Positions 1 to 64,000 of a DNA stretch of 64,000 nucleotides are shown here, in pieces. The notes under the pieces are model-generated. The model saw nothing but the letters and a program-made list of their open reading frames with translations, ran no database searches and was not told where the DNA came from. The DNA comes from Candidatus Zixiibacteriota bacterium. GTDB lineage: Bacteria; Zixibacteria; MSB-5A5; DG-27. Location: positions 29,966-93,965 of the forward strand of contig JAUWHO010000001.1 in NCBI GenBank assembly GCA_030605835.1, written 5' to 3'. How positions within the stretch are numbered: the first letter of the stretch is position 1; every line of letters starts with the position of its first letter. The translations under genes and the position numbers were made by a program.

Positions 1-231
1 CGTGGGAGAGCAGGATTCGGATATGACCCCTTATTCTATTTCCCCCCGTTGGGAAGAACCTTCGCAGAACTCTCTCCCCATGAGAAAAATAGGGTGAGCC
101 ATCGCGCCAAAGCGTTAGCAAGAGCCAAAGAGCTGCTTGTCCACAAGCTTTCAGAGGGAGAGAGCAATCGACGTATATGAACAACCAACAGCATCAACCC
201 CTTTAATCTGAGTCTTCTGAGAGTTTGGCTT

Positions 232-345
232 CTATCTCTCTATTCCGGTGGCTTTCTCGATCAATCTCTTGTCATAAGCCTTGATTAGGTCCCGCCGGGT
301 GACGATTCCGACCAGGCGGTGGGGGACGTTCTCGTCGATGACTGC
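232..345 (-). pseudogene. Duplicated 3' fragment of the ClC/CBS gene. It encodes ...VIDENVPHRLVGIVTRRDLIKAYDKRLIEKATGIER.
   Basis: A roughly 115-nt stretch at 232-345 is a near-copy, with about 10 mismatches, of 1092-1205 (the 3' end of the ClC gene). The ORF upstream of the homology (346-462) has no similarity to ClC. Confidence 0.4.
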
Positions 346-391
346 AGACGCATCATAGAGACGAGCTGCGAGCCAATGTCGGCAGCAGATC

Positions 392-616
392 TCAAGCATA
401 CTCGTAGAGGGGGACTGTTCCTGTTGGAGGCGTCGCTTTCCGTAATAATTCCTCAATCCCACGCACCGTTTCAGGCTTCAAAAGCACATCCCCACACACC
501 GAACACACCTCAGCGGGCACATGATCGATGACGACAACCTGTCCGCGATACCGCACGGTGTGCACAATTTTTCGTCCCTCATATTCACCGGGACAGCCCT
601 GAATACTACACTTCAT
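392..616 (-). CDS. YgiT-type zinc-finger antitoxin (MqsA-like). The likely start is MKCSIQGCPG.
   Basis: Paired CxxC...CxxCGD motifs (MKCSIQGCPG...VCSVCGD). It sits immediately downstream of the DUF4258 gene in the same orientation, with a 5-nt gap. Confidence 0.6.
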   Translation of the reverse strand: MKCSIQGCPGEYEGRKIVHTVRYRGQVVVIDHVPAEVCSVCGDVLLKPETVRGIEELLRKATPPTGTVPLYEYA

Positions 617-621
617 AGCAG

Positions 622-957
622 TTAGCTCCTTTGGGTGGGCGTCACCCACCTTGGCGGTTTAGGTTCATAGACCGTAATAATGATGAGTACCGTCTGGGCT
701 GTAGTGCAGACGATATGTAAAGGGCGACCGCTCCCCGCAAAACCACTAAGCAAACAACAAGCCCCGCGGCGGTGCTCGGGATAGTCCTCCAGAATCTTTC
801 CAGCAGCAATGGCTTCCAAAACCTCATCGAAAACAATGTCCTCCTCAACCATTTCTTGTTGAGCGTGTTGGGTTATGCGAACCTTCTCAGTCGGTGCCTG
901 AGCACGTATCCGCTCCAGCAGCGTCTCCAAGTCGATATTGCCAACTTCAGATGTCAC
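622..957 (-). CDS. DUF4258-family toxin-like protein.
   Basis: Motifs ITQHAQQEM...ILEDYP...GRPLHIVC...IIITVYEP match the DUF4258 pattern. It is the upstream partner of the zinc-finger antitoxin. Confidence 0.6.
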   Translation of the reverse strand: MTSEVGNIDLETLLERIRAQAPTEKVRITQHAQQEMVEEDIVFDEVLEAIAAGKILEDYPEHRRGACCLLSGFAGSGRPLHIVCTTAQTVLIIITVYEPKPPRWVTPTQRS

Positions 958-1091
958 TATAACCCAGAGTCACCTTCACCAGATGGGAACAAGAACATAT
1001 CGCATATTTCGTTCCTGCTCTGGAACCGGCACCGGTTAACCTCAAGAAATAAGATCTCAGAAATAGTGTCAACCTTTTTGAAGTCACTAAT

Positions 1092-2888
1092 CTATCTTTC
1101 TATCCCGGTGGCCTTCTGGATCAATCTCTTGTCGTAGGCCTTGATCAGGTCCCGCCGGGTGACGATCCCCACTAAACGGTGGGGGACGTTCTCGTCTATG
1201 ACCGGTAACGCCACGGTGTCACGCAAGCCAAACTTGTGGGAGGCGCCGGCGAGGCTCTCATAGGGACTCAGGGAGGTGATCTCGGAATTGGCGATGTCCC
1301 GGGCGATGATGAGATTATCCATCCCCTCCCTGGTTATGATAGTCCGCAAATCCTGAAGAGAGATCATCCCTAAAAAGCGCCCGTTCTCGTCGGTCACCGG
1401 GAAACACTCCTCGCGGGAATCCTCCATTAACCTCCAGATGGCTCCCAGAGTCATATGTTGAGGAATGGTCTGGTAGTGACGGTTCATCACCTCCTTGACG
1501 TATATGGAGCTTAAGACCTCAATGTCTCTGCCACCTCTCAAAGTGATCCCCCTTCGCACCAATTTCAGAGTGTAGATCGACTCCGGTTTGAGGCGCCGAG
1601 CGAGAAGAGCAGAGAAAGCACAAGCCAACATCAAAGGCAGGATTATGCGATAATCCCCAGTCATCTCAAATATGATGACCATCGCAGTGATGGGGGCATG
1701 GGTCGCGCCAGCGACAACCGCTCCCATGCCAACCAGAGCATAGGCGCCCGAAGAAGCGGTTACTGCCGGAAAAAGCCAGTGCATCAACTTGCCGAAAGAG
1801 CCGCCGGCCATAGAGCCGATGAAAAGGGAGGGAGCAAATATGCCTCCAGAGTTGCCGGAGCCCAGAGTGAGAGAGGTTGCCAGTATCTTCAAAAATATCA
1901 AGACAGACATAAGCCAGAGAGCCATCTCCGAATACAAGGCCTGCTTGATGAACTCGTAACCATCCTTGAAGACTTGAGGAAAGAACACCCCGATGATGCC
2001 CAAAAGGAGGCCTCCCAGGGCCGGCTTCAGATAACCGGGAATCTTGACCTTGTCCTCAAAGAAATCCTCCGCTCTGTAAAGGGTGGTGATGTATAGGACC
2101 GAGAACAGACCGCACAGTCCTCCCAACACCAGATACATCGGAAGCTCCGCCACGCTCAAAAGCTCGTAGTGGGGAACTGAAAAAGCAGGATAGTTGCCCA
2201 GAAAGGCGTGAGTCACGACCGAGGCGATGACCGAAGATAGGACCACCGGCCCGAAGGTATGAATCGCGAAGTCTCCCAGGATAATCTCCAGGGCAAAGAA
2301 AACCCCGGCAATGGGAGCATTGAACACCGCCGAAATTCCACCGGCGGCACCACACCCCACGAGCACCTTAATCCTCTGGTCCGACATCCGAAAATACTGT
2401 CCAATGGTGGAACCAACCGCCGAACCGATTTGCACTATGGGGCCCTCTCTCCCGGCTGAACCTCCACTACCTATGCAGATGCTGGAGGCGACGCTTTTTG
2501 CGACCGCCACCCGAGGCCGAATTATACCTCCTTTGGTGGCGACCGCCAGCATCACCTCCGGAACCCCGTGCCCTTTCGCCTCTGAGCTGAAGAAAGAAAC
2601 GATCGGTCCAACCAGAAGTCCCCCCAGTGCGGGAATCAATGGGATAAATATGTGCCAGTTGGTCGTCAACTGAGAAAAGACAAGCTCCCCCTTTCCGAAG
2701 AACAGGTCATAGAAGAAGTGTATCAGAAACCGGAAGAAGAGGGCAACAAAGCCAGTGGAAAGCCCCACCACAAAGGCCAAGATGATCAATATGGTCTGTT
2801 CGGAAAGATGGGCTTTCTCAACCAGGGAGGCGATTCTGTCGCCCGTCCTCTCTAAAATGGTTGGTCTTTTGGTAGTGTCGATTTCCAT
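1092..2888 (-). CDS. ClC family voltage-gated chloride channel with tandem C-terminal CBS domains.
   Basis: GSGGSAGREGP and GIFAPSLFIGSMAGG selectivity-filter motifs, many TM segments, and a C-terminal CBS pair. Confidence 0.85.
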   Translation of the reverse strand: MEIDTTKRPTILERTGDRIASLVEKAHLSEQTILIILAFVVGLSTGFVALFFRFLIHFFYDLFFGKGELVFSQLTTNWHIFIPLIPALGGLLVGPIVSFFSSEAKGHGVPEVMLAVATKGGIIRPRVAVAKSVASSICIGSGGSAGREGPIVQIGSAVGSTIGQYFRMSDQRIKVLVGCGAAGGISAVFNAPIAGVFFALEIILGDFAIHTFGPVVLSSVIASVVTHAFLGNYPAFSVPHYELLSVAELPMYLVLGGLCGLFSVLYITTLYRAEDFFEDKVKIPGYLKPALGGLLLGIIGVFFPQVFKDGYEFIKQALYSEMALWLMSVLIFLKILATSLTLGSGNSGGIFAPSLFIGSMAGGSFGKLMHWLFPAVTASSGAYALVGMGAVVAGATHAPITAMVIIFEMTGDYRIILPLMLACAFSALLARRLKPESIYTLKLVRRGITLRGGRDIEVLSSIYVKEVMNRHYQTIPQHMTLGAIWRLMEDSREECFPVTDENGRFLGMISLQDLRTIITREGMDNLIIARDIANSEITSLSPYESLAGASHKFGLRDTVALPVIDENVPHRLVGIVTRRDLIKAYDKRLIQKATGIER

Positions 2889-3129
2889 TCCCGTCTATTG
2901 CCGATGGCTCTATATCCTTTATCGGTCGAGGAGGGCGTCCTCAAATGTCCGATGATATGCGAAGCTCACGAGAAAATCAAGTCGATTCTGAAAATGGCCT
3001 GAGCCAGAATTGTCCGAAAGCTTGGCTGTTGGGAAAAAAGTGGGGCAGGAGTGCAACTCCTGCCCCAGCGAATACGCGGGCCCGAGAAACGTTGATTATC
3101 TGCTTAATCCGTTTAATCCGCTGTGAATC

Positions 3130-4986
3130 CTACTTCACCAGCATCATCCTCCGGGTCTCGGTGTAATCTCCAGCACTCAACCTGTAAAAATAGAGACCAG
3201 ATGAGACCGAGGAAGCATCCCAACTGACAGACTTGTATCCCGCGCCCTGTCTCCCATCAACCAACGTTGCTACCTTCTGTCCGAAAAGATTGCAGACCTC
3301 CAACACCACTTGACCATCTTCCGCCAACTCGTACTGGATGGTAGTGGTGGCATTAAAGGGGTTGGGATAATTCTGCGATAGGGCACAAACGCCGGGAAGA
3401 TTGCTTTCCACCGAGGTAACCTCCCTGAACCACACACCACTCCCTGGCCAATCGGCTACCCCTCCCTGTGTCGAACCGTATTTGGTGAAGTAGAGACAAG
3501 TGGAGTCCGTGATAGTCCCGGGGTAGTCACCAAGATAAGCGACAAAGACATAATCTCCTCCAGGTGCAAACCCGGGCACAGGCTGGGTGATGTCATCAAT
3601 GCCAATGCTGTCGACGGGAACGTAGATGTTGTCATACAGGTGTATGGGACCGAGCCGCCCCAACTCGGGAACAAAAACATATGTCCAGAGATCAGCCGGG
3701 CCGCCCAGACCTGAGAAGTTGAAGATCCAACCGTCATAAATGATGTCGCCACCTTCCGGAGGGATGATGACTCGCATATCGTGGGGGTAAAGCTCCACAA
3801 TCCCATCGACATCCTGGTTGAAATAGTAAGCCCCTATGTCGGACCTAGTGCCGTCGGGGTCATAGAGGTAAGGCACGCCAGCATCAATGCACGGTGAACG
3901 CCACCGCAACCTGAAATCGTCCACTTCCCTGCCCACAAACATGGGGTCTACGTTGATATTCCCCTGTCCGGACCAGCCACCCTTGATGTCGCAGTACTCT
4001 ACCGTGGGATACCCCCCCGCGACATAGATCTCCGAACCGCTACCAAGAGCAGTGTTGTCCCAGACAATGGTGTTCTCGATCCGGGGGCGTGAACCGTAGT
4101 TGCAGAAAATACCTCCACCATCGAACGCAAAGTTGTCATAGATCGTGTTGCTCTGTATCAGCGGAGCAGGTGTAGGATATTCATAGTGGACCTGGATACC
4201 ACCACCAGTTGAGGCAGCACAGTTACCGACGATGAGGTTCCCGCTCACTGTGGGACTCTCGTTCCAGACGTAGATCCCGCCAGCCTCCCAGCCCGACGAG
4301 TTGCGGATGATCAGGTTGTTGCTTATCGTCGGGTTGCCATAGGAGCTGAAGATGGCTCCACCGCCCAGGAGCAGAGCGCAGTTCTCCTCGATGATGTTGT
4401 TTGAGATGACTGGATCCCCACCCCACGGGCGGACACCACCGCCTTCAGCCCTCGCCCAGTTGTGGGCGATGTAGTTGTAGCTTATGGTAGGACTACCGTA
4501 GTAGGAGAAGATCCCGGCCCCGTTGTAGGCGCAGTTGTCGGTAATGGTGTTATGGGTTATCGTGGGGCTGCAGTACTCAATGTAGATGGCACCGCCACGC
4601 CAGTCCGGGACACCGCCAGTGGCCTCTCCATACTCCAAGTGGCAATAGCTTATCTCGGAGTTACTGTTGGCGGACAGAAGCCTTATACCATGCCAGCCAA
4701 CGCCAGGATCGTCCGCAGTGAAGTAAATCGAATCAGCTTCTGTCCCGACGGCGAGAAGGGTTGCTGAATTGTCCACGATGAACTTGTAGTGCCCCTGGAA
4801 AATCACCACGATTCCAGGCTCAATGGTTAAGGCTTGTCCTGATGGCACCTGTATTTGCCCGATGACATTATACGGGCTGTTGTCTCTCGTCCAGGTGCCC
4901 GATTGATCCCCCCAGACATCGATTGCTCTGGCGGTCAGAGGAAACAACACAACCGCCATCGCAAGAACTGCAAGTAAGACCCTCAT
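3130..4986 (-). CDS. Secreted parallel beta-helix (PbH1/Pmp-like GGGI...N..I repeat) protein with a T9SS type-A C-terminal sorting domain.
   Basis: Signal peptide MRVLLAVLAMAVVLFPLTARA, repeated GGGI/GGAI-N rungs, and the C-terminal YPNPFN...LYFYRLSAGDYTETRRMMLVK. Confidence 0.8.
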   Translation of the reverse strand: MRVLLAVLAMAVVLFPLTARAIDVWGDQSGTWTRDNSPYNVIGQIQVPSGQALTIEPGIVVIFQGHYKFIVDNSATLLAVGTEADSIYFTADDPGVGWHGIRLLSANSNSEISYCHLEYGEATGGVPDWRGGAIYIEYCSPTITHNTITDNCAYNGAGIFSYYGSPTISYNYIAHNWARAEGGGVRPWGGDPVISNNIIEENCALLLGGGAIFSSYGNPTISNNLIIRNSSGWEAGGIYVWNESPTVSGNLIVGNCAASTGGGIQVHYEYPTPAPLIQSNTIYDNFAFDGGGIFCNYGSRPRIENTIVWDNTALGSGSEIYVAGGYPTVEYCDIKGGWSGQGNINVDPMFVGREVDDFRLRWRSPCIDAGVPYLYDPDGTRSDIGAYYFNQDVDGIVELYPHDMRVIIPPEGGDIIYDGWIFNFSGLGGPADLWTYVFVPELGRLGPIHLYDNIYVPVDSIGIDDITQPVPGFAPGGDYVFVAYLGDYPGTITDSTCLYFTKYGSTQGGVADWPGSGVWFREVTSVESNLPGVCALSQNYPNPFNATTTIQYELAEDGQVVLEVCNLFGQKVATLVDGRQGAGYKSVSWDASSVSSGLYFYRLSAGDYTETRRMMLVK

Positions 4987-5100
4987 TGATACCTCCCCAG
5001 AATTAGGGTTATTGGTTATAAAGAACTGTTAGCTTTCCTTAGACTGTATTCGATCCATTAGATAATCTAAGCTGCCGAGAACATTTGTCAAGCAAAAAAG

Positions 5101-5240
5101 TTGATTTTCTCCACAAGTGGAACCTCACTTCACCAGCATCATCCTCCGGGTCTCGGTGTAATCTCCGGCAGTGAGCTTGTAGAAGTAAATGCCGCAAGAG
5201 ACCTCCGAGGCATCCCAGACGACCGACCTGTAACCTGCCC
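5101..5240 (-). pseudogene. Orphan 3' fragment of a T9SS CTD gene (WDASEVSCGIYFYKLTAGDYTETRRMMLVK*).
   Basis: Only the last ~30 codons of a CTD plus the stop codon are present. No upstream ORF body. It lies directly downstream of the tRNA-like gene. Confidence 0.5.
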
Positions 5241-5331
5241 ACTCAATATCTTACACCACTGTGGCCACCTTCGCGCCCAGCTATTTCAGTCTGAACCAGA
5301 ACCGAAAAGTTCTGTCTTTAGTGAGGTCAAC

Positions 5332-5404
5332 CCCCCGCGGCCGGACTCGAACCAGCGACAGGGTGGTTAACAGCCACCTGCTCTACCAACTGAGCTACAT
5401 CCCC
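5332..5404 (-). tRNA. tRNA-Asn(GTT)-like gene. The D, anticodon and T arms are canonical, but the acceptor stem does not pair in my hand fold.
   Basis: On the minus strand: GGGGATG-TA-GCTC-AGTTGGTA-GAGC-A-GGTGG-CTGTTAA-CCACC-CTGTC-GCTGG-TTCGAGT-CCGGC-CGCGGGG-G. The 5' GGGGATG would need 3' CATCCCC, but CGCGGGG is observed. No CCA. Confidence 0.5.
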
Positions 5405-5509
5405 GAAACTGCTTTCAACGTCTCCGTTTACCAACTCCACCTGTCTTTGTCCTGCCCGCGCCGGTATTGGAAATGCTAGGGGCCTTTCACCACAATCTTT
5501 CAGCTCTCC

Positions 5510-6232
5510 TCACTGCTTTACAGCTAAAACTGCGTTTCTCCTCCGAAGAAATGGAACCAGCCATTGAAGGAGCCTTTCCGCGATATTGAAAACGGGCAGG
5601 TGCGACTCGCGGTGATAAGCTCTCCTGATTCTGAATCCCTGGTCTGTTAATTCCTCTTTGAGTTCCCTCAGGGTTCTATATCCAACGTGACCTTCATCCT
5701 TTTTCAGGATTATATTCCTCTGTTTCAGATACTCGAAGATATGCCCCGGATTAGGCGTCCAGATTATGAGTTTCCCGCCTACCTTGAGAACCCGCTTGAC
5801 CTCGCCAATCAACCTTTTGAACACCTCCGGGTAGAGATGCTCGACCAAATCAGCACAGATAATCACGTCGAAGGAAGCCGACGCAAATCCTGTAGAAGTG
5901 GCGTCTGCCAGGACAAACTCCGCCTTCAGATTCAAATCCTGTGCCAACCTACGGCAGATACTAATCGATTCCTTGGAGTAGTCCAACCCAGTCACCTCAA
6001 CACCCATCCTGGCCAGCTCCATAGAGAAGGTTCCAACCCCGCAACCCAAGTCCAACACCTTCTCACCTCTTTTAGGCCCATAGATCTCAAATACCCTCTC
6101 CAGTCGATAGCGGGTGAACCTGTCTCTCTTCCGATAACTCTCTAAAAGTGGTCGGTAATACTCCCGGTCATAGTGGGGGCGGATTGCCTCCTGTTTTTGC
6201 AGGTCACCGGCATCAGCTTCCTTTTTCTGCAA
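5510..6232 (-). CDS. Class I SAM-dependent methyltransferase.
   Basis: Motif I VLDLGCGVGTFSMELA and a downstream acidic motif II (VIICADLVEH). Confidence 0.75.
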   Translation of the reverse strand: MQKKEADAGDLQKQEAIRPHYDREYYRPLLESYRKRDRFTRYRLERVFEIYGPKRGEKVLDLGCGVGTFSMELARMGVEVTGLDYSKESISICRRLAQDLNLKAEFVLADATSTGFASASFDVIICADLVEHLYPEVFKRLIGEVKRVLKVGGKLIIWTPNPGHIFEYLKQRNIILKKDEGHVGYRTLRELKEELTDQGFRIRRAYHRESHLPVFNIAERLLQWLVPFLRRRNAVLAVKQ

Positions 6233-6277
6233 GCAGCACCTCCTTCGAGAAGATTTTTGAGTTTACCCTTTCATTCC

Positions 6278-6978
6278 TCATTTGAGCAGAGTTACTGGCT
6301 TTTTCCAACTGTGATCGGCGCACGACAGTTGCATGTAATAGACTCCGGAAGCATAATCCCTGGCGTTGAAGAAAACATGGTAACTCCCCTTATGCAGCTT
6401 CCCCTGATAGACATTCTCCATCTTTCTGCCAAGGGGGTCATAGACGGAAAGATCAACCTCGCCTGGTTTTTGAACACAGAAGGAAACATTCATTTGAAGA
6501 TTAAACGGGTTGGGATATGCTGTAAATACAAACCAGTCTTCTGGATTCGAGGGAGACTCGTCGTCCCCGATAACCGGTTTCTAGTGCAGGGCCCAGGTGT
6601 CGTTGAACAGAGCATAGTAGCGCTGATTGCCACCGAAGACCAAGAACCTGCCACCGTGTACGTCGATATTGCCGGTGCAGTCTCGACGTGGCTAAAGGTG
6701 ATAACCGAACCGGCTGAGTCTCCGTCAATTATCGTAGTGGAAATGTAGGTTGTGTCCCCTGTGGTCAAAAACAGCGAAGCCAAAACCACATTATGCCCGT
6801 TGAAGTTAAGGTTCTCATAGTAAGTGCCCGGCTGCACCAAGACGGTATCGCCGTCTAGCCCGTGATCTATCCCCTCCTGTATGGTGGGATAGTCCCCCGG
6901 AATGTTGATGATGGTGGCACCGGCAGTCAGAGGAAACAACACGACCGCCATCGCAAGAACTGCAAGTAAGACCCTCAT
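6278..6978 (-). pseudogene. Disrupted mosaic paralog of the beta-helix T9SS cargo family. The N-terminal ~95 aa and a divergent CTD are retained, and the beta-helix body is deleted or frameshifted.
   Basis: ORF 6490-6978 carries the signal peptide of the 3130-4986 gene and then a body matching the 7118-9127 gene, before it decays. ORF 6278-6493 holds a CTD-like tail (SGVYYMQL...). About 0.7 kb in total, against about 2 kb for intact paralogs. Confidence 0.6.
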
Positions 6979-7117
6979 TTGGTACCTCCCCAGAATTGGG
7001 GTTATTGGTTATAAAGAACTGTTAGCTTTCCTTAGATGTATTCTATCTCCTTAAATAACTTACATTGCCGAGAGCATTTGTCAAGCAAAAAAGTTGATTT
7101 CCTTCATTAGCGGAACC

Positions 7118-9127
7118 TCACTTCACCAGCATCATCCTCCGGGTTTCGGTGAAGTCTCCGGCAGTCAGCTTGTAGAAATAAAGACCGGAGGAAACCGAGG
7201 AAGCATCCCACATCGCAGAGCGGTATCCAGCCGCCTGTCTTTCGTCTACTAAGGTTGCCACCTTTTGACCGGAGAGGTTGTAAATCTCCAGCTTGACGTA
7301 AGCATCTACCGGCAACTGGCAATTGATAGCGGTGGTTGCGTTGAAGGGGTTAGGGTAGTTCTGGCTCAGAGAATACGCTCTCGGCAGAGTAGCTTCCGAT
7401 AGCTCGGAACGGCTATCGAACCACCCCTTAAGAGCCTCCCAACCGTTCCTCTCCCCTGAGGTATAAGCAGCGCCCTCCTTTGCAAAGTACATACAGCTGG
7501 AGTCAATGGTAGAAGAAGGAAAGTCCCCGATGTAGGTCACGAAGCTGTAATCGCCGGAAGGGGCATAACCCGGCACATGCTCTATCAGGTCAGCCCGGAT
7601 GATGCTGTCCGCAAAGGGGATGGTCACATCGCTGTAGCGCCACAGGCGGTAAGGACGGTTAAGCCCCGGCACAAAGGCCTGCGCCCAGATGTCCACCGTG
7701 AGGTTACCCCGCGAGAGATTGAGAACACCGCCGTCATAGGTGATGTCTCCACCCTGCGGCGGAATGACAATCGGCTCATCGTGCGGATACACCTCAACGA
7801 TTCCGACCACCGCGAGGTTGAAGTAGAATGCGCCAATGTCGGAGCGGGTGCCGTCAGGGTCAGTCAGCGAAGGATCGCCGGCATTGATACAGGGGGAGTG
7901 CCACCTTAGGTGGAAATCATCGTTGTAGGGGCCAGCAAACAGCGGGTCAGCATCGATATTGCCGAAACCGGGCCAGCCACCATTGACATCACAGTACCTG
8001 ACTGTAGGATCACTGGCATAACCCACGAAAATCTCTGGGCCGTTTGGCGCTATATTTCCCCACAAGACACTGTTTGTAATCGCTGGGTTGGAATAGTAGT
8101 AGCAATAGACCCCACCGCCGTAAGTAGCCGAATTACCGCTGATGGTGTTTTTGATAATCACCGGTGTGGAGGGGAAGCAAGAAATCCCACTACCTCGATT
8201 AGCCCAATTTTTGCTTATGATATTATCGCTCATCGTAAATTCTGGACGTATCCTCACTATTGCTCTTTTATCTTCATCATCATCACAAGAAATTCCACCT
8301 CCGGTGCTAGCTGAATTACCGCTGATAATATTATTGCTTATCATAGGGCTGGAAACGAAACAGTAAATCCCACCACCGCGAAAGCTAGCCGAATTACCGC
8401 TGAAGGCGTTATCGCTTATAGTCGAACTGGAATATTCACAGCAAATTCCGCCGCCGTAAGTAGCCGAATTACCATTGAAGGTGTTACCACTTATCTTTAA
8501 TCTGCCACGCCAGCAACAGATCCCGCCGCCGAACTCAGCGGAGTTATCGGTAATTGTGTTAGCGCTTATGGTTGGGCTGGAATACTCACAACAAATTCCG
8601 CCACCTTCGGCGTAAGCAACAACTGCCGAATTTCTGCTAATTGTATTACTGCTTATCGTTGCGTTGGAAGATGAGCAAAGAATCCCGCCGCCACCCCACC
8701 AACCAGTCGAATAATTATCGTTGATGATATTATTGCTTATCGTTGGGCTGGAGCCTTTGCAATAGATCCCGCCGCCGGAGCCAGCGCTTCCATTCTGAAT
8801 TGTGAATCCCACAACCTGAGCGGTGCTGTCTTCGCCACTTTCAAAAGTGATGACCGAACCGGCTGAATCACCGTCAATGATAGTGGTGGATATGTAAGCC
8901 GTATCCCCGGTGGTCAAAAACAGCGAAGCTAAAACGACATTATGCCCGTTGAAGTTAAGGTTCTCATAGTAGGTGTCGGGCTGCACCAGGACAGTGTCTC
9001 CATGCGCCCCGTGATTTATCCCTTCCTGTATGGTTGGGTAATCATCGGGGATGTTAATAACAGTAGCACCGGCGATCAGAGGAAACAGCACGACCGTCAT
9101 AACAAAAAGTCTAAGTAAGGCCCTCAT
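7118..9127 (-). CDS. Secreted parallel beta-helix repeat protein with a T9SS type-A CTD.
   Basis: Signal peptide, more than 12 GGGI(Y/C)C...N rungs, and the C-terminal YPNPFN...LYFYKLTAGDFTETRRMMLVK. Confidence 0.8.
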   Translation of the reverse strand: MRALLRLFVMTVVLFPLIAGATVINIPDDYPTIQEGINHGAHGDTVLVQPDTYYENLNFNGHNVVLASLFLTTGDTAYISTTIIDGDSAGSVITFESGEDSTAQVVGFTIQNGSAGSGGGIYCKGSSPTISNNIINDNYSTGWWGGGGILCSSSNATISSNTISRNSAVVAYAEGGGICCEYSSPTISANTITDNSAEFGGGICCWRGRLKISGNTFNGNSATYGGGICCEYSSSTISDNAFSGNSASFRGGGIYCFVSSPMISNNIISGNSASTGGGISCDDDEDKRAIVRIRPEFTMSDNIISKNWANRGSGISCFPSTPVIIKNTISGNSATYGGGVYCYYYSNPAITNSVLWGNIAPNGPEIFVGYASDPTVRYCDVNGGWPGFGNIDADPLFAGPYNDDFHLRWHSPCINAGDPSLTDPDGTRSDIGAFYFNLAVVGIVEVYPHDEPIVIPPQGGDITYDGGVLNLSRGNLTVDIWAQAFVPGLNRPYRLWRYSDVTIPFADSIIRADLIEHVPGYAPSGDYSFVTYIGDFPSSTIDSSCMYFAKEGAAYTSGERNGWEALKGWFDSRSELSEATLPRAYSLSQNYPNPFNATTAINCQLPVDAYVKLEIYNLSGQKVATLVDERQAAGYRSAMWDASSVSSGLYFYKLTAGDFTETRRMMLVK

Positions 9128-9255
9128 TTGGTACCTCCCTTAAAATAGGTTTATTTGTCAAAAGGGGATGCTGGCTTTCCTTGGAATACTTCTCTTATAA
9201 TCCCTATAGTAACCTAAGGCTTCAGATGACCTTTGTCAAGCAGAATGATGACAAG

Positions 9256-10026
9256 CTATTTCAGTCTTTCCTTCGCCTCTTCCCAGAGCCTGTCCATCTC
9301 TTCCAAGTTGGAATCGGAGAGGGTCTTACCCTTCTCTCGCAAACGGTTTTCGATGTATTCGAAGCGTCTTTTGAACTTCTCAGTGGTTGAATTCAAAGCC
9401 TCCTCCGGGGATAAACCTAAATGCCGGCAGAGATTGACCAGGGAGAAGAGTACATCCCCAAGCTCATCTTTGACCTTACGCTTCTCGCCCTCGTGGAACG
9501 ACCTCTCCAGCTCGCCGACCTCCTCCTTGATCTTCTCAAAGACCTCCTCAGCTCTCTCCCAATCGAAATCGAACCGGGCAACCTTCTCCTGCACCCGATA
9601 AGCCTTGAGCAGGGCCGGCAAGGACTTGGGGACTCCCTCCAGGACGGAATACCCCTTCCTGCCGGAATTAGCGAGCTTTATATGTTCCCAGTTCTGCAGA
9701 ACCTCTTCCGGGGTGATCTTCCTCCTTTTCTCGAAGACGTGGGGATGACGAGCGATGAGCTTTTCACAGATCCCCTCGGCGACCCCCCAGATGTCGAAGC
9801 GCCCCTTTTCCTCAGCTAAACGGGCGTGGAAAACAATCTGAAGCAAAAGGTCTCCCAGCTCCTCCTTCAATTTCTGGTCGTCTCCGGAGTCGATGGCCTC
9901 TATGACCTCGTAAGCCTCCTCGATGAGATAGGGTTTGAGGCTCTGGTGGTCCTGTTTCAAGTCCCAGGGACAACCGTCGGGAGAGCGCAGACGAGCCATG
10001 ACTCTTATCAATCTCTCAAATCGGTT
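9256..10026 (-). CDS. mazG: Nucleoside triphosphate pyrophosphohydrolase MazG.
   Basis: MNRFERLIRVMARLRSPDGCPWDLKQ...EE.YE and tandem EExGD-type MazG motifs. The start is moved to the ATG preceded by GAGGGTG. Confidence 0.8.
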   Translation of the reverse strand, partial: NRFERLIRVMARLRSPDGCPWDLKQDHQSLKPYLIEEAYEVIEAIDSGDDQKLKEELGDLLLQIVFHARLAEEKGRFDIWGVAEGICEKLIARHPHVFEKRRKITPEEVLQNWEHIKLANSGRKGYSVLEGVPKSLPALLKAYRVQEKVARFDFDWERAEEVFEKIKEEVGELERSFHEGEKRKVKDELGDVLFSLVNLCRHLGLSPEEALNSTTEKFKRRFEYIENRLREKGKTLSDSNLEEMDRLWEEAKERLK

Positions 10027-10189
10027 CATTTTTTCACCCTCGCTGTCCAAAATTAGAAGCAAAAAATGCCGAACGTATAGTAATAAAATAAAACCTAATT
10101 AGCTTGACAAACTTTTTTATGGCTATTATCATTTCTGATTGTCAGAGTGATTTGACAATTTTTTTTAGTCCGCTACAGATCCGTAAGAA

Positions 10190-12883
10190 GTGGTGATTGA
10201 GGTGAACGAAGAGGTCTTACCAAAGCAATACGACCCCAAGAAGACCGAGGATCGGTGGTATCAGTATTGGGAGTCCCGGGGTCTTTTCAAGGCCGACCCC
10301 GAAAGCCCCAAGCCGCCGTACAGCATTGTCATTCCGCCGCCCAACGTTACCGACATCCTCCATCTGGGGCACGCCTTAAACAACAGCCTTCAGGATATTC
10401 TGGTTCGCTACAAGAGGATTCGGGGTTTCGAGACCGAGTGGCTACCGGGGATCGACCACGCCGGAATCGCTACTCAGGTGGTGGTCGAGAAGAAGTTGGC
10501 AGAAGAAGGGATGAGTCGTCAGAAGCTGGGACGGGAGGAGTTCTTAAAGAGGGTTTGGCAGTGGAAGGACAGGAACGCCGACATCATCATCGAGCAGCTC
10601 AAGAAGATCGGCTGTTCCTGCGACTGGGATAAAACCAGGTTCACCATGGACGAGGGGCTCTCCCGGGCAGTTCTGGAGGTCTTCGTTCACCTTTACAACA
10701 AAGGGCTGATCTACAAAGGGAACTACATCGTCAACTGGTGCCCGCGCTGTCAGACTTCCTTATCCGACGATGAACCCGAAAGGGATGAACGGGATGGCCG
10801 GCTCTGGTACATAAAATACAAATTGAAGGGGGAGGACGAGTATATCACCGTCGCCACCACCAGGCCGGAGACCATGCTGGGGGACACCGCCGTCGCCGTT
10901 CACCCCAAAGATAAACGTTACAAAAAATACATAGGCAAGACCGCCATCCTGCCGATACTCGACCGCGAGCTTGCCATCATCGGGGACGAATATGTCGATC
11001 CCCAGTTCGGCACCGGCGCCGTCAAGGTTACTCCGGCGCACGACCCCAATGACTTCGAAGTCGGCAATCGCCACAACTTAGAGAAAATCAATGTCTTAAA
11101 CCCCGATGGCAGCATCAACCAGAATGGCGGCAAGTTCAAAGGTCTGGATCGCTACGAGTGCAGAAAAAGACTGGTCGCGGAACTGAAGAAGAAGGGGCTT
11201 TTAGAGAAGGAGGAGAAATACCGCGTCCCGGTTTTAACCTGCTACCGTTGTCATACCGATATCGAGCCCTATCTGTCGGAACAATGGTTCGTCAAGATGA
11301 AACCGCTGGCGGAGCCGGCCATTAAGGCGGTCAAAGAGGGCACCATAAGATTTTATCCCGGGCACTGGAGCAAGGTCTACCTCCACTGGATGGAGAACAT
11401 CCACGATTGGTGCATCTCCCGGCAGTTGTGGTGGGGACATCGTATTCCGGTCTGGTATTGCGACGACTGTCCCGAGATAACGGTCTCCAAGACCACCCCG
11501 GAGAGTTGTGGCCACTGTGGGAGTAAAAATGTCCACCAAGAAGAGGATGTCCTGGACACCTGGTTCTCCTCCTGGCTGTGGCCCTTTTCCACCTTCGGCT
11601 GGCCGGAGAAGACCAAGGAGCTGGAGGTCTTCTATCCCACCAAGCCCCTCTTCACGGCCTCGGAAATCATCTTCCTCTGGGTCGGGAGAATGGTGATGGC
11701 CGGGTATGAATTCATGGGCAAGCCCCCCTTCACCGACGTTTACATCCACGGCACCGTCCGGGACATAAACGGGATTAAGATGAGCAAGTCCCTGGGGAAC
11801 GGGATCGACCCCCTGGAGATCGTTCGGGATTACGGTGCCGATGCCCTGAGGATGACATTAGTCTTGGTCACCCCGGAGGGACAAGACCCCTTCCTGGCCA
11901 AGAACTCCTTCGAGCTGGGGAGGAATTTCTGCAACAAGCTCTGGAATGCTGGTCGCTTCGTTCTTTCTAACCTCAAGGATTTCGAGGCCAAGGAAGGGGA
12001 GACCTTCCCTCCGGACAGAAAGAGCTTGGACACCGCCGACCGCTGGATTCTGTCGCGCTTCTACGGGGCGATGGAAACCGTCGAGAAGGCCATCGAAAGC
12101 TATCGGTTCAACCAGGCCGGGAAGACTCTCTACGATTTCCTCTGGAAGGATTTTTGCGACTGGTATCTGGAATTCATAAAAGAGCGCCTTTACGATGCCG
12201 AGCATCCCCGGGAGAAAAGGATACCACAGCTTTTGGCCTCCCACCTGCTGGAGAAGACCCTGGTGGCTCTGTCTCCATTCGTTCCTTACATCTCCGAGGA
12301 GATCTGGCAGAGGTTGTCCAAGAAGATTTACATCGACGGCTCCCCCTGGACCGTCAACTACGCCGGCTGGCCGCAGACAAGAAGAGAGTGCCTCGACCTT
12401 GCCTTAGAGTCAGAGATGTCGCAGCTTCAGGAGGTCATCTATTCAGTTCGCAGCATCCGGGCGGAGATGAACGTCAAGCCGGCAAAGAGGGCAGACGTCA
12501 TAATAAAAACCGACAATCCCGAGCTCCACAAGCTGCTGGAGAAAAACAGACATTATATAACGCAACTGGGGAAGGTCGACAACCTGGAGATCTCTCCGAG
12601 AGCTAAGAAACCCCAGCATGCCGCCTCCGCGGTCGTCAGGGGAGCGGAGATCTACGTTCCCCTGGAGGGCTTGATTGATCTGGAGATTGAGAAATCACGT
12701 CTGGAAAAGGAGATGGAAAGGCTCAACGAGCAAATCGACAAGACCGCCAGGAAACTGAACAACAAAGACTTCACCAACAAAGCGCCTCCGGAGGTTGTCG
12801 AGAGAGAGAGGGCCAAACAACAGGAATATCAACAGATGCTCGACAAAATCGTCAAGAATATCGAAAGCTTGGTGGGATGGTAG
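10190..12883 (+). CDS. valS: Valine--tRNA ligase.
   Basis: HLGH (PPPNVTDILHLGHAL) and KMSKS (IKMSKSLGN) class I motifs, and a coiled-coil C-terminus. The exact GTG start is ambiguous within 10190-10211. Confidence 0.92.
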   Translation: MVIEVNEEVLPKQYDPKKTEDRWYQYWESRGLFKADPESPKPPYSIVIPPPNVTDILHLGHALNNSLQDILVRYKRIRGFETEWLPGIDHAGIATQVVVEKKLAEEGMSRQKLGREEFLKRVWQWKDRNADIIIEQLKKIGCSCDWDKTRFTMDEGLSRAVLEVFVHLYNKGLIYKGNYIVNWCPRCQTSLSDDEPERDERDGRLWYIKYKLKGEDEYITVATTRPETMLGDTAVAVHPKDKRYKKYIGKTAILPILDRELAIIGDEYVDPQFGTGAVKVTPAHDPNDFEVGNRHNLEKINVLNPDGSINQNGGKFKGLDRYECRKRLVAELKKKGLLEKEEKYRVPVLTCYRCHTDIEPYLSEQWFVKMKPLAEPAIKAVKEGTIRFYPGHWSKVYLHWMENIHDWCISRQLWWGHRIPVWYCDDCPEITVSKTTPESCGHCGSKNVHQEEDVLDTWFSSWLWPFSTFGWPEKTKELEVFYPTKPLFTASEIIFLWVGRMVMAGYEFMGKPPFTDVYIHGTVRDINGIKMSKSLGNGIDPLEIVRDYGADALRMTLVLVTPEGQDPFLAKNSFELGRNFCNKLWNAGRFVLSNLKDFEAKEGETFPPDRKSLDTADRWILSRFYGAMETVEKAIESYRFNQAGKTLYDFLWKDFCDWYLEFIKERLYDAEHPREKRIPQLLASHLLEKTLVALSPFVPYISEEIWQRLSKKIYIDGSPWTVNYAGWPQTRRECLDLALESEMSQLQEVIYSVRSIRAEMNVKPAKRADVIIKTDNPELHKLLEKNRHYITQLGKVDNLEISPRAKKPQHAASAVVRGAEIYVPLEGLIDLEIEKSRLEKEMERLNEQIDKTARKLNNKDFTNKAPPEVVERERAKQQEYQQMLDKIVKNIESLVGW

Positions 12884-12938
12884 AGAGTGAAGTCCCATCG
12901 CGGGGGTTAGAGAGAGAACCTAAGACCGGGAGGTGAAT

Positions 12939-14306
12939 ATGAGAAAGATTGCACTTCTTATGATAGTTTTCTTTGGGGCCTGCGCTTTCGCCGGGGATTT
13001 CAGCCTCACCGTCTATAATCAGGACATAAGCCTGGTGAAACAGAAAGAGAGCTTCAACTTCTCGAAGGGGACCCAGGAGATAAGTCTGCAAGGGGTTCCC
13101 TCCCGGATCGACCCCACCTCGGTTCATTTCAAGCCCTTGAAGGATGCCAACAAAATCGCGCTGTTGGAGCAAAACTACCGTTACGACTTGGTGAGCCCCT
13201 CTAAGATATTCGAGAGATACTTAGACCATAAGATCCAGCTCACCACCAAGGGGGACAAATTCTACGAGGGCAGCCTCCTGAGTTTCAACGAGGGGCAGAT
13301 CGTGATTAAGAATGGCGGTCTCTCCATCGTGCGCGTCGATGAGATCAGGGACTATCAGTTCCCCGACCTCCCCGAGGGGCTTTTGACCAAGCCGACGCTG
13401 GTGTGGTTGGTAGAGAGCGGCATCCGCGGTCGCCGCGATTGCGAGGTCAGCTATCTCACCAAGGGGTTGAGCTGGCATGCCGAGTATGTTGCCGTAGTCG
13501 ACCAAGAGGATAAGAACTTGGAGCTGTCTGGATGGGTGTCATTGGATAACAGAAGCGGGGCCACCTACGAAAACGCCAAGCTCAAACTGATCGCCGGAGA
13601 TGTTCACCTGGTGGAGGCTTATCCGACCCGCCTCGTTGATATGGAAGGACTGGGTCGACCCTCCAAGGCGGTGCCCCAATTTGAAGAGCGTGCCTTTTTC
13701 GAATACCACCTCTATACTATGATCAGGCCGACAACTCTCAAAGATAAAGAGACCAAGCAACTCTCCCTGTTTCCGGCAGCCTCCACTCCGGTCAAAAAGA
13801 TTTACACCTTCGAGAGCAGAGGCTACTACCCTCGAGCTCGAGGCGGACGAGATCAGAAGGTGGCCGTAACTCTGGAGTTCACCAACGCTCAGAAACAGGG
13901 ACTGGGGATCCCCCTGCCGGAGGGAAAAATCAGAGTCTATAAGGCCGACAGAGATGGGTCTTTAGAGTTTATTGGGGAGGATAAGATCGATCACACCCCC
14001 AAAGATGAAAAGGTGCGCGTTTTCGTCGGGAACGCCTTCGATATCGTCGGGGAGAGAACTCAGAAGGAGCGCAAGGAGCTTGCCCCCAAGCTGGTCGATG
14101 AGACCTACGAGATCAAGTTGAGAAATCATAAGGAGGAGAAGGTAGAGGTGGTAGTGGTGGAACACTTCCACCGCTCCCGGGACTGGGAGATAATTGAATC
14201 CAACTACACCTATACCAAAAATGATGCCTGGACGGTTGAATTCGTCATTCCGGTGAAGGCCGACGGCGAATCCATTTTGGAATACAAGGTCCGTTACCGC
14301 TGGTAG
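12939..14306 (+). CDS. DUF4140/DUF4139-like (mucoidy inhibitor MuiA-like) secreted protein.
   Basis: Signal peptide, and an N-terminal TVY...V...LP..IDP.SV pattern typical of DUF4140/DUF4139 proteins. Motif-level recall only. Confidence 0.55.
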   Translation: MRKIALLMIVFFGACAFAGDFSLTVYNQDISLVKQKESFNFSKGTQEISLQGVPSRIDPTSVHFKPLKDANKIALLEQNYRYDLVSPSKIFERYLDHKIQLTTKGDKFYEGSLLSFNEGQIVIKNGGLSIVRVDEIRDYQFPDLPEGLLTKPTLVWLVESGIRGRRDCEVSYLTKGLSWHAEYVAVVDQEDKNLELSGWVSLDNRSGATYENAKLKLIAGDVHLVEAYPTRLVDMEGLGRPSKAVPQFEERAFFEYHLYTMIRPTTLKDKETKQLSLFPAASTPVKKIYTFESRGYYPRARGGRDQKVAVTLEFTNAQKQGLGIPLPEGKIRVYKADRDGSLEFIGEDKIDHTPKDEKVRVFVGNAFDIVGERTQKERKELAPKLVDETYEIKLRNHKEEKVEVVVVEHFHRSRDWEIIESNYTYTKNDAWTVEFVIPVKADGESILEYKVRYRW

Positions 14307-14361
14307 GATTGATTGGTGGAGAGAAAAACTCGTTTCTATTGAATACTTTCTTGGAGGAGTG

Positions 14362-15387
14362 ATGAAGTATACCAAATATCTCCTGGGGGGTCTATTGATT
14401 ATCACCCTTATCTTTTCGGTGAGCTGCCAGAGTAAATACTTAACCGCGGCAAAGATCGCCCTGCAGCTTAGTCCTCCGGACCACGATGATGCTCTGGCAA
14501 ACCTCAAGCTCTGCGTCCAGGAGGACCCCAAGAATGCTAAGGCTTATAATCTGATGGGTCAGATTTACGCCGAGAAGAACATGTATCAGGAGATGCTGGA
14601 GAGCTTCAGGAAGGCGGAGAGCCTGGATCCTTCCCTGAAGAAGGAGAACGACAAGTGGCGAGAGAACAAGTGGGCCAGGGTCTTCAACAAGGGCCTCCAG
14701 GAGGTAAAAGCTGGCAACCTCACCTCCGCCAGAGAGCAATTCCGGACCGCCATCTTCATCGACTCCACCAAGTGGGAATCGTATGCCAATCTTGGCTTCA
14801 CCTATTCCCGAATGGACAGCTTGGATGGAGCTTACCTCAGCTACAAAAAGGCCTTCGAGCTCAAAGGAGATGACATAACTACTGCGCTGGACTACGCCAC
14901 GGTGTGCTATCAAAGCCAGAAATGGGACGAGGCCGAAATAGGCTACGCCCAGCTCCTCGAACTGGATCCAGGACACAACGAGGGTTTGATCCGCCTGCCG
15001 GAGGTTTACAAGAACCAGGGTCGGTTGGAGGACTCCAAGAACGCTTATGAGCGAACCTTGAAGCTCATCCCCGGCAATCAAGATGTCTGGTTCAACTTAG
15101 GGGTGCTTTGTTTTCATGAGCTGAAGGATTACGACTGCGCCTCGGAGTCCTTCAACAAGGTGGTAGAGCTGGTACCGGACGATCAAGACGCCAACATGAA
15201 TCTGGCGCTTTCCTATCTGATGCAAGAGAAATACGACCTCGCCGCCCCGGTCCTGGAGAAGTTGGTGCAGATGGACGAGAAGAATTGTGACGCCTGGGAG
15301 ATGCTCTCCGGAAGTTACACTCAACTGAAAGAACAGGATAAGGCCCGGGAGGCTTTCAACCGCTACCGGGATTGTAAGGGGGAGTGA
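14362..15387 (+). CDS. Tetratricopeptide-repeat lipoprotein.
   Basis: Lipobox-like FSVSC, repeated 34-aa TPR-like units (AKAYNLMGQIYAEKNMYQEMLESFRKAESLDP and others), and a GGAGG Shine-Dalgarno site. Confidence 0.7.
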   Translation: MKYTKYLLGGLLIITLIFSVSCQSKYLTAAKIALQLSPPDHDDALANLKLCVQEDPKNAKAYNLMGQIYAEKNMYQEMLESFRKAESLDPSLKKENDKWRENKWARVFNKGLQEVKAGNLTSAREQFRTAIFIDSTKWESYANLGFTYSRMDSLDGAYLSYKKAFELKGDDITTALDYATVCYQSQKWDEAEIGYAQLLELDPGHNEGLIRLPEVYKNQGRLEDSKNAYERTLKLIPGNQDVWFNLGVLCFHELKDYDCASESFNKVVELVPDDQDANMNLALSYLMQEKYDLAAPVLEKLVQMDEKNCDAWEMLSGSYTQLKEQDKAREAFNRYRDCKGE

Positions 15388-15413
15388 GATTGCTTTCTAC
15401 TTCACCTTTTAGA

Positions 15414-15444
15414 GGCAGTGGCACCCCCACTGCCTTTCTTTTCT
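15414..15444 (+). terminator. Rho-independent terminator after the TPR gene.
   Basis: GGCAGTGG-caccc-CCACTGCC, an 8-bp perfect stem, followed by TTTCTTTTCT. Confidence 0.6.
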
Positions 15445-15450
15445 GAAGGC

Positions 15451-17916
15451 ATGAGAGTCAAGATCGCGGTCCCAGTTCCCGCCAGAAAGCTGTTCACCTA
15501 CTTGGTGCCGGCCCAACTTCGGGAGGAAATAGAGCCCGGGAAGAGAGTGGAGGTCCCCTTCGGGTCGAGGATCTTAACCGGCCTGGTGCTCGAGCCCTCT
15601 TCTGAGAAAGTGGGGCGCCGGCTGAAGTATGTCAGGAGATGTCTCGACTATAAGCCGGTTCTCTCTCCCTCGCTTTTGAAGCTGGGACAATGGATTTCCA
15701 GATATTACCTCTCCCCTCCGGGAGAGACCTTCAAAGCCATGCTGCCTTCGGGGCTTCTGGCAGCCTCAGAAAACAGAGTAGCCCTCACGGCTCAAGGGAT
15801 ACTCGCAACCAAGGACCTTGAGAAAAGAGAAAGAGATTCAGGTGAAGAGATACTGAGGTTCCTCTACCCCTCCAGGCAGGTAAGGGTCTCCTCCTTGAAA
15901 AAAAGATTCGACTTTCCTGCTTTCAATTCCGTCATAGCGGAGCTTGAGTCTCAGGGACTGGTCAATCTTCTGCCGTCCGTTTCGACGTTGATGGGAGCGA
16001 AATTGGAGAGGACCGTTTGCCTTCCGGGATTTCTACAACTTGGCAGGGGGGACTTAACCTTCAAGGCTCTGGTGGAGGTGTTTGAAGAGAGGGCTCCGGC
16101 TCAGGCGAGGTGTTTGAAGCTTCTCCACCAGAGGGGAAGGCTCAAACTCGGGGAGCTTCTGAAGCTGGCCGCAACCGACCGGGAAGTCATCAACCGCCTG
16201 GTTAGACAACGCCTGGTGGAAATCGAATCCACGGAGGCGATCAGAGATCCATTAGAGTCCTATGAGGCCTATCCCCTGAACGCGAGCGAGCTGAATTCGG
16301 AACAGAAAAGCGCCTTAGCCGAGGTTAGCGGCTCGCTGCGTCAGGGTCAGAGTCGAACCTTTCTCCTCTTCGGAGTGACCGGCTCCGGCAAGACCCAGAT
16401 TTATATTGAGGCCGTCAAGCTCTGCCTGAAGCTGGGAAAATCGAGCTTGATTCTGATTCCAGAGATCTCTCTGACTCCCCAGACGGTGGGGCGATTCAAA
16501 GCCGGGTTCGGAGAGAGAGTGGGGGTGTGGCACAGCCGTCTGTCCCCCGGGGAGCGCTACGACACCTGGAGGCGCGCCCGCGAGGGGGAGCTTGACGTAG
16601 TTGTGGGAGTGCGCTCCGCAATATTCTCCCCACTCCCCAATCTGGGCCTGGTAGTCATCGACGAGGAGCACGACAGCTCTTATAAGCAGGAGTCTCCCAA
16701 TCCCAAATACAACGCCCGGGAGGTGGCGCTGATGCGGGCCAAGCTGGAGAAGGCGGTGACGATTCTGGGTTCCGCCACCCCCAGCTTCGAATCCTATCAA
16801 AATGCCCTCGCGGGAAAGTATGCTCTCTTGAGGTTGAGCTTTAGAGTGGAGGCTCGTCCTTTGCCGAAGGTGGAGATCGTCGATATGGTCACCTCCCCAA
16901 GGGAACCGGGAACGTTGCTGGGCGAGGTGCTCTTCGCCAAGATGAAGAAGGCTTTGAGCACCTCCCGGCAGGTCATACTCCTGCACAATCGCCGAGGCTT
17001 CAGCCCCACCGCCAAATGCCAGGACTGCGGGTTTGTGTGGAGGTGTCCCAATTGTGACATCTCCCTCACCTATCATCGCCAGGATCTGAAGCTCCTCTGT
17101 CACTACTGTGATTTCCACCTTCCGGCCCCCCAGGTCTGCGACAACTGTGGGGGGACGAAGATCTTTTACAGAGGCTACGGCACCCAGAGGATTGAAGGGG
17201 AGGTCAAGAGGTGTTTCCCGGAGTCGAAGCTGGTGCGCATGGACTTCGACGCCACCAGAAGGAAGGGCGCCCATCAGTCCATCTTAGAGGAGTTTCGAAG
17301 CGGGAGAGCCAATCTGCTCCTGGGCACTCAAATGGTGAGCAAGGGACTCGATTTCCCGGAGGTAGTCTTAGTCGGGGTCCTCTCCGCGGATCTCTCCCTT
17401 GATTTCCCCGACTTCCGCGCCGGGGAGAGAACCTTCCAGCTCTTGACTCAGGTCTCCGGGAGATGTGGTCGAGGTCAGCTCCCCGGAGAGGTGGTGGTGC
17501 AGACCTATCATCCGGACAATGCGGCCGTCAAGGCCGCGGTGTCACAGGATTTCGAATCCTTCTTCTGGCAGGAGGTAGCCACCAGAAGGAAGCTTTTCTA
17601 TCCTCCCTTCTCACACCTGATTCTGGTCAGATTCTCTGGAAAGAAGGAAAGCGAGCTGAAAAAGGGAGCTGAGGTCTTCCACAGACGACTGAGCCAAGAG
17701 CTCTCCCTGTTGGCGGAGAGGGTGAGAATCCTGGGTCCGGTCAGCTCTCTTATTCCCAGGTTAAGAGGAGAGTACCGCTACCAAATCTTGATCAAGGTCA
17801 AGAGAATCCTCCCCATGATCGAGGTCCTAGATCAGCTTTTAGAATCAGAATCGATCAGGAAACTCAGAAGGCGAGTGAAGGTCTCAATCGACGTGGACCC
17901 TCAGGAGGTCTTCTAA
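15451..17916 (+). CDS. priA: Primosomal protein N' (PriA helicase).
   Basis: Walker A GVTGSGKT, DEEH, and a Cys-rich zinc-binding region CQDCG...CPNCD...CHYCD...CDNCG. The start is moved to MRVKIA after the terminator and a GAAGG Shine-Dalgarno site. Confidence 0.9.
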   Translation: MRVKIAVPVPARKLFTYLVPAQLREEIEPGKRVEVPFGSRILTGLVLEPSSEKVGRRLKYVRRCLDYKPVLSPSLLKLGQWISRYYLSPPGETFKAMLPSGLLAASENRVALTAQGILATKDLEKRERDSGEEILRFLYPSRQVRVSSLKKRFDFPAFNSVIAELESQGLVNLLPSVSTLMGAKLERTVCLPGFLQLGRGDLTFKALVEVFEERAPAQARCLKLLHQRGRLKLGELLKLAATDREVINRLVRQRLVEIESTEAIRDPLESYEAYPLNASELNSEQKSALAEVSGSLRQGQSRTFLLFGVTGSGKTQIYIEAVKLCLKLGKSSLILIPEISLTPQTVGRFKAGFGERVGVWHSRLSPGERYDTWRRAREGELDVVVGVRSAIFSPLPNLGLVVIDEEHDSSYKQESPNPKYNAREVALMRAKLEKAVTILGSATPSFESYQNALAGKYALLRLSFRVEARPLPKVEIVDMVTSPREPGTLLGEVLFAKMKKALSTSRQVILLHNRRGFSPTAKCQDCGFVWRCPNCDISLTYHRQDLKLLCHYCDFHLPAPQVCDNCGGTKIFYRGYGTQRIEGEVKRCFPESKLVRMDFDATRRKGAHQSILEEFRSGRANLLLGTQMVSKGLDFPEVVLVGVLSADLSLDFPDFRAGERTFQLLTQVSGRCGRGQLPGEVVVQTYHPDNAAVKAAVSQDFESFFWQEVATRRKLFYPPFSHLILVRFSGKKESELKKGAEVFHRRLSQELSLLAERVRILGPVSSLIPRLRGEYRYQILIKVKRILPMIEVLDQLLESESIRKLRRRVKVSIDVDPQEVF

Positions 17917-18145
17917 GTGTCACCACCCGAATAACTCCCTGCCTCTTTCAGAGGTCGAAACTACATAACCTGACGCCTTCCGGCAGATTCTATTATACTT
18001 CCGTCGTAGCCAAACAGGAGTGTTTTCAAGGAAAATAGCATTTCTCTCGGTAAGACTACGTCTGATAGTTTCCAGACCTGGAGGTGAGGAGATTCGATTC
18101 AACCTGATGAGAGATTGAACATCGGTCGGCGTCCAAAATCCTTGA

Positions 18146-18174
18146 CAAAAGAGGATATCGCCTTATTATAGAAA
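18146..18174 (+). promoter_or_regulatory. Sigma70-like promoter candidate (TTGACA-16-TATTAT) upstream of a T9SS cargo gene.
   Basis: TTGACAaaagaggatatcgcctTATTAT, about 55 nt upstream of the ATG at 18231. Confidence 0.3.
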
Positions 18175-18230
18175 GCGAGGCTCTCATTAAGCTTCTTGTT
18201 AAGGCCTCATCTAAGCGCCAACACCTGGAG

Positions 18231-20381
18231 ATGAATATGAGACTGTTTTTGAGCTTTGTCATTGTTTCCCTTTTTCTCCTTCCTGCTTCTTCTTTGGCGG
18301 TGGAGGTTTCCGGTCCGGTATGGGGTCGCTGGACGGTTGAGAACTCCCCTTACGATGTCGTTGGAGAGGTGAGAGTACCTCCCGAATCGACCCTCATAAT
18401 CGACCCCGGAGTGGTGGTCAACTTCAAGGGGCACTACAAATTTATCGTGGATAGTGCCGCGGTGCTGTTAGCAGTCGGGAGCGAGACCGATTCTATCTAC
18501 TTCACTCCAGAGGACACCACCGTTGGATGGCACGGCATCCGCTTCATCCATGCCGACGGAGCCTCACACCTCTCTCATTGTCAAATCAGATACGGAAAAG
18601 CCACGGGGACCTATCCCGACTACCACGGTGGCGGTGTCTTCTGTTACTATTCTGACCTCAAAATTAACAACTGTAGCATCGTCAGAAATCATGCGATGAG
18701 AAACGGTTTTGGCGGGGGAATCTACTGCTACCACTCGAGCTGCGAGATAACTGAAAGCGACATCAGCTTCAACAAGGCCACCCCGATCGGAGGCGGCATT
18801 TACGCCGTCTATTCAAATCTCACCATCAGATCCAGCAGTCTCGTCAGAAACATGGCGTGGGGGGCCGGCGGCGGCATCTACTGCGGCTCCTCCGATTTGG
18901 TCTCAAGCTCCAACAGCTTCAGCGACAATTGGTCCTTCTTCGGAGGCGGGATCTATGCCTTCAGCTCTCAGGTCAACATAACCAGCGACAGCTTTGAAGC
19001 TAACTCCATTAGCCACCTGGGGGGCGGGATTTTCGTTGGCGACTGCGATGGAGTAATAAATGATAACGTCATCGCCGGTAACGATGCTGAGGATGGTGGC
19101 GGCATCTTTTGCGGGTATGGTTCGACGGTTATCATAGCCAATAACCTCATCAGCAATAACACTACCTACCACGCCGACGATGATGGCGGCGGCATCTTCT
19201 GCCACAATTCAAGCCCCGAGATACTTCATAACCTCATTATCGGGAACTTCGCCCAGCGTTACGGTGGTGGTATCTATCTCTGGGGCTCAAGTCCCTTGAT
19301 AGAAGGCAACACCATAAGCATGAACACCGCCCAATACGGTGGGGGCATATGTTGTCACGATAGCTCCTTTGTAACGGTCACAAACAACATACTCTGGGAA
19401 GATTCTGCCGAGGTGGGAATGGAACTCTGCTTGTTATATGATGCGGAAGCAGTCCCCCCTGTGCTTACAGTTAGTTATAGTGACGTTGAAGGGGGCGAAG
19501 GAGATGTTTACGTCGCCCCTGAAGCCGAACTTGTCTGGGGATACGGCAACCTCGATCTAGACCCACTCTTTATCGATTCCCACGGAGACGATTTTCACCT
19601 GCTGCCCACGTCTCCGTGTATCGACGTGGGAGATCCATATATGGAGGACTATGACCACTCCCGTTCGGACATGGGAGCTTTGCCATATTTCCACAAGATC
19701 GCCTTGCGCCTGCGCCCGGATGACCCTTTCCCTCTCAGCTTCCCCCGGGGTTATGACGCCTACGGGATGAGAACCATCGCCAATAACACTGCCTCTCCCA
19801 AGCCGGTCAAGCTTTCGAGCGTCATTACCAACTCCGCCGGTGACACCCTGAGAAATCTGTATTCGTGGGAGGGAAATCTGCCCAGACAACACTTGAGGGA
19901 GGATTACGGCTATCTCCACGTTCCAAGCTATGTGCCGCCCGGTTTCTACAACTACGTGATGGCGGCGGAGAATGCTTCAACCGGTGAGATCTGGCACACC
20001 TCGGTGACGCCGTTTGAGATTTCTGAAGGTGGAGCGATTGCAACCTCTGGTGAAGGTTGGTTCTCACAATTCGGGGAAAAGTTCTCTCGGGGCGAGGATG
20101 TGAGCTTTATCCCTTCAGAGACGAGCCTCAATACTCGTTGTTATCCCAACCCCTTCAATACCTCCACCACTATCAGCTACCAGCTTCAAACTGCAGGCCA
20201 GGTCACTTTGGAAGTCTACAACCTTCTTGGACAGAGGGTGACCACATTAGTGAACGAAAAGCAGCAGGCTGGAGATAAATTTGTAATCTGGGATGCTTCC
20301 CAAGTTTCCTCCGGGCTTTACTTCTACAAGTTGACCGCCGGGGATTTCACGCAGACCAAGAGGATGATGCTGGTGAAGTGA
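18231..20381 (+). CDS. Secreted parallel beta-helix repeat protein with a T9SS type-A CTD.
   Basis: The N-terminus is homologous to the 3130-4986 gene (VWGRWTVENSPYDVVGEVRVP...HYKFIVD). It has GGGI rungs and ends YPNPFN...LYFYKLTAGDFTQTKRMMLVK. Confidence 0.8.
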   Translation: MNMRLFLSFVIVSLFLLPASSLAVEVSGPVWGRWTVENSPYDVVGEVRVPPESTLIIDPGVVVNFKGHYKFIVDSAAVLLAVGSETDSIYFTPEDTTVGWHGIRFIHADGASHLSHCQIRYGKATGTYPDYHGGGVFCYYSDLKINNCSIVRNHAMRNGFGGGIYCYHSSCEITESDISFNKATPIGGGIYAVYSNLTIRSSSLVRNMAWGAGGGIYCGSSDLVSSSNSFSDNWSFFGGGIYAFSSQVNITSDSFEANSISHLGGGIFVGDCDGVINDNVIAGNDAEDGGGIFCGYGSTVIIANNLISNNTTYHADDDGGGIFCHNSSPEILHNLIIGNFAQRYGGGIYLWGSSPLIEGNTISMNTAQYGGGICCHDSSFVTVTNNILWEDSAEVGMELCLLYDAEAVPPVLTVSYSDVEGGEGDVYVAPEAELVWGYGNLDLDPLFIDSHGDDFHLLPTSPCIDVGDPYMEDYDHSRSDMGALPYFHKIALRLRPDDPFPLSFPRGYDAYGMRTIANNTASPKPVKLSSVITNSAGDTLRNLYSWEGNLPRQHLREDYGYLHVPSYVPPGFYNYVMAAENASTGEIWHTSVTPFEISEGGAIATSGEGWFSQFGEKFSRGEDVSFIPSETSLNTRCYPNPFNTSTTISYQLQTAGQVTLEVYNLLGQRVTTLVNEKQQAGDKFVIWDASQVSSGLYFYKLTAGDFTQTKRMMLVK

Positions 20382-20666
20382 GGTCCCTGATCCTCTTTTG
20401 ACGGGGGCTGTGTAAAGCATTGTGTGGTTTTCTGCCCAGGGGTGGCTAGAGAAGAAATGTATATGCCGGCAGGGACAGACAGTCCTGGATAAGCTTGACA
20501 GGATCAAGCGCAAAACCATGAGGCTGAGGCGCGCTCAGAATCGCCCAACATGTTTTTCAGCCGTTGCGGGTTTTTGGGGCATTTAAGCTACGATTCAGAA
20601 ATAAACTTGCGAGTTTACCAAACTCTGAATTCACGCAACAGCCCCGAAATCGGCTGCAAAAAATCG

Positions 20667-21512
20667 TTATGTATTTTCAATTATGCCACTATTGACGCAT
20701 ATTTGTGTGAACAGTGCTCCAACATTAAATAGGACTGTATTTCCTGTATCAATTCCCAGTTTATTTACTTTTATCTTAACTTTAATTTCAGCTTTTTTCC
20801 GTGCATCAAAAATTGCAAATATACCTTGCGCACCCTTACTTCCCGTAATATTCACTCTTGCTGGATTGTTTTCAAATTCTTTTGAGCAGGTTTTAAGAAC
20901 ATAACTTTTTATATCCTGCTCATCTGTTAACTCTAAATATTCTTTAGTCACGAACTCATTACCATAAAATTCCATTTTTGTTAGGATAGAAAAGTCTTCT
21001 TCTCTGTCAAAGGAAATAACGTCAATGCTCATAAAGAATCTATTATCAAGGGTTCCTTGTTCTATCAGGTAATCTATATAATAATCTAAACCATCAGTTA
21101 TTCTGCCTGAGTTATCAATATTGTATTTCTTTTTAAGAACCGCCAGAAGTTTCTTTAGCCCAGTATCAAAGTTACCCCGAAAATCAGCGTAGAGTTTGTC
21201 TCTTAGTAGAAGCGGTATTTTGCAATCATCAATAATAACTGGAAGTATTGTTATTTTCTTATCTTCAATTTCTTTTAATAGCCCTGCATTAATTTCCCTC
21301 TTAACCCACTCGGATTTTATTGAGTTATTTGAAAATACAACACAAATGTAGCTTGCTCCTTCAAGACCATCCTGAATCTTATTGATAAATGAATCACCAA
21401 CACTGATTTGCCACTCATCTTTCCATACCTTGACATTATGAGAAATGAGAGACATAGCTAGTTTATCAACAAATTCGCTATCTTGATGGTTATAACTTAT
21501 AAATACTGACAT
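20667..21512 (-). CDS. TIR-domain protein with an uncharacterized C-terminal domain of about 145 aa (TIR-C).
   Basis: FISYNHQDSEFV (beta-A) and SEWVKREI (SxW...E catalytic-Glu signature). The C-terminal half matches nothing I recognise. AT-rich codon usage. Confidence 0.75.
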   Translation of the reverse strand: MSVFISYNHQDSEFVDKLAMSLISHNVKVWKDEWQISVGDSFINKIQDGLEGASYICVVFSNNSIKSEWVKREINAGLLKEIEDKKITILPVIIDDCKIPLLLRDKLYADFRGNFDTGLKKLLAVLKKKYNIDNSGRITDGLDYYIDYLIEQGTLDNRFFMSIDVISFDREEDFSILTKMEFYGNEFVTKEYLELTDEQDIKSYVLKTCSKEFENNPARVNITGSKGAQGIFAIFDARKKAEIKVKIKVNKLGIDTGNTVLFNVGALFTQICVNSGIIENT

Positions 21513-21565
21513 AGATTTTCACTATTATCTCATCACATAACGATAAGGATAACCCCCTGGTATGG

Positions 21566-21600
21566 AGCGCAGCGGAATACCAGTCGGGTTCATCTTTTTG
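21566..21600 (-). terminator. Hairpin between TIR-B and TIR-C. Possible intrinsic terminator or attenuator.
   Basis: Minus strand: CTGGTAT-tccgctgcgctcc-ATACCAG, then GGGGTTATCCTTATCGTTAT. A GC-rich hairpin in an otherwise AT-rich spacer. Confidence 0.3.
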
Positions 21601-21617
21601 TTATGCTAAATTAAGTC

Positions 21618-22001
21618 TCAGTCCCGAATAGCTTTTGCTATCTCCTTAGCTGCAGAAACTGGAGAGCTTTCACGCAAATATTGATATTTTACTAAGGATA
21701 AAGGTAGTCGCTCATGTCCAACTTCATCAATAACAACTGGAATAATCCTTTTTTTGTCAGCCACAGCAGCCCCTAACTCAAAATATATCCATGGACTTTG
21801 AAGGCTATTTGAACTTAACAAAACCACCAAAGTGCTACTCGCCCGAAGTGCCTCTTGAGTTTGTTGCCTAATATCTTCCCCTAAGGATATTTCATGATAA
21901 TCAAACCAAACTTCAATTCCTTCCTGCTCAAGGGTTTCAGCGAATGCTTGCACCCAACGTCTGTCTTTGAAGGAGTAGGATAAGAATATTTTATTCTTCA
22001 T
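21618..22001 (-). CDS. TIR-only protein (TIR-B).
   Basis: FLSYSFKDRRWV and SPWIYFEL (SxWxxxEL). 127 aa. Its start overlaps the upstream TIR-A stop. Confidence 0.75.
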   Translation of the reverse strand: MKNKIFLSYSFKDRRWVQAFAETLEQEGIEVWFDYHEISLGEDIRQQTQEALRASSTLVVLLSSNSLQSPWIYFELGAAVADKKRIIPVVIDEVGHERLPLSLVKYQYLRESSPVSAAKEIAKAIRD

Positions 22002-22435
22002 TTCTCTACCCCCATCTTAGAATCTTTGTTGACACGCTCTTCAAGCTGACCGAAATATTGGTCAATATCATTTAAACTAATGATGTCCCTTTTCTTTAGG
22101 AATACAGGTGCGTTGGGACGAGATTGAAATTCTGAAGGGGATAAACCGTGCAAAACCACAATTATTGGGATTCTCCTTATCCACGCTGCTCCTATTTCTG
22201 CCCATACGTATGGCCTCTCAAATGACCATGGTGTGAATAACACTAATAATTCATCTGCCTTATCCAAAAACTCTAGAATATCTTCCTCGAATTCAGCACC
22301 AATATCGACATCTGCCTCATCGAGAAATGGAGTAGCATTGTGAGATGTTATTTCTCTTGCTATCTGCCTTGCCACCCAAGTATCTTGCCCCGAATGGCTA
22401 ACAAACACCAATTTTTCATTAGTTTGGTCGGTCAT
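21998..22435 (-). CDS. TIR-only protein (TIR-A).
   Basis: FVSHSGQDTWVA and TPWSFERPYVWAEIG. 145 aa. First gene of the AT-rich island operon. Confidence 0.7.
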   Translation of the reverse strand: MTDQTNEKLVFVSHSGQDTWVARQIAREITSHNATPFLDEADVDIGAEFEEDILEFLDKADELLVLFTPWSFERPYVWAEIGAAWIRRIPIIVVLHGLSPSEFQSRPNAPVFLKKRDIISLNDIDQYFGQLEERVNKDSKMGVEK

Positions 22436-22463
22436 TCCATTAAGACCTTTTCTGTTTTATTGG

Positions 22464-22469
22464 CATAAC
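22464..22469 (-). promoter_or_regulatory. Candidate -10 box (TATAAT) for the TIR operon.
   Basis: Minus strand ...CACTGTATAATCATTG..., about 30 nt upstream of the TIR-A ATG. Confidence 0.3.
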
Positions 22470-22606
22470 AATGATTATACAGTGTGCATAAACCGGCAAA
22501 GATAGACTTTTTCCTTCCGTATAAACCTTCTGAGCATTTCATAGTTCATGGGCCTAAGTCCTTGAATATCCATGTTATATCTCCTCTCATCATCTCAACG
22601 GGGTTT

Positions 22607-22629
22607 GTCTTATACAGTCTGTATAAGAC
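22607..22629. repeat. Perfect 11-bp inverted repeat with a 1-nt spacer, at the island edge.
   Basis: GTCTTATACAG-t-CTGTATAAGAC, followed by a GC-rich tract (ccggggctgcgcacccccttgcggccgcgg) inside AT-rich DNA. Confidence 0.5.
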
Positions 22630-22864
22630 GGCTCAAAGCCCATCTCCGGGGCTGCGCACCCCCTTGCGGCCGCGGTTCAGATGCTTCGATTCACTACAGA
22701 CAACTGATGAAGAGCCCGAAGGCCTTCGATCCACTCTCCCAACACTTATGACGCCACCGCTCTCTTGCACGAATTTCTCCGGCTTTTCAATGTATTTCGC
22801 ATATAATATATCTCTGACAAAGAGTCAAGAAAAACTTATCTTTTTCTGCCATGCTACGCCAACC

Positions 22865-22999
22865 CTTGAGTGCGGTCCGGAAAATGCCTGTGGATATCTT
22901 AATGGGTGGGATGCTTCTGATGTCTCCTCTGGTCTTTACTTCTACAAATTGACCGCTGGTGACTTGTCTGAGACTAAAAGGATGATTCTATTGAAATAG
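22865..22999 (+). pseudogene. Orphan T9SS CTD 3' remnant with low-GC codons (...NACGYLNGWDASDVSSGLYFYKLTAGDLSETKRMILLK*).
   Basis: Only about 45 codons of CTD homology at the 3' end of an otherwise composite ORF. Third codon positions are AT-biased, unlike the native CTDs. Confidence 0.5.
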
Positions 23000-23259
23000 T
23001 GTCACCAGCTAGCCTCGCCGAAGACACCAGGGATTAGATTAGCGTAGGTCAAGTATCAGACCGAAGCTAACTTCCATCAAGCGGCAGGAATTTTCTTGAC
23101 AACAGGGGGCTTTTTTGTATCTTTGGAAATGAAAGGGCTTGATGACGCCGCCCCATTCTAACTGGTCAGAATGAACTCTACCGCGGGGCGATCATCTGTT
23201 TGACAGTCCGAAGCGTGTCTAAAACGTCCGAAGTCTTACCATTCCAAAAAGGAGGAGCT

Positions 23260-24957
23260 ATGAAGAGAAGCTATTTTCTTTCGATGCTTCTGATTGTCTT
23301 TCTTTTTACTTCTTCTCTATCCTGGGGCGAATTCAAGTATGCGGTGCTGGTAAATAACTCCACCTATCAGATCCCGGAGTGGGCCCTTGTTGCTGATACT
23401 CTGAAGTCGCGCTACGACGGTGAGATTTTCACCTGGGAAAGCTCGGTGTGGGACGTGCGCTCGGAATTGTCAGCTTACAAGCCAACCCACATCGCCTTCG
23501 TCTGCGAGCCCCTGACCGCCAGCGCCGGTTTCGTCCAGATAGTGTGGCCCTTTACCCGCTGCCTCGACGATGATCCCTACGGTGATGCCATCTGGGGGAT
23601 AATCACCGGTTACGACGCTGCAGACGCTCTTCGCCTGGCCAACTGTGAGCCTTTTGTGGTTAAGAACATGCTTGGAGGCACGATGAGCTGTGATGTGAAC
23701 TATTACCCCCAGGGAATAGCCACCAGCGAGGCAACTTACAATCGCATCCGCTTCAAGTATCTGGACGGCACCATCATCGACACCACCGATGAGAATCTCT
23801 GCCCCACCGACCGCACCGAGTTCCTTATGGACATGATAAACGCCGACACTATCGACATCTTTATGACCAGCGGACACGGCAACCACGACCGCTGGCAACT
23901 GCACTATCCCTCTCCCGACCTGGAGGGGTTTTTCATGTCCAGCGCTGGTCAACTCTACGGAGATCCTCGTATCGGTCCGAACATCAACGCCAATTCCGTC
24001 AATCCCAAAATCTACTTAGCCTTAGGCAACTGTTATGTCGGCAAACTTCAGAACCTGAATTCGATGGCTCCCGCCTGGATCCATACCGGCGGAGCCTCTC
24101 TCATGACCGGCTATGTGGAGTGGGAGGGCACCTATAGCCACCAGCACGGTGGCACCAAAGCTTTCTTCGCCCGCCAGGGGCTTTACACTTGGCCGGAGGC
24201 ATTCTTTTTAGCCAACCAGGCCCTTTACTTTGACCTCGACAACCACACTCCTGGCACTAACCCCCCAGATTTGAACTGGTCGGCGCTCTACGGAGACCCA
24301 GCTTTGGATGCCCGTCTGGACACCGTGTCTGGGGTTATTCCCGGCTCGATGTATGAGGAGCAGATTGAGATCGTGCCCGGAGACGACAAAGACACTGTCA
24401 CGGTGCGGATTGTCATGAACCGGGAGGACTCGCCGGGCTACAACGGGAAGTGGGGGAATCGCCATCCCATTATTCTTTTCCCCTTCCGGGCTGAAAATCC
24501 GGTCATCATCAAATACGACCCGGAATGTTATACCGCCGAGGTTACCGATGATTTCTTCTTGATGTGTATCTGGTGGCTGGGTGACGCTCCCCTTCCAGCG
24601 GGAGCGACCCGGGAGTTCGTCTTCACCTGCGACCACATGGTCACCTCCGTGGAGGAACCTGCCTCACCACCTCTGCCGAGCAAGATAGTCCTTTACCAGA
24701 ACCGTCCCAATCCCTTCAACGCCCAGACTCAGATCAGATATCAACTCTGCTCCCCGACCGCGGTCAACTTGGCAATCTACAACCTCCAGGGGGAACGGGT
24801 CTGCACTCTGTTCGAAGGGTATCAATATCCGGGAACATACAACCTCATCTGGGACGGTCGCAATCAGAGGGGAGGCGAGGTGGTCTCGGGAATCTACTTC
24901 TACCGCTTGACCTCCGGCGACATCTCCGAGAGCCGACCGCTCTTATTGTTGAAATAA
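23260..24957 (+). CDS. T9SS-CTD cargo protein with a C25/clan-CD-like cysteine peptidase core (gingipain-like).
   Basis: Signal peptide after an AGGAGG site. A His-Gly motif FMTSGHGNHD and a downstream Ala/Gly-Cys motif LALGNCYVG resemble the clan CD His/Cys dyad. C-terminal RPNPFN...IYFYRLTSGDISESRPLLLLK. Confidence 0.6.
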   Translation: MKRSYFLSMLLIVFLFTSSLSWGEFKYAVLVNNSTYQIPEWALVADTLKSRYDGEIFTWESSVWDVRSELSAYKPTHIAFVCEPLTASAGFVQIVWPFTRCLDDDPYGDAIWGIITGYDAADALRLANCEPFVVKNMLGGTMSCDVNYYPQGIATSEATYNRIRFKYLDGTIIDTTDENLCPTDRTEFLMDMINADTIDIFMTSGHGNHDRWQLHYPSPDLEGFFMSSAGQLYGDPRIGPNINANSVNPKIYLALGNCYVGKLQNLNSMAPAWIHTGGASLMTGYVEWEGTYSHQHGGTKAFFARQGLYTWPEAFFLANQALYFDLDNHTPGTNPPDLNWSALYGDPALDARLDTVSGVIPGSMYEEQIEIVPGDDKDTVTVRIVMNREDSPGYNGKWGNRHPIILFPFRAENPVIIKYDPECYTAEVTDDFFLMCIWWLGDAPLPAGATREFVFTCDHMVTSVEEPASPPLPSKIVLYQNRPNPFNAQTQIRYQLCSPTAVNLAIYNLQGERVCTLFEGYQYPGTYNLIWDGRNQRGGEVVSGIYFYRLTSGDISESRPLLLLK

Positions 24958-25044
24958 GTTTTTTGTACGGCCCGGAGAGATTGAGTTAGTTCTCGGTGAG
25001 AGAACCGAGAGCTGAACCTTGCATCAGATTTGAAGGGTGTTGTA

Positions 25045-27132
25045 ATGAAATCCATACTCAAAGCATTCTTTAGGTTCGGAGCTCTGCTTTCAATCTGCTG
25101 TTTTCTATCTCCGATTACGCTCCTGGCACAGTGGCAACTCGTAGATTCCACAAGCTTCCAGGTGAGATTAGCTGCAGATAGCAACTGCTTTATTACATTC
25201 AATCCCGGAGATGATTCTTTAGAGGTCACCCTCCCCGAAAGAGGGCTTTCGGAGACGGCGCTTTTGGCTTTGGAGAAAGCTCCCGATTGGTTGAAGCCAG
25301 CTCTGGGGGACAATCTCGCCAGGCTGGCAACCGGGCTGCAGGACACCTACGCGGCGATAATACTGAATTCCACCGACCCGTTTGTTGATGAACTCTGTTT
25401 CGAGATTGCCCAGCTAGCCCCGCGGACCCTGCGGGATATGGAGAGATGGGAGGCTTTGGAGGTCTTGACGGAAAATGTGGCCTCCCTTTACAGCATTGAT
25501 AACTTCCTGGAGTATGCTGACATCCTTGACTACGGCAACTCCTCCCAGGGGGGTGACTATTATTCGACCGTCAGTTACCGAGTGGAAGAGGAGGGGGATA
25601 CTCTGGAGTTCGAGCTCCCCAAAGAGATCTATTACTGGTATCTGGTTCATCCCAAAATCCACAAGGAGCTCCCGGCATACATCGACCCCAATACCGGAAA
25701 CCCCTCCTGGCCTCCTTACGGGTTTTTCTGGAGAGACTATTTGATGAATTACGCCGACGGAGGCTATCCCTTACTGAAAGATATGCTTGAGGGAGTGGAG
25801 ACTCTCTGGAACAACATCCCCGACAATATTGAAAACGGCGCCGTTGGAGTTTTAACCGCCTGGGTCGATTCGGTGATGGACTTTATATCCTACCCTCATC
25901 ACGACCAGCCGGTGAGGATATACCACCTCCATATAGGGACTTGCAGCGTTCACTCTTACCTGACCTCGGCGGCAGCGAGGGCGGCCTTGATTCCCGCCAC
26001 CGTGACGGTGATGTACAGCAACGACCATAAGGTCAACGAGTTCTGGGAACGGCGCTGGATCAGCTGGGAACCGGTGGGGATACACATTGACAATCCCCGC
26101 TGCTACGACCCCGGTTGGGGCTGGGATATTGCCGCCGTCTTCAACTGGAAAGGGAACGGCTTCATCTGGGATGTCACCGAGAGATACACCGAGGTCTGCA
26201 CCTTGAAAGTCACCATCACTGACGCTGGTGGCAGCCCCGTCGATGGTGCCCGAATAAAACTCCATAGTGCACCCTGTGTGGCCTGGGGAGCCACCGCGGG
26301 ATGGACAATCGAGACCGGGGAAAAACAGTTCCTCTTGGGGGACAGTCGCGATTTCACCGGTCGAGTGGACAGCGAACTCGGAGGCTACCCTCCGAGCGGG
26401 ATGGAACAGATAATCACCGGTAGCCAGCCGGGAGCGGTTTATACCTGGGAGGTCACCCTCCCGGGGGATATGCCCCAGCTTGAGATTCTGCCCGACACCC
26501 TTCCCGAAAACCCCAGGGATGAATTCAAAATCGAGCTGGAGTTTGAGCTCCCTTCAGAGATCCTTTACGGTGACAACCTCGACGACAACGACAGCTTCTC
26601 GGAGTTCGTCTCGCCGGGGCAAATAGACCTCTTCATCTGCGATCAGGCCAACTTCGATGACTATATCGCCGGTAGTGAATTCAAAGCCTTTGAAATCAAT
26701 CGTGGGGTCCCGCAGGGTACGCTCGAGTTTGTCTTTCCAACCGATGATGTCTGGTATCTGGTTTTCTCCAATGAGAAATCAACAGTGCTCACGCAGCAGT
26801 TAGAGATGGTCGCCTACCTCTACCAGAAATCGACCGGAGTTGCCGAGAGAGAGGAATCCGAAATACCCCAAAGCTTCAAGCTGGTGGGGAACTATCCTAA
26901 TCCCTTCAATAGCCAGACTACCATCAGCTATCAGTTGCCGGTGAACAGCGAGGTGAAATTGGAGCTTTACAACTTACTGGGACAGAAGATAACCACATTG
27001 GTTGACGAAAGACAGGAAGCCGGATACAGGTCAGTCATCTGGGAAGCTACCGCAGTTTCTTCTGGTATCTATTTCTGCAAGTTGACCACGGAAGAATTCG
27101 TTCAGACAAAGAGGATGTTGCTGATTCAATAA
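25045..27132 (+). CDS. T9SS-CTD cargo protein with a transglutaminase-like cysteine protease core.
   Basis: GTCSVHSYLTSAAARAALIPATVTV...DHKVNEFWE matches the Cys...His...Asp transglutaminase-like pattern (G.C......A..R.LGIPAR...H.W.E). C-terminal YPNPFN...IYFCKLTTEEFVQTKRMLLIQ. Confidence 0.65.
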   Translation: MKSILKAFFRFGALLSICCFLSPITLLAQWQLVDSTSFQVRLAADSNCFITFNPGDDSLEVTLPERGLSETALLALEKAPDWLKPALGDNLARLATGLQDTYAAIILNSTDPFVDELCFEIAQLAPRTLRDMERWEALEVLTENVASLYSIDNFLEYADILDYGNSSQGGDYYSTVSYRVEEEGDTLEFELPKEIYYWYLVHPKIHKELPAYIDPNTGNPSWPPYGFFWRDYLMNYADGGYPLLKDMLEGVETLWNNIPDNIENGAVGVLTAWVDSVMDFISYPHHDQPVRIYHLHIGTCSVHSYLTSAAARAALIPATVTVMYSNDHKVNEFWERRWISWEPVGIHIDNPRCYDPGWGWDIAAVFNWKGNGFIWDVTERYTEVCTLKVTITDAGGSPVDGARIKLHSAPCVAWGATAGWTIETGEKQFLLGDSRDFTGRVDSELGGYPPSGMEQIITGSQPGAVYTWEVTLPGDMPQLEILPDTLPENPRDEFKIELEFELPSEILYGDNLDDNDSFSEFVSPGQIDLFICDQANFDDYIAGSEFKAFEINRGVPQGTLEFVFPTDDVWYLVFSNEKSTVLTQQLEMVAYLYQKSTGVAEREESEIPQSFKLVGNYPNPFNSQTTISYQLPVNSEVKLELYNLLGQKITTLVDERQEAGYRSVIWEATAVSSGIYFCKLTTEEFVQTKRMLLIQ

Positions 27133-27162
27133 AGAAGAACCTCTGAACTCACTGGAGCTATT

Positions 27163-28302
27163 GTGAGAAATGAAGTAAGCCCAAAAGCGATCTGCGTTTT
27201 TGCTCTGGCAGTTCTCTACCTGATACTTATTCGAAGTGCGCCCGCCTATTGTGAGGTACCAGTCGATTTCTTCGACCAGATTGCGGAGGAGAAAATCTGG
27301 GAGGGATTTCCGGTTATCTGGATTGCCTCCTACAGCGATCCCATGACTGGTTACGACGTCAACTGCGACAAAAACACCCGATTCAAAGGGATGGGTTTAC
27401 CCCTGCGAAAAATCGAGAAACAGGATTCGGTCTCCTATCTCTATTTCCTCAGCGGTGCTTTTCTCCTCCAGGACTTGCAGGGAGACTGGAATTACCTTTA
27501 TCGCCTGTGGGCATTTCTGAACCTCTCCGAAGATGGGAGGATACTCAAGATTGCCGCCGAAGAGGGTCCTTTCCGTTATTTGGGTTATAATCCCTCCCCC
27601 TACGATTCAGGGTATCAGTTCATGATGGTGGAGGGGAACCACTATCCTCCCACTGGTCATTCCGGTTCTATTTGGATAGATGGTCACTATCAAGAGATCC
27701 CCACTCCGGAGGTGGTCTATGAGATCTCGGCATATCATTTCGAGGGGGAAGACACCGTCAGTTTCTCTGGCGTGGCCTTAGAACCTGTTCAGATGGGGGG
27801 AATCGATTATCATCTGACCGGAGGCATAATTGAACAGGCCTCTTCCAAGATTAGGCCTCACCGGATCTTCGGCACCCTGGAATACGACGGCTCTTATCAT
27901 TTGTATTTAGAGTCGGATTACATCGATTACTGGGGGAGATATATTGGACAATACTATGGTGAGGGAGACTACTGGGACGTCCTTGTCGTGGAGGAAATTA
28001 GTCCACAGTGTCTCCGAAGAGGGGAGCTTGAGGGACAAGTCCAGCCGATGTCAGGCAACGTGTGTCCTAATCCCTTCAACGTTTCCACAACCATCAGCTA
28101 TCGGCTGCCGGTGAACAGCGAGGTAAAACTGGAAGTTTACAACCTTCTCGGGCAGAAAGTGATAACGTTGGTTGAAGAAAAACAACAGGCCGGATACAAG
28201 TCAGTAATCTGGGAAACCTCGAACATATCCTCTGGTATCTATTTCTACAAGCTGACCGCTGGGGATCTTAACGAAACCAAGAGGATGACGTTATTGAAAT
28301 AG
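27163..28302 (+). CDS. T9SS-CTD cargo protein of unknown function.
   Basis: N-terminal hydrophobic signal. C-terminal CPNPFN...IYFYKLTAGDLNETKRMTLLK. Confidence 0.7.
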   Translation: MRNEVSPKAICVFALAVLYLILIRSAPAYCEVPVDFFDQIAEEKIWEGFPVIWIASYSDPMTGYDVNCDKNTRFKGMGLPLRKIEKQDSVSYLYFLSGAFLLQDLQGDWNYLYRLWAFLNLSEDGRILKIAAEEGPFRYLGYNPSPYDSGYQFMMVEGNHYPPTGHSGSIWIDGHYQEIPTPEVVYEISAYHFEGEDTVSFSGVALEPVQMGGIDYHLTGGIIEQASSKIRPHRIFGTLEYDGSYHLYLESDYIDYWGRYIGQYYGEGDYWDVLVVEEISPQCLRRGELEGQVQPMSGNVCPNPFNVSTTISYRLPVNSEVKLEVYNLLGQKVITLVEEKQQAGYKSVIWETSNISSGIYFYKLTAGDLNETKRMTLLK

Positions 28303-28307
28303 AATTA

Positions 28308-28334
28308 GGGGGAGACGCTAACCTCGCCTCCCCC
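28308..28334. terminator. Bidirectional hairpin terminator between convergent genes.
   Basis: GGGGGAG-acgctaacctcgc-CTCCCCC, with T-rich runs on both sides. Confidence 0.4.
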
Positions 28335-28371
28335 TGAAGATATCTGTTTGCTTTGTTCCCTGGGTCGTTAT

Positions 28372-28944
28372 TCAGTTCCCAGACCGGGACCGTGACCGCC
28401 ATGGGGTTGCTGGGGCCAACGGTGCCCCCCCCCGAGTCCCCTCCATCTTCCCCATTCCCATACAGGGAGTTGCACAACCAGGACGGTCCATACAGCAACG
28501 GTGTCCCCGGCGAGCCTCTTTCATCCTCTTCATCCGCAATTCTTTGAAGGCTTGCTTCTGTTCAGTGGTGAGGATCGACATGACGTCAATTTTCGCGCCC
28601 GCTTCGTTCTTGTGAATCTTGGCCTTTAGCTGAGAGAGCTCGTCAATCTTTCTGTTGACCTTAGACTTGACGGGACTATCGGAGTGCATCAGCTCCTTGA
28701 GCTCCAGTTGGGCGATCTCCAGGTCGGCCTGCAGCTTGATGATCTGCTTCCGCGAGTCCAGATGGATGCTCTTGATCTTGTCAGTTTGAGCCTGCTCCAG
28801 ACCGATCTTTTGGGCACACTCAAGAAGCATCATCCCGTGGTGTCCTCCCGGGGGACCGCCGCAGCAATGCCTGCCTCCATAAGCCAGACCCATGAAGACG
28901 GTGATTGTGAGAACGAGGCTCAACGTCAAGGTTTTCTTCAACAT
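28372..28944 (-). CDS. Periplasmic LTxxQ-motif (Spy/CpxP family) protein with a Cys/His/Met-rich tail.
   Basis: Signal peptide, LTTEQKQAF and coiled helices. N-terminal mature CGGPPGGHHGMM and C-terminal GHRCCMDRPGCATPCMGMGKME suggest metal binding. Confidence 0.65.
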   Translation of the reverse strand: MLKKTLTLSLVLTITVFMGLAYGGRHCCGGPPGGHHGMMLLECAQKIGLEQAQTDKIKSIHLDSRKQIIKLQADLEIAQLELKELMHSDSPVKSKVNRKIDELSQLKAKIHKNEAGAKIDVMSILTTEQKQAFKELRMKRMKEARRGHRCCMDRPGCATPCMGMGKMEGTRGGAPLAPATPWRSRSRSGN

Positions 28945-29063
28945 CTCTTCCTCCTAACTTGAGTTATGGTTGAAATCATACCGTTCTTCTCTTGCCATCT
29001 CTGTTCACGAAAAAGTAAACACCTTACGCCAGACTGTCGGCTGTTTTCTTTCTCTGCGCACAT

Positions 29064-29633
29064 CTATCGCCGGTGCGGCCCTGGACCGAATCTCTGCCGC
29101 ATTTTGATATCATCAATCATACGGCAGATCTCCCGTTGAAACCGTTCCTCGAAAATGATTAGCTTCGCTTGCTGTTTGAGGCTCAGGACCTTCCCTGCTT
29201 CTCTCCGAAACTCCTCCTGAACAGCGACCATCCTTTCCCGATTCTTCACCAGCCCCGACATCAGCCTCCTGATTTCAGATTCATGCTCTGCCTCAGACTC
29301 TACCAGCTCTCCCAGCCGACGCATCATCTCCCCGCGCTGCTCCTCGAGCTTCTCCCTCTTTCCCTGAAAGTCGTTGAAAATCGGGAAAAACTTAGTGGAC
29401 TGTTCTGTGGATAGCCCTAGAAACTGGGTCATCTTCCAGATGCGCATATTCTCGATATCCCGGCGGAGCTGCTCTCTTCTCTCAGGAGAAGGTGGGGCCT
29501 GAGTTAGCTCCTCCGGAGCGGGCGGGTTTTGTGGTCGCTCCTGCAACCATCCCTCCTGAGCAAAGGAAGTCACGAAAAAGCAAAGCCAGATTGTGGCAAT
29601 CAGAAATGACCATCTTTTCGATTTCACTAACAT
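29064..29633 (-). CDS. Periplasmic LTxxQ-motif (Spy/CpxP-like) protein.
   Basis: Signal peptide. LSTEQSTKF and LSLKQQAKL repeats typical of LTxxQ periplasmic stress proteins. Confidence 0.6.
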   Translation of the reverse strand: MLVKSKRWSFLIATIWLCFFVTSFAQEGWLQERPQNPPAPEELTQAPPSPERREQLRRDIENMRIWKMTQFLGLSTEQSTKFFPIFNDFQGKREKLEEQRGEMMRRLGELVESEAEHESEIRRLMSGLVKNRERMVAVQEEFRREAGKVLSLKQQAKLIIFEERFQREICRMIDDIKMRQRFGPGPHRR

Positions 29634-30277
29634 TTCTTCACCTCCTCTGTTTTTGAGGGAAGGGCACTTATCGAGCTCTCTATTTCTTGGCTCAACATCT
29701 CTATCTCCTCCGTGGTTAAATCCTCCAGTAAAATCTCTAAGCTGACCTCTGTCGATAAGAGCTCTCCGGCCTGGAGGAGATGTTTAGCCTCGTTAGAGGA
29801 TAAAAGATCAGGAAAAACCTGCTCCCCCCCGGCGTTCATCTCTGAAAGGAGATACACTAACTCCTCCTCCGGCTCCAGATAGGGGTAGCCGGGTTTTTCC
29901 ACATATTCTAAGACGGAGGAGGGACTGTAGTTTGCAACGTAAGGGAATCTGTCAGAGAAGTTTGAAATGTTGAGAAGGATGAGGGCTAATACCACCACCG
30001 AAGCCAACGTCACAACGAATCGAGGCTTGGGATAACCGAAAAGCCAACCCCTCTCGGAGGCCTCAATTCTCTCCCGCAACGAAACCAGATACTGCGGGCT
30101 TCTAACCTCCTCCAGGGACGGTTCTGGTTCGGTCTCCAGGAGCTTAAACAGGCCTCTGTACTCTTCGAACACACCAGAACACCCCTCACATTTCTGCAGA
30201 TGGAGGCTGATTCCGGGCTCGATTTCCCCCTTCTCAATCGTCTCGAGCATTCTTTTCCTGACCTCTTCGCACTTCAT
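29627..30277 (-). CDS. Anti-sigma factor (zf-HC2-like N-terminus, single TM, periplasmic C-terminal domain).
   Basis: MKCEEVRKRM...HLQKCEGCSG, a TM segment VVTLASVVVLALILL, and a position immediately downstream of the ECF sigma gene. Confidence 0.65.
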   Translation of the reverse strand: MKCEEVRKRMLETIEKGEIEPGISLHLQKCEGCSGVFEEYRGLFKLLETEPEPSLEEVRSPQYLVSLRERIEASERGWLFGYPKPRFVVTLASVVVLALILLNISNFSDRFPYVANYSPSSVLEYVEKPGYPYLEPEEELVYLLSEMNAGGEQVFPDLLSSNEAKHLLQAGELLSTEVSLEILLEDLTTEEIEMLSQEIESSISALPSKTEEVKKC

Positions 30278-30283
30278 GCTAGT

Positions 30284-30877
30284 TCATTCCTCGCCTTCGA
30301 CGTAAGGTTTCAAGGATTCCCGCAACTTCTTTATCGCTTGATAATAGTTGGCCTTGATGGTTCCCTCCGATTTCCCCAGAAGCTCTGCCACCTCCCGGAT
30401 AGAGAGCTCCTCGTAGTGCCTCAAAATGAACACCGCCCGCTGTTTTTCCGGAAGTTTCATTACCGCCCGGTCGATGAGACCGGAAAGCTGGTCTCTCTCC
30501 AGATCCTCCGATGGAGAAGAACCCGAGGTGAATCGGTCGGAGAGGTCGGACAGAGATAGAAAGGACTTGAACTTCTCCCTTTTGGTGAAGTTGAGAGATA
30601 TGTTAACCGCGATCCGGTAGAGCCAGGTGTAGAAGTTGGATTCATGCCGAAAGCTCTTCAGGTTCTTGTAAGCCTTGATGAAGACCTCTTGAGATAAATC
30701 CAGGGCATCTTCTCTGTTTCTCACCATTCTCCAAACCAAAAGATAAATCCTTTCCCGGTAACGTTCCACCAACAAGTTGAAGCTCCTCTGTTCTCCGTCG
30801 AGGAACTGCTCGATTAACTGGCGGTCGTCACATTCACTTGCCGAAGGGATCGATTCTGACATCGCCCTCTGTTCCAC
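30284..30877 (-). CDS. RNA polymerase ECF-type sigma-70 factor.
   Basis: Region 2 (YRERIYLLVWRMVRNREDALDLSQEVFIKAY) and region 4 HTH (LSIREVAELLGKSEGTIKANYYQAIKKLRE). Confidence 0.85.
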   Translation of the reverse strand: MEQRAMSESIPSASECDDRQLIEQFLDGEQRSFNLLVERYRERIYLLVWRMVRNREDALDLSQEVFIKAYKNLKSFRHESNFYTWLYRIAVNISLNFTKREKFKSFLSLSDLSDRFTSGSSPSEDLERDQLSGLIDRAVMKLPEKQRAVFILRHYEELSIREVAELLGKSEGTIKANYYQAIKKLRESLKPYVEGEE

Positions 30878-30957
30878 AAGGTTTCGACACCGTGGAGGCT
30901 AGAAAGGTTTAATTGAAGGAGAATTTAGGAGAGGATGTTTGAAACTTGACGCTGATC

Positions 30958-31986
30958 TCAACCTCTGGGGCTCTTTATCAAGACCTTCTGGTATCCCTGA
31001 AGGTCTTCCATGACCTTTCCGGTGCCTCTGGCAACGCAGGTGAGAGGATCGTCGGCAACAATCACCGGCAGATTGGTTTCCTGTCTTAGCCTTTTGTCCA
31101 GACCTCTCAAAAGAGCTCCCCCGCCGGTGACTATAATCCCCCGGTCCAAAATGTCGGAGGAGAGCTCCGGAGGGGTGAGCTCCAAAGCCTGCCTGACCGC
31201 CTCCACGATGGCATCGACCGGCTCCGCCAGAGCCTCCCGCACCTGAACCGAGGAGAGCTTCATGGTCTTTGGCACTCCCGCGACTAAGTCTCGGCCCTTG
31301 ATCTCTATGGTTTCCTCCTCCTCCAGCGGGAAGGCCGACCCGATGGCAATCTTTATCTTCTCCGCAGTTCTCTCGCCGATCAGGAGGTTGTAATTCTTCT
31401 TCAAGTAAGAGACGATGGCTTCATCCATCTCGTCGCCGCCGATACGGATGGAGATGTTGTTCACTATCCCGTAAAGGGCGATGACCGCTATCTCTGAGGT
31501 GCCACCCCCGACGTCGATCACCATGCTCCCGGAGGGCCCCTCCACCGGCAGGCCAACCCCGATGGCGGCGGCCATCGGTTCCTGAATTAAGAACACCTCC
31601 CTGGCGCCGGCATTTTCAGCCGAATCCCTGACCGCCCTTTTTTCCACCTCCGTAATACCGGAGGGGACCGAGATGATTATCCGGGGCTTCATCAAGTATC
31701 TTTTTTTCACCACCCGGCGGATGAAATCGGACAGCAGTTTTTCGGTGATCTCGAAATCGGCGATGACTCCATCTTTGAGGGGCCTGATAGCATTTATCTC
31801 CCCCGGGGTACGACCCAGCATCTCTTTAGCAGCTCTGCCGATGGCCAAAACCTTGCCGGTTGCCACCTCCACCGCCACCACCGAGGGTTCGTCGAGAACG
31901 ATGCCGGCACCGCGCACGAAAACCAAGGTGTTCGCGGTCCCCAGGTCGATGCCAACGTCGCTAGAGAAGAAATTGAACAGTGACAT
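30958..31986 (-). CDS. mreB: Rod shape-determining protein MreB.
   Basis: [11 protein letters not shown], the actin-fold phosphate motifs, and [13 protein letters not shown]. Confidence 0.9.
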
Positions 31987-32003
31987 AGTCTATTTGACCA
32001 GAG

Positions 32004-32948
32004 CTATTCTCCCAAGTATATGAATCTGTCCAGGAGGTTTACCCAGTCGCTCCATCTTTTGTCCGGCGCTGATTCGGACTCGATAATGCGGGTTACCCCG
32101 CTGACCTTGGAATCGAGCTCATCGACATAATAAAGGATAAAGGCCTCCAGGGTCTGCGGCACCACCGGGGAGCCGTTCTCCTTGCTCCCATGATGAGACA
32201 GAATCAGATGCTTCAACCGGGCTGCCAGATTCTCCGGGAAATCCTTCAACTTCTTGATTTTGTCCTGAACCATCTGGCACCCGATGGCAATGTGTCCTTC
32301 CAACCTGCCGACGTCGGAGTAGTCGAAAAAGAGAGTCCCGGTCAACTCTTCAGTCTTTCCGATGTCGTGCAAAAGGGCGCCGGTAACGAGCAGGTCGCGG
32401 TCGAGCAGTCTGTAGTGAGGCGCCACCTTTTCGCAGATTTCGGTCACCGTCAGGGTATGTTCCAAAAGCCCTCCGGTGTAAGTGTGGTGCCACAGCTTGC
32501 CTGCGGGAGCGAGCTTGAACTTGCTCAGGAAATCCTCGTCCGAGAAAACTGAATCTAGAAGAGCTTTCAGCTGGGGATTCTGCACCGCGGCAATCTTTTC
32601 TCTCAGGGAGGAGAAGAGAGCTTCAACGTTCAGCTCCCTGGAGGGAAGAAAATCCTTGGGATCGAATTCCTCAGAGAGTGCCTCTCGAACCCGCTCGAGA
32701 GTTATCTGGCGGCTGTCCTTATAAGTGCCCACTCTTCCCTTGACCTTAACCACCTCTCCCAACGGGAGACTCTCGTAGGCGTCTCTGGCCTGGTTCCACA
32801 CCACCGCCTCAATCCTGCCGGTGCGGTCGGAAAGCTCCAGCTTGAGAAAGAGGTTGCCGTTATACTCCTTTAGCTCCTTCTTCCTCAGAGCAAAAAAGTC
32901 TACGACCTCGTCGCCAACTTTGAGCTCCTTGATCCAGGAGTTTTTCAT
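32004..32948 (-). CDS. YhaM-like OB-fold plus HD-domain 3'-5' exoribonuclease or phosphohydrolase.
   Basis: N-terminal OB fold (LFLKLELSDRTGRIEAVVWN), and an HD motif H...HD (HTLTV...LLHDIGK). Confidence 0.7.
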   Translation of the reverse strand: MKNSWIKELKVGDEVVDFFALRKKELKEYNGNLFLKLELSDRTGRIEAVVWNQARDAYESLPLGEVVKVKGRVGTYKDSRQITLERVREALSEEFDPKDFLPSRELNVEALFSSLREKIAAVQNPQLKALLDSVFSDEDFLSKFKLAPAGKLWHHTYTGGLLEHTLTVTEICEKVAPHYRLLDRDLLVTGALLHDIGKTEELTGTLFFDYSDVGRLEGHIAIGCQMVQDKIKKLKDFPENLAARLKHLILSHHGSKENGSPVVPQTLEAFILYYVDELDSKVSGVTRIIESESAPDKRWSDWVNLLDRFIYLGE

Positions 32949-33102
32949 TTTGGCTAATTATCGAAAAAACTGCTTATAAGTCAAGGGGAAAATAGTCTGT
33001 TGCAGGATTGTCACCTTAGTCGCTCGCTACCTGAGAGTTCAGTCAGAGCGAATTGGTATCTGAACTGCAAACCATGTATTGTGAATCGCTGTTGTCCCTC
33101 TC

Positions 33103-33876
33103 TCACAGCTTTTCCAGGAGGAGCTGGGCAACCTTCTTGCCGCTCATCAGCATACCACCAAATATCGGTCCCATCCGGGGCGCCCCGAAGATGGCGTTAC
33201 AGGCCATCCCGGCGGCAAACACTCCCGGAAATATCTCCTTGGTATTCTCTAAAATCATGCGCTCTCCGACCTCCGCACACATCGGCCCCTCTCCCATGAG
33301 TTTGCCCGTCGGGGTCTTAAGTTCATAGCCACCCTTGTTCTGTATGATGTTGGCAATTTCAGCCGCATGCCCGGTAGCATCGACGATATATTTCGCTCTT
33401 ATGGTAATGGGATCAACATGTAACTGGGCCAAGTCCACCGCGCTCCAATTAATAACCAGGCCGTCGACTCGACCATCCGCTATTCTGACATCCTCAACGC
33501 TGAACAGATTGAAGATCCTCGCTCCTGCTTTCGATGCAACCGAACAGATACTGGACACTGCTTCGACCGAATCTGCGCAGAAATAGCCTTCCTCAAAGGG
33601 AGTAGTCTTGACTCCCAGTTCTTCGAGAATCTCTCTACCTCCGCTTTGAACAACGATCTCATTGAACATAATTCCCCCACCCCACATTCCACCGCCAAGG
33701 GAGAGCTTCCTCTCGAAAAGAACCGTCTTCTTTTTTTGCCCGGCTAAGTAGTAAGCCGCCGTCAATCCCGCCGGTCCCCCGCCCACTATGGCAACGTCGC
33801 AGCTCAAACTGTCGAGCAGTTTGGATGAGAATCTCTCAATGATCGCTCGGGAGATCTTGATGTCATCTAATTTCAC
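33103..33876 (-). CDS. thi4: Thiazole synthase, Thi4 family (sulfide-dependent type).
   Basis: DVAIVGGGPAGLTAAYYLA FAD/NAD-binding motif, ERKLSLGGGMWGGG, and overall Thi4-like length. Confidence 0.8.
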   Translation of the reverse strand: MKLDDIKISRAIIERFSSKLLDSLSCDVAIVGGGPAGLTAAYYLAGQKKKTVLFERKLSLGGGMWGGGIMFNEIVVQSGGREILEELGVKTTPFEEGYFCADSVEAVSSICSVASKAGARIFNLFSVEDVRIADGRVDGLVINWSAVDLAQLHVDPITIRAKYIVDATGHAAEIANIIQNKGGYELKTPTGKLMGEGPMCAEVGERMILENTKEIFPGVFAAGMACNAIFGAPRMGPIFGGMLMSGKKVAQLLLEKL

Positions 33877-34119
33877 TTACTCTTCCCTCCTCGTGAAGTT
33901 CTTCTTCGAACCCCCACCTCCAACACCGCCCCAAAATAATCTGCCCTGCTTGGCAGGTCAATCTCTTTGAAGTTGGATTTGTCCCCGGGTGACAGATCTC
34001 CTCGGTGCACTTTCTGTCGAGAGGCTTAATGAGAGCTGGAGGAGAGATCATTACGCCTTGATGGTGAGAGGGATTCGCCCTTGTATTGGAGCCCAAATCC
34101 CGCGCCCGGAGTGACTTTC

Positions 34120-35217
34120 TCAGCTCAAAGGCCCGGTAAGTGCCTTCCCGCTCTCCTTCTCGAAGAGATGAATTTTCGACCAGGGGAAGGAGAATATCAC
34201 CTTCTGGGCAATCGTCAATTCCCCGTAGTCCTTCCCCCTGGCGGTGAGCTGATGCTCACCACAATTGACGCGGACGACAGTTTCGTTGCCCAACTCCTCC
34301 ACCAAATCAATCTCTCCTTCGAGACTTATGGCCTCAGCAGCGGAACCAGAGAGCAAAATATCCTCTGGCCTTATCCCCAAAAGCAGTTCCCGGTCGGTGT
34401 AGTTTCTAAACACTCTGGAGATGTTTCCGGGAGGAGAGAATTGCGAAGAGGCCACTCTCAATTCCCCGGAGCCCTCGACTCTCGCGGTGAGGAAATTCAT
34501 ACCGGGATTGCCGATGAACTCCCCCACAAAGGCCTCCGCCGGGTGGCGGTAGAGTTCCAAAGGAGTTCCCATCTGTCTCAGTCTCCCCTCTTTTAAGATC
34601 GCGACCTTATCGCCTAAGGTCATGGCCTCCTGCTGGTCGTGGGTGACGTAAAGGGTAGTGGCCCTGAGTCTTCGATGCAGCTTAGAGATTTCCGCCCGCA
34701 TCTGCTGTCTCAGTTTGGCATCCAGATTCGATAGGGGTTCATCAAAGAGAAAGAGCTTCGGATCTCTGACCACCGCCCGCCCCAGGGCCACCCTCTGCCT
34801 TTGACCCCCGGAGAGGCTCCTGGGCTTCCGGGGCAATAAGTCTTTCAAACCAAGTATCTCCGCGGCCCCGTGGACCTGTTTCTGAATCTCCGCCTTGGGA
34901 AGCTTTCTCATCTTCAAAGGGAAAGACAGGTTGTCGAAGACGGTCATATGGGGATAAAGGGCATACTCCTGAAAAACCATGGCGACATCTCGATCCTTGG
35001 GAGAAAGGTCGTTTATTCTTTTGCCTTCCAGAATAATCTCACCGGAGTCGGGCCTCTCCAATCCAGCGATGATCCTGAGGATGGTTGACTTTCCGCAGCC
35101 CGAAGGACCCAGAAGGACCACAAACTCCCCCTCCTTAACCGATAGGTTGAAATCGTCGACGGCGACGATACTTCCGTCAAAGATTTTTGTCAGATTCTTT
35201 ACAGATAGTTTTTCCAT
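34120..35217 (-). CDS. ABC transporter ATP-binding protein of the MalK/UgpC type, with a C-terminal TOBE-like regulatory domain.
   Basis: Walker A GPSGCGKST, signature LSGGQRQRVALGRA, Walker B LFLFDEPLSNLD, and an H-loop. No permease or binding-protein genes adjacent. Confidence 0.85.
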   Translation of the reverse strand: MEKLSVKNLTKIFDGSIVAVDDFNLSVKEGEFVVLLGPSGCGKSTILRIIAGLERPDSGEIILEGKRINDLSPKDRDVAMVFQEYALYPHMTVFDNLSFPLKMRKLPKAEIQKQVHGAAEILGLKDLLPRKPRSLSGGQRQRVALGRAVVRDPKLFLFDEPLSNLDAKLRQQMRAEISKLHRRLRATTLYVTHDQQEAMTLGDKVAILKEGRLRQMGTPLELYRHPAEAFVGEFIGNPGMNFLTARVEGSGELRVASSQFSPPGNISRVFRNYTDRELLLGIRPEDILLSGSAAEAISLEGEIDLVEELGNETVVRVNCGEHQLTARGKDYGELTIAQKVIFSFPWSKIHLFEKESGKALTGPLS

Positions 35218-35272
35218 TCCTTTGCGAAATCACCTTCTGCCCCAGTGGTGGAGGCCACCGGGCTACCCACCT

Positions 35273-35319
35273 GTATGGTGAATTGCGAATAGTGAATGGC
35301 TAATAGTCCGCCCTACCCC
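35273..35319. repeat. Dispersed GGTAG/heptamer-periodic intergenic repeat, copy 1.
   Basis: Minus-strand reading GGTAGGGCGGACTATTAGCCATTCACTATTCGCAATTCACCAT, about 55 nt upstream of the ABC ATPase ATG. Related to the copies at 45561, 50104 and 54904. Confidence 0.5.
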
Positions 35320-35390
35320 TATTTCTTATCTCCTATTCCCAATTTCATGTCAAAATCAAATAACCACGAGGTATCGTCGTAGCAAAGTCA

Positions 35391-37388
35391 TCATTCTGAA
35401 TACTCTCCGTCCAGGCCTACTCCTTTTTCGGCCTCCAGGGGTGAATCCGGCTTCAAGCCCGGTTGGGTCCAGATGCTATTGTTCTTGGCGAAAGGTTTGG
35501 CGTAGGTGTCATTGCCCCCGGTGTCTAAAAAAAGCCCCAGGCAGAGAAGATGGTCGCGGAGATAACCTCGGGTGCCGATGTTCGCCCGACCGAGAGTGAT
35601 CTCGCCGGAGGGATTGTAGGTGTCATCACCCCTCTTGTCCCAGAAGATGCCGATGCCGTTGGCGTTGCCCCCACCCAAACTCAGATTGGGACAGTCATAA
35701 ATGTCATCCCCATCCTCTTCTAAAAGGAATCCCAGGGTGAAATCGTGTCCGGCACCCTGAGCCATATTCATGGTGGCGATATAGTGGTCATTCCCCTTGA
35801 CATCGTTTAAGATCCCCAGGCCAAAATGAGCCCCGGAACCCTGCACATACCAGATCCCCTGATAGAGGTCGTCACCTTCCTCGTCAGCCAGAAGCCCGAT
35901 GGCATACCAGTAGGCACAACCCTGAGCAAACAGCCCCGCAGAGTAGTTATCGTTCCCGGCATTATCTAACAGAATCCCTATGCCTCCACCCAGTGAGTGT
36001 CCATCCGAGATGTCGGCTCTCCTGCCGAAACCCACCCCCTGAGAGAGACTGCTGTTGTGTTCCTTGGTTTGAGAGGCGGGGAAATCGATCTTTTTATCCT
36101 CGGCAATGTAGTTGTCGTCACCGTCCAATTCGACCAGCAGACCCAGCCCCTTGGTGAAACCGTAACCCTGGGAGGTGGTAAAGGTGTAATAGCTGTCATC
36201 TCCCGAGAGGTCCGAGAGGACCCCGATTCCGAACGCACCGGAGCCCTGGGAGGAGGTGTAAGCGGCGTAGTTGTCGTTGCCGCTCTTATCCAGGAGCATC
36301 CCCACCCCAAAAAGCCCGCTCCCTTGAGCAAGATTGACCCCGCTGTAATCGTCGTCTCCCTCTAGGTCGACCAAATAAGCGTAACCGAAAACGCCTCCCC
36401 CGAAGGAGGGCTTCTCTTCTGAGAAGGAGACATATTTGTCCGCCCCGGCCAGATCGATCAACACCGAATAGGGATGCGAGAAGGAAAGCGTCGCCGCCCC
36501 TCCGAGGTAGGTGTCATCTCCTCCGGTGTCTATTATCAGAAAGTAGTTTTTGTCCCCGACGTAGTGATTTTTTTGCCCTCCGTTCAAGGAAATGACACCT
36601 AAGGGAGTGTCGAACTCGAAAGAGAAACTCACCTTTTCTGTGAAAGTGCTTAAGGAATCGGAGGCGGCATCCACCGCCAGCGCTAAATCTTGCGCCCCGG
36701 AGTAGAGGTAACGGTAGTCAACAGACTCAATCAGCCTGTAGATTCCCGGGGAGAAAAAATCCTCATCGCTGGAGAGCATCTTGGTGATCTCTTGATACAT
36801 ATCCTCCATATCAAAGAGCCCCATGGCCTCGTAAAAGGCCAAATCCCTCCAGGCCAAGCTGTCACCGACGGCACGGACCAACATCGCCGCCTGAAGAGAG
36901 ACGGTAGCGGGCACCTTCTCGACTCTGGATTTTAATCTCGATTTCTCCTCCCCGCTCATCTCCGTATCAGCGCTTTCGTAAAGGTAGACTATGGCGTCAA
37001 AGAGGGGATTCTCTGTCCTGCACCTCCTGTAGAATTCCGGAACGGGGTTGTTGAAATCGTAAACTCCGCGGCGCACTCCGCAGGCGAGTCTGAGGTTAGA
37101 GAAGACTATCAGATGATGTAAAGAGCCCGGCTTCCGTTTGATGACTTTTCTTAGGTAATCGAGGTAGTTCGGGATTTTGAAAGGTTCGGAGTGGAGGGTA
37201 TAAAAAAGAGGCAGGCTGAACTCACCCCCTCCGAAGTTCGACATATCTTTGTAATCGAACCTCATGCTCTCCTTGGTCAATCCCACCTCCTTCAAGGCAA
37301 GCTCAAATGGATCCTGGGCAAAGCTGAGACAACGAAAGATGAACAGGCAGGCTACCATAAGAAAGATGGCATTCTTGCACATTTTCAT
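35391..37388 (-). CDS. Secreted protein with about 12 tandem ~23-aa repeats carrying an invariant G-[DN]-D-x-Y core.
   Basis: Signal peptide MKMCKNAIFLMVACLFIF... Repeats LLDKSGNDNYAAYT, LSDLSGDDSYYTFT, LVELDGDDNYIAED, LLDNAGNDNYSAGL, LADEEGDDLYQGIW and others, with QG.G.G.G spacers. Start moved to MKMCKN. Confidence 0.65.
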   Translation of the reverse strand: MKMCKNAIFLMVACLFIFRCLSFAQDPFELALKEVGLTKESMRFDYKDMSNFGGGEFSLPLFYTLHSEPFKIPNYLDYLRKVIKRKPGSLHHLIVFSNLRLACGVRRGVYDFNNPVPEFYRRCRTENPLFDAIVYLYESADTEMSGEEKSRLKSRVEKVPATVSLQAAMLVRAVGDSLAWRDLAFYEAMGLFDMEDMYQEITKMLSSDEDFFSPGIYRLIESVDYRYLYSGAQDLALAVDAASDSLSTFTEKVSFSFEFDTPLGVISLNGGQKNHYVGDKNYFLIIDTGGDDTYLGGAATLSFSHPYSVLIDLAGADKYVSFSEEKPSFGGGVFGYAYLVDLEGDDDYSGVNLAQGSGLFGVGMLLDKSGNDNYAAYTSSQGSGAFGIGVLSDLSGDDSYYTFTTSQGYGFTKGLGLLVELDGDDNYIAEDKKIDFPASQTKEHNSSLSQGVGFGRRADISDGHSLGGGIGILLDNAGNDNYSAGLFAQGCAYWYAIGLLADEEGDDLYQGIWYVQGSGAHFGLGILNDVKGNDHYIATMNMAQGAGHDFTLGFLLEEDGDDIYDCPNLSLGGGNANGIGIFWDKRGDDTYNPSGEITLGRANIGTRGYLRDHLLCLGLFLDTGGNDTYAKPFAKNNSIWTQPGLKPDSPLEAEKGVGLDGEYSE

Positions 37389-37634
37389 ACTCCTTCTTCG
37401 AATGAGAGGCATTCGACCCTGAACATAAAAACCGCTTCCACCAGTGTCAACAGCAAAACTCATTAGCCCCCTTGATCCTCACATCAACAAGGTATTGGAA
37501 TCCTCCCATAATCACCTCGGTCCTTTTGCCTGCCGCTCCCCGGCAATTCTGCCTCCGGCATTTTAGAGTAAGGTTAAGTTCGCTGTCGGCAATCAGTTAG
37601 AAGGCTCCCACCCTCTTGCCCACCGGAATCTGAA

Positions 37635-37961
37635 ATGATGGCACAGGAGTTGCAAAAACTTCCTCAAACGGAGGTTCCAAACATGACCAGATTTGATTTG
37701 CGAACCGAACTCTTACGCACCTCCGGCTTGAGCGGCAATCCGAATTGTCCCTTCTGTGGCTCTCGGATGGGGAAGTTTGGAGGTAAAGTCCACTGTCCGC
37801 GGTGCTTCAGCGAGGTGAGAAGTAGCACCTACAATCTGTCGAACTCACCGATGGAAAGGCAACTTGTATCCTCGAATCGACTCCCCTCTTACGACACCAA
37901 TCGGCAGAGCTTCCTGAGCTTCTTGAAAACCCTTCGGGCTTTCTCACCGCAGTTGGATTGA
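37635..37961 (+). CDS. Hypothetical small zinc-ribbon protein (CPFCG...CPRCF).
   Basis: The ORF has a CxxC-x15-CxxC motif. No other support. It could be noncoding. Confidence 0.25.
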   Translation: MMAQELQKLPQTEVPNMTRFDLRTELLRTSGLSGNPNCPFCGSRMGKFGGKVHCPRCFSEVRSSTYNLSNSPMERQLVSSNRLPSYDTNRQSFLSFLKTLRAFSPQLD

Positions 37962-38045
37962 CAACTAAAGGTTGCCCCTCTATCTTTGCTGTGAGTTCGA
38001 ACCGTCTTCCAATCGTCTGGCTGAAATGCCGCCTCGTGCCGATAG

Positions 38046-39242
38046 ATGCGAGCGGAGAGCCTGATTGTGAGAGGGCTCGGGCTTTGCTCGAAGAGATTGG
38101 AGACCTTGGTGCCGGATGAAATTGACCCCCGCTCCCCCTTTTTCGTGGGCCGAAGACAGGGGCCTTACTTAGAGATAAGTGGGAAGAGGCTGGTGATCTT
38201 CTGCTCCAACGACTATTTGGGGCTTTCCTACCATCCCGGGGTTAGAGGAGCAGTTCTCGAAGCCCTGGAGGCGTTTGGGGCCGGTTCCGGAGGCGCCCCC
38301 TCCACCTCCGGCTTTACCCGTCTGCATCACGAATTATCAGAAGCCATAGCAGAATTCAAGCATCGGGAGTCCGCTCTCATTTTCTCCTCCGGCTATCTCG
38401 CCAACCTGGGAGCCCTGTTTGCTCTCGGTGACCGTGACACTCTCTTTTTCTGCGACCGCCTCAATCACCCCAGCCTCCTCGATGGAGTGAGGTTATCGAA
38501 GGGCGATCACAAGATATACGAACATCTCGACTTAGACCACCTGGAATCCCTCTTGAGGGACCTCAAAGGTTACAAGACCCGCATCATTGTTACCGACTCG
38601 GTTTTCAGCATCGACGGGGATGTTGCCCCCCTGCCAGAAATTGTCGAGCTCGCCAAAAAGTACAAAGCCTTGACCTTCTTCGACGAGGCTCATGCCACCG
38701 GCACTGTTGGAGAAAAAGGCGGAGGCATCGAGGATCTCTTCGACGTCCGCGGGAGCGTTGATCTCCTCTCCGGCACCTTCAGCAAAGCCTTAGGATCACA
38801 GGGCGGATTTGTGGCCGCCTCCTCCAGGACCATCGCTCACCTTAAAGGAAAATGCCGTCACTATCAGTATTCCACCTCCCTTTCACCCCTCTGTTGCGCC
38901 GCCGCTCTGGAATCGTTGAGAATCCTGAGTGCCCAGCCAGAATTGGTGACTACGATGCGCTCCAATTTCGACTTCATCAGAGAGAATCTGAGGCGATTGG
39001 GGCTCTCCCTCCCGGAGAGACCGGCTCCGATTCTGCCGGTGCTGTTTGGCGATGCCGGCAAAACCAGAAAGGCGGCAAAGGAGCTCTACCTTCGTGGGAT
39101 TTTCATCGCCCCCCTCACTCCCCCCAGCGTCCCCGAGGCAGGAAGCCGATTGCGGATTACCACCATGGCAACGCATACCGAAGCGGATCTGAAAATCTTG
39201 GTTGGTGCTTTCGATGAGGCCTTAAAGGAGCTAAAGGACTGA
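38046..39242 (+). CDS. Class II PLP-dependent aminotransferase of the 8-amino-7-oxononanoate synthase/serine palmitoyltransferase family (BioF-like).
   Basis: FCSNDYLGLS, GSGGAPSTSG...HHELSEAIAEF, DEAHATG and the SGTFSKALGSQGG Lys-containing motif. Confidence 0.8.
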   Translation: MRAESLIVRGLGLCSKRLETLVPDEIDPRSPFFVGRRQGPYLEISGKRLVIFCSNDYLGLSYHPGVRGAVLEALEAFGAGSGGAPSTSGFTRLHHELSEAIAEFKHRESALIFSSGYLANLGALFALGDRDTLFFCDRLNHPSLLDGVRLSKGDHKIYEHLDLDHLESLLRDLKGYKTRIIVTDSVFSIDGDVAPLPEIVELAKKYKALTFFDEAHATGTVGEKGGGIEDLFDVRGSVDLLSGTFSKALGSQGGFVAASSRTIAHLKGKCRHYQYSTSLSPLCCAAALESLRILSAQPELVTTMRSNFDFIRENLRRLGLSLPERPAPILPVLFGDAGKTRKAAKELYLRGIFIAPLTPPSVPEAGSRLRITTMATHTEADLKILVGAFDEALKELKD

Positions 39243-39425
39243 GAGAGCACAAAGCATCACCAAGAGCAAGTTTTCTCTGACAGGAACTGTCAGGGCAATC
39301 CCTTATCATACTCATCGAGCATGACTCAAAGGCTCGGGCAAGAGGGGTTTCGCCGCCGATTTTGCCCTCTCGAGAAGGGGTTTGCTTACCAAATCCTGGA
39401 TGGAGTCGGAGGCGGCGACCTTGAA

Positions 39426-39465
39426 GAACCCTGCGGGTTTCGTTCCCGCGGGGTTCTTTCCTTAC
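39426..39465 (+). terminator. Strong hairpin plus U-tract in the 350-nt leader between the BioF-like and exosortase genes.
   Basis: GAACCCTGCGGG-tttcgtt-CCCGCGGGGTTC (12 bp, one G-T pair), followed by TTTCCTTAC. Confidence 0.45.
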
Positions 39466-39592
39466 AGACTTCAACGAACCAGAAGAGAACATAATCGGGC
39501 CTTGTCTGAAGCGACGTGCCGGTTGACTCCATTTTACAGCTTCTTTCAATCGCTTGAGCCCTTTACCGATAAAGTAACAGAGAGAGGATAAG

Positions 39593-40498
39593 GTGAGAGC
39601 GACCATCGAAAAAGACAAAGCCGAGGTTTCAGCTCCAAGACCAAGTTCGGTCAAGACTTTTTCCTCAGGTCTGAGGGAGATACTCCCACTTCTACTTTTA
39701 GGGCTGGTTTTGCTTCTGACATACATTCCGGTCATCATCGATCTGGTCAAGGACTGGTGGCAGGACCCCAACTATTCCCACGGATTCCTGGTTCCCTTTG
39801 TGTCAATCTACCTGGTTTACAAGAAGTGGCCAGAGTTGGCCATAAGCGAGAGAAAATCCTGCTGGTGGGGGCTGACCCTTGTGATTTTCGGGCTGTTGCT
39901 TCTGATTCTGGGCACTGCCGGGGCGGAGTATTTCACGGTGCGATTCTCTCTCGTGGTATTACTTGCGGGATTGGTTGCCTACTTGTATGGGAAGAAGTTT
40001 TTAGGGCTCCTGCTGGTTCCTATCTGTTACCTCTTATTCATGATACCGATCCCCTACACCATCTATTACTCCCTTACTCTGCCGATGCAACTGTTCGCGA
40101 GCAAATGCGCGGTGGGAGTTCTGCAGTTCTTGGGCATACCGGTGTTCAGAGCGGGGAACATCATCATCTTGCCGAATTACTCTCTGGAGGTGGGAGAGGC
40201 TTGCAGTGGCTTGCGCTCCCTGGTGAGCTTGATGGCATTGGGATTCCTGTTCGCCTACCTAAGTCAGAAGCGCAACCTCAATCGCGCCATACTCTTCGCC
40301 TCCACCCCAATCATCGCGATAATCGCAAACGTTTTTCGGGTGAGCACCACAGCTCTGGGAGCCTATGCGGTGAGCCCCAAGTTAGCGGAGGATTTCCTGC
40401 ACAAGCTTTCGGGGCTTTTAGTATTCGTATGCTCGGTTTTCTGTCTCGTTATTCTGGGAGGGATTTTGAGTTGGGTCCAAAAGAGAAAAGAATCTTAG
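39593..40498 (+). CDS. Exosortase (Xrt) family transpeptidase, 8-TM.
   Basis: Catalytic Cys motif EACSGLRS and the conserved Arg motif ANVFRVSTTA. Polytopic membrane protein. Confidence 0.85.
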   Translation: MRATIEKDKAEVSAPRPSSVKTFSSGLREILPLLLLGLVLLLTYIPVIIDLVKDWWQDPNYSHGFLVPFVSIYLVYKKWPELAISERKSCWWGLTLVIFGLLLLILGTAGAEYFTVRFSLVVLLAGLVAYLYGKKFLGLLLVPICYLLFMIPIPYTIYYSLTLPMQLFASKCAVGVLQFLGIPVFRAGNIIILPNYSLEVGEACSGLRSLVSLMALGFLFAYLSQKRNLNRAILFASTPIIAIIANVFRVSTTALGAYAVSPKLAEDFLHKLSGLLVFVCSVFCLVILGGILSWVQKRKES

Positions 40499-41100
40499 TC
40501 GCCTGTATCCTCATATTCTTGGCTGCTCTTTTCACCTACAAGCTCCGTTACGGTCGAGCCGAGGTGGCGAGTGTACCGCGACTTGACTCCATCCCCCTCG
40601 ATTGCCAGGATTGGAGAGGCCAGGATTTCCCGCTAGATGAAAGAACCGCCGAGATCTTAGGAGCGGATTTCAATTTGAATCGCAGATACACCAACGGCGA
40701 AGGGCAGACCGTGTGGCTTTTCCTGAGCTACTTCAAAGACCAGAGATATGGTTCTCAGATACACTCGCCTCAGAACTGTCTTCCCGGGAGCGGTTGGGCG
40801 ATTGTCCAAAAGGAGATGGTGAAGTTGAAAACCGGGGGGGATACGTTGGAGAGCAGGCTGCTTGAAGCAAGAAAGGGGGAGAAAGAGGTAAAGGTCTATT
40901 ACTGGTTTCTGACCCGCAGCGGCACCTTAGCAGATGAGTATGCCTTAAAACTGGATCTGGTCTCTAACGCCCTAAGAGGTCACCCCACCGACGCCCTTTT
41001 CGTCAGGCTTACCACTGACGCGGAGCCAGCCATAATCGAAGGATTTCTACAGATGATGTGGCCGCATGTGTCAAAGCTACTATCTTCTCAAAACCACTAA
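40429..41100 (+). CDS. Exosortase-associated EpsI-like protein (single N-terminal TM plus a periplasmic domain).
   Basis: It is the in-frame C-terminal third of the 447-aa track ORF. TM ILVACILIFLAALFTY. It immediately follows and overlaps the exosortase gene. The start is ambiguous (ATG 40429 or TTG 40471). Confidence 0.55.
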   Translation: MLGFLSRYSGRDFELGPKEKRILVACILIFLAALFTYKLRYGRAEVASVPRLDSIPLDCQDWRGQDFPLDERTAEILGADFNLNRRYTNGEGQTVWLFLSYFKDQRYGSQIHSPQNCLPGSGWAIVQKEMVKLKTGGDTLESRLLEARKGEKEVKVYYWFLTRSGTLADEYALKLDLVSNALRGHPTDALFVRLTTDAEPAIIEGFLQMMWPHVSKLLSSQNH

Positions 41101-41345
41101 AGTATTATCATGAAGTGCTCAATAAGGAGATAGCGATCGCACCTGGGAGATCGGAAAAGCCTGCCAGACGAATGACCGCAACTGTGAACCACAAGCCAAA
41201 GACTCCTATCAGGACCATTTGAAATACCTTGACATCACATTTGAAAACCATTAGTAATTGACAAATTTCCTGGTCGAAAGGAGGTGGTGTGTCCAGCTAC
41301 AATTGTTAAAGAGCAAAACCAGTTCTAAAAATAGCGAGGATGAAA

Positions 41346-41878
41346 TGAAGAGACTCTTGATCTTACTGCCGATCACGTTCTTGTTTCTGACACTAGGTTC
41401 AACCTCATTTGCCCAGATGATGTTGGGTCCTAAGGGGGTTGGAGCTTTTCTGGGGTATGTCAACCCAGAGCACGTCGACGCTACCCTTGGCTTCGGCGCG
41501 GTTGTTGATATGGGCACCTTGACGCCAACGTTAGGCCTGGACCTGGAGATACTGTACTGGTCGAAGTCCGAGGGGCCCTCGGATAGAAAGGTCAGCTGGC
41601 GTGACATAGTCCTTTGCGCTCATGCCAGATACAGATTCTCGTTGCCAGGCAGCCCTGTGAAGCCGTACATGGGTGGGGGGATTGGCCCTCATTTCGTCAA
41701 GCACGAGCAGAGTGGCAAGTCTGAGACCGACACCAAGTTCGGCCTTCACCTGTTGGCGGGGGCTGAATATGAGGTCTCACCCAAGGTGGCGCTCTTCGGG
41801 GAATGGCGCTATGCTATAGTCTCGGATATTAATCAATTTGCCATCTTCGCAGGGGCGAAGTATAAGTTGGGTCAGTAA
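41346..41878 (+). CDS. Small outer-membrane beta-barrel (OmpW/OMP_b-brl-like) protein.
   Basis: Signal peptide MKRLLILLPITFLFLTLGSTSFAQ. Alternating amphipathic beta strands. C-terminal aromatic-rich ...FAGAKYKLGQ. Confidence 0.6.
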
Positions 41879-41931
41879 AACACGCCGAAAACGAGACGGA
41901 AAACTCCAGCACTTTGCCGGAGTCCTTTCGC

Positions 41932-42156
41932 CTAATCCACAGCCACGACCTTTTTCACCTCTGGGATTTTCTCTTTCAGAGTTCTTTCCACTCCCATCTG
42001 CAGGGTCATCTGCGACATCGGGCAACCCTTACAAGCACCGGTCAATCGAACCTTAACGGTACCATCCTCTCCGACCTCGACCAATTCCACATCCCCACCA
42101 TCAGCCTGCAAGTAGCCGCGTATGCTGTTTAAGGCTTCTTCGACCTTCTCTTTCAT
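41932..42156 (-). CDS. NifU-like (Nfu C-terminal domain) Fe-S cluster protein.
   Basis: GGDVELVEV...V.L.GAC.GCP motif (LTGACKGCPMSQMTLQ). Confidence 0.7.
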   Translation of the reverse strand: MKEKVEEALNSIRGYLQADGGDVELVEVGEDGTVKVRLTGACKGCPMSQMTLQMGVERTLKEKIPEVKKVVAVD

Positions 42157-42332
42157 TTCCTCTCCTCTATAGTCTCTTCACTCTTTTTCGGATTGTAGAC
42201 TCATCTGTTTATACTATTGATCCTTTGAAGGAGTTTGTGGTTTCCAAGCGAGCACGCGCCACCGCGATTCTGAACCTAGCCGTCAAATGGAGTTGACCAG
42301 GAAACCTGTCCATTTCTACCAAGCGTTCCTCC

Positions 42333-43394
42333 CTACTTCTTCGACATTGCCTCTTCAACTCGTGAGGCCAATTCTTCGAAAACCGCCTTGGCCATCTGGG
42401 CATTTTCGGAAAAGACCGCCGGAATACCTTGGTCGCTGTCGCGCCTCAGGCTCATCTCCAGAGGGATCTGACAGAAAAGCGGCGCCCTCAAAGCCCCGGC
42501 CAGAAGCTGTCCTCCTCCGGTCCCGAAGATTTCGTATCTTTTGCCTTCGGGGCTCAAGAAATAGGACATATTCTCGACCACTCCAAGGAGCTTAAGCCCA
42601 GTTTTCTCCGCCAGACTGCCTATCCGGGAGGCCACCGAGGTTGCCAACTTCTGAGGGGTGGTCACCACCAGGACGGAGGCCCCGGGGAGCTTCTGAGCAA
42701 TTGAGATGCTCACATCGCCAGTGCCGGGGGGCAGATCTATCAGAAGATAATCGAGCTCCCCCCACTCAACCTCCTCGATGAACTGAGTTATGGCCTTGTG
42801 CAGAAGAGGTCCCCTCCAGATTATGGCGGTATCCTGGCTGACGAAGAAACCGATGCTGATGATCTTTATGCCAAATTTCTCCGGGGGATTCATCCTACCA
42901 TCTATTGCCGTGGGCGTTTCTTTGATGCCCAGTAGAGTCGGAATCGAGAAACCGTAGACGTCAGCATCTAGCACCCCCACCCGGTGGCCCCGCTTGGCCA
43001 GAGCCGCCGCCAGGTTAGCTGTCACCGTAGATTTTCCAACTCCACCTTTCCCCGAGGCGACGGCTATGACGTTCTTGATTTTCGAGATCCGAGATTCCTT
43101 CTCCTCTGAACCCTTAGACAGACTCTCTATCAGGGACTGGCTTTTCTGGGGGGGCATGGTGGTGAAGTTTACTTTAACCTCCTTGACCTCGCCAAACCTC
43201 TTCAATCGCCCCACGATGTCTTCTTCGATCTTATCCTTCATCGGGTAGGTCGGAACTGTCAGGGTCACCTGGAGCTTAACAGTATCCCCGGCAATTTCCA
43301 TCTTTTCAATCAACCCCAGCTCCACTAAATTGCGGTGAAGCTTTGGATCTTCGACCTCCTTTAGAGCCTCAACTATCTTTTCCTCGCTAATCAT
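42333..43394 (-). CDS. apbC: Mrp/NBP35 (ApbC) iron-sulfur cluster carrier ATPase with an N-terminal DUF59.
   Basis: IAVASGKGGVGKST deviant Walker A, the CxxC region, and N-terminal DUF59-like IVEALKEVEDP. Confidence 0.85.
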   Translation of the reverse strand: MISEEKIVEALKEVEDPKLHRNLVELGLIEKMEIAGDTVKLQVTLTVPTYPMKDKIEEDIVGRLKRFGEVKEVKVNFTTMPPQKSQSLIESLSKGSEEKESRISKIKNVIAVASGKGGVGKSTVTANLAAALAKRGHRVGVLDADVYGFSIPTLLGIKETPTAIDGRMNPPEKFGIKIISIGFFVSQDTAIIWRGPLLHKAITQFIEEVEWGELDYLLIDLPPGTGDVSISIAQKLPGASVLVVTTPQKLATSVASRIGSLAEKTGLKLLGVVENMSYFLSPEGKRYEIFGTGGGQLLAGALRAPLFCQIPLEMSLRRDSDQGIPAVFSENAQMAKAVFEELASRVEEAMSKK

Positions 43395-43561
43395 CGGTAC
43401 TCCCTCTTTATCTTTACTATTTTAGAAACCAAAGCCGAATCGATAAGTTTCAGAATTTACGCAGTTTTCGCTCTCTTGCAACAGTCACTGCAACGGAAAA
43501 TTGTTGATTTACCATCCTGGGCTCCATATGTTAACAGCAAAATACGGATACAGGCGCAATT

Positions 43562-45559
43562 ATGCAAATCCTGAGAACACCTTCTGGGACAAGAGAAATC
43601 TGGCTTTGCTCGCTTCTGGTTCTGCTCTCACTCCTGTCGTGCGTGAAGCAGGAGGAGTATCCGCTTTATCGTCTGGCTTTGCTGGAGGATCGGGGTTTGA
43701 TAGACGTGTCCCTCCGCGAGTATGTTGAGCACGAAAAGCCTGCGATTCGACAGGCAGTCGCCACAACCATAGGGAGAGTCGGAAGCACCCACCACTTCTA
43801 CCTTCTCCAGAGACTGATCGAGGATGAGGACCCCTCCGTGAGAGAACAAGCCGCCTTTGCTTGTGGGCTGATAAAAAACCTCTCTGCCACTGTCTTTCTC
43901 TTGCCTCACCTGGAGGATGAAAACCAACAGGTGCGCGCCAGGACTATCGAAGCCCTGGGGAGAATTGGCGGGGAGAACCTGGGCGAGAGGATTCGGCCCC
44001 TGCTTAAAGATTCATCGGAGGTTATAAGATGCCAGGCCGCCCTGGCTCTGTGGAGGCTCGACCACAAACAAGCGGTGCCGGACTTGATTTCAGCCTTGCA
44101 CAGTGCAGAAGGAGAGTTCCTCTACAACTTGAGTTACGCTCTGATGCGTCTGGCAACTCCGGAATGCTTCGAGGTTTTCGAAGAGCTGCTCGGAAATTCC
44201 GACCCGGAGGTGCGTGCCAATGCCGTCAGAGGTCTCGGCAACCTCGAACACCCTGGTGCCCTTCCTTTTGCCTTCAATCTTCTGCGAGACCCGGACGAGC
44301 GTGTTGCTACAGAAGCCATAAGAGCTCTGGGGAAGATTAACGATAAGAGAGCCGTAAAACCTCTTCTGGAACTGCTGTCCACCAGCCACAACGAGAATCT
44401 CCTATCGGAGGCAATCAAAGTCCTGGGAAATCTTGGAGACAAACGGGCGCTGGAGAAGGTCACCGGGTTTTTGAATTCAGATTCACAAATCTTAAGGGGC
44501 GAGGCTGCCGTAGCTGTCGCCAGGCTGGAGAGCGGAAAGGTTCTGGAGGATCTGAAAGAACTTCTGAAGGATGAGTCCTGGCATGTGCGTGCCAAGGTTG
44601 CGGAGGCCTTAAGAGAAGTCGGTGGGAAAGAGGTGGAGAGATTGCTTCTGGTAATGACCGCCGACAGGGACAGAAGGGTGCAGATGGCGGCAATCGATGC
44701 TATCGGTTACGCAGTCAGCGAAAGGACAATCGATGGTAAGAGGGGATTGAGGAAGTTGGAGACGGTGCTCCTTGAGAGCATGGATTTCGCCCTGCGCTCC
44801 CTCTGCGCCGAAGCTCTAGCGAAAACGAAAGATCCCAGGTATGTCTATCCGTTGATAAAGTCCTACAAGTTCACCCCTCGGAGCTATTACTCGGAGTTCA
44901 AAAGGGCAGTCATCTCCGCCCTGGTGGAGCTTGCCACTCCGGGAGAGGCCGATGTCAGGATCGAAAATTTCCTTTTGGAGGCTTTAGCGGACAGCGACCC
45001 TATCGTCAGAAGAGAGGCTCACGCGGCCTCAAGCAAGCTCTCACTGCAGCAGAAATACGAGCCCGGAGTGTTCCGCAGCAAATTGACATTCGGCAACTAT
45101 TTTGAGGTTTACCATAATCCCAACAGGCTCCTGCGGGCAAGGATTTTCACCCCGAAGGGAGAAATCATAATCGAGCTTCTGGCGGAGTATGCCCCCAGAA
45201 CCGTCGCCAACTTCATTCATCTGACGAACTCTCGTTTCTATGACGGCTTGACATTTCACCGGGTGGTTCCCAACTTCGTGATTCAGGGAGGTTGCCCCCG
45301 CGGGGATGGTTGGGGAGGACCGGGATACACTATCAGGGAGGAGATTAACAAGCTGGGGTTCGAAAGGGGAACTATCGGGATGGCAACTTCTGGGAAAGAC
45401 ACTGGTGGGAGTCAATTTTTCATCTGCCACTCCCGACAACCGCATTTAGACGGACGCTACACCGCCTTCGGCAGAGTGGTCTCCGGAATGGAGGTGGTCA
45501 ATGAAATCACGGTAGGCGATGTTATTGAGAAAGTGGAAATATTATCATCACGATTCTAA
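43562..45559 (+). CDS. Lipoprotein-like HEAT/PBS-lyase repeat protein fused to a C-terminal cyclophilin-type peptidyl-prolyl isomerase.
   Basis: N-terminal LLSLLSC. About 10 HEAT-like repeats ([46 protein letters not shown] and others). C-terminal [15 protein letters not shown]...[19 protein letters not shown] cyclophilin core. Confidence 0.8.
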
Positions 45560-45560
45560 A

Positions 45561-45592
45561 GTAGGTAGTAGGTAGTAGACGGTAGGTAGGGG
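45561..45592. repeat. GGTAG heptamer-periodic repeat, copy 3 (TAGGTAG x3).
   Basis: GTAGGTAGTAGGTAGTAGACGGTAGGTAGGGG, ending 5 nt before the ATG at 45597. Confidence 0.5.
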
Positions 45593-45596
45593 AGAA

Positions 45597-46031
45597 ATGA
45601 ACAAAGTCAAGCTACAAAGCTTCGAGGACTTAGAGGTCTGGAAGAAAGCACATCAACTGGTCCTGAACGTCTATGGGATAACCAGGAGCTTCCCCGCTGA
45701 GGAGAACTATAGCCTGGCTTCGCAAAGGAGAAGATCGGCTATCTCCATACCCGCAAACATGGCCGAGGGATTCAAGAAGCGTTCCTTAAGAGACAAAGCC
45801 AACTTCTACAACATCGCTCAGGGCTCTCTGGAAGAATTGAGATACTATGCTATCTTATCAAAGGACCTGAACTACTTGAACGAGACGAAGGATCTGCTTG
45901 AGAGAACTGCCGAAATGGGCAGGATGCTTAACGGCCTAATATCATCACTTGCAAGAAAACCCTATATCCCAGCTGCTATCTACTTACCAGCAGGGATGGT
46001 TGACAAAACGGTAAGCCGAAGATATTATTAA
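45597..46031 (+). CDS. Four-helix-bundle protein (TIGR02436 / 23S rRNA intervening-sequence protein / Avd-like family).
   Basis: LEVWKKAHQLVLNVY...SIPANMAEGF...AQGSLEELRYYAILSKDLNYL matches the family signature. Confidence 0.75.
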   Translation: MNKVKLQSFEDLEVWKKAHQLVLNVYGITRSFPAEENYSLASQRRRSAISIPANMAEGFKKRSLRDKANFYNIAQGSLEELRYYAILSKDLNYLNETKDLLERTAEMGRMLNGLISSLARKPYIPAAIYLPAGMVDKTVSRRYY

Positions 46032-46139
46032 TGAATAGATATGTTTACTTTTACGATACAAGTCCGAGAGAGAATATCTGGTGCTGATGATGGAAATCTT
46101 CGAAAGCAATAGTAACGAACTTCTGGAGGTGAGAATAAA

Positions 46140-46349
46140 GTGACCCTGAAAACTAAGAAGAAAAGCCCGGAGATAATTTTCAGAGATGGAAAACCGGCAG
46201 CGGTCATTCTCGAAATTAAGGAGTATCAGGATATGCTTGAGCGTCTGGAGGATATAGAGGATCTGAAGATGCTCCAGAAAATGAGAAAGCGACCGCTAAA
46301 ATTCAGAAAGCTGGAGGATTTCCTCAAGGAGTATTCCCCCGTTGTATAA
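46140..46349 (+). CDS. Type II antitoxin, Phd/YefM-like.
   Basis: A 69-aa protein with PAAVILEIKEYQDMLERLEDIED. GTG start after GGAGGTG. It overlaps the downstream RelE/ParE gene by 8 nt. Confidence 0.6.
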   Translation: MTLKTKKKSPEIIFRDGKPAAVILEIKEYQDMLERLEDIEDLKMLQKMRKRPLKFRKLEDFLKEYSPVV

Positions 46350-46596
46350 GCTTTACCTCGAAAGAGCCGCCGAACGTGACCTGAAGCGCCTCTCAACAGA
46401 AAACTTCCATCGCCTCATAACCGAGATAAAAATGCTGGCTAAAGAGCCAAGACCGCCGGGCGCAAGAAAGATTATCGGCTCCAAAGACGATTGGCGAATA
46501 CGGGTCGGAGACTGGCGAGTAGTTTATGAAATCGACAATAAACAGAAAGTTGTGCGGATAATGCGGGTGCGGCTGAGAAGAGAGGTCTACCGGTAA
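46342..46596 (+). CDS. Type II toxin, RelE/ParE family.
   Basis: An 84-aa protein with RIRVGDWRVVYEIDNKQKVVRIMRVRLRREVY, typical of RelE/ParE toxins. Confidence 0.7.
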   Translation: MYKLYLERAAERDLKRLSTENFHRLITEIKMLAKEPRPPGARKIIGSKDDWRIRVGDWRVVYEIDNKQKVVRIMRVRLRREVYR

Positions 46597-46649
46597 ATTA
46601 TGGTGGAGATGGAAATAGACCAAAAAATCAAACAAGCACTAATGGTTGC

Positions 46650-48797
46650 ATGAGACTGGATAAAGAAAAAGCCAAAAAGAGAGCCAGATTCGTTCTCGCC
46701 TCCGGGCTGGTTCTGGCGATAATCGTAATAATCGTCGGCATTGAAACCTATAAGTCCTATCGAGAAGACCTTCCCTCGTTAGAACAGCTTCACAATATCC
46801 AACCGGGGCTGATCACCCGCATATACTCAGCCGACCGACAGATCCTTCAGGAATATTTCAATCAGAGAAGGATCATGGTGCCCTTCAACAGATTCCCCAA
46901 ACACCTGGTTGATGCCCTCCTGACGGTGGAAGATAGACAGTTCTATTACCACTGGGGAGTGAACCTCAGCGCCATAGCCCGGGCGGCAGCGGTGAATATC
47001 ATGACCTTGAGCCGCTCCCAGGGTGGTTCCACCTTGACCCAGCAGTTAGCCCGGAATCTCTTCCTGACCCCGGAAAAAACCATCGCCAGAAAGATCAGGG
47101 AAGCGATGACCGCCATCGAGATCGAGAAGAACTACTCCAAGGACGAGATCCTCAACATGTATCTCAACCAACAGTATTTCGGGAAGGGGGCTTACGGCAT
47201 TCAGGCGGCGGCTCAAACCTTTTTCAGCAAGGATATCTCCGAGCTGACGATCTCTGAGTCGGCGCTTCTGATCGGCCTGTTGAAGGCACCCAATACCTAT
47301 TCTCCCATCGACCGTCCCGACAGGGCTCGAGGGCGACGCAACGTGGTTCTGAACGCCATGGTCGATTACGGAAAACTATCAAGAGGGGTTGCCGATAGCC
47401 TCAAAGGTCTTCCGCTCGAGATTCATCCCCCCGAGCCCCCGGTCAGACCTGGGGCTTACTTCTCTGAGACGGTGCGGCAGTATCTGGTGAGAAAATACGG
47501 AGAGAATGTCCTCTACTCCTCCGGCCTCACCGTTGAAACCACACTGAACTACGAACTCCAGGTGGAAGCCGAAAGAATCATCGCTGAACATCTGTCGAGA
47601 CTGCAGGCAGACATGGAGAGGCATCACAGTCTGGAGGACTCCAATTACACCATTGAAGTCACCGATACGGTCGATGGAGAAATCGTTGTCGCCAGAGAAT
47701 ACAAAGAGCTGCAATGTGCTCTGGTGGGCATCGACAACAAGACCGGAGGCGTAATAGCCATGGTGGGAGGGAGAGATTTCAAAAGGAGCAAGTTCAATCG
47801 TGCCGTTCAGGCCAAAAGGCAGCCCGGCTCCGGATTCAAACCCTTCACCTATACCACCGCCATAGACAACGGTTTCAAGCCCACCGATATTATCATAGAT
47901 GCCCCCATAGTAGTCCCAATAGGTGGAGAGGAATGGCGTCCCAAGAACTTCGACCGCACCTTCAGGGGCCCCACTACCCTGCGATATGGCCTCAGCAAAT
48001 CGATAAACCTGGTCACCATCAAGCTGCTGATGGATCCGACCGTTACCCCCCAGCAGGTGGTTTTCTACGCCAAACGGATGGGAATAAAATCGGAGCTTCA
48101 AGCAGTCCCCTCTCTGGCAATCGGAACCTCCGAGGTGACCCCCTTGGAGATGGCTTCAGCCTTCACGACCTTCCCCAACGGAGGCATCTGGACGGAGCCG
48201 TATTTTGTGACCAGGATTCTGGATCGCTACGGGAACGTCTTGGAGGAGCGGGAAAAACCTTATCAGGAGGAGGCCATCTCCGCCACCACCGCCTACATTA
48301 TGACCAGTATGCTGGAGAGTGTCATCAACTCTGGCACAGGTTACGGAGCCCGGCGATGGGGATTCAATCGCCCCGCCGGAGGCAAAACCGGCACCTCCGA
48401 TTTCAGCACCGACAACTGGTTCACCGGCTTCACCCCTCAGATAACCACAACTGTCTGGGTGGGCTATGACGACAAGACCCAGATAGGCGAGGGGAGAGGT
48501 CTGACCGGAGCTGCCACGGCGCTACCGATCTGGACCGAGTTCATGAAGAAGGCACATTTCGGACTGCCGGTGGAGGAGTTCGTCCAACCTGCTGGAATTA
48601 TCGAAGCCGCCGTCTGTTTGGAGTCCGGCCTGCTGGCAAGACCAGACTGCCCCAATAAGGTCACTGATCTTTTCACGGAATCGACGGTGCCACAAGACAC
48701 CTGCAGTCTATCTCATATGGAGTTTTCCGCAAAGAGCGAGGAGAAAACCCGTTTCAAAATTCAAGAAGAAGAGGATAAGAAGAGAATCCGATTCTAG
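46650..48797 (+). CDS. mrcA: Penicillin-binding protein 1A (bifunctional glycosyltransferase/transpeptidase).
   Basis: GT51 motifs (EDRQFYYHWGV, GGSTLTQQLARN). Transpeptidase SxxK (SGFKPF), SxN and KTGTS. N-terminal TM. Confidence 0.9.
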   Translation: MRLDKEKAKKRARFVLASGLVLAIIVIIVGIETYKSYREDLPSLEQLHNIQPGLITRIYSADRQILQEYFNQRRIMVPFNRFPKHLVDALLTVEDRQFYYHWGVNLSAIARAAAVNIMTLSRSQGGSTLTQQLARNLFLTPEKTIARKIREAMTAIEIEKNYSKDEILNMYLNQQYFGKGAYGIQAAAQTFFSKDISELTISESALLIGLLKAPNTYSPIDRPDRARGRRNVVLNAMVDYGKLSRGVADSLKGLPLEIHPPEPPVRPGAYFSETVRQYLVRKYGENVLYSSGLTVETTLNYELQVEAERIIAEHLSRLQADMERHHSLEDSNYTIEVTDTVDGEIVVAREYKELQCALVGIDNKTGGVIAMVGGRDFKRSKFNRAVQAKRQPGSGFKPFTYTTAIDNGFKPTDIIIDAPIVVPIGGEEWRPKNFDRTFRGPTTLRYGLSKSINLVTIKLLMDPTVTPQQVVFYAKRMGIKSELQAVPSLAIGTSEVTPLEMASAFTTFPNGGIWTEPYFVTRILDRYGNVLEEREKPYQEEAISATTAYIMTSMLESVINSGTGYGARRWGFNRPAGGKTGTSDFSTDNWFTGFTPQITTTVWVGYDDKTQIGEGRGLTGAATALPIWTEFMKKAHFGLPVEEFVQPAGIIEAAVCLESGLLARPDCPNKVTDLFTESTVPQDTCSLSHMEFSAKSEEKTRFKIQEEEDKKRIRF

Positions 48798-50098
48798 TTC
48801 AAGAAGCCGATGATTCTCTGAAGAGGTTTGACCGCTGTATCCGAGAAAACAAGAGCTTCTTTCAGATCCAAAGCCGCTTTCTTCCCGAGAGATTCATCCG
48901 AGGCGTGAACGGAGGCTACTACTTCTCCCCTTTCTACTCTATCTCCAATTTTCTTCTCGAATATGAAACCTACCGCCGGGTCGATCTGGTCGCTGATGAG
49001 TTTTCGTCCCCCGCCGAGCTCGATACAAAGCTGACCAACCCGCAAGGTATCGACAGCTTTGAGGAAACCATCTCTTTCGGCTTTCACCTGTAAGACCAGC
49101 TTCGCCCGTGGCAACCTTGAATAATCGTCAATTGCTCTACTATCTCCTCCCTGATTCTCCACCATCTCCTTGAACTTCTCCAGCGCCTCGCCGTTTTCGA
49201 TCTTTCTCTTCAAAACCTTTCGAGCCTCCTCTTTATCGGAGCTCACCTCCGCCATTAAGAGCATCTGAACTCCCAGAGCTTCGGTGACCTCCCAGAGATC
49301 TCGGGGACTTTCCCCCCTTAAGCATTCAATACATTCAACGACCTCGAGCGCGTTTCCGACCGCGAAACCTAAAGGTTCGTCCATGGAGGTGAAGACCGCA
49401 GCCGCTCTTCGGCCCATCCTTTTGGCGACAGAGATCATAGCCTTAGCCAATCTCTCGGCGTCGTCCAACTTCCTCATGAAGGCGCCATTGCCGACCTTCA
49501 CGTCGAAGACAATTCCATCACAGCCGGAGGCCAGTTTCTTGCTCATGATGCTGCCGACAATCAGAGGAATCGATTCGACCGTGGCGGTGACATCCCTCAA
49601 GGCATAGATCTTCTTATCCGCGGGAGCAATCTCATGGGTCTGCCCGATGATGGCCACCCCGATTCGGCGCAAGCTCTCCTTAAACTCCTTCAGGGAGAGA
49701 GTGGTTCTAAATCCAGGTATCGATTCCAGCTTGTCTAAAGTTCCCCCGGTGTGGCCCAGGCCTCTCCCCGAGATCATGGGAACGACAACCCCACAGGAAG
49801 CTAAAAGCGGAGCCAGGATCAAAGAGACCTTGTCGCCCACGCCGCCGGTGGAATGCTTGTCGATTTTAGGGGCGTCTATGAAGCTCAAATCCAGTATCTG
49901 GCCAGAATGCAACATCGATTCGGTGAGGAAATGAGTTTCCTCCTCATCCATACCGTTGATGCAGACCGCCATGAGAAATGCAGACATCTGATAGTCGCGG
50001 ATCTTGTCCTGGGTGAAATCCGAGACCAAAAAATCGATCTCCTCACGTCTGAGCTTCTTACCGTCTCTCTTTTTGGCAATGATACCGTATACGTCCAT
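48794..50098 (-). CDS. deoA: Thymidine/pyrimidine-nucleoside phosphorylase.
   Basis: IIAKKRDGKKL..EEI, DKHSTGGVGDK and the overall family pattern. Confidence 0.9.
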   Translation of the reverse strand: MDVYGIIAKKRDGKKLRREEIDFLVSDFTQDKIRDYQMSAFLMAVCINGMDEEETHFLTESMLHSGQILDLSFIDAPKIDKHSTGGVGDKVSLILAPLLASCGVVVPMISGRGLGHTGGTLDKLESIPGFRTTLSLKEFKESLRRIGVAIIGQTHEIAPADKKIYALRDVTATVESIPLIVGSIMSKKLASGCDGIVFDVKVGNGAFMRKLDDAERLAKAMISVAKRMGRRAAAVFTSMDEPLGFAVGNALEVVECIECLRGESPRDLWEVTEALGVQMLLMAEVSSDKEEARKVLKRKIENGEALEKFKEMVENQGGDSRAIDDYSRLPRAKLVLQVKAERDGFLKAVDTLRVGQLCIELGGGRKLISDQIDPAVGFIFEKKIGDRVERGEVVASVHASDESLGKKAALDLKEALVFSDTAVKPLQRIIGFLN

Positions 50099-50103
50099 CT
50101 TCG

Positions 50104-50165
50104 AGTAGTAAATGGTGAATGGTAAATAGTGAATAGACCCAATCCCTACCTACTACCTACTAACC
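50104..50165. repeat. GGTAG/heptamer-periodic repeat, copy 2 (the longest).
   Basis: Minus strand GGTTAGTAGGTAGTAGGTAGGGATTGGGTCTATTCACTATTTACCATTCACCATTTACTACT, ending 6 nt upstream of the deoA ATG. Units of 7 nt. Confidence 0.55.
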
Positions 50166-50174
50166 GCCGTTGCG

Positions 50175-50555
50175 CTAGAGCTCAAAGGCTTCCGGCAGAA
50201 GCTCGCCAAGCTTGTGTCTGGTTATCTCTCCATCCAGATTGGCGCAGACTATCGAACAGTTGCGGCTGAACTCTGTCAAGACCTGCAGACAGGCGCCACA
50301 GGGTTTGGCCGGAGGAGACTTGTCAGTTACCACGACGAGGCTCGCGAATTCCTTCTCTCCCGAGGAGACCGCGCTAAAGACAGCAGTCCTCTCCGCACAA
50401 ATCGTAAGTCCGTAGGAGGCGTTTTCCACGTTGGCGCCGGTGTAAACCTTGCCGGAGGAGGTAAGAAGCGCCGCCCCTACCTTGAATTCAGAATAGGGAG
50501 CGTAGGCTTTGAGCCGAGCCCTCTTGGCGCTCTCTATCAGTTCCTCTTCGCTCAT
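50175..50555 (-). CDS. cdd: Cytidine deaminase.
   Basis: YAPYS.F.VGAAL, CAER zinc motif (CAERTAV), PCGACLQV. Start moved to MSEEEL. Confidence 0.85.
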
Positions 50556-51730
50556 GTTATCTCCGTTAAAAAGCTCTCTCCGCAACCGAAAGACGAAAAC
50601 CCGAACGCTTCTGAGACGGTGGCACCCAGATCGCCCAAGCTTTCCCTGGTCCCCAGATCAACTCCGGGCCTCAGTTCGGGACCAAATACCAATAAGGGGA
50701 CATATTCCCGGGAATGGTCGGTCGAGGGAGTAGTGGGGTCACAGCCGTGGTCGGCGGTGATTATGAAGATGTCTTTCCCTCCGAGTAGAGACAGAAACTC
50801 CGGCAACCTCCGGTCAAAATCCTCCAGCCCCTTTGCGAAATTCACATAATCGTTGCGATGGCCCCAGAGCATATCGAAGTCCACCAGATTGGCGAAAATC
50901 AGTCCTCTCTTCTGGCTTTTCATTGTCTGATGAATTACCTCCATCCCGTGCTTATTCGAGCTGGTGTGAATGGCGCGGGTGAAGCCTCGCCGACCAAAAA
51001 GGTCATCAACTTTGCCAATGCTGGTGACCTCGACACCTACAGCTTTCAAATAATCTAATAGAGTGTCAGCAGGCGGGGGGAGAGAGAAATCTTTGCGCCT
51101 CTCGGTTCTGGTGAAATTCCCCGGTTTACCGATGAAAGGGCGAGCGATAACTCGAGCCACACCATGCTCTCCGGTCAGGATCTCACGGGCTTTTCGGCAT
51201 ATCCGGTATAGCTTGTCTATCGGAATGACCTCCTCGTGAGCCGCCAGTTGAAACACGCTGTCGGCGGAGGTGTAGAGGATCGGCTTTCTCGTCCTGCAAT
51301 GTTCTTCCCCCAGCTCCTTTATGATTTCTGTCCCGGAGGCGGGTTTATTGCCCAGAACTTCCAGCCCCGTCAGCTCCTTGAATTTCTCGACGATCTCTTC
51401 CGGGAACCCGTTCGGGTAGGTGGGGAAGGGACGGGTTGTTATGAGACCCATGAGCTCCCAGTGGCCGACAGTACTGTCCTTTCCTGAGGATAGAGTGGCC
51501 ATCTTTCCAAAAGAGGCACTGGGCATTGAAGCTGGAGGGACACCCCTGATGGGAACGATATCCCCTAAACCCAACCTCTCCAAATGCGGGAGATTAATAC
51601 CTCCGACAGCTTCGGCGGTGTTGGCAATGCTGTTTGAGCCTTCATCCCCATACCGGGCCGCATCCGGCAAAGCCCCGACACCACAGCTGTCCAATATTAT
51701 GATGATGACCCTTTCGAATTCTCTGGCCAC
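50552..51730 (-). CDS. deoB: Phosphopentomutase.
   Basis: [16 protein letters not shown]-terminus, and alkaline-phosphatase-superfamily metal motifs ([10 protein letters not shown]). Confidence 0.9.
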
Positions 51731-51755
51731 AGGAAACTACCCAATCCAGTCCCTC

Positions 51756-51813
51756 AAAATAAAAAAACCGCTTTCTTTAACCTCCCTCCCGGGAGGCGAA
51801 CCTCAAAGCGGCT
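51756..51813 (-). terminator. Rho-independent terminator downstream of rplQ (end of the alpha operon).
   Basis: Minus strand AGCCGCTTT...(inner palindrome CCTCCCGGGAGG)...AAAGCGGTTTTTTTATTTT. Confidence 0.6.
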
Positions 51814-51830
51814 ATTGAGGACTCCTTCGA

Positions 51831-52337
51831 CTATTCTTTCTCTTCGCTTCTCTCCTCGTCTGCCCTCTCCTCTGTCTCTGTCTCGGGAGCTTCCTCTTTC
51901 TTCTTGGAAGCTTTCGCCTCCGGAGCCTTCTTCTTTGCGGTCTTTTTGGCTTTGGTTTTCTTCTTTTCCTTTTTCTCTTCGGTGTAAGTCAAAAGCCGCA
52001 CCAACGACACCGAGGCACCATCCCCGAGCCTGTGCCCCAGATGGATGATTCTGCAACTTCCACCGCTATTGCCTTCCAGCTTGGGAACTATCTCATCAAA
52101 GAGCTTTCTGAGGACTACTTTGTTCCTGACGGTGGTCGCCACCAGGCGCCGGGAATGGAGATCGCCTCTTTTCGCCAGAGCGACCAGCCTGTCGGTCCAG
52201 ATTTTGAGGGCTTTGGCCTTAGTGGTGGTGGTCTTGATCTGTCCATGCTCCAACAGTGAGGTCACCAGATTTGCAAGCATGGCCCTACGGTGGGAGCTGG
52301 TCACCCCCAATTTTCTCACTTTTTTGCGATGGCGCAT
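51831..52337 (-). CDS. rplQ: 50S ribosomal protein L17 with a Lys/Ala/Glu-rich C-terminal extension.
   Basis: MRHRKKVRKLGVTSSHRRAMLANL... Start moved from the track ORF to MRHRKK. C-terminal KKEKKKTKAKKTAKKKAPEAKASKKKEE tail. Confidence 0.9.
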   Translation of the reverse strand: MRHRKKVRKLGVTSSHRRAMLANLVTSLLEHGQIKTTTTKAKALKIWTDRLVALAKRGDLHSRRLVATTVRNKVVLRKLFDEIVPKLEGNSGGSCRIIHLGHRLGDGASVSLVRLLTYTEEKKEKKKTKAKKTAKKKAPEAKASKKKEEAPETETEERADEERSEEKE

Positions 52338-52338
52338 G

Positions 52339-53331
52339 TCACTCTTGGGTTGAAGGCTCTCTGTACTTGGATATATCCATCCCGAAGTGAAGCCCCATCT
52401 CACCTAAGACCGCATTGAGCTCGTTTAAGGACTTCTTGCCGAAATTGCGGTACTTGAGCATCTCCGCTTCGCTCTTGTGGACCAAATCCTCGATAATCTG
52501 AATGTTGGCTGCCTGCAGGCAGTTGGAGGAACGGACCGAAAGCTCCAGTTCGTCAACCCTCATCTTGAGGAGATTCCTTATTCTGATGGTCTCCTCGTCG
52601 ACTACCTCCTCTTCGGGAATCTCTATCTCCTCCTCCTTGCAGATGAACACCATCAGGTGGTCTTTCAGCAACTTCGCCGCAAAGGCCAGGGCCTCCTCCG
52701 GGCTCATGGTGCCATCGGTCCAGATCTCTAAGAGCAGACGATCATAATCAGTTCTCTGACCCACCCGGGTGTTTTCGACACTGAGATTCACCCTGCTGAC
52801 CGGGGAGTAGGTCGCGTCCAGCGGGATGGTTCCGATCGGCTGGTCCGGCTTTTTGTTCTGCTCTGAGGAGACATAGCCTCGCCCGGTGTCGACCTCCATT
52901 TCGATCTTAACCTCGCTGTTCTCGCTGAGCTTGAGGAGATGCTGCTCCGGGTTAACGATTTCAATTGTCGGATCACAAACGAGATCGCCAGCAGTGTAGT
53001 CTCCTTTCTTTTTGACCTCCAGATAGATGGACCTGGGCCCGTCCTCCTGCATCCTCAGACGGACCTTCTTGAGGTTTAAAACTATCTCAACGACGTCCTC
53101 GTATACCCCCGGGAGGGTAGAAAACTCGTGGAGGGCGCCGTCAATCCTCATGGAGGTGATCGCCGCCCCCGGTATGGAAGACAAGAGCGCTCTCCGCAGG
53201 ACATTTCCCAGAGTAGTCCCAAACCCCCGCTCCAAGGGCTCTATCTTGAACTTGGAGTACATATCGGTGGCGGTGGACTCCTCCAAGACAACCTCTTTAG
53301 GCATCTGAAAATTCTTCAATTTAGCGGTCAC
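52339..53331 (-). CDS. rpoA: DNA-directed RNA polymerase subunit alpha.
   Basis: N-terminal domain GFGTTLGNVLRRALLSS plus a C-terminal domain. Confidence 0.93.
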   Translation of the reverse strand: MTAKLKNFQMPKEVVLEESTATDMYSKFKIEPLERGFGTTLGNVLRRALLSSIPGAAITSMRIDGALHEFSTLPGVYEDVVEIVLNLKKVRLRMQEDGPRSIYLEVKKKGDYTAGDLVCDPTIEIVNPEQHLLKLSENSEVKIEMEVDTGRGYVSSEQNKKPDQPIGTIPLDATYSPVSRVNLSVENTRVGQRTDYDRLLLEIWTDGTMSPEEALAFAAKLLKDHLMVFICKEEEIEIPEEEVVDEETIRIRNLLKMRVDELELSVRSSNCLQAANIQIIEDLVHKSEAEMLKYRNFGKKSLNELNAVLGEMGLHFGMDISKYREPSTQE

Positions 53332-53357
53332 CAGGACCTCCTCCCGAAAATAACCAC

Positions 53358-53993
53358 CTATTTAGAGTAAAGCTCAACAATAAGCTGTTCTTGAACCAAA
53401 ACCGGGATGTCTTCCCTTTTGGGGCGCTCCAGAAGCTCCCCTTCCAGCTTGGCCTTGTCCAACCTCAACCAGGGGAGCTCCGACCCCCTTCCGGCATCTT
53501 TCAAAGCGTCGTGGATGACGTCTAGGTTACGGCTCTTCTCTCTGACGCTCACAATATCGCCGGGCCTAAGAGCGTAGGAGGGAATATCCGCCTGGCGGCC
53601 GTTGACCTGAAAATGATCGTGGCGCACCAACTGTCGGGCCGATTTCCTGGAGGGGGCAAAGCCCAAACGATAAACGATATTGTCCAGCCGACACTCCAAC
53701 TCTTGCAGGAGGTTCTCGCCGGTTATCCCCTTGCACCTCTCCGCCCTCTCGAAGTAGTTCCTGAATTGTCTCTCCAAGACCCCGTAAATCCTGCGGACTT
53801 TCTGTTTTTCCCGCAATTGCAGACCGTAACCGCTGGTCCTTCTGCGGCGGATGGCGTTGCCGTGTTGCCCGGGAGGGTAACCACGCCGGTCGAAGCCGCA
53901 TTTATCGGCATAACAGCGATTCCCCTTCAGGAAGAGCTTCATCCCCTCACGTCGACACAGCTTACAATTTGCACCACTATACCTGGCCATCAA
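53358..53993 (-). CDS. rpsD: 30S ribosomal protein S4.
   Basis: [23 protein letters not shown] zinc-ribbon start, and an S4 domain. Confidence 0.93.
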
Positions 53994-54069
53994 TCACTCC
54001 CGAAATCATGAACTAGTATCAACAGCATCTCCAGAAGCAACGACCCTAAAAAGAACTTCGAGGCCGCGG

Positions 54070-54462
54070 CTAGACCCTCCTTCTTTTCGGTGGACGGCAA
54101 CCGTTATGGGGAATGGGAGTAACGTCTTTTATGGCGGTTATCACCAATCCCGCAGCCTGCAAGGATCTGATGGCGGCCTCTCGTCCGGATCCCGGACCCT
54201 TGACCCAAACCTCCACTTTCCGCAATCCCATCTCCATCGACTCCCTGGCAGCTGCTTGGGCCGCCCTCTGGGCCGCGAATGGGGTGCTCTTTCTCGAACC
54301 CTTGAACCCCATCTTGCCGGGGGAGCCCCAGGCGATCACGTTGCCGCCCTCGTCGGTCAGGGTGATGATGGTGTTGTTGAAGGTCGCCTTGATGTGGGCG
54401 ATGCCGTGGGGCTCTACCTTGCGACCCTTCTTTTTCGACTTTCTTCTCTTAGCTTCTGCCAA
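54070..54462 (-). CDS. rpsK: 30S ribosomal protein S11.
   Basis: [18 protein letters not shown]...[14 protein letters not shown]. Confidence 0.93.
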
Positions 54463-54519
54463 CTAACCTCCTAAAGAAAAGGGTGCGAACGAAAGACCCC
54501 TGCTCCAATCGCTAGTCAC

Positions 54520-54900
54520 CTATCTACCTCTTTTCCCCTTTTTGTGCCCTATGGTTTTCTTGGGACCCTTGCGGGTTCTGGCGTTGGTTTTGGTCCTCTG
54601 GCCCCTCACCGGGAGCCCCCGGCGGTGCCTCAGACCCCGATAACATCCGATATCGATGAGGCGCTTAACGTCCATCGCCACCTCACCCCGCCGAGCCCCT
54701 TCCACCTTGCAACTGGCCTCGATTTCGCCTCTGAGCTTGGCAACCTCTTCCTCCGACAGCTTGTTGACCCGGGTGTCGGCATTGACTCCGGTGGCCATCA
54801 GAATCCTCTTGGAAGAGGAAAGCCCAATACCGTATATGTATGTGAGCGCCACCTCAATCCTCTTGTCGCGTGGCAGATCGATTCCCGCAATTCTCGCCAT
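54520..54900 (-). CDS. rpsM: 30S ribosomal protein S13.
   Basis: [26 protein letters not shown]. Confidence 0.93.
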
Positions 54901-54903
54901 AGA

Positions 54904-54929
54904 CCCTACCTACTATCTAATAACTAACC
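54904..54929. repeat. GGTAG heptamer-periodic repeat, copy 4.
   Basis: Minus strand GGTTAGTTATTAGATAGTAGGTAGGGTCT, immediately followed by the rpsM ATG. It overlaps the rpmJ stop codon. Confidence 0.5.
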
Positions 54930-55037
54930 TTGCCTCTGTTTGTGCTTGGGGTTGACACAGATTACCCGAACCACCCCTTTCCTTTTGACGATCTTGCACT
55001 TGGCGCATCTTTTCTTCACCGAAGAGCGGACCTTCAC
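54924..55037 (-). CDS. rpmJ: 50S ribosomal protein L36 (GTG start; absent from the supplied ORF track).
   Basis: Hand translation: [37 protein letters not shown]. Confidence 0.8.
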
Positions 55038-55072
55038 TTTTGACTCCTGAGAATAAGGTTCTCTCTATACAC

Positions 55073-55294
55073 CTATTTGTACCGATAGACTATCCGACCC
55101 CGAGACAAATCGTAGGGAGAGAGCTCCAGGGTCACCCTATCCCCGGGGAGGATTTTTATGAAGTGCATCCGCATCTTTCCGGAGATGTGAGCCAACACCC
55201 GATGACCGTTGTCCAACTCCACCCGAAACATGGCGTTGGGGAGAGGTTCGAGCACTCTGCCCTCAACCTGAATTGTCTCTTCCTTCTTCGCCAT
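55073..55294 (-). CDS. infA: Translation initiation factor IF-1.
   Basis: [42 protein letters not shown]. Confidence 0.9.
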
Positions 55295-55323
55295 CCGGCA
55301 AACTCAATCGTTGTCAGCAAATC

Positions 55324-56088
55324 TCATATTTTGCAAGTGAATCGACCACCTGTCAAGATCACGGGACCGTTGGCGGTGACGACGACGGTGTGCTCGAAAT
55401 GAGCGGAGAGGGAACGATCCTTGGTCACCACCGTCCATTGGTCCTTCAAGGTCTCTATCTCGTAACCCCTCTGGTTGACCATCGGCTCAATCGCCAGAAC
55501 CATGCCCTCCTTGAGAAGGGGACCGGCTCCGGGCTTGCCGTAGTTGGGGATTCGGGGATCTTCGTGCATCTTTTTCCCGATGCCGTGTCCGACCAGATCC
55601 CGAACCACTGAAAACCCGTTGGATTCCACGTGACTCTGGATGGCCCAGGAAATATCGGTCAGATGCCCCCCCGGCCGGGCCACCTCGATCCCTCGATACA
55701 GAGCCTCCTCGGCCACCCGGGCCAACTTCTTCGCCTCCGGGGAAACCCCGTCGACCAGAAAAGTGTAAGCGCTGTCACCATAGTAGCCATCGAGGAGAAC
55801 TCCAACGTCGATCGAGACCAGCTGTCCGGCCTCGATTCTGCGCTCGCCCGGAATCCCGTGAACTACCTCCTCGTCAATGGAGATGCAGATGTTGGCGGGA
55901 TAGCCGTGATAGCCTTTGAAGGCCGCCTTGCCGCCGCGCCTTTCAATATACTCGTTCGCCAGATCATCGAGCACCGCAGTGGTGATCCCGGGCTTAAGAT
56001 TCTCCCTCATCACTTCGAAGGCTCCGGCCACAATCATCCCCGCGGAACGGATTTTCTCTATCTCAGCTTTGGTCTTCAGCGAAATCAT
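55324..56088 (-). CDS. map: Type I methionine aminopeptidase.
   Basis: MISLKTKAEIEKIR start, and His/Asp/Glu metal ligands (ISIDEEVVHGIP...). Confidence 0.9.
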   Translation of the reverse strand: MISLKTKAEIEKIRSAGMIVAGAFEVMRENLKPGITTAVLDDLANEYIERRGGKAAFKGYHGYPANICISIDEEVVHGIPGERRIEAGQLVSIDVGVLLDGYYGDSAYTFLVDGVSPEAKKLARVAEEALYRGIEVARPGGHLTDISWAIQSHVESNGFSVVRDLVGHGIGKKMHEDPRIPNYGKPGAGPLLKEGMVLAIEPMVNQRGYEIETLKDQWTVVTKDRSLSAHFEHTVVVTANGPVILTGGRFTCKI

Positions 56089-56118
56089 AACTACCCTCGG
56101 AGGCAACCTCTCCCTTCT

Positions 56119-56772
56119 TCAGGAAATGGTGATAACCTCTAAGATCATCTCAAAAACAGAAGAGCTGTCCCCCTCCCCATCAACCTCCTTCAGCTTGTAC
56201 TGCAGTCGATAGAAATCCTCGATCGGCCCCGTCCGGTGACGATAAACCTCTAAACGATTCTTTATCACCTCTTCGCTATCATCGGAGCGTCTCTTAAGCT
56301 CCGCCCCACAATGCTCGCAGAGCCGGTCCTCTTTCGGGGGTTTGAAGGAGAGATTGAAAAGGGCGCCGCATTTGGGACAGAAAAGCCTGCCGGTCAGTCT
56401 CTTGATGAGGGTATCATCTGAGACCTTCAGCTTGATCACCTCGTAGATGTTTATCCCCATCTCTCCCAAGATAGAAGTCAATCCCTCCGCCTGGGGGATG
56501 GTTCGAGGGAAACCGTCGAAGATAAAGCCGGAAGCAGTCTCATCTTCCGACAACTTCTCTCTTATGACTTTCAACATCACCCCGTCGGGGACCAGCTCCC
56601 CCCGATCCATATACCCCTTCGCCTCCTGCCCCAAGACCTTGCCGGAGTCGACCGCAGCTCGCAGGATATCCCCGGTGGAGATGTGAACCAGGTTGAACTT
56701 CTCCGCTAAGAGTCTCGCTTGCGTCCCCTTTCCCGAGCCCGGGGGCCCTAAAATTATCAACTTCGGTTTCAT
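56119..56772 (-). CDS. adk: Adenylate kinase with a Cys4 zinc lid.
   Basis: LGPPGSGKGTQ P-loop. LID CPKCG...CEHCG. Confidence 0.9.
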   Translation of the reverse strand: MKPKLIILGPPGSGKGTQARLLAEKFNLVHISTGDILRAAVDSGKVLGQEAKGYMDRGELVPDGVMLKVIREKLSEDETASGFIFDGFPRTIPQAEGLTSILGEMGINIYEVIKLKVSDDTLIKRLTGRLFCPKCGALFNLSFKPPKEDRLCEHCGAELKRRSDDSEEVIKNRLEVYRHRTGPIEDFYRLQYKLKEVDGEGDSSSVFEMILEVITIS

Positions 56773-56802
56773 AGTCACTTTCGACTCCAAGCCCTCTGGC
56801 AG

Positions 56803-58116
56803 CTAAGCCTGTCTTCCTTTCAGCCTCACTTTCTTCATGAAACCCTCGTAATGTCTCTCCAAGAGATGGGCCTCGATTTGCTGCAAGGTGTCCAAGGCTA
56901 CGCCGACGACAATCAAAAGCCCAGTCCCGCCGAAATAGAAAGCGACGTGAAAACTGCTCGCCATCAGGGTGGGCGTTACCGCTATCAGGGCGAAGAAAAT
57001 CGCGCCCGGGAGAGTGATCCGCGTCAAGACCCGATCGATATATTCGGAGGTCTTCTTTCCCGGACGGACTCCGGGAATCTTTCCGTCCTCCCTGGCGATG
57101 CGGTCGGCCATATCAACGGGGTTAACCGCAATGGCAGTATAGAAATAGGCGAAAAAGACGATCATCAATCCGTAAACGATGTTATACAGAAGCGCGTTGG
57201 GCTGAAAATAGCCGGCGAACTCCTGCATCACCTCCGAATTGGGGAAAAAGGTGGTGACGGTGCTGGGGGCAAACATAATCGACTGCGCGAAGATTATCGG
57301 GATGATCCCGGCGGTGTTCACCGAAAGGGGCAGGTGAGTACGGAAAGACCTCCGCATCCTCCGCCCGTAGATTTTCTGTCCATAGTGAACCGGGATCTTT
57401 CTCTGAGACCGGGTAACCAGCACGATGGCGGCCACCACCACAAAGATAACAGCCAATATCAACAGCTCCGAGAGCAGATTTCGATAGCCCGCCAGGAATT
57501 GCTGAGCCTCCCCCAATACCGCCCCCGGCAGTCGGGCGATAACTCCGATGAAGATTATGAGTGATATCCCATTACCTATTCCCCGCTCGGTGATTTGTTC
57601 TCCCAGCCACATGATGAAGATGGTGCCGGAGGTTAAGGTTATCATCGTCAAGAGCTTGAAGCCAGCTCCGGGGTTGGGAACCACCGTGGCCCCGGAGGCG
57701 GTGGTCAGGCTCTCCAGCCACAGGCTGGTGCCGAAGGCCTGCATCACCGAGATCAAGACGGTCCCATAGCGGGTGTACTGGGTGATCTTCCTGCGCCCCT
57801 CTTCCCCCTCCCTCTGCAGTTTCTGGAAATAGGGAAGAACCGCACCCAAAAGCTGGATTATAATGGAGGCGGATATATAGGGCATTATTCCCAGAGCGAA
57901 GATGGTGGCACGACTGAGATTTCCACCGGCGAACATATCGTAGAGACCGAACAGGGAGCCCTTGGCCAGCTCGAAGAACTCCTGCAGCGCCGCGGCATTA
58001 ATCCCCGGAGAGGAGATGTGTCCGCCGAGACGGTAGACGATCAGAATCCCCAAGGTGAAGAGAATCCTCTTTCGTAGCTCCGGAATCTTGAAGATGTTCC
58101 TGAAACTCTGAATCAT
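56803..58116 (-). CDS. secY: Preprotein translocase subunit SecY.
   Basis: 10-TM protein with N-terminal [23 protein letters not shown]. Confidence 0.93.
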   Translation of the reverse strand: MIQSFRNIFKIPELRKRILFTLGILIVYRLGGHISSPGINAAALQEFFELAKGSLFGLYDMFAGGNLSRATIFALGIMPYISASIIIQLLGAVLPYFQKLQREGEEGRRKITQYTRYGTVLISVMQAFGTSLWLESLTTASGATVVPNPGAGFKLLTMITLTSGTIFIMWLGEQITERGIGNGISLIIFIGVIARLPGAVLGEAQQFLAGYRNLLSELLILAVIFVVVAAIVLVTRSQRKIPVHYGQKIYGRRMRRSFRTHLPLSVNTAGIIPIIFAQSIMFAPSTVTTFFPNSEVMQEFAGYFQPNALLYNIVYGLMIVFFAYFYTAIAVNPVDMADRIAREDGKIPGVRPGKKTSEYIDRVLTRITLPGAIFFALIAVTPTLMASSFHVAFYFGGTGLLIVVGVALDTLQQIEAHLLERHYEGFMKKVRLKGRQA

Positions 58117-58556
58117 CAGATGACCTCTACCCTACCCCCGGCGGCCTCGATCTTCTGCCGGGCGCTCCGGCTGAAGGCGTTGGCGGCGACGGTGGCGGCG
58201 AACTTCATCTCTCCACCGCCGAGGATCTTTATGGGCAAATCGATTTTTCTTACGATTCCCCTCTCTTGTAAGATGTCAGGGTCGATCCTTTCCAACCCGG
58301 TCAGAGCTTCCAACCTATCTAAGTTGACTATCACAAACTCCCTTTTGAAGGGGGATCTGAAACCCCTTTTGGGGAGCCTTCTTGAGAGCGGCATCTGCCC
58401 CCCCTCGAAATAGGCCTTGCTTTTGTACCCGGAGCGGGACTTCTGCCCCTTGTGGCCCCTGGTGGAGGTCTTGCCGTGACCACTTCCAGGTCCGCGCCCC
58501 ACCCGCTTGCGCTTCCTGGTGGAACCCGGAGGTTTTCTGAGTTCTCCCAACTTCAT
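58116..58556 (-). CDS. rplO: 50S ribosomal protein L15.
   Basis: [31 protein letters not shown]. Confidence 0.9.
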
Positions 58557-58561
58557 AGATG

Positions 58562-58744
58562 CTACTCTTCTTCCATCTCCACCAGGTGGCGGACCTTCGA
58601 TATCATTCCCCGAATCTGAGGCGTGTCCTTGTGGGTTACAGTCTGGTGCATCTTCCTCAAACCCAGAGCCTGGAGAGTTCTCTTCTGTTTCTGAATAGAA
58701 TCGTTGGAGCTTCTCACCTGCGTTATCTTCAATCTCTTCGCCAA
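58562..58744 (-). CDS. rpmD: 50S ribosomal protein L30.
   Basis: [12 protein letters not shown]...[12 protein letters not shown]. Confidence 0.85.
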
Positions 58745-58768
58745 CGTACTGCTCCCCAGCTTAAAAGT

Positions 58769-59302
58769 CTATGCCCTCTTTCGAGCTTTCTTCTCTTCGG
58801 GTGCCCTCTCTTTGCCCAGGCCGCTTTTTCTGAAGTTATCGATCTCCCCAATCCTCTTTAGCTCCAAGAGCCCGTTCATGGTGGCTTTGACGACATTGTG
58901 CAGATTGGGAGATCCGAGGGACTTCGTCAATATATCCTGCACCCCCGCGACCTCCAAGACCGCCCTGACCCCACCTCCCGCGATAACCCCGGTCCCGGGG
59001 GCCGCCGGTTTCAGAAGCACCCGGGCAGCGCCAAACTTTCCCACAATCTCATAGGGGATGGTACCACCAACCAGGGGAACTGTAGCCAGAGCTTTCTGGG
59101 CAGCTTCGGTTCCCTTTCTCACCGCAGCCGCGACCTCCTTGGCCTTTCCCAGACCAACTCCGACTCGACCGCGCTTGTCGCCGACAGCCACTAACGCCGT
59201 AAACCCGAAACGCCGCCCCCCCTTGACCACCTTGGCGACCCGGTTTATGTGAATTACCCTCTCCTCGTATTCTAGAACTGCTTCCCCAAGATTCCCAATC
59301 AT
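58769..59302 (-). CDS. rpsE: 30S ribosomal protein S5.
   Basis: [27 protein letters not shown]. Confidence 0.92.
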
Positions 59303-59334
59303 CTTCGCCTCAAACCTTCCAAATGACGAATGCC

Positions 59335-59721
59335 TCAGAACTGCAAACCGCCTTCCCTGGCAGCCTCAGCCAGGGCCTTGACCCTCCCCCCATAAGCATT
59401 ACCGTTACGATCGAAGATCACACTTTCGATTCCTCTCTCCTTGGCCATCCGGGCCAGGTGAGCTCCCACGATTTTGGCAATCTCTAATTTCCTCATACCC
59501 GGCTGGAAGCTCTCCCGGAGTGCCGGACAGAGAGAGGAGACTCCAGTTATGGTCTTCTGGGAGGCATCGTCCGCAAACTGTCCGTATATCTGTCTCAAGC
59601 TCTTGTACACCACCAGCCGCGGTCTTTCGGGAGTCCCGTAAAGTCTCCTCTTTGATCGCTTCTTCCTTCTTTCGGCCCTCAACTTGATCTTTTTCAATCT
59701 GTCAGGCATCTTTCGGCTCAA
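59335..59721 (-). CDS. rplR: 50S ribosomal protein L18.
   Basis: [15 protein letters not shown]...[22 protein letters not shown]. Confidence 0.9.
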
Positions 59722-60278
59722 GCTCCAACGGTCTTTCCAGCTTTGTGACGAACGGCCTCCCCAAGATATCGAATCCCCTTCCCCTTGTACGGCTCCGGCG
59801 GCCTGACGGAGCGGATCTTGGCAGCAACATCTCCCACCAGCTGCTTGTCAATTCCGGAGACGACTATCTCCTGGGTCGGGGGCTTAGTTCCTTTGGGGGA
59901 ACCGACCTCTACCGTTATCCCCTCCGGAAGAGAGAACACCACCTTATGCGAAAGTTGAACCTCCACCGAGAGGACTTTGCCCACCATCTCGGCACGATAA
60001 CCGGTGCCCACTATCTGCAGCCTCTTCTCGAAACCCTCGGTGACTCCGGTGACCATGTTCGCCAAAAGGGTTCTGGTCAAGCCGTGGAGGGATTTATGCC
60101 TCTTTGAGTCTGTGGCTCTCTTTACCAGGATGCGGGAATCATCGATCTCGATGCCCGTCCCCTCTGGCAACTGGTGTCCCAAGCTCCCCCGGGGACCTTC
60201 GACCGTGACCCTGCGGTCGTCCAAAGTGACTTTGGTTCCCTCGGGGATGACTATGGGCACCTTTCCGATTCTAGACAC
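59718..60278 (-). CDS. rplF: 50S ribosomal protein L6.
   Basis: MSRIGKVPIVIPEGTKVTLD, and two L6 domains. Confidence 0.92.
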   Translation of the reverse strand: MSRIGKVPIVIPEGTKVTLDDRRVTVEGPRGSLGHQLPEGTGIEIDDSRILVKRATDSKRHKSLHGLTRTLLANMVTGVTEGFEKRLQIVGTGYRAEMVGKVLSVEVQLSHKVVFSLPEGITVEVGSPKGTKPPTQEIVVSGIDKQLVGDVAAKIRSVRPPEPYKGKGIRYLGEAVRHKAGKTVGA

Positions 60279-60293
60279 CGCTTATCACCTTCT

Positions 60294-60692
60294 CTACCAG
60301 ACCCGACACAGAAGCTCTCCCCCAATACCCATCCTCCGAGCCTCGGCGTCGGTCATAACCCCGGAGGAGGTGGAGACGATCAACATCCCCAGGTGCCGAG
60401 TCATCTTCCGAATCCGGTCTTTGTCGTAGTAAATGCGCAGACCTGGCTTGGAAAGCCTTTTCAAGCCGGTTATGATGCTCTCCCCGGAGGCGGTATAGCT
60501 CAGACCAAGACGCAGAGTCCCCTGTTTGTTGTCGTCAACAGACTCCAGCTTGGAGATGTAGTTGCCCTCCAGGAGGATCTCGGCGATCCGGCGTTTGATT
60601 TTGGAGGCCGGGATTTCGACCTCTTTGTGTTGGGCCCGGCAAGCGTTTCGCAGCCGAGTCAACATGTCAGCAATGGGGTCCGTCATCGTCAT
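60294..60692 (-). CDS. rpsH: 30S ribosomal protein S8.
   Basis: MTMTDPIADMLTRLRNA. Confidence 0.92.
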   Translation of the reverse strand: MTMTDPIADMLTRLRNACRAQHKEVEIPASKIKRRIAEILLEGNYISKLESVDDNKQGTLRLGLSYTASGESIITGLKRLSKPGLRIYYDKDRIRKMTRHLGMLIVSTSSGVMTDAEARRMGIGGELLCRVW

Positions 60693-60702
60693 AGCTAAGC
60701 TC

Positions 60703-60888
60703 TCACCAGCTGGCTTTCACCACTCCCGGGACATGTCCGGCCAAGGCCAACTCTCGAAAACAGATGCGACACAATCCGAAACGGCGCATATAGCCTCGGG
60801 GTCGGCCGCAGCGTCGACAACGATTGTGATACCTCACCGGAAATTTGGGTTTCCTCTTCCACTTCTCTATCTTACATTTCTTGGCCAC
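60703..60888 (-). CDS. rpsZ: 30S ribosomal protein S14, type Z (zinc-binding).
   Basis: A 61-aa protein with [20 protein letters not shown]. Confidence 0.9.
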
Positions 60889-60899
60889 GAAATCCCCTT

Positions 60900-61442
60900 C
60901 TATTTCTCCCGAAACGGCATTCCCAACTCCTTTAAAAGCTCGTAAGCCTCGCGGTCGGTCTGGGCGGTAGTAACAATAGTGACGTTCATCCCCCGGATTT
61001 TCTGAACCTTGTCGTACTCGATCTCCGGAAATATGATTTGCTCCTCCAAACCCAGGGTGTAGTTCCCTCGTCCGTCGAAAGACTTCTTGGGCAAGCCGCG
61101 AAAGTCCCTGATTCTGGGAATGGCGACGTTCACCAGCCGGTCGAAGAACTCATACATCCTCCGGCCTCTTAAGGTGACGCTGGCACCGATGGCCATCCCA
61201 GCTCGAAGCTTGAAATTGGAGATCGACTTTCTGGCCCGACGGAGGACCGCCCGCTGACCGGTTATGATGCCGAGCTCCTCCGCCCCCACCTCTAAGAGCT
61301 TGGGATTGGAGATGGCGTCGCCAACCCCGATGTTAACGACAACCCTTTCAAGCTTGGGCACCTGCATTATGTTCTCATAACCCAGGCGCTTTTGCAGCTC
61401 CCCCCTCACCCGCTCAAGGTATTTCTGTTTGAGCCGACTCAT
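60900..61442 (-). CDS. rplE: 50S ribosomal protein L5.
   Basis: [12 protein letters not shown]... Start moved from the track ORF (61535) to MSRLKQ. Confidence 0.9.
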
Positions 61443-61447
61443 AACAG

Positions 61448-61765
61448 TTACAGGATCTCCCCACACTTTTTGCAGATTCGCACCTTGGTGCCGTCCTCTA
61501 AGACACGATAGCCGACCCGGGTAGCGGAGGAGCACTTGTTGCAGTAAAGCATCACATTGGAAATATGGACGGTCCCCTCCTTCTCGATGACCCCCCCCTT
61601 GGGGTTGCGTCTGGTGGGACGCGAATGACGCTTCACCATATTTATCCCCTCCACCAGAATGCGTCTCTCCTCCGGAAAAACCTTAAGCACCCTGGCGATG
61701 TTGCTCTTCTGGGTGCGCCCCTTGCCGGCAATCACCATCACGGTGTCGTTCTTCTTTATCCTCAT
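61448..61765 (-). CDS. rplX: 50S ribosomal protein L24.
   Basis: [22 protein letters not shown] motif. Confidence 0.9.
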
Positions 61766-61779
61766 TACCGCTTAAAACC

Positions 61780-62148
61780 TCATAAGACCTCGGGGGCCAG
61801 GGAGACTATCTTCATGAACTGTTTCTCCCGAAGTTCCCGGGCCACCGGCCCGAAGATGCGGGTGCCGCGGGGTTCTCCCTGCTCATTTATCAGGACCGCG
61901 GCGTTGTCCGAGAAACGGATGTAAGTGCCGTCACGTCTCTTGGTCTCCTTGGTGGTGCGCACCACCACCGCCTTGGAGATGTCGCTCTTCTTGACGGTTC
62001 CACCGGGGATGGCAGCCTTCACGGTGACGACGATGATGTCTCCGACCCGGGCATATCTCCTCTTGGAACCTCCCAGAACTCGGAAGCACATTACCTTCTT
62101 GGCTCCGGAGTTGTCGGCAACGTTCAGTCTGGTTTGCTCCTGAATCAT
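61780..62148 (-). CDS. rplN: 50S ribosomal protein L14.
   Basis: [28 protein letters not shown]. Confidence 0.93.
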
Positions 62149-62149
62149 C

Positions 62150-62422
62150 TTATCTCGCCTTCTCCAGGACTTCGACCAGACGCCACCTTTTGTTTCTGGA
62201 AAGCGGACGGGTCTCCATGACCTTCACCAAATCCCCGACCATAGAGCGGTTTTCCTCATCGTGGGCAAACAGCTTCGTGGTGCGGGTAATCACCTTCTTG
62301 TAAATGGGGTGGGCCATCCGACGTTCGATTGCCACCACCACGGTCTTGTCCATCTTGTTGGAGACCACCCGGCCGACCCGCTCTTTCCTTCTGCCCCGCT
62401 TAAGGGTCTTTCTCTCCTCCAT
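62150..62422 (-). CDS. rpsQ: 30S ribosomal protein S17.
   Basis: [23 protein letters not shown]. Confidence 0.88.
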
Positions 62423-62437
62423 CTTCAACACACCACT

Positions 62438-62659
62438 CTATTTTTCAGAATTTGCCGCTATTTCCCTGATTCCCCGCTCACCCTCCTTGAGGATGGTGTT
62501 GAGCCGGGCCAGTTCCCGGCGCAAGGTCCTGACCTTGAGAGGGTTATCCAGATACTGAGTCGATCGCCTCAAGCGGAGATTGAAGAGCTCCTCCTCTAAG
62601 TCTCTCTTTCTTTGAAGAATCTCCTCGGTGGTCAGATCTCGAATCTGCCGCGGTTTCAT
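62438..62659 (-). CDS. rpmC: 50S ribosomal protein L29.
   Basis: MKPRQIRDLTTEEILQRKRDLEEELFNLR. Confidence 0.88.
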   Translation of the reverse strand: MKPRQIRDLTTEEILQRKRDLEEELFNLRLRRSTQYLDNPLKVRTLRRELARLNTILKEGERGIREIAANSEK

Positions 62660-62662
62660 TTA

Positions 62663-63085
62663 CTAGTCTCCGAACTGCTCGCTTCTGGTTACGATCTTGG
62701 TTCTGATCGGGAGCTTGGCCGCCGCCAAACTCATCGCCTCCCGGGCCAGCTGTTCTGAGACCCCCTCTAGCTCGAACAGCACCCGTCCAGGTTTGACCAC
62801 CGCCACCCAGGATTCCGGCGCCCCCTTACCCTTACCCATACGGGTCTCGGCGGGCTTTTTGGTCACCGGCTTGTCGGGGAAGATGCGGATCCAAACCTTC
62901 CCCCCACGTTTGATGTGACGGGTCAGAGCTACCCGGGCCGCCTCTATCTGGCGATTGGTGATCCAGGCCGCCTGAAGGGCCCTCAGCCCATACTCACCGA
63001 AGCTCACCCGGGAGCCCCGGTAGGCTTTGCCGCGCATCTTCCGACGCTGCTGCTTTCTGAACTTCACCCTCTTGGGCATTAGCAT
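62663..63085 (-). CDS. rplP: 50S ribosomal protein L16.
   Basis: [21 protein letters not shown]. Start moved to MLMPKR. Confidence 0.92.
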
Positions 63086-63101
63086 TTTAGCCGACCTCCG
63101 C

Positions 63102-63968
63102 TCACTTCGACCCACCCTCCTTCACTGTTCCGCCTCCCCCGGGGCTGCGGCCGGGAGCCTCTCTCTTGGCTGCCCCTTTGGCTTCCGCGGAGGCCCCAGG
63201 TCTTTTCCTGCGAATGCGACCGCGTCGCCTCCGCTTGGGAGCCTCCTTAGGTCTGGCCCTGTCTGCCTCCCTCCTTCTGCTCACCAGGGAATCCTCGGGG
63301 AGGGGCTCGAATTTCTTATCGATCGCCTCTAAGTATTCTGGAGTGCCCAGGACCTCTCCCTTGCAAATCCAGACCTTCACTCCGATGGTACCATAAGTGG
63401 TATTGGCGGTGGCGGTGGAGTAATCTATGTCCGCTCTGAGAGTGTGAAGGGGAACTCTCCCCTCGTGATACTTCTCTTTCCGGGCGATTTCAGCCCCCCC
63501 CAGCCGTCCCCCGCAAATCACCTTGATTCCCTCGGCGCCTAATTTCATCGCCGCCGAGACCGCCCTTTTCATGGCTCGCCGGAAGGAAACTCTCCCCTCC
63601 AGTTGTTTGGCGATGCTCTCCGCGACCAGCTTGGCGGACAGCTCCGGCTTTTTCACCTCGATAATGTTCAAGACAACCTCTTTGCCGGTGAGCATCTGTA
63701 GCTCCCCCTTGAGTTTGTCGACCTCCACACCCTTACGACCGATGACAATTCCCGGCCTGGCGGTGTGGATGTCGATAGTGACCCTTCGGGGCGCCCGGAG
63801 ACTCTCGATGTTGGCAATCCCGGCATGCTCCAGACGCTTCTCGGTGTAACGACGCAGAAGAAGGTCTTCGTTCAACAGCTCCGCGAAGCCAGAGTCCGTA
63901 AACCACTTCGAACGCCAGCTTTTGATAATCCCCAACCTCAGGCCGTATGGATGGGTCTTTTGTCCCAA
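63102..63968 (-). CDS. rpsC: 30S ribosomal protein S3 with an Arg/Lys/Ala-rich C-terminal extension of about 70 aa (TTG start).
   Basis: (M)[17 protein letters not shown], and a KH domain. TTG start 8 nt after GAGGAGGAGG. Tail [28 protein letters not shown]... Confidence 0.9.
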
Positions 63969-63985
63969 ACAGTCCTCCTCCTCGA

Positions 63986-64000
63986 CTACGTTTTCCGCCT
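63986..64000 (-). CDS. rplV: 3' end of the upstream ribosomal gene, presumably rplV (L22). Only about 4 codons are in the window.
   Basis: A stop codon at 63986-63988 in a frame running off the window edge, and the conserved operon order. Not verifiable from 15 nt. Confidence 0.25.

Follow-up and report, generated by a model that had tools for sequence, protein, structure and literature searches.

The region at positions 22436-22999 is probably the upstream edge of a decayed chromosomal integron, carried on the minus strand and adjoining the original 3' end of a T9SS cargo gene, which is now displaced. Positions refer to the window, i.e. the whole 64-kb stretch of DNA that was analysed. The low-GC island to which this edge belongs (34-40% GC vs 53% for the window) is what remains of a minus-strand integron, lodged in the 3' end of the cargo gene termed cargo1 here. 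It was classed as a probable CALIN with an intI remnant, derived from an integron of the co-directional (inverted-integrase) type. On the minus strand, an intI stub (22686-22633) is followed by an attI-like region of approximately 170 nt, the core G/TTATGC (22469-22463), cassette 1 with attC1, and cassette 2 with attC2. The features are listed below in this order, between the two CTD tails of the cargo gene.

22907-22999, plus strand: orphan CTD tail of 30 codons, WDASDVSSGLYFYKLTAGDLSETKRMILLK and stop codon
22687-22906, no strand assigned: 220-nt segment separating the orphan tail from the intI stub
22633-22686, minus strand: 3'-end remnant of intI, the last 16-17 codons and stop codon, KHLNRGRKGVRSPGDGL; this is the GC-rich stem region of the preliminary description
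22607-22629, no strand assigned: perfect 11-bp palindrome, GTCTTATACAG-t-CTGTATAAGAC, consisting of two inverted GTCTTATAC boxes
22486-22526, minus strand: two direct core-related boxes, GTTTATGC (22493-22486) and GTTTATAC (22526-22519)
22475-22573, minus strand: 32-aa ORF (MDIQGLRPMNYEMLRRFIRKEKVYLCRFMHTV) within the attI-like region, with GGAGA 7 nt 5' of the ATG
22463-22480, minus strand: attI-like simple site with L-like box GTATAATC (22480-22473), spacer ATT and core GTTATGC (22469-22463)
21541-22468, minus strand: integron cassette 1, 928 nt, starting with TTATGC and carrying TIR-A and TIR-B
21998-22435, minus strand: TIR-A, 145 aa
21618-22001, minus strand: TIR-B, 127 aa, with a 4-nt overlap with TIR-A
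21535-21606, minus strand: attC1, 72 nt, with R'' GCATAAC, a 5-nt spacer, L'' (one extra base), a central hairpin, L', a 6-nt spacer and R' GTTATGT
20549-21540, minus strand: integron cassette 2, 992 nt, carrying TIR-C
20667-21512, minus strand: TIR-C, 281 aa, with an N-terminal TIR_2 domain and a C-terminal half without Pfam match
20543-20672, minus strand: probable attC2, 130 nt, with R'' ACATAAC overlapping the TIR-C stop codon, R' GTTGGGC and a long imperfect inverted repeat
20382-20548, no strand assigned: segment of 167 nt, 54% GC, between the cargo1 stop codon and the end of the cassette array
20345-20381, plus strand: incoming replacement tail, the last 37 nt of cargo1, ending in DFTQTKRMMLVK and stop codon
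20289-20381, plus strand: current CTD tail of cargo1, the end of the cargo gene 18231-20381

A C-terminal remnant of IntI was demonstrated in the GC-rich, hairpin-prone stretch pointed out in the preliminary description. The stretch itself is real: positions 22601-22780 contain 55% GC between flanks of 38-40%, and fold better than shuffled sequences (z of -3 to -4). The remnant was the best match across the window in a tblastn search with the integrase of L008, an integron with an intact and true IntI (TIGR02249, 466.8 bits vs a cutoff of 265). A C-terminal PSSM of 102 IntI gave it 22.4 bits, the next best site in the window scoring 0.8, and this score was reached by none of 200 Markov null windows (null maximum 15.6). 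The remnant carries the C-terminal motif HVLNxGGxGVxSPxD with the stop codon two residues past the D, as in 78 of the 102 IntI, and a codon alignment with three IntI indicated the same stop position. It was missed by the full-length IntI HMM (3.6 bits), NCBIfam and Pfam. On this alignment and motif evidence, the GC-rich segment encodes the C-terminus of an integron integrase. Neither a longer intI pseudogene in 22687-22906 nor an intI elsewhere in the window was found by tblastn, the full-length HMM, NCBIfam or Pfam, and 22687-22906 showed no similarity to IntI or CTD sequence. Since tblastn and HMM searches detected no intact IntI-like ORF in the 64-kb window, the element is not a complete integron.

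The cassette boundaries and attC1 were likewise demonstrated. The circular-permutation rule states that the leading 6 nt of a cassette (TTRRRY), which derive from the R' before it, are complementary to the R'' of that cassette's attC. In cassette 1, the box GTTATGC (22469-22463) and R'' GCATAAC (21606-21600) are exact reverse complements, as are the box GTTATGT (21541-21535) and R'' ACATAAC (20672-20666) in cassette 2. The rule also holds in the locus L049 and in L008, where three of the four cassettes follow it exactly and one with a single mismatch. The four attC sites of L008 share a common canonical structure of 24 pairs, 9 of which show compensatory changes. A covariance model built solely from these four sites (R1) matched attC1 (21606-21535) end to end with 34.9 bits and E = 5.8e-7 over the whole window, the next match having E = 2.7. 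Furthermore, attC1 shows the attC architecture R''(RYYYAAC)-L''...L'-R'(GTTRRRY), in which the inverted repeat is imperfect and bases of one side are left unpaired.

The stretch 20543-20672 is probably attC2: it has AAC...GTT ends, and its R'' overlaps the stop codon as in L008. The model R1 gave no match there at E <= 10, and the fold (z -1.3) was not better than that of shuffles. Two further attC candidates were rejected: 22450-22590 does not fold (z +1.6), and 22593-22685 (TCTGAAC...GTTGAGA) has only partly complementary ends and no R1 match. The segment 20382-20548, a homologue of which was absent from all fetched loci, may represent the beginning of a third, truncated cassette, as its minus strand begins with TTGGGC. 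The loci L047 and L048 gave no further attC sites, both contigs stopping just past intI.

The TIR-A/TIR-B pair is also the first cassette of the L008 integron. In L004-L007, L012 and L013, no canonical R''/R' pair was detected, so that cassette status of the TIR pair is not demonstrated in these loci. The TIR proteins match ThsB-like and PDC-S66 models. All three island proteins matched TIR models only (Pfam, PADLOC and NCBIfam), below the equivalog cutoffs, which does not amount to Thoeris, and ThsA-type effector domains (SIR2, SLOG and Macro) were absent from them. We infer that the TIR genes act in defence.

The attI-like region carries repeated GT(Y)TTATRC boxes, one pair of which makes up the palindrome, and the crossover point is predicted at G/TT (22469/22468). 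The TATAAT described upstream of TIR-A is present on the minus strand at 22479-22474, 39-44 nt before the ATG at 22435, and sits within the L-like box GTATAATC. It is not the clean promoter that it was taken for, there being no acceptable -35. In a scan requiring two hexamers at 16-18 nt spacing, no sigma-70 promoter passed on the relevant strand of 22436-22999; the TATAAT failed, as did another minus-strand candidate, TTGACT (22826-22821)...TATATG. Promoter-like sites in the region were not enriched (5 found vs 7.1 expected). The first cassette junction of L049, ATTATAAT-GTTATGC, has the same TATAAT-GTTATGC arrangement, and the attC of that cassette starts with GCATAAC. With the box motif defined after inspection of the region, and thus post hoc, the minus strand of the window contains 13 copies of TTATRC; 4 of them lie in 22468-22626, and no other 180-nt stretch of the window has 4 or more.

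The perfect 11-bp inverted repeat at 22607-22629 was confirmed. It begins 4 nt past the stop codon of the intI remnant, beyond which lies GTTGAGA (22599-22593). Perfect inverted repeats of at least 11 bp with a loop of up to 10 nt occur at two loci in the window, the palindrome included, compared with a Markov-null mean of 0.15 per window. In addition, a previously overlooked second half-copy of the palindrome motif lies at 22475-22497, a stretch that 22610-22632 repeats in direct orientation at 83%. In L047, inverted GGTCTTATGC and GCATAAACC boxes lie 43 nt after its own intI stop codon, whereas L008 and L049 have different palindromes in their attI regions, which counts against the attI reading. 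The palindrome and GC-rich segment had been considered as an operator, an att-like site or a small-RNA terminator; the att-like site is the nearest of the three for the palindrome, and the GC-rich segment is neither a terminator nor an operator. We infer that the boxes and the palindrome are putative IntI-binding attI elements. In an intact co-directional integron, IntI would bind the boxes and recombine folded attC sites with the core, and the TIR cassettes would have been captured through such IntI-mediated attC x core recombination. With the integrase now lost, the array would be frozen as a CALIN.

It is unlikely that the palindrome and its half-copy are instead transcription-factor operators, or the 32-aa ORF a small regulator or leader, controlling the TIR operon and unrelated to integrase binding. 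The half-copy does overlap the -10-like TATAAT 40 nt 5' of TIR-A, the two motif copies are 135 nt apart, and the ORF is preceded by GGAGA, but no regulator is encoded in the island, no promoter passed the scan, and the boxes resemble the crossover core and show the direct orientation found in attI. Moreover, other loci with the same gene pair do not share the sequence upstream of TIR-A. A conserved leader 5' of TIR-A was rejected, as the upstream regions of eight homologous loci were unrelated, and the 32-aa ORF is probably not a gene, since it has no conserved counterpart ahead of TIR-A in the other loci.

On the other side of the intI stub, the orphan CTD tail ends at 22999 as described, but just 30 of the approximately 45 codons ascribed to it are CTD-like (22907-22996). 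The 171-aa run-through ORF (22484-22999) showed no Por_Secre_tail (PF18962) match and does not contain a full CTD of ~75 aa. CTD paralogues align to its last 30 codons only, and the sequence upstream is unrelated; thus, the tail is a fragment. An 89-nt direct repeat of the CTD tail, also missed at first, bounds the island (20289-20377 and 22907-22995, 79% identity).

The search for an uninterrupted site in relatives, as the preliminary description had proposed, demonstrated an empty site in L016 (~92% identical): a single CTD tail occupies the place taken in the window by two copies and 2.6 kb. The orphan tail was also shown to be orthologous: its last 37 nt match L016 cargo1 at 32 of 37 positions, and the flank 22922-23260 aligns with L016 3933-4285 (82%, E = 6e-100). 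With orthology to the L016 tail both at its end and in the flank downstream, the orphan tail is, on this comparison, the displaced native 3' end of cargo1 and not donor DNA. In the current tail of cargo1 (20289-20381), the first 56 nt are of the cargo4/L014 type (55/56), and the last 37 nt match L016 cargo1 at just 24/37. Compared with cargo tails of the window, this incoming tail matches those of 7118-9127 (minus strand) and 3130-4986 (minus strand) at 31/37 and 30/37, respectively. It belongs to a high-GC3 "RMMLVK" type and shares 81-84% identity with further cargo tails of the same genome. The direction is therefore the reverse of that first described: the present tail of the cargo gene is the newcomer and the orphan is native.

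The stop codon at 20381, where the island was thought to begin, is not its boundary. Homology of cargo1 to L014 (a 95% relative) and L015 breaks off at 20344, 37 nt short of the end of the CTD coding sequence, and non-syntenic DNA is present from there, while the low-GC part starts only at ~20549. L014 and L015 lack cargo2-4 altogether and therefore say nothing on the island itself as empty sites, and the contig of L001, the only close genome match, ends within cargo1; L016 is the one informative relative for the empty-site inference, and secondary loss of the island in L016, instead of insertion in the window lineage, may account for the difference. Exact-sequence look-ups of the window proteins gave no recorded match.

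The whole 2.6-kb block would have entered, or become fixed in, the cargo1 CTD coding tail through recombination with the conserved ...GLYFYKLTAG stretch as its anchor, bringing new last 12 codons and leaving the old 30-codon tail as an untranslated orphan. Because CTD-tail copies lie on both sides of the island, recombination in T9SS CTD coding sequence is its likely route, in agreement with the CTD-CTD recombination proposed earlier. The path may have been either one-sided homologous recombination combined with illegitimate joining or an integration of Campbell type.

That the TIR cassette was carried on CTD-bearing DNA of a lower-GC relative, with the orphan tail as the donor's and the palindrome and GC-rich segment as an operator or terminator, is quite improbable. 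The low GC content of the island and the CTD-tail copies that bound it agree with this model, and the GC3 of the remnant (0.47) is the lowest among the CTD tails, as the AT-biased codons noted before would imply. However, the codons are not unlike those of all native CTDs: in the quantitative comparison, 7.2% of 30-codon windows in native cargo genes have a GC3 equal to or below that of the remnant (mean 0.64, sd 0.11), the native cargo3 tail has 0.53, and the orthologous functional L016 tail has 0.60 as a whole and 0.50 over the final 12 codons. The codon bias of the remnant is not a significant outlier. A lower-GC donor is not indicated, since the incoming tail is the GC-rich one, of the type common in this genome. 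The remnant proved native through the L016 orthology of tail and flank, contrary to the donor model. Furthermore, the GC-rich segment codes for the IntI C-terminus, and neither a terminator-like site nor an Rfam family was detected in 22436-22999.

It is very unlikely that the palindrome and the GC-rich stretch form a structured RNA (terminator, sRNA, riboswitch leader or retron-like ncRNA) serving the TIR genes. The stretch 22585-22740 folds better than shuffles on both strands (z of -3 to -4), but such a both-strand signal is expected from a DNA palindrome and GC-rich coding sequence. Neither hairpin is followed by a T-run, and the scan for intrinsic terminators (GC-rich hairpin plus T-run) found none in 22436-22999. 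The stretch had no Rfam match even at E <= 1, and the Rfam scan of 22436-22999 gave P26 (E = 0.81) as the sole match. The model R1 finds nothing attC-like in the stretch, and a reverse transcriptase is absent. A retron, type III toxin-antitoxin or riboswitch-like ncRNA 5' of the TIR genes was rejected, with no reverse transcriptase, tandem repeat or Rfam match. Finally, an assembly chimera made at repeated CTD sequence can hardly be entertained: CTD tails are repeated in the genome and the L014 homology breaks off abruptly inside one, but the flanking copies are just 79% identical, both island junctions lie in unique sequence, and the order of cargo1 body, island, old cargo1 tail and cargo2 is coherent with L016.

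Read as the edge of a remnant integron, this odd stretch becomes annotatable: a stub of the integrase gene, an attI-like site and two TIR cassettes that attC sites delimit. The known hosts of co-directional integrons and CALINs then extend to a candidate phylum that has been little sampled. In addition, the very widespread and highly conserved TIR-A/TIR-B pair travels as an integron cassette, which helps account for its spread across phyla. Among four relatives (84-95% identical), three independent structural differences have junctions at the CTD stretch: the island, the 5.5-kb cargo2-4 block and the break at 28265. A second orphan CTD tail lies at approximately 5123-5240 on the minus strand. 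We tentatively propose, as a possibility that we hold at less than even odds, that in this Zixibacteria-like lineage the ...SGLYFYKLTAG coding stretch is a recurrent portable homology anchor that swaps whole downstream modules (cargo genes or, as in the island, an integron fragment bearing defence cassettes), each event yielding new last 12 codons and an orphaned old tail. The recurrent breakpoints suggest simple homology-based reshuffling of T9SS cargo arrays and whatever lies behind them, which could matter for interpreting genome plasticity in the FCB group.

The attI1 of class 1 integrons comprises a simple site and direct-repeat IntI-binding sites. Similarly, the GTTRRRY-type core found here has an imperfect inverted partner a few nt before it, and more core-like boxes lie in direct orientation within about 60 nt. 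Unlike attI1, with which it shares no sequence homology, the putative attI region has an extra perfect two-box palindrome 140-160 nt upstream. In CDI/Rhs polymorphic toxin loci, incoming DNA recombines at a conserved coding motif close to the 3' end, and the old tip is left as a promoter-less orphan. By analogy, the incoming block here would give a new C-terminal tip and displace the old one downstream; the tips are, however, T9SS sorting-signal tails with neither toxin domains nor an immunity gene, and the incoming block is an integron fragment.

Phage-defence genes occur in integron cassettes (Kieffer et al., 10.1101/2024.07.02.601719), and anti-phage cassettes are also attributed to Darracq et al. 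2025 and Getz et al. 2025 in 10.64898/2026.03.17.712381. As in those reports, the island has small defence-type TIR genes in promoter-less cassettes, each ending in attC. Those cassettes come from Vibrio and mobile integrons, whereas the present TIR-TIR pair has no ThsA-type effector and no known defence phenotype. A CALIN is defined by at least two attC sites, the second within 4 kb, and CALINs near intI pseudogenes, as well as co-directional (inverted) integrases, were described by Cury et al. 2016 (PMC4889954). Consistent with these, the island has two attC-bounded cassettes (attC2 being probable) in a span of 2 kb, and the window lacks an intact IntI. The intI pseudogenes accepted in that study covered >50% of the profile (PMC4889954), and the remnant of 16-17 codons is far shorter. 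The present element further differs from those CALINs in its host, a Zixibacteria-like MAG, and in its position inside the 3' end of a T9SS cargo gene.

The window had a mean GC content of 52.6% and shared 93–95% nucleotide identity with the Candidatus Zixiibacteriota-type MAG contigs L001 and L014, and the GC content fell to 34–40% within 20549-22600. Three minus-strand genes in this interval matched TIR-domain models only, and their GC3 was 0.26–0.37. Pfam, PADLOC, and NCBIfam gave nothing for the C-terminal ~150 aa of TIR-C. The family of TIR-A is very large and tightly conserved (>1300 proteins at least 70% identical to TIR-A), and a TIR-B homologue nearly always follows the TIR-A homologue across very different genomic contexts (loci L004-L013). 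These included an archaeal-looking contig (L009), where the pair lay beside genes for Cdc6, the PolD small subunit, and eRF1; in two other loci, L006 and L012, the module was a four-gene variant, with genes for a ThsB_TIR protein and a protein of 227 aa upstream. A Thoeris system was ruled out, since a ThsA-type effector is absent.

Genes and attC sites of the island
21998-22435, minus strand: TIR-A, 145 aa
21618-22001, minus strand: TIR-B, 127 aa, overlapping TIR-A by 4 nt
20667-21512, minus strand: TIR-C, 281 aa
21606-21535, minus strand: attC1
20672-20543, minus strand: attC2 (probable), a 130-nt imperfect inverted repeat ending GTTGGGC

The TIR genes are integron cassettes. In the intact integron L008, the gene for a bona fide integrase (466.8 bits against TIGR02249; cutoff, 265) was followed first by the TIR-A/TIR-B pair and then by at least three further blocks, each block closing with a ~135-nt site. 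All four sites had a canonical attC structure in common (24 predicted pairs, 9 with compensatory changes), composed of an R''/R' stem, an asymmetric internal loop, a long L''/L' stem with unpaired bases on its 5' side, and a variable centre. The spacer 3' of TIR-B in the window had the same folded architecture. A covariance model (R1) made from these four sites alone was run on both strands of the whole window with filters off, and matched attC1 end-to-end with 34.9 bits (E = 5.8e-7), while the next match had an E-value of 2.7. The opening box of cassette 1, GTTATGC (22469-22463), was the exact reverse complement of its own attC R'', GCATAAC (21606-21600), as was that of cassette 2, GTTATGT (21541-21535), of ACATAAC (20672-20666). 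This complementarity results from recombination at G|TT, and the same rule was obeyed by the cassettes of L008 and of another integron, L049. ACATAAC overlaps the TIR-C stop codon, and the first R'' in L008 likewise overlaps the TIR-B stop codon. The region 20672-20543 was not matched by R1 and folded no better than shuffles; its sequence suggests that it is probably a second attC site. A weaker R1 match was present upstream of intI in L008 (2152-2282, plus strand; 25.5 bits, E = 2e-4), near two short Phage_integrase gene fragments (1016-1607), and together these may represent a second, decayed array.

The preliminary description had located a TATAAT, an 11-bp palindrome, a GC-rich stretch, and a CTD-like tail ending at 22999 at the island edge, and all of them were present. 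The GC-rich stretch (22601-22780, 55% GC) had been suggested as a possible att-like site, operator, or terminator; it instead holds the end of an integron integrase gene. The best tblastn match of the L008 integrase in the whole window was 22680-22636 (minus strand), which covers the last 15 IntI residues, and a stop codon ends both sequences. Among 120 IntI homologues gathered, 102 were used for a position-specific matrix of the 15-residue C-terminal motif HVLNxGGxGVxSPAD, on which the window sequence KHLNRGRKGVRSPGD scored 22.4 bits; the second-best 15-mer in the six frames of the window scored 0.8 bits, and the highest score in 200 Markov simulations of a 64-kb window was 15.6 bits. Past the motif, two residues precede the stop codon, an ending shared with 78 of the 102 integrases. 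Aligned by codon to three intI genes, the stub showed similarity from the His codon onward, and nothing IntI-like was found upstream of that codon. A full-length IntI HMM gave only 3.6 bits on the stub, and NCBIfam and Pfam gave no match, as expected for a stub of only 16–17 codons. No further IntI-like sequence was detected anywhere in the window by tblastn or HMM.

The stub and the cassettes point the same way, as do the intact intI genes of L008 and L049 and their cassettes, which corresponds to the "inverted integrase" arrangement of Cury et al. 2016 (PMC4889954). In the integrons L047 and L048, housekeeping genes lay upstream of intI and the contigs stopped shortly after its 3' end, a layout compatible with this arrangement. 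In three integrons, the co-directional intI was immediately followed by a conserved ORF of ~113 aa with no family match (L008 4450-4794, L048 11015-11356, and, in pieces, L049 ~7000-7370); this ORF was absent from the window and L047.

About 165 nt separate the intI stop (22633) from the first cassette junction (22469|22468). The motif TTATRC, the body of the crossover core GTTATGC, had 13 minus-strand copies in the window, and four of them (22626, 22524, 22491, and 22468) lay between the two points; with the motif defined post hoc, after inspection of the region, this was the only 180-nt stretch of the window with at least four copies.

Boxes of the attI-like region
22607-22629: GTCTTATAC, two inverted copies forming the perfect 11-bp palindrome
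attI-like region: GTTTATAC
attI-like region: GTTTATGC
Inverted partner box: GTATAATC, containing TATAAT (22479-22474, minus strand), then ATT and the core GTTATGC

The palindrome and one other locus were the only perfect inverted repeats of this size in the window (Markov-null mean, 0.15 per window). The other (at least 11 bp, short loop; 3041-3070, TGGGGCAGGAGT...) lay just 3' of the stop codon of the cargo gene 3130-4986 (minus strand). Previously overlooked, a 23-nt direct repeat (83%) linked 22610-22632 with 22475-22497, with a GTT-type core after each copy (GTTGAGA for the former, GTTATGC for the latter). Parallels were found in L047 and L049, two independent integrons of the same IntI clade: the first cassette junction of L049 was ATTATAAT-GTTATGC, with an attC beginning GCATAAC, and L047 carried inverted GGTCTTATGC / GCATAAACC boxes 43 nt past the intI stop. 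The palindromes in the attI regions of L008 and L049 differed from that of the window. The attI1 site of class 1 integrons consists of a simple site and upstream direct repeats. Since the layout of boxes before the core resembles this, the palindrome and the TATAAT-containing box are putative integrase-binding parts of an attI site, and the earlier "att-like" guess for the palindrome holds. The reading of TATAAT as a promoter was not supported: it had no -35 element, and a promoter scan showed no enrichment of promoter-like sites in the region. It may act as a cassette promoter. A 32-aa ORF (22573-22475) with GGAGA upstream sits inside this region and had no support from other loci.

Also overlooked were two direct copies of 89 nt of the CTD tail, one at each end of the island (20289-20377 and 22907-22995; 79% identity). 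Three relatives covered the left side. Homology of L014 (95% nucleotide identity) and L015 (84%) to the window ended precisely at 20344, which is 37 nt short of the cargo1 stop codon, and beyond this point they had a different tail and a gene absent from the window; they were uninformative on the island because the 5.5-kb cargo2-cargo4 block is wholly absent there. The third, L016 (~92%), aligned as follows.

Alignment of L016 with the window
L016 1-4006: window 16373-20377
L016 3933-5673: window 22922-24651
L016 6103-9662: window 24706-28265

Where L016 has one CTD tail, the window thus has two copies plus 2618 nt, and L016 provides the empty site that the preliminary description had called for. 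Its cargo2 orthologue contained ~430 nt (5674-6102) extra relative to the window gene (24651-24706).

Three-way alignments of both window copies with L016
Last 37 nt against the L016 cargo1 tail: orphan copy (22907-22999) 32/37; copy carried by cargo1 (20289-20381) 24/37
Downstream flank against L016: orphan side (22922-23260) 82%, E = 6e-100; cargo1-copy side no similarity
Last 37 nt against window tails 7118-9127 (minus strand) and 3130-4986 (minus strand): orphan copy 23/37 and 24/37; cargo1 copy 31/37 and 30/37
First 56 nt against L016 cargo4 and L014: orphan copy 46/56 each; cargo1 copy 55/56 each

These alignments indicate that the orphan tail is cargo1's own displaced original end and that the incoming DNA brought a replacement tail, which reverses the earlier assignment of the orphan to a foreign donor. 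The similarity of the current cargo1 tail to other CTD tails of the same genome ran 6 nt past the stop codon, and this tail is of the high-GC3 type common in this genome, not that of the lower-GC, CTD-bearing donor once proposed. GC3 of the remnant, described earlier as AT-biased, was 0.47; 30-codon windows of native cargo genes had 0.64 ± 0.11, and 7.2% of them were at or below the remnant's value. GC3 was 0.53 in the native cargo3 tail and 0.60 in the functional orthologous tail of L016 (0.50 in its last 12 codons). This mild bias is in part ancestral and is compatible with neutral drift in a fragment that is not translated.

Insertion of the entire block by IntI appears unlikely, since a GTT-type junction was absent at both island ends. 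The left boundary lay within a stretch nearly identical between cargo1 and its paralogues, while no homology was found upstream of the right boundary (22906|22907). The simplest ways in, which we do not rank, may be homologous recombination at one end, with the conserved CTD stretch as its anchor, and an illegitimate join at the other end, or Campbell-type integration of a circle with a CTD tail; the integrase was truncated before or after entry. Two segments, 22687-22906 (220 nt) and 20382-20548 (167 nt), had no match in any fetched locus. The CTD-anchored recombination claimed earlier is supported by the tail copies around the island. In this lineage, three further lines of sequence evidence point to recombination at CTD tails. 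The junctions of the cargo2-cargo4 block fell inside the same CTD stretch (20344; L014 8463; L015 3783; L016 3974-9662). Synteny with L016 ended at 28265, also 37 nt before a cargo stop codon, and the gene next in L014, L015, and L016 (MLTRFLALL...) was absent from the window. A second orphan tail without a cargo body was found at ~5123-5240 (minus strand), ending in AGYRSVVWDASEVSCGIYFYKLTAGDYTETRRMMLVK and a stop. It lay ~100 nt downstream of a tRNA-like gene (5338-5399, minus strand; Rfam match of 46.7 bits, no ARAGORN call). CTD tails may act as general recombination anchors, with old tails displaced as orphans. Overall, the preliminary observation was partly confirmed and its interpretation partly supported.

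Integron cassettes with defence genes are already established (10.1101/2024.07.02.601719). With no IntI, the window element is not a complete integron; it fits a published kind of element, the CALIN beside an intI pseudogene, with its origin in a co-directional integron (PMC4889954).

Follow-up and report, generated by a model that had tools for sequence, protein, structure and literature searches.

The window analysed here is a 64-kb stretch of DNA from a Zixibacteria-like genome, and the closest named relative of its DeoA protein (88% identity) comes from a Candidatus Zixiibacteriota MAG. It contains four GGTAG-rich sites, each consisting of GGT followed by TAGNNNN units, and all four arrays lie on the downstream gene's sense strand. 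Copy 1 (35273..35340, minus strand) lies upstream of a gene for a MalK-like ABC ATPase, and copy 2 (5' arm at 45561..45592, plus strand) precedes a gene encoding a four-helix-bundle protein. Copy 3 (50104..50165, minus strand) fills the cdd-deoA spacer, and copy 4 (54901..54929, minus strand) makes up the entire rpmJ-rpsM spacer, beginning with the rpmJ stop codon and ending at the rpsM ATG, inside a ribosomal-protein operon. Every one of these dispersed sites is located in a spacer, and spacers account for 5.6 of the 64 kb. The spacers holding copies 2, 3 and 4 are 26-76 nt long and separate co-directional genes; copy 1 may not be intercistronic, since it is preceded by a terminator-like hairpin. 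Period-7 runs of at least three TAG were observed three times, whereas 300 second-order Markov simulations gave a mean of 0.06 and never reached three; TAG recurs four times in copy 2 and three times each in copies 3 and 4. When the whole window was scanned by relaxed autocorrelation, period-7 arrays were detected at copies 1, 2 and 3 only, all intergenic, and TRF independently reported a period of 7 or 14 at 35278-35307, 45560-45589, 50106-50136 and 50146-50162. The first-pass annotation had described a dispersed element with a heptamer period, a single orientation and a position tight against start codons, which is accurate, and the TAG runs confirm that the matches are better than chance for this composition.

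Copy 3 is a gene-less hairpin with a 5' arm of GGTTAG(TAGGTAG)2GG (50144-50165), a centre of ATTGGGTC and a 3' array of (YATTYAC)4 followed by TACTC (50104-50136); it derives from a longer palindrome by internal deletion. Copy 4 is a half element that comprises the 5' arm only (GGTTAGTTATTAGATAGTAGGTAGGGTCT), the first TAG of which is the rpmJ stop codon and the GGTAGGG of which lies 3 nt 5' of the rpsM ATG. Copy 1 is gene-less and degenerate: its 5' part (GGGAATAGGAGATAAGAAATAGGGGTAGGG) extends to 35340, past the end assigned to it earlier, its TAG periodicity runs TAG, TAA, TAG and then takes a 6-nt step, and its 3' array consists of TATTAGC, CATTCAC, TATTCGC and AATTCAC. It also carries the motif GGGAATAGGAGA, which matches the inner array of the elements in contigs L232 and L233. 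The short copies of the window fold barely better than their shuffled sequences (z -1.6 to -2.1), and Rfam 15 returned no match at gathering score, with permissive searches giving chance-level hits only (E 0.27 and 0.42). The motif GGGTCTAT, which had been assigned to each copy, is present in copies 3 and 4, but copy 1 has GGCGGACTAT instead and copy 2 has GGGGAG followed by the ATG. The rpsM ATG does sit where ATT follows GGGTCT in the long copy (GGGTCTATT versus GGGTCTATG). The suggestion of a translation-initiation element fits copies 2 and 4, in which the last GGTAGGG or GGGGAG unit is located 3-5 nt 5' of the ATG and, in copy 4, the array provides the upstream stop codon as well; it does not fit copies 1 and 3, in which 55-60 nt separate the GGTAG array from the ATG.

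The 5' arm of copy 2, (GTAGGTA)n ... GGTAGGGG, begins 1 nt past the stop codon of a HEAT-repeat/cyclophilin gene and is also found in the orthologous contigs L185, L186 and L237. Its tandem heptamers stand directly 5' of the start of the four-helix-bundle ORF (45597..46031, plus strand), and the final unit, GGGGAG, is the Shine-Dalgarno-like motif of this gene. The encoded protein belongs to PF05635 (23S_rRNA_IVP; Pfam E 7.6e-36) and TIGR02436 (116.7 bits, cut-off 24) and matches PDB entry 2GSC with an E of 3e-17. A 3' arm, CTGCTATCTAC-T-TACC (45973..45988, plus strand), is the 5' arm's reverse complement in degenerate form and pairs with 45564-45578 (11 + 4 bp) across the ORF, and this pairing is found in the MFE and centroid folds of 45545-46085 alike. 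Copy 2 is the gene-bearing complete form, an inverted-repeat bracket around a PF05635/TIGR02436 gene. The PF05635 match stops at residue 113, and the last ~30 codons are a read-through into the 3' arm after loss of the ancestral TAA stop, which is retained after ...SSLAR in the 88% relative L237, whose ORF is a pseudogene. At the position of the 3' arm, L237 has the perfect inverted array CCCTACATG(CTACCTA)3CTAAC, and L186 aligns GGT-AGTAGACAGTAGGTAG with GGTAAGTAGATAGCAGCTAG. A weak candidate for an outer stem is formed by 45525..45552, which overlaps the last cyclophilin codons, and 46029..46058, directly 3' of the ORF stop codon (both plus strand); the best local alignment of the upstream flank with the reverse complement of the downstream flank gave 21 matches in 28 positions. 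The gene was also considered as an Avd of a diversity-generating retroelement, but the Avd model scored 33 bits against a cut-off of 80, and the gene is flanked by a cyclophilin gene and a Phd/ParE pair instead of a reverse transcriptase with template and variable repeats. No rRNA is encoded in the window, and the genes flanking the cassette encode proteins. The first-pass annotation had missed that the arrays are palindrome arms, that the partner arm of copy 2 follows 400 nt downstream, that one copy encloses a PF05635 gene, and that the same arrangement surrounds this family in many other phyla.

The copies are related to each other and persist at orthologous sites. The 5' arms of copies 3 and 4 (GTTAGTAGGTAGTAGGTAGGG versus GTTATTAGATAGTAGGTAGGG) are identical at 19 of 21 positions and the 3' cores of copies 1 and 3 (CATTCACTATTCGCAATTCACCAT versus TATTCACTATTTACCATTCACCAT) at 20 of 24; the four sites are related copies or fragments, beyond a mere similarity of style. 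Orthologous cdd-deoA spacers contain the element with 0, 3, 4+4 or 6+1 units. In contig L232, the full-length form at this site is 161 nt long and folds as a single hairpin (z -3.8 for the sense and -4.7 for the antisense strand), with none of 200 shuffles folding as well. Down to 76% DeoA identity, copy 3 has retained its 3' half better than its 5' half, which could reflect a function for the host that has nothing to do with the palindrome. Four strain-level contigs contain copy 4, two of them with one substitution (GGTAGGG to GGTAGGA); the copy is identical in an 88% relative and differs by three substitutions and no indel in an 81% relative. Differences at orthologous sites are limited to repeat number and internal parts. 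An insertion polymorphism had been proposed as a check, but at the cdd-deoA, rpmJ-rpsM and cyclophilin-PBP sites every relative examined retains an element. The copies in the cdd-deoA and rpmJ-rpsM spacers are old and vertically inherited, and neither an empty site nor a target-site duplication at the copy borders was found that would point to mobility.

The arrangement seen in copy 2 is general across phyla. Of 36 non-redundant PF05635-type genes sampled from unrelated metagenomes, 26 are flanked by a period-7 array on one side or both, compared to 38 of 236 control genes from the same contigs, and ten have arrays on both sides, compared to three of the 236 controls. Of ten lags tested, lag 7 came out best for 28 of the 45 upstream flanks and for 26 of the 45 downstream ones, and strict arrays in 290 kb comprised 20 of period 7, one of period 9 and none of periods 5, 6, 8, 10 or 11. 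Upstream and downstream arrays are usually reverse complements of each other (median duplex z -2.5, extreme -10), typically with 3-5 units (median 4), and an independent sample of viral contigs, which returned five loci, showed the same arrangement in 4/4 inspected. Purines prevail in the 5' arm (GGTAGTA type, with an inner GGGAATA type), and the complementary 3' arm is rich in pyrimidines (YATTYAC and TACTACC types); the purine content is 69% for upstream and 32% for downstream arrays. Mismatches between the arms show no excess of G.U over A.C on the sense strand (100 versus 110) and the long hairpin folds equally on both strands, so that the sense RNA is not singled out over DNA as the relevant level. 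(GGTAGTA)n arrays were also detected in contigs of Pleurocapsa, Waterburya, Fischerella and Calothrix, and arrays of this type in Bacteroidota, Omnitrophota, Patescibacteria, Planctomycetota and others. For 108 such arrays in other genomes, an inverted partner was located downstream in 22 cases and upstream in none (background 3%). A PF05635 gene adjoins only two of 118 (GGTAGTA)n loci elsewhere, and the arrays may therefore be primary and the gene a lodger.

The four sites are probably copies and fragments of one palindromic family, the arms of which are 7-nt tandem repeats and the complete form of which encloses a PF05635 gene, resembling an ORF-bearing 23S rRNA intervening sequence that resides in an mRNA spacer. 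The closest known kinds are this rRNA intervening sequence and the cyanobacterial STRR, and the elements of this Zixibacteria-like genome are a previously undescribed variant. In the intervening sequence that Coxiella burnetii carries, an ORF of the same family is combined with a 28-bp terminal stem that is cut by RNase III, two to three tandem GACAGAT heptamers precede the ATG in strain-variable number, and RNase III makes its 5' cut where the first repeat begins (PMC4990558). Like copy 2, the intervening sequences of Coxiella and Leptospira (S23p) carry the PF05635/TIGR02436 ORF in the loop of an inverted-repeat stem, the Coxiella element shares with the cassettes the heptamers directly before the ATG and their variable number, and in both the ORF is prone to decay and a host RNA carries the element, although its transcription is proposed here. 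The S23p elements, however, occupy helix 25 or 45 of the 23S rRNA, whereas the element described here is located in spacers of protein genes, where gene-less and half copies are additionally dispersed. In the cassettes surveyed, the heptamer arrays are the arms; for the Coxiella element, the 28-bp terminal stem is described.

STRRs are 7-bp repeats that form hairpins, for example between hupS and hupL, and have been proposed to act in transcript stability or translational coupling (PMC2670836). They resemble the element as non-coding, hairpin-capable tandem 7-nt repeats that often lie between co-transcribed genes, but they are described for filamentous or heterocystous cyanobacteria, and a link between STRRs and PF05635 genes is not described in the literature searched. 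Correia or nemis elements of Neisseria and MITE hairpins are short spacer palindromes that are co-transcribed with their flanking genes, and their RNA hairpins are RNase III substrates that alter the fate of the mRNA. The terminal inverted repeats of Correia elements are unique and accompanied by a TA target duplication, and these elements are not known to be built from heptamer arrays or to have an associated four-helix-bundle gene; the element shares with them the short palindromic repeats in spacers, but no target duplication is seen.

According to the model of a palindromic family, the element would be transcribed within its host operon and the arms would fold into a long imperfect stem, which may be cut by RNase III, by analogy to the Coxiella intervening sequence, or may act as a plain intercistronic hairpin. 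Either way, an insertion would do little harm. A TAG every 7 nt would place stop codons in three frames ahead of the stem. The terminal GGTAGGG or GGGGAG unit can presumably serve as a ribosome-binding site, and copies 2 and 4 might therefore have been co-opted as stop-to-start linkers. Arrays would grow and shrink by slippage, effects on mRNA stability or translation are conceivable, and the elements may have been mobile in the past.

A different function is suggested by the leader RNAs of Bacillus, in which HutP reads UAG-N4-UAG-N4-UAG and TRAP reads GAG/UAG triplets in arrays that are single-stranded, lie beside a terminator and belong to one operon's leader. By this analogy, the arrays would be a binding track for a ring-shaped RNA- or ssDNA-binding protein with one unit per subunit, which could be a PF05635 pentamer and would regulate the downstream genes or its own. 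The exact 7-nt recurrence of UAG in copies 2-4, which is the spacing read by HutP, the three to five units of most arrays, their adjacency to the gene in most of the family and the use of the local cassette's heptamer by the solo copies of the window are consistent with such a track. So is 2GSC, the nearest solved homologue, which was deposited with five chains and, according to PMC4990558, forms a homopentameric toroid. We nevertheless consider this unlikely: heptamers vary widely between cassettes, TAG is not conserved in the wider family (only 9 of 19 upstream arrays have stops in all three frames), and contigs such as L218 contain many solo arrays with units unlike those of the local cassette arms. 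Moreover, the arrays are paired with their complement, which fits a stem better than a single-stranded track, they are dispersed, no terminator-like match (G+C-rich stem with a T run) lies inside any copy, the window has no HutP or TRAP gene, and arrays persist in the 88% relative despite its pseudogene.

That the arrays are convergent and functionless, have arisen by microsatellite-like slippage, have never been mobile and are tolerated in spacers because a period not divisible by three cannot pass for coding sequence is improbable. Repeat number does differ between close relatives, many different heptamers occur across many phyla, and point substitutions accumulate in the rpmJ-rpsM copy at about the neutral rate. 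Slippage, however, leaves the association with one gene family and the near-exclusive period of 7 unexplained, and it accounts neither for the fixed polarity of the inverted arm pairs (22 to 0) nor for the non-repeat parts that the copies have in common, namely GGTTAG...GGTAGGG(N)TCTAT, the 24-nt core and GGGAATAGGAGA. Also improbable is a DNA-level palindrome acting as cruciform or ssDNA hairpin, either for a transposase or recombinase, as in REP/RAYT and IS200/IS605 systems, or for replication or recombination, with transcription being irrelevant. Symmetric arms without G.U preference, equal folding of both strands and the dispersal of the copies agree with it, but no transposase-like or RAYT-like gene adjoins any copy, solitary GGTAG arrays in spacers between co-directional genes are found more often on the sense strand (52 versus 22), arrays border on stop and start codons, and the sole characterised relative, the Coxiella intervening sequence, works as RNA (PMC4990558). 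The first-pass annotation was right to point to a repeated cassette-like element, and its four copies do face a downstream gene 0-60 nt from the start, but its mobile promoter or leader cassette, or transcription-factor array, is highly improbable, as none of the 19 promoter-like matches in 35100-55050 (sigma-70-like -35/-10 hexamers with 16-18 nt spacing) falls within a copy, copies 2-4 lie in short spacers within operons, copy 4 even between rpmJ and rpsM, the elements are palindromes, and direct repeats spaced by 7 bp sit on different faces of duplex DNA.

Beyond the window, it can be speculated, with little confidence, that PF05635 genes and heptamer hairpins constitute one widespread, undescribed class of elements, in which the gene cassettes are autonomous, gene-less arrays including the STRRs are non-autonomous, and a pentamer reads the 7-nt units, one per subunit, for spread, protection or processing. 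Gene-less arrays would then be far more numerous than gene-bearing cassettes. If true, an orphan protein family related to the Avd of diversity-generating retroelements would acquire a function, and the STRRs would gain an origin, having been without one since 1990.

The dispersed heptamer-repeat feature described in the first-pass annotation is real. It is present at four sites, which on the coding strand of the downstream gene read GGGAATAGGAGATAAGAAATAGGGGTAGGGCGGACTATTAGCCATTCACTATTCGCAATTCACCATAC (copy 1, 35340-35273, minus strand), AAAGTAGGTAGTAGGTAGTAGACGGTAGGTAGGGGAGAAATG (copy 2, 45558-45599, plus strand), GGTTAGTAGGTAGTAGGTAGGGATTGGGTCTATTCACTATTTACCATTCACCATTTACTACTC (copy 3, 50165-50104, minus strand) and GGTTAGTTATTAGATAGTAGGTAGGGTCTATG (copy 4, 54929-54898, minus strand). 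Copy 2 contains four TAG triplets at a spacing of exactly 7 nt, copies 3 and 4 contain three each, and the heptamer array of copy 1 is degenerate. The window contains three runs of at least three TAG triplets at period 7; the mean in 300 second-order Markov simulations was 0.06, and none of the 300 reached three. When the full 64 kb were scanned by relaxed autocorrelation, period-7 arrays appeared only at copies 1 to 3, all of them within spacers, which amount to 5.6 kb of the 64-kb window, and TRF recovered the same arrays. Non-repeat sequence is shared as well: copies 3 and 4 have a common arm (19/21 nt identical, plus GGGTCTAT), and the core YATTCACTATTYRCMATTCACCAT is common to copies 1 and 3 (20/24 nt). 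Two details of the original description have to be corrected. Copy 1 was placed at the right site, but it extends to 35340, and GGGTCTAT, which had been assigned to every copy, occurs in copies 3 and 4 and is missing from copies 1 and 2.

Copy 2 begins 1 nt past the stop codon of a HEAT-repeat/cyclophilin gene and runs to the ATG of a PF05635 gene encoding a four-helix-bundle protein. Copy 3 occupies the 76-nt cdd-deoA spacer of the operon deoB-cdd-deoA, and copy 4 constitutes the entire rpmJ-rpsM spacer, with the rpmJ stop codon as its first TAG. Copy 1 is flanked by a 690-aa gene of unknown function and a gene for a MalK-like ABC ATPase; since a terminator-like hairpin and its T run are located upstream of it, directly past the stop of the 690-aa gene (35363-35383, minus strand), copy 1 may be part of a 5' leader rather than of an operon interior. 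A GGTAGGG/GGGGAG unit is found 3-5 nt ahead of the ATG of both the PF05635 gene and rpsM, and the GGTAG arm contains stop codons in all three frames, as one stop triplet per unit suffices to close them, 7 not being divisible by 3. The elements had been proposed to act as promoters, among other readings; promoter and terminator scans and Rfam searches gave no match within copies 1-4, and the promoter reading is therefore not supported, accurate as the underlying description was. The highest-scoring promoter-like sequence in 20 kb of scanned DNA (TTGACA-17-TATTAT, 11/12) is located at 46000-46028 (plus strand), within the part of the four-helix-bundle ORF that results from read-through and just 5' of a Phd/ParE toxin-antitoxin pair. 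This pair (46140-46596) follows the copy 2 cassette and is missing at the orthologous site of the relative L237, a contig whose DeoA is 88% identical, which points to a recent insertion beside the cassette. Two further observations concern the window as a whole. Rfam gives a tRNA match at 5338-5399 (minus strand; 46.7 bits, model positions 6-65 of 71), but ARAGORN detects no tRNA there or elsewhere in the window; the match may represent a tRNA that is truncated or degenerate, such as the remnant of an integration site. The G+C content drops to 0.40 at 20001-22000, compared with about 0.52 elsewhere in the window, and the region may be an acquired segment spanning the small genes at 20667-22435.

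The first-pass annotation had overlooked the partner arm of copy 2. In the fold of 45545-46085, GGUAGUAGGUAGUAG (45564-45578) pairs with CUGCUAUCUAC-U-UACC (45973-45988), and the MFE and centroid structures agree. The 3' arm is located within the C-terminal 30 codons of the 144-aa ORF, past residue 113, where the Pfam domain ends. In the L237 orthologue, the ORF ends with a TAA stop codon after ...SSLAR, and CCCTACATGCTACCTACTACCTACTACCTACTAAC, which inverts the GGTAG array perfectly, comes next. The window has AAA in place of this TAA, and the ORF therefore reads through into a degenerate 3' arm. The L237 gene itself (10461-10976, minus strand of the locus) is a pseudogene, in which a TGG near codon 20 has become TAA, and both of its heptamer arms are intact. 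Copy 2 is thus one arm of a bracket around the PF05635 gene, the orthologous site in L237 being decisive.

The bracket is a general property of the PF05635 gene family across phyla. In a sample of 47 metagenome-contig loci matching the window protein at 37-89% identity, the flanks carry a tandem array immediately 5' of the ATG and, right past the stop codon, its reverse complement, with units that vary by locus (GACAGGA, GCAAGTA, GGTGTTA, CTAGATG, GAAGTCA, GCTTAAA and others). When ten lags were compared, 7 scored best for 28 of the 45 upstream flanks and 26 of the 45 downstream ones. Of 36 non-redundant genes, 26 have a period-7 array on one side or both, versus 38 of 236 control genes from the same contigs; arrays on both sides occur in 10/36 versus 3/236. 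By strict criteria, 290 kb contained 20 arrays of period 7, one of period 9 and none of period 5, 6, 8, 10 or 11. Upstream arrays are rich in purines (median 69%) and downstream arrays in pyrimidines (median 32% purine); stop codons in all three frames are present in only about half of the upstream arrays. An independent viral-contig sample, obtained by a family-alignment search, yielded five loci, and the bracket was present in all four that were inspected. A lag of 8 or 9 instead of 7 is seen in the flanks of a few loci, and period 7 is therefore preferred in these cassettes and not obligatory. Both arms consist of 9-nt units in L198, L204 and L205, and of 8-nt units in L209, L210 and L219. 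The co-orientation of the cassettes with their neighbours (28/35 upstream, 30/42 downstream) is near the usual value for adjacent bacterial genes and was set aside as uninformative.

Copies 1, 3 and 4 are derivatives that contain no gene. In a relative with 91% DeoA identity, the cdd-deoA spacer has the same content as in the window. The closest named DeoA relative in a homology search comes from a Candidatus Zixiibacteriota MAG at 88% identity. In the relative with 88% DeoA identity (L232/L237), the spacer comprises 161 nt: (GTAGRTA)4, (GGGAATA)4, GGAGAATCC, a small hairpin, GGTTGGGTCC and (ATTYACY)6. At 81% (L233/L238), (GTAGRTA)6 and one GGGAATA unit are followed by the centre of the 88% form and a shorter 3' array, and at 76% (L234) the 5' TAG array is absent and GGTTGGGTCTATTCACGATTTACCATTTTCCATTTACT is retained. 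The reverse complement of (TATTCAC)n approximates (GGGAATA)n, and the sense strand of the 161-nt form folds into one long hairpin (-49.3 kcal/mol, z -3.8; antisense strand -51.3 kcal/mol, z -4.7), which none of 200 shuffles equalled. The short copies of the window have weak z-scores (-1.6 to -2.1), copy 2 alone is unstructured, and convincing folds are restricted to the long-range and full-length forms. Copy 3 of the window is therefore an internal-deletion derivative of the longer hairpin, which explains its poorly complementary arms and weak z-score. Copy 1 has the inner-array motif GGGAATAGGAGA and shares its 3' core with copy 3. The rpmJ-rpsM copy was found in four strain-level contigs, two of which carry one substitution; it is identical in the 88% relative and differs by three substitutions and no indel in the 81% relative. 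A search for insertion polymorphism revealed no empty site in the relatives examined, and no target duplication was found at the copies. Comparison of the orthologous sites thus shows that the elements are old there and change by slippage, deletion and point mutation.

A 16-mer common to copies 2 and 3 occurs at 62 viral-contig loci and more than 118 genome loci, distributed over Bacteroidota, Pleurocapsales and other cyanobacteria, Omnitrophota, Patescibacteria, Planctomycetota and others. By blastn, none of the array-bearing genome loci listed matches the window. Omnitrophota loci mirror the layout of the window: the array runs into the start codon in L102, and in L107 a second array separates GGTAGGG from the ATG. 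Among the matches listed, the GGTAG strand between co-directional genes is sense in 52 cases versus antisense in 22, never lies within a sense ORF, and begins a median of 10 nt past the upstream stop. An inverted partner lies at most 250 nt downstream in 22 of the 108 listed arrays with full flanks and upstream in none (background 3%), the purine arm coming first in every listed pair. The family HMM detects a PF05635 gene at 4 of the 118 array-bearing genome loci listed, and it is adjacent to the array in two (L137 and L096); the idea that every (GGTAGTA)n array stands beside such a gene was therefore rejected. PF05635 genes mostly have arrays, and arrays mostly lack a PF05635 gene. Viral-classed contigs (L066, L060, L020, L036, L051 and L056; IMGVR_UViG_3300002986_000087 and 3300002183_000015) contain long (GGTAGTA)n ... 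(TACTACC)n palindromes in large numbers, the arms reaching about 15 units and several sites being occupied in a single 38-kb contig. The two-part layout of copy 3 recurs in an unrelated phylum, in Brevefilum sp. (Anaerolineae; L110, about 3950-4130, minus strand), where (GGTAGTA/GGTATTA)n is followed about 100 nt further on by (ATTCACY)n and a T run.

The PF05635 family is uncharacterised and related to the DGR protein Avd (PMC10053308). The 428-nt intervening sequence (IVS) in helix 45 of Coxiella rRNA has a 28-bp terminal stem, cleaved by RNase III, whose loop holds an S23p-family ORF; two to three tandem GACAGAT heptamers, the number of which depends on the strain, precede the ATG, the ORF is decaying, and the authors termed the element selfish (PMC4990558). 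The decay of the ORF in L237 parallels this. Cyanobacterial short tandemly repeated repetitive sequences (STRRs) are 7-bp repeats that form hairpins, e.g., in the hupS-hupL spacer, and their function is unknown (PMC2670836). On the repeat unit and the gene family, the literature searched yielded just the Coxiella IVS paper and passing mentions; no paper in it ties PF05635 genes generally, or STRRs, to inverted heptamer arrays, which does not prove novelty.

The palindromic heptamer architecture, the enclosure of a gene, the generality across phyla, the persistence with slippage and the decay of the ORF are all directly observed. We consider it reasonably probable that the copies are a new variant of S23p-type IVS combined with STRR-like repeats, located in mRNA spacers of a Zixibacteria-like genome and accompanied by gene-less derivatives. 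Such an element would be transcribed inside the host operon, and by analogy with the Coxiella IVS its arms would form a stem, either processed by RNase III or acting as an intercistronic hairpin, that allows the host to tolerate the insertion; copies 2 and 4 would have been co-opted as stop-to-start linkers. Selection of the stem in the sense RNA only is not supported, neither by the G.U-compatible mismatches (100 sense versus 110 antisense) nor by the 161-nt hairpin, whose strands show no difference in folding quality, and the RNA-level claim therefore rests on analogy. Given this mismatch count, the palindrome may instead have a role at the DNA level. It seems improbable to us that the heptamer arrays are recognised by the four-helix-bundle protein and that arrays and protein belong to one class of mobile elements including the STRRs. 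The 14.5-kb metagenome contig L218 (BBPD01002219.1), which contains a four-helix-bundle gene, has at least 11 strict heptamer arrays, with units of the GAGTCNN type and its complement (34-2292, 5131-5161 and 11421-11458); the units of these solo arrays differ from the arms of its cassette, which counts against a simple one-protein, one-heptamer rule. A G-quadruplex formed by the GG runs was set aside, as the required G runs are missing in copy 4 and in most other heptamers of the family.

ORF-bearing rRNA IVSs and cyanobacterial STRRs are two old puzzles without an accepted function, and the reading as an IVS variant with STRR-like repeats suggests that they may be one kind of thing: the IVS gene family is found in ordinary operon spacers of many phyla, bracketed by inverted heptamer arrays, and gene-less copies of the arms are scattered in neighbouring spacers, where some supply the stop codon and the putative ribosome-binding site of the essential genes rpmJ and rpsM. 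For annotation, the arrays yield false C-terminal extensions, such as that of the 144-aa ORF, and spurious antisense ORFs. If the unification is true, the question of IVS and STRR function would become open to simple experiments.
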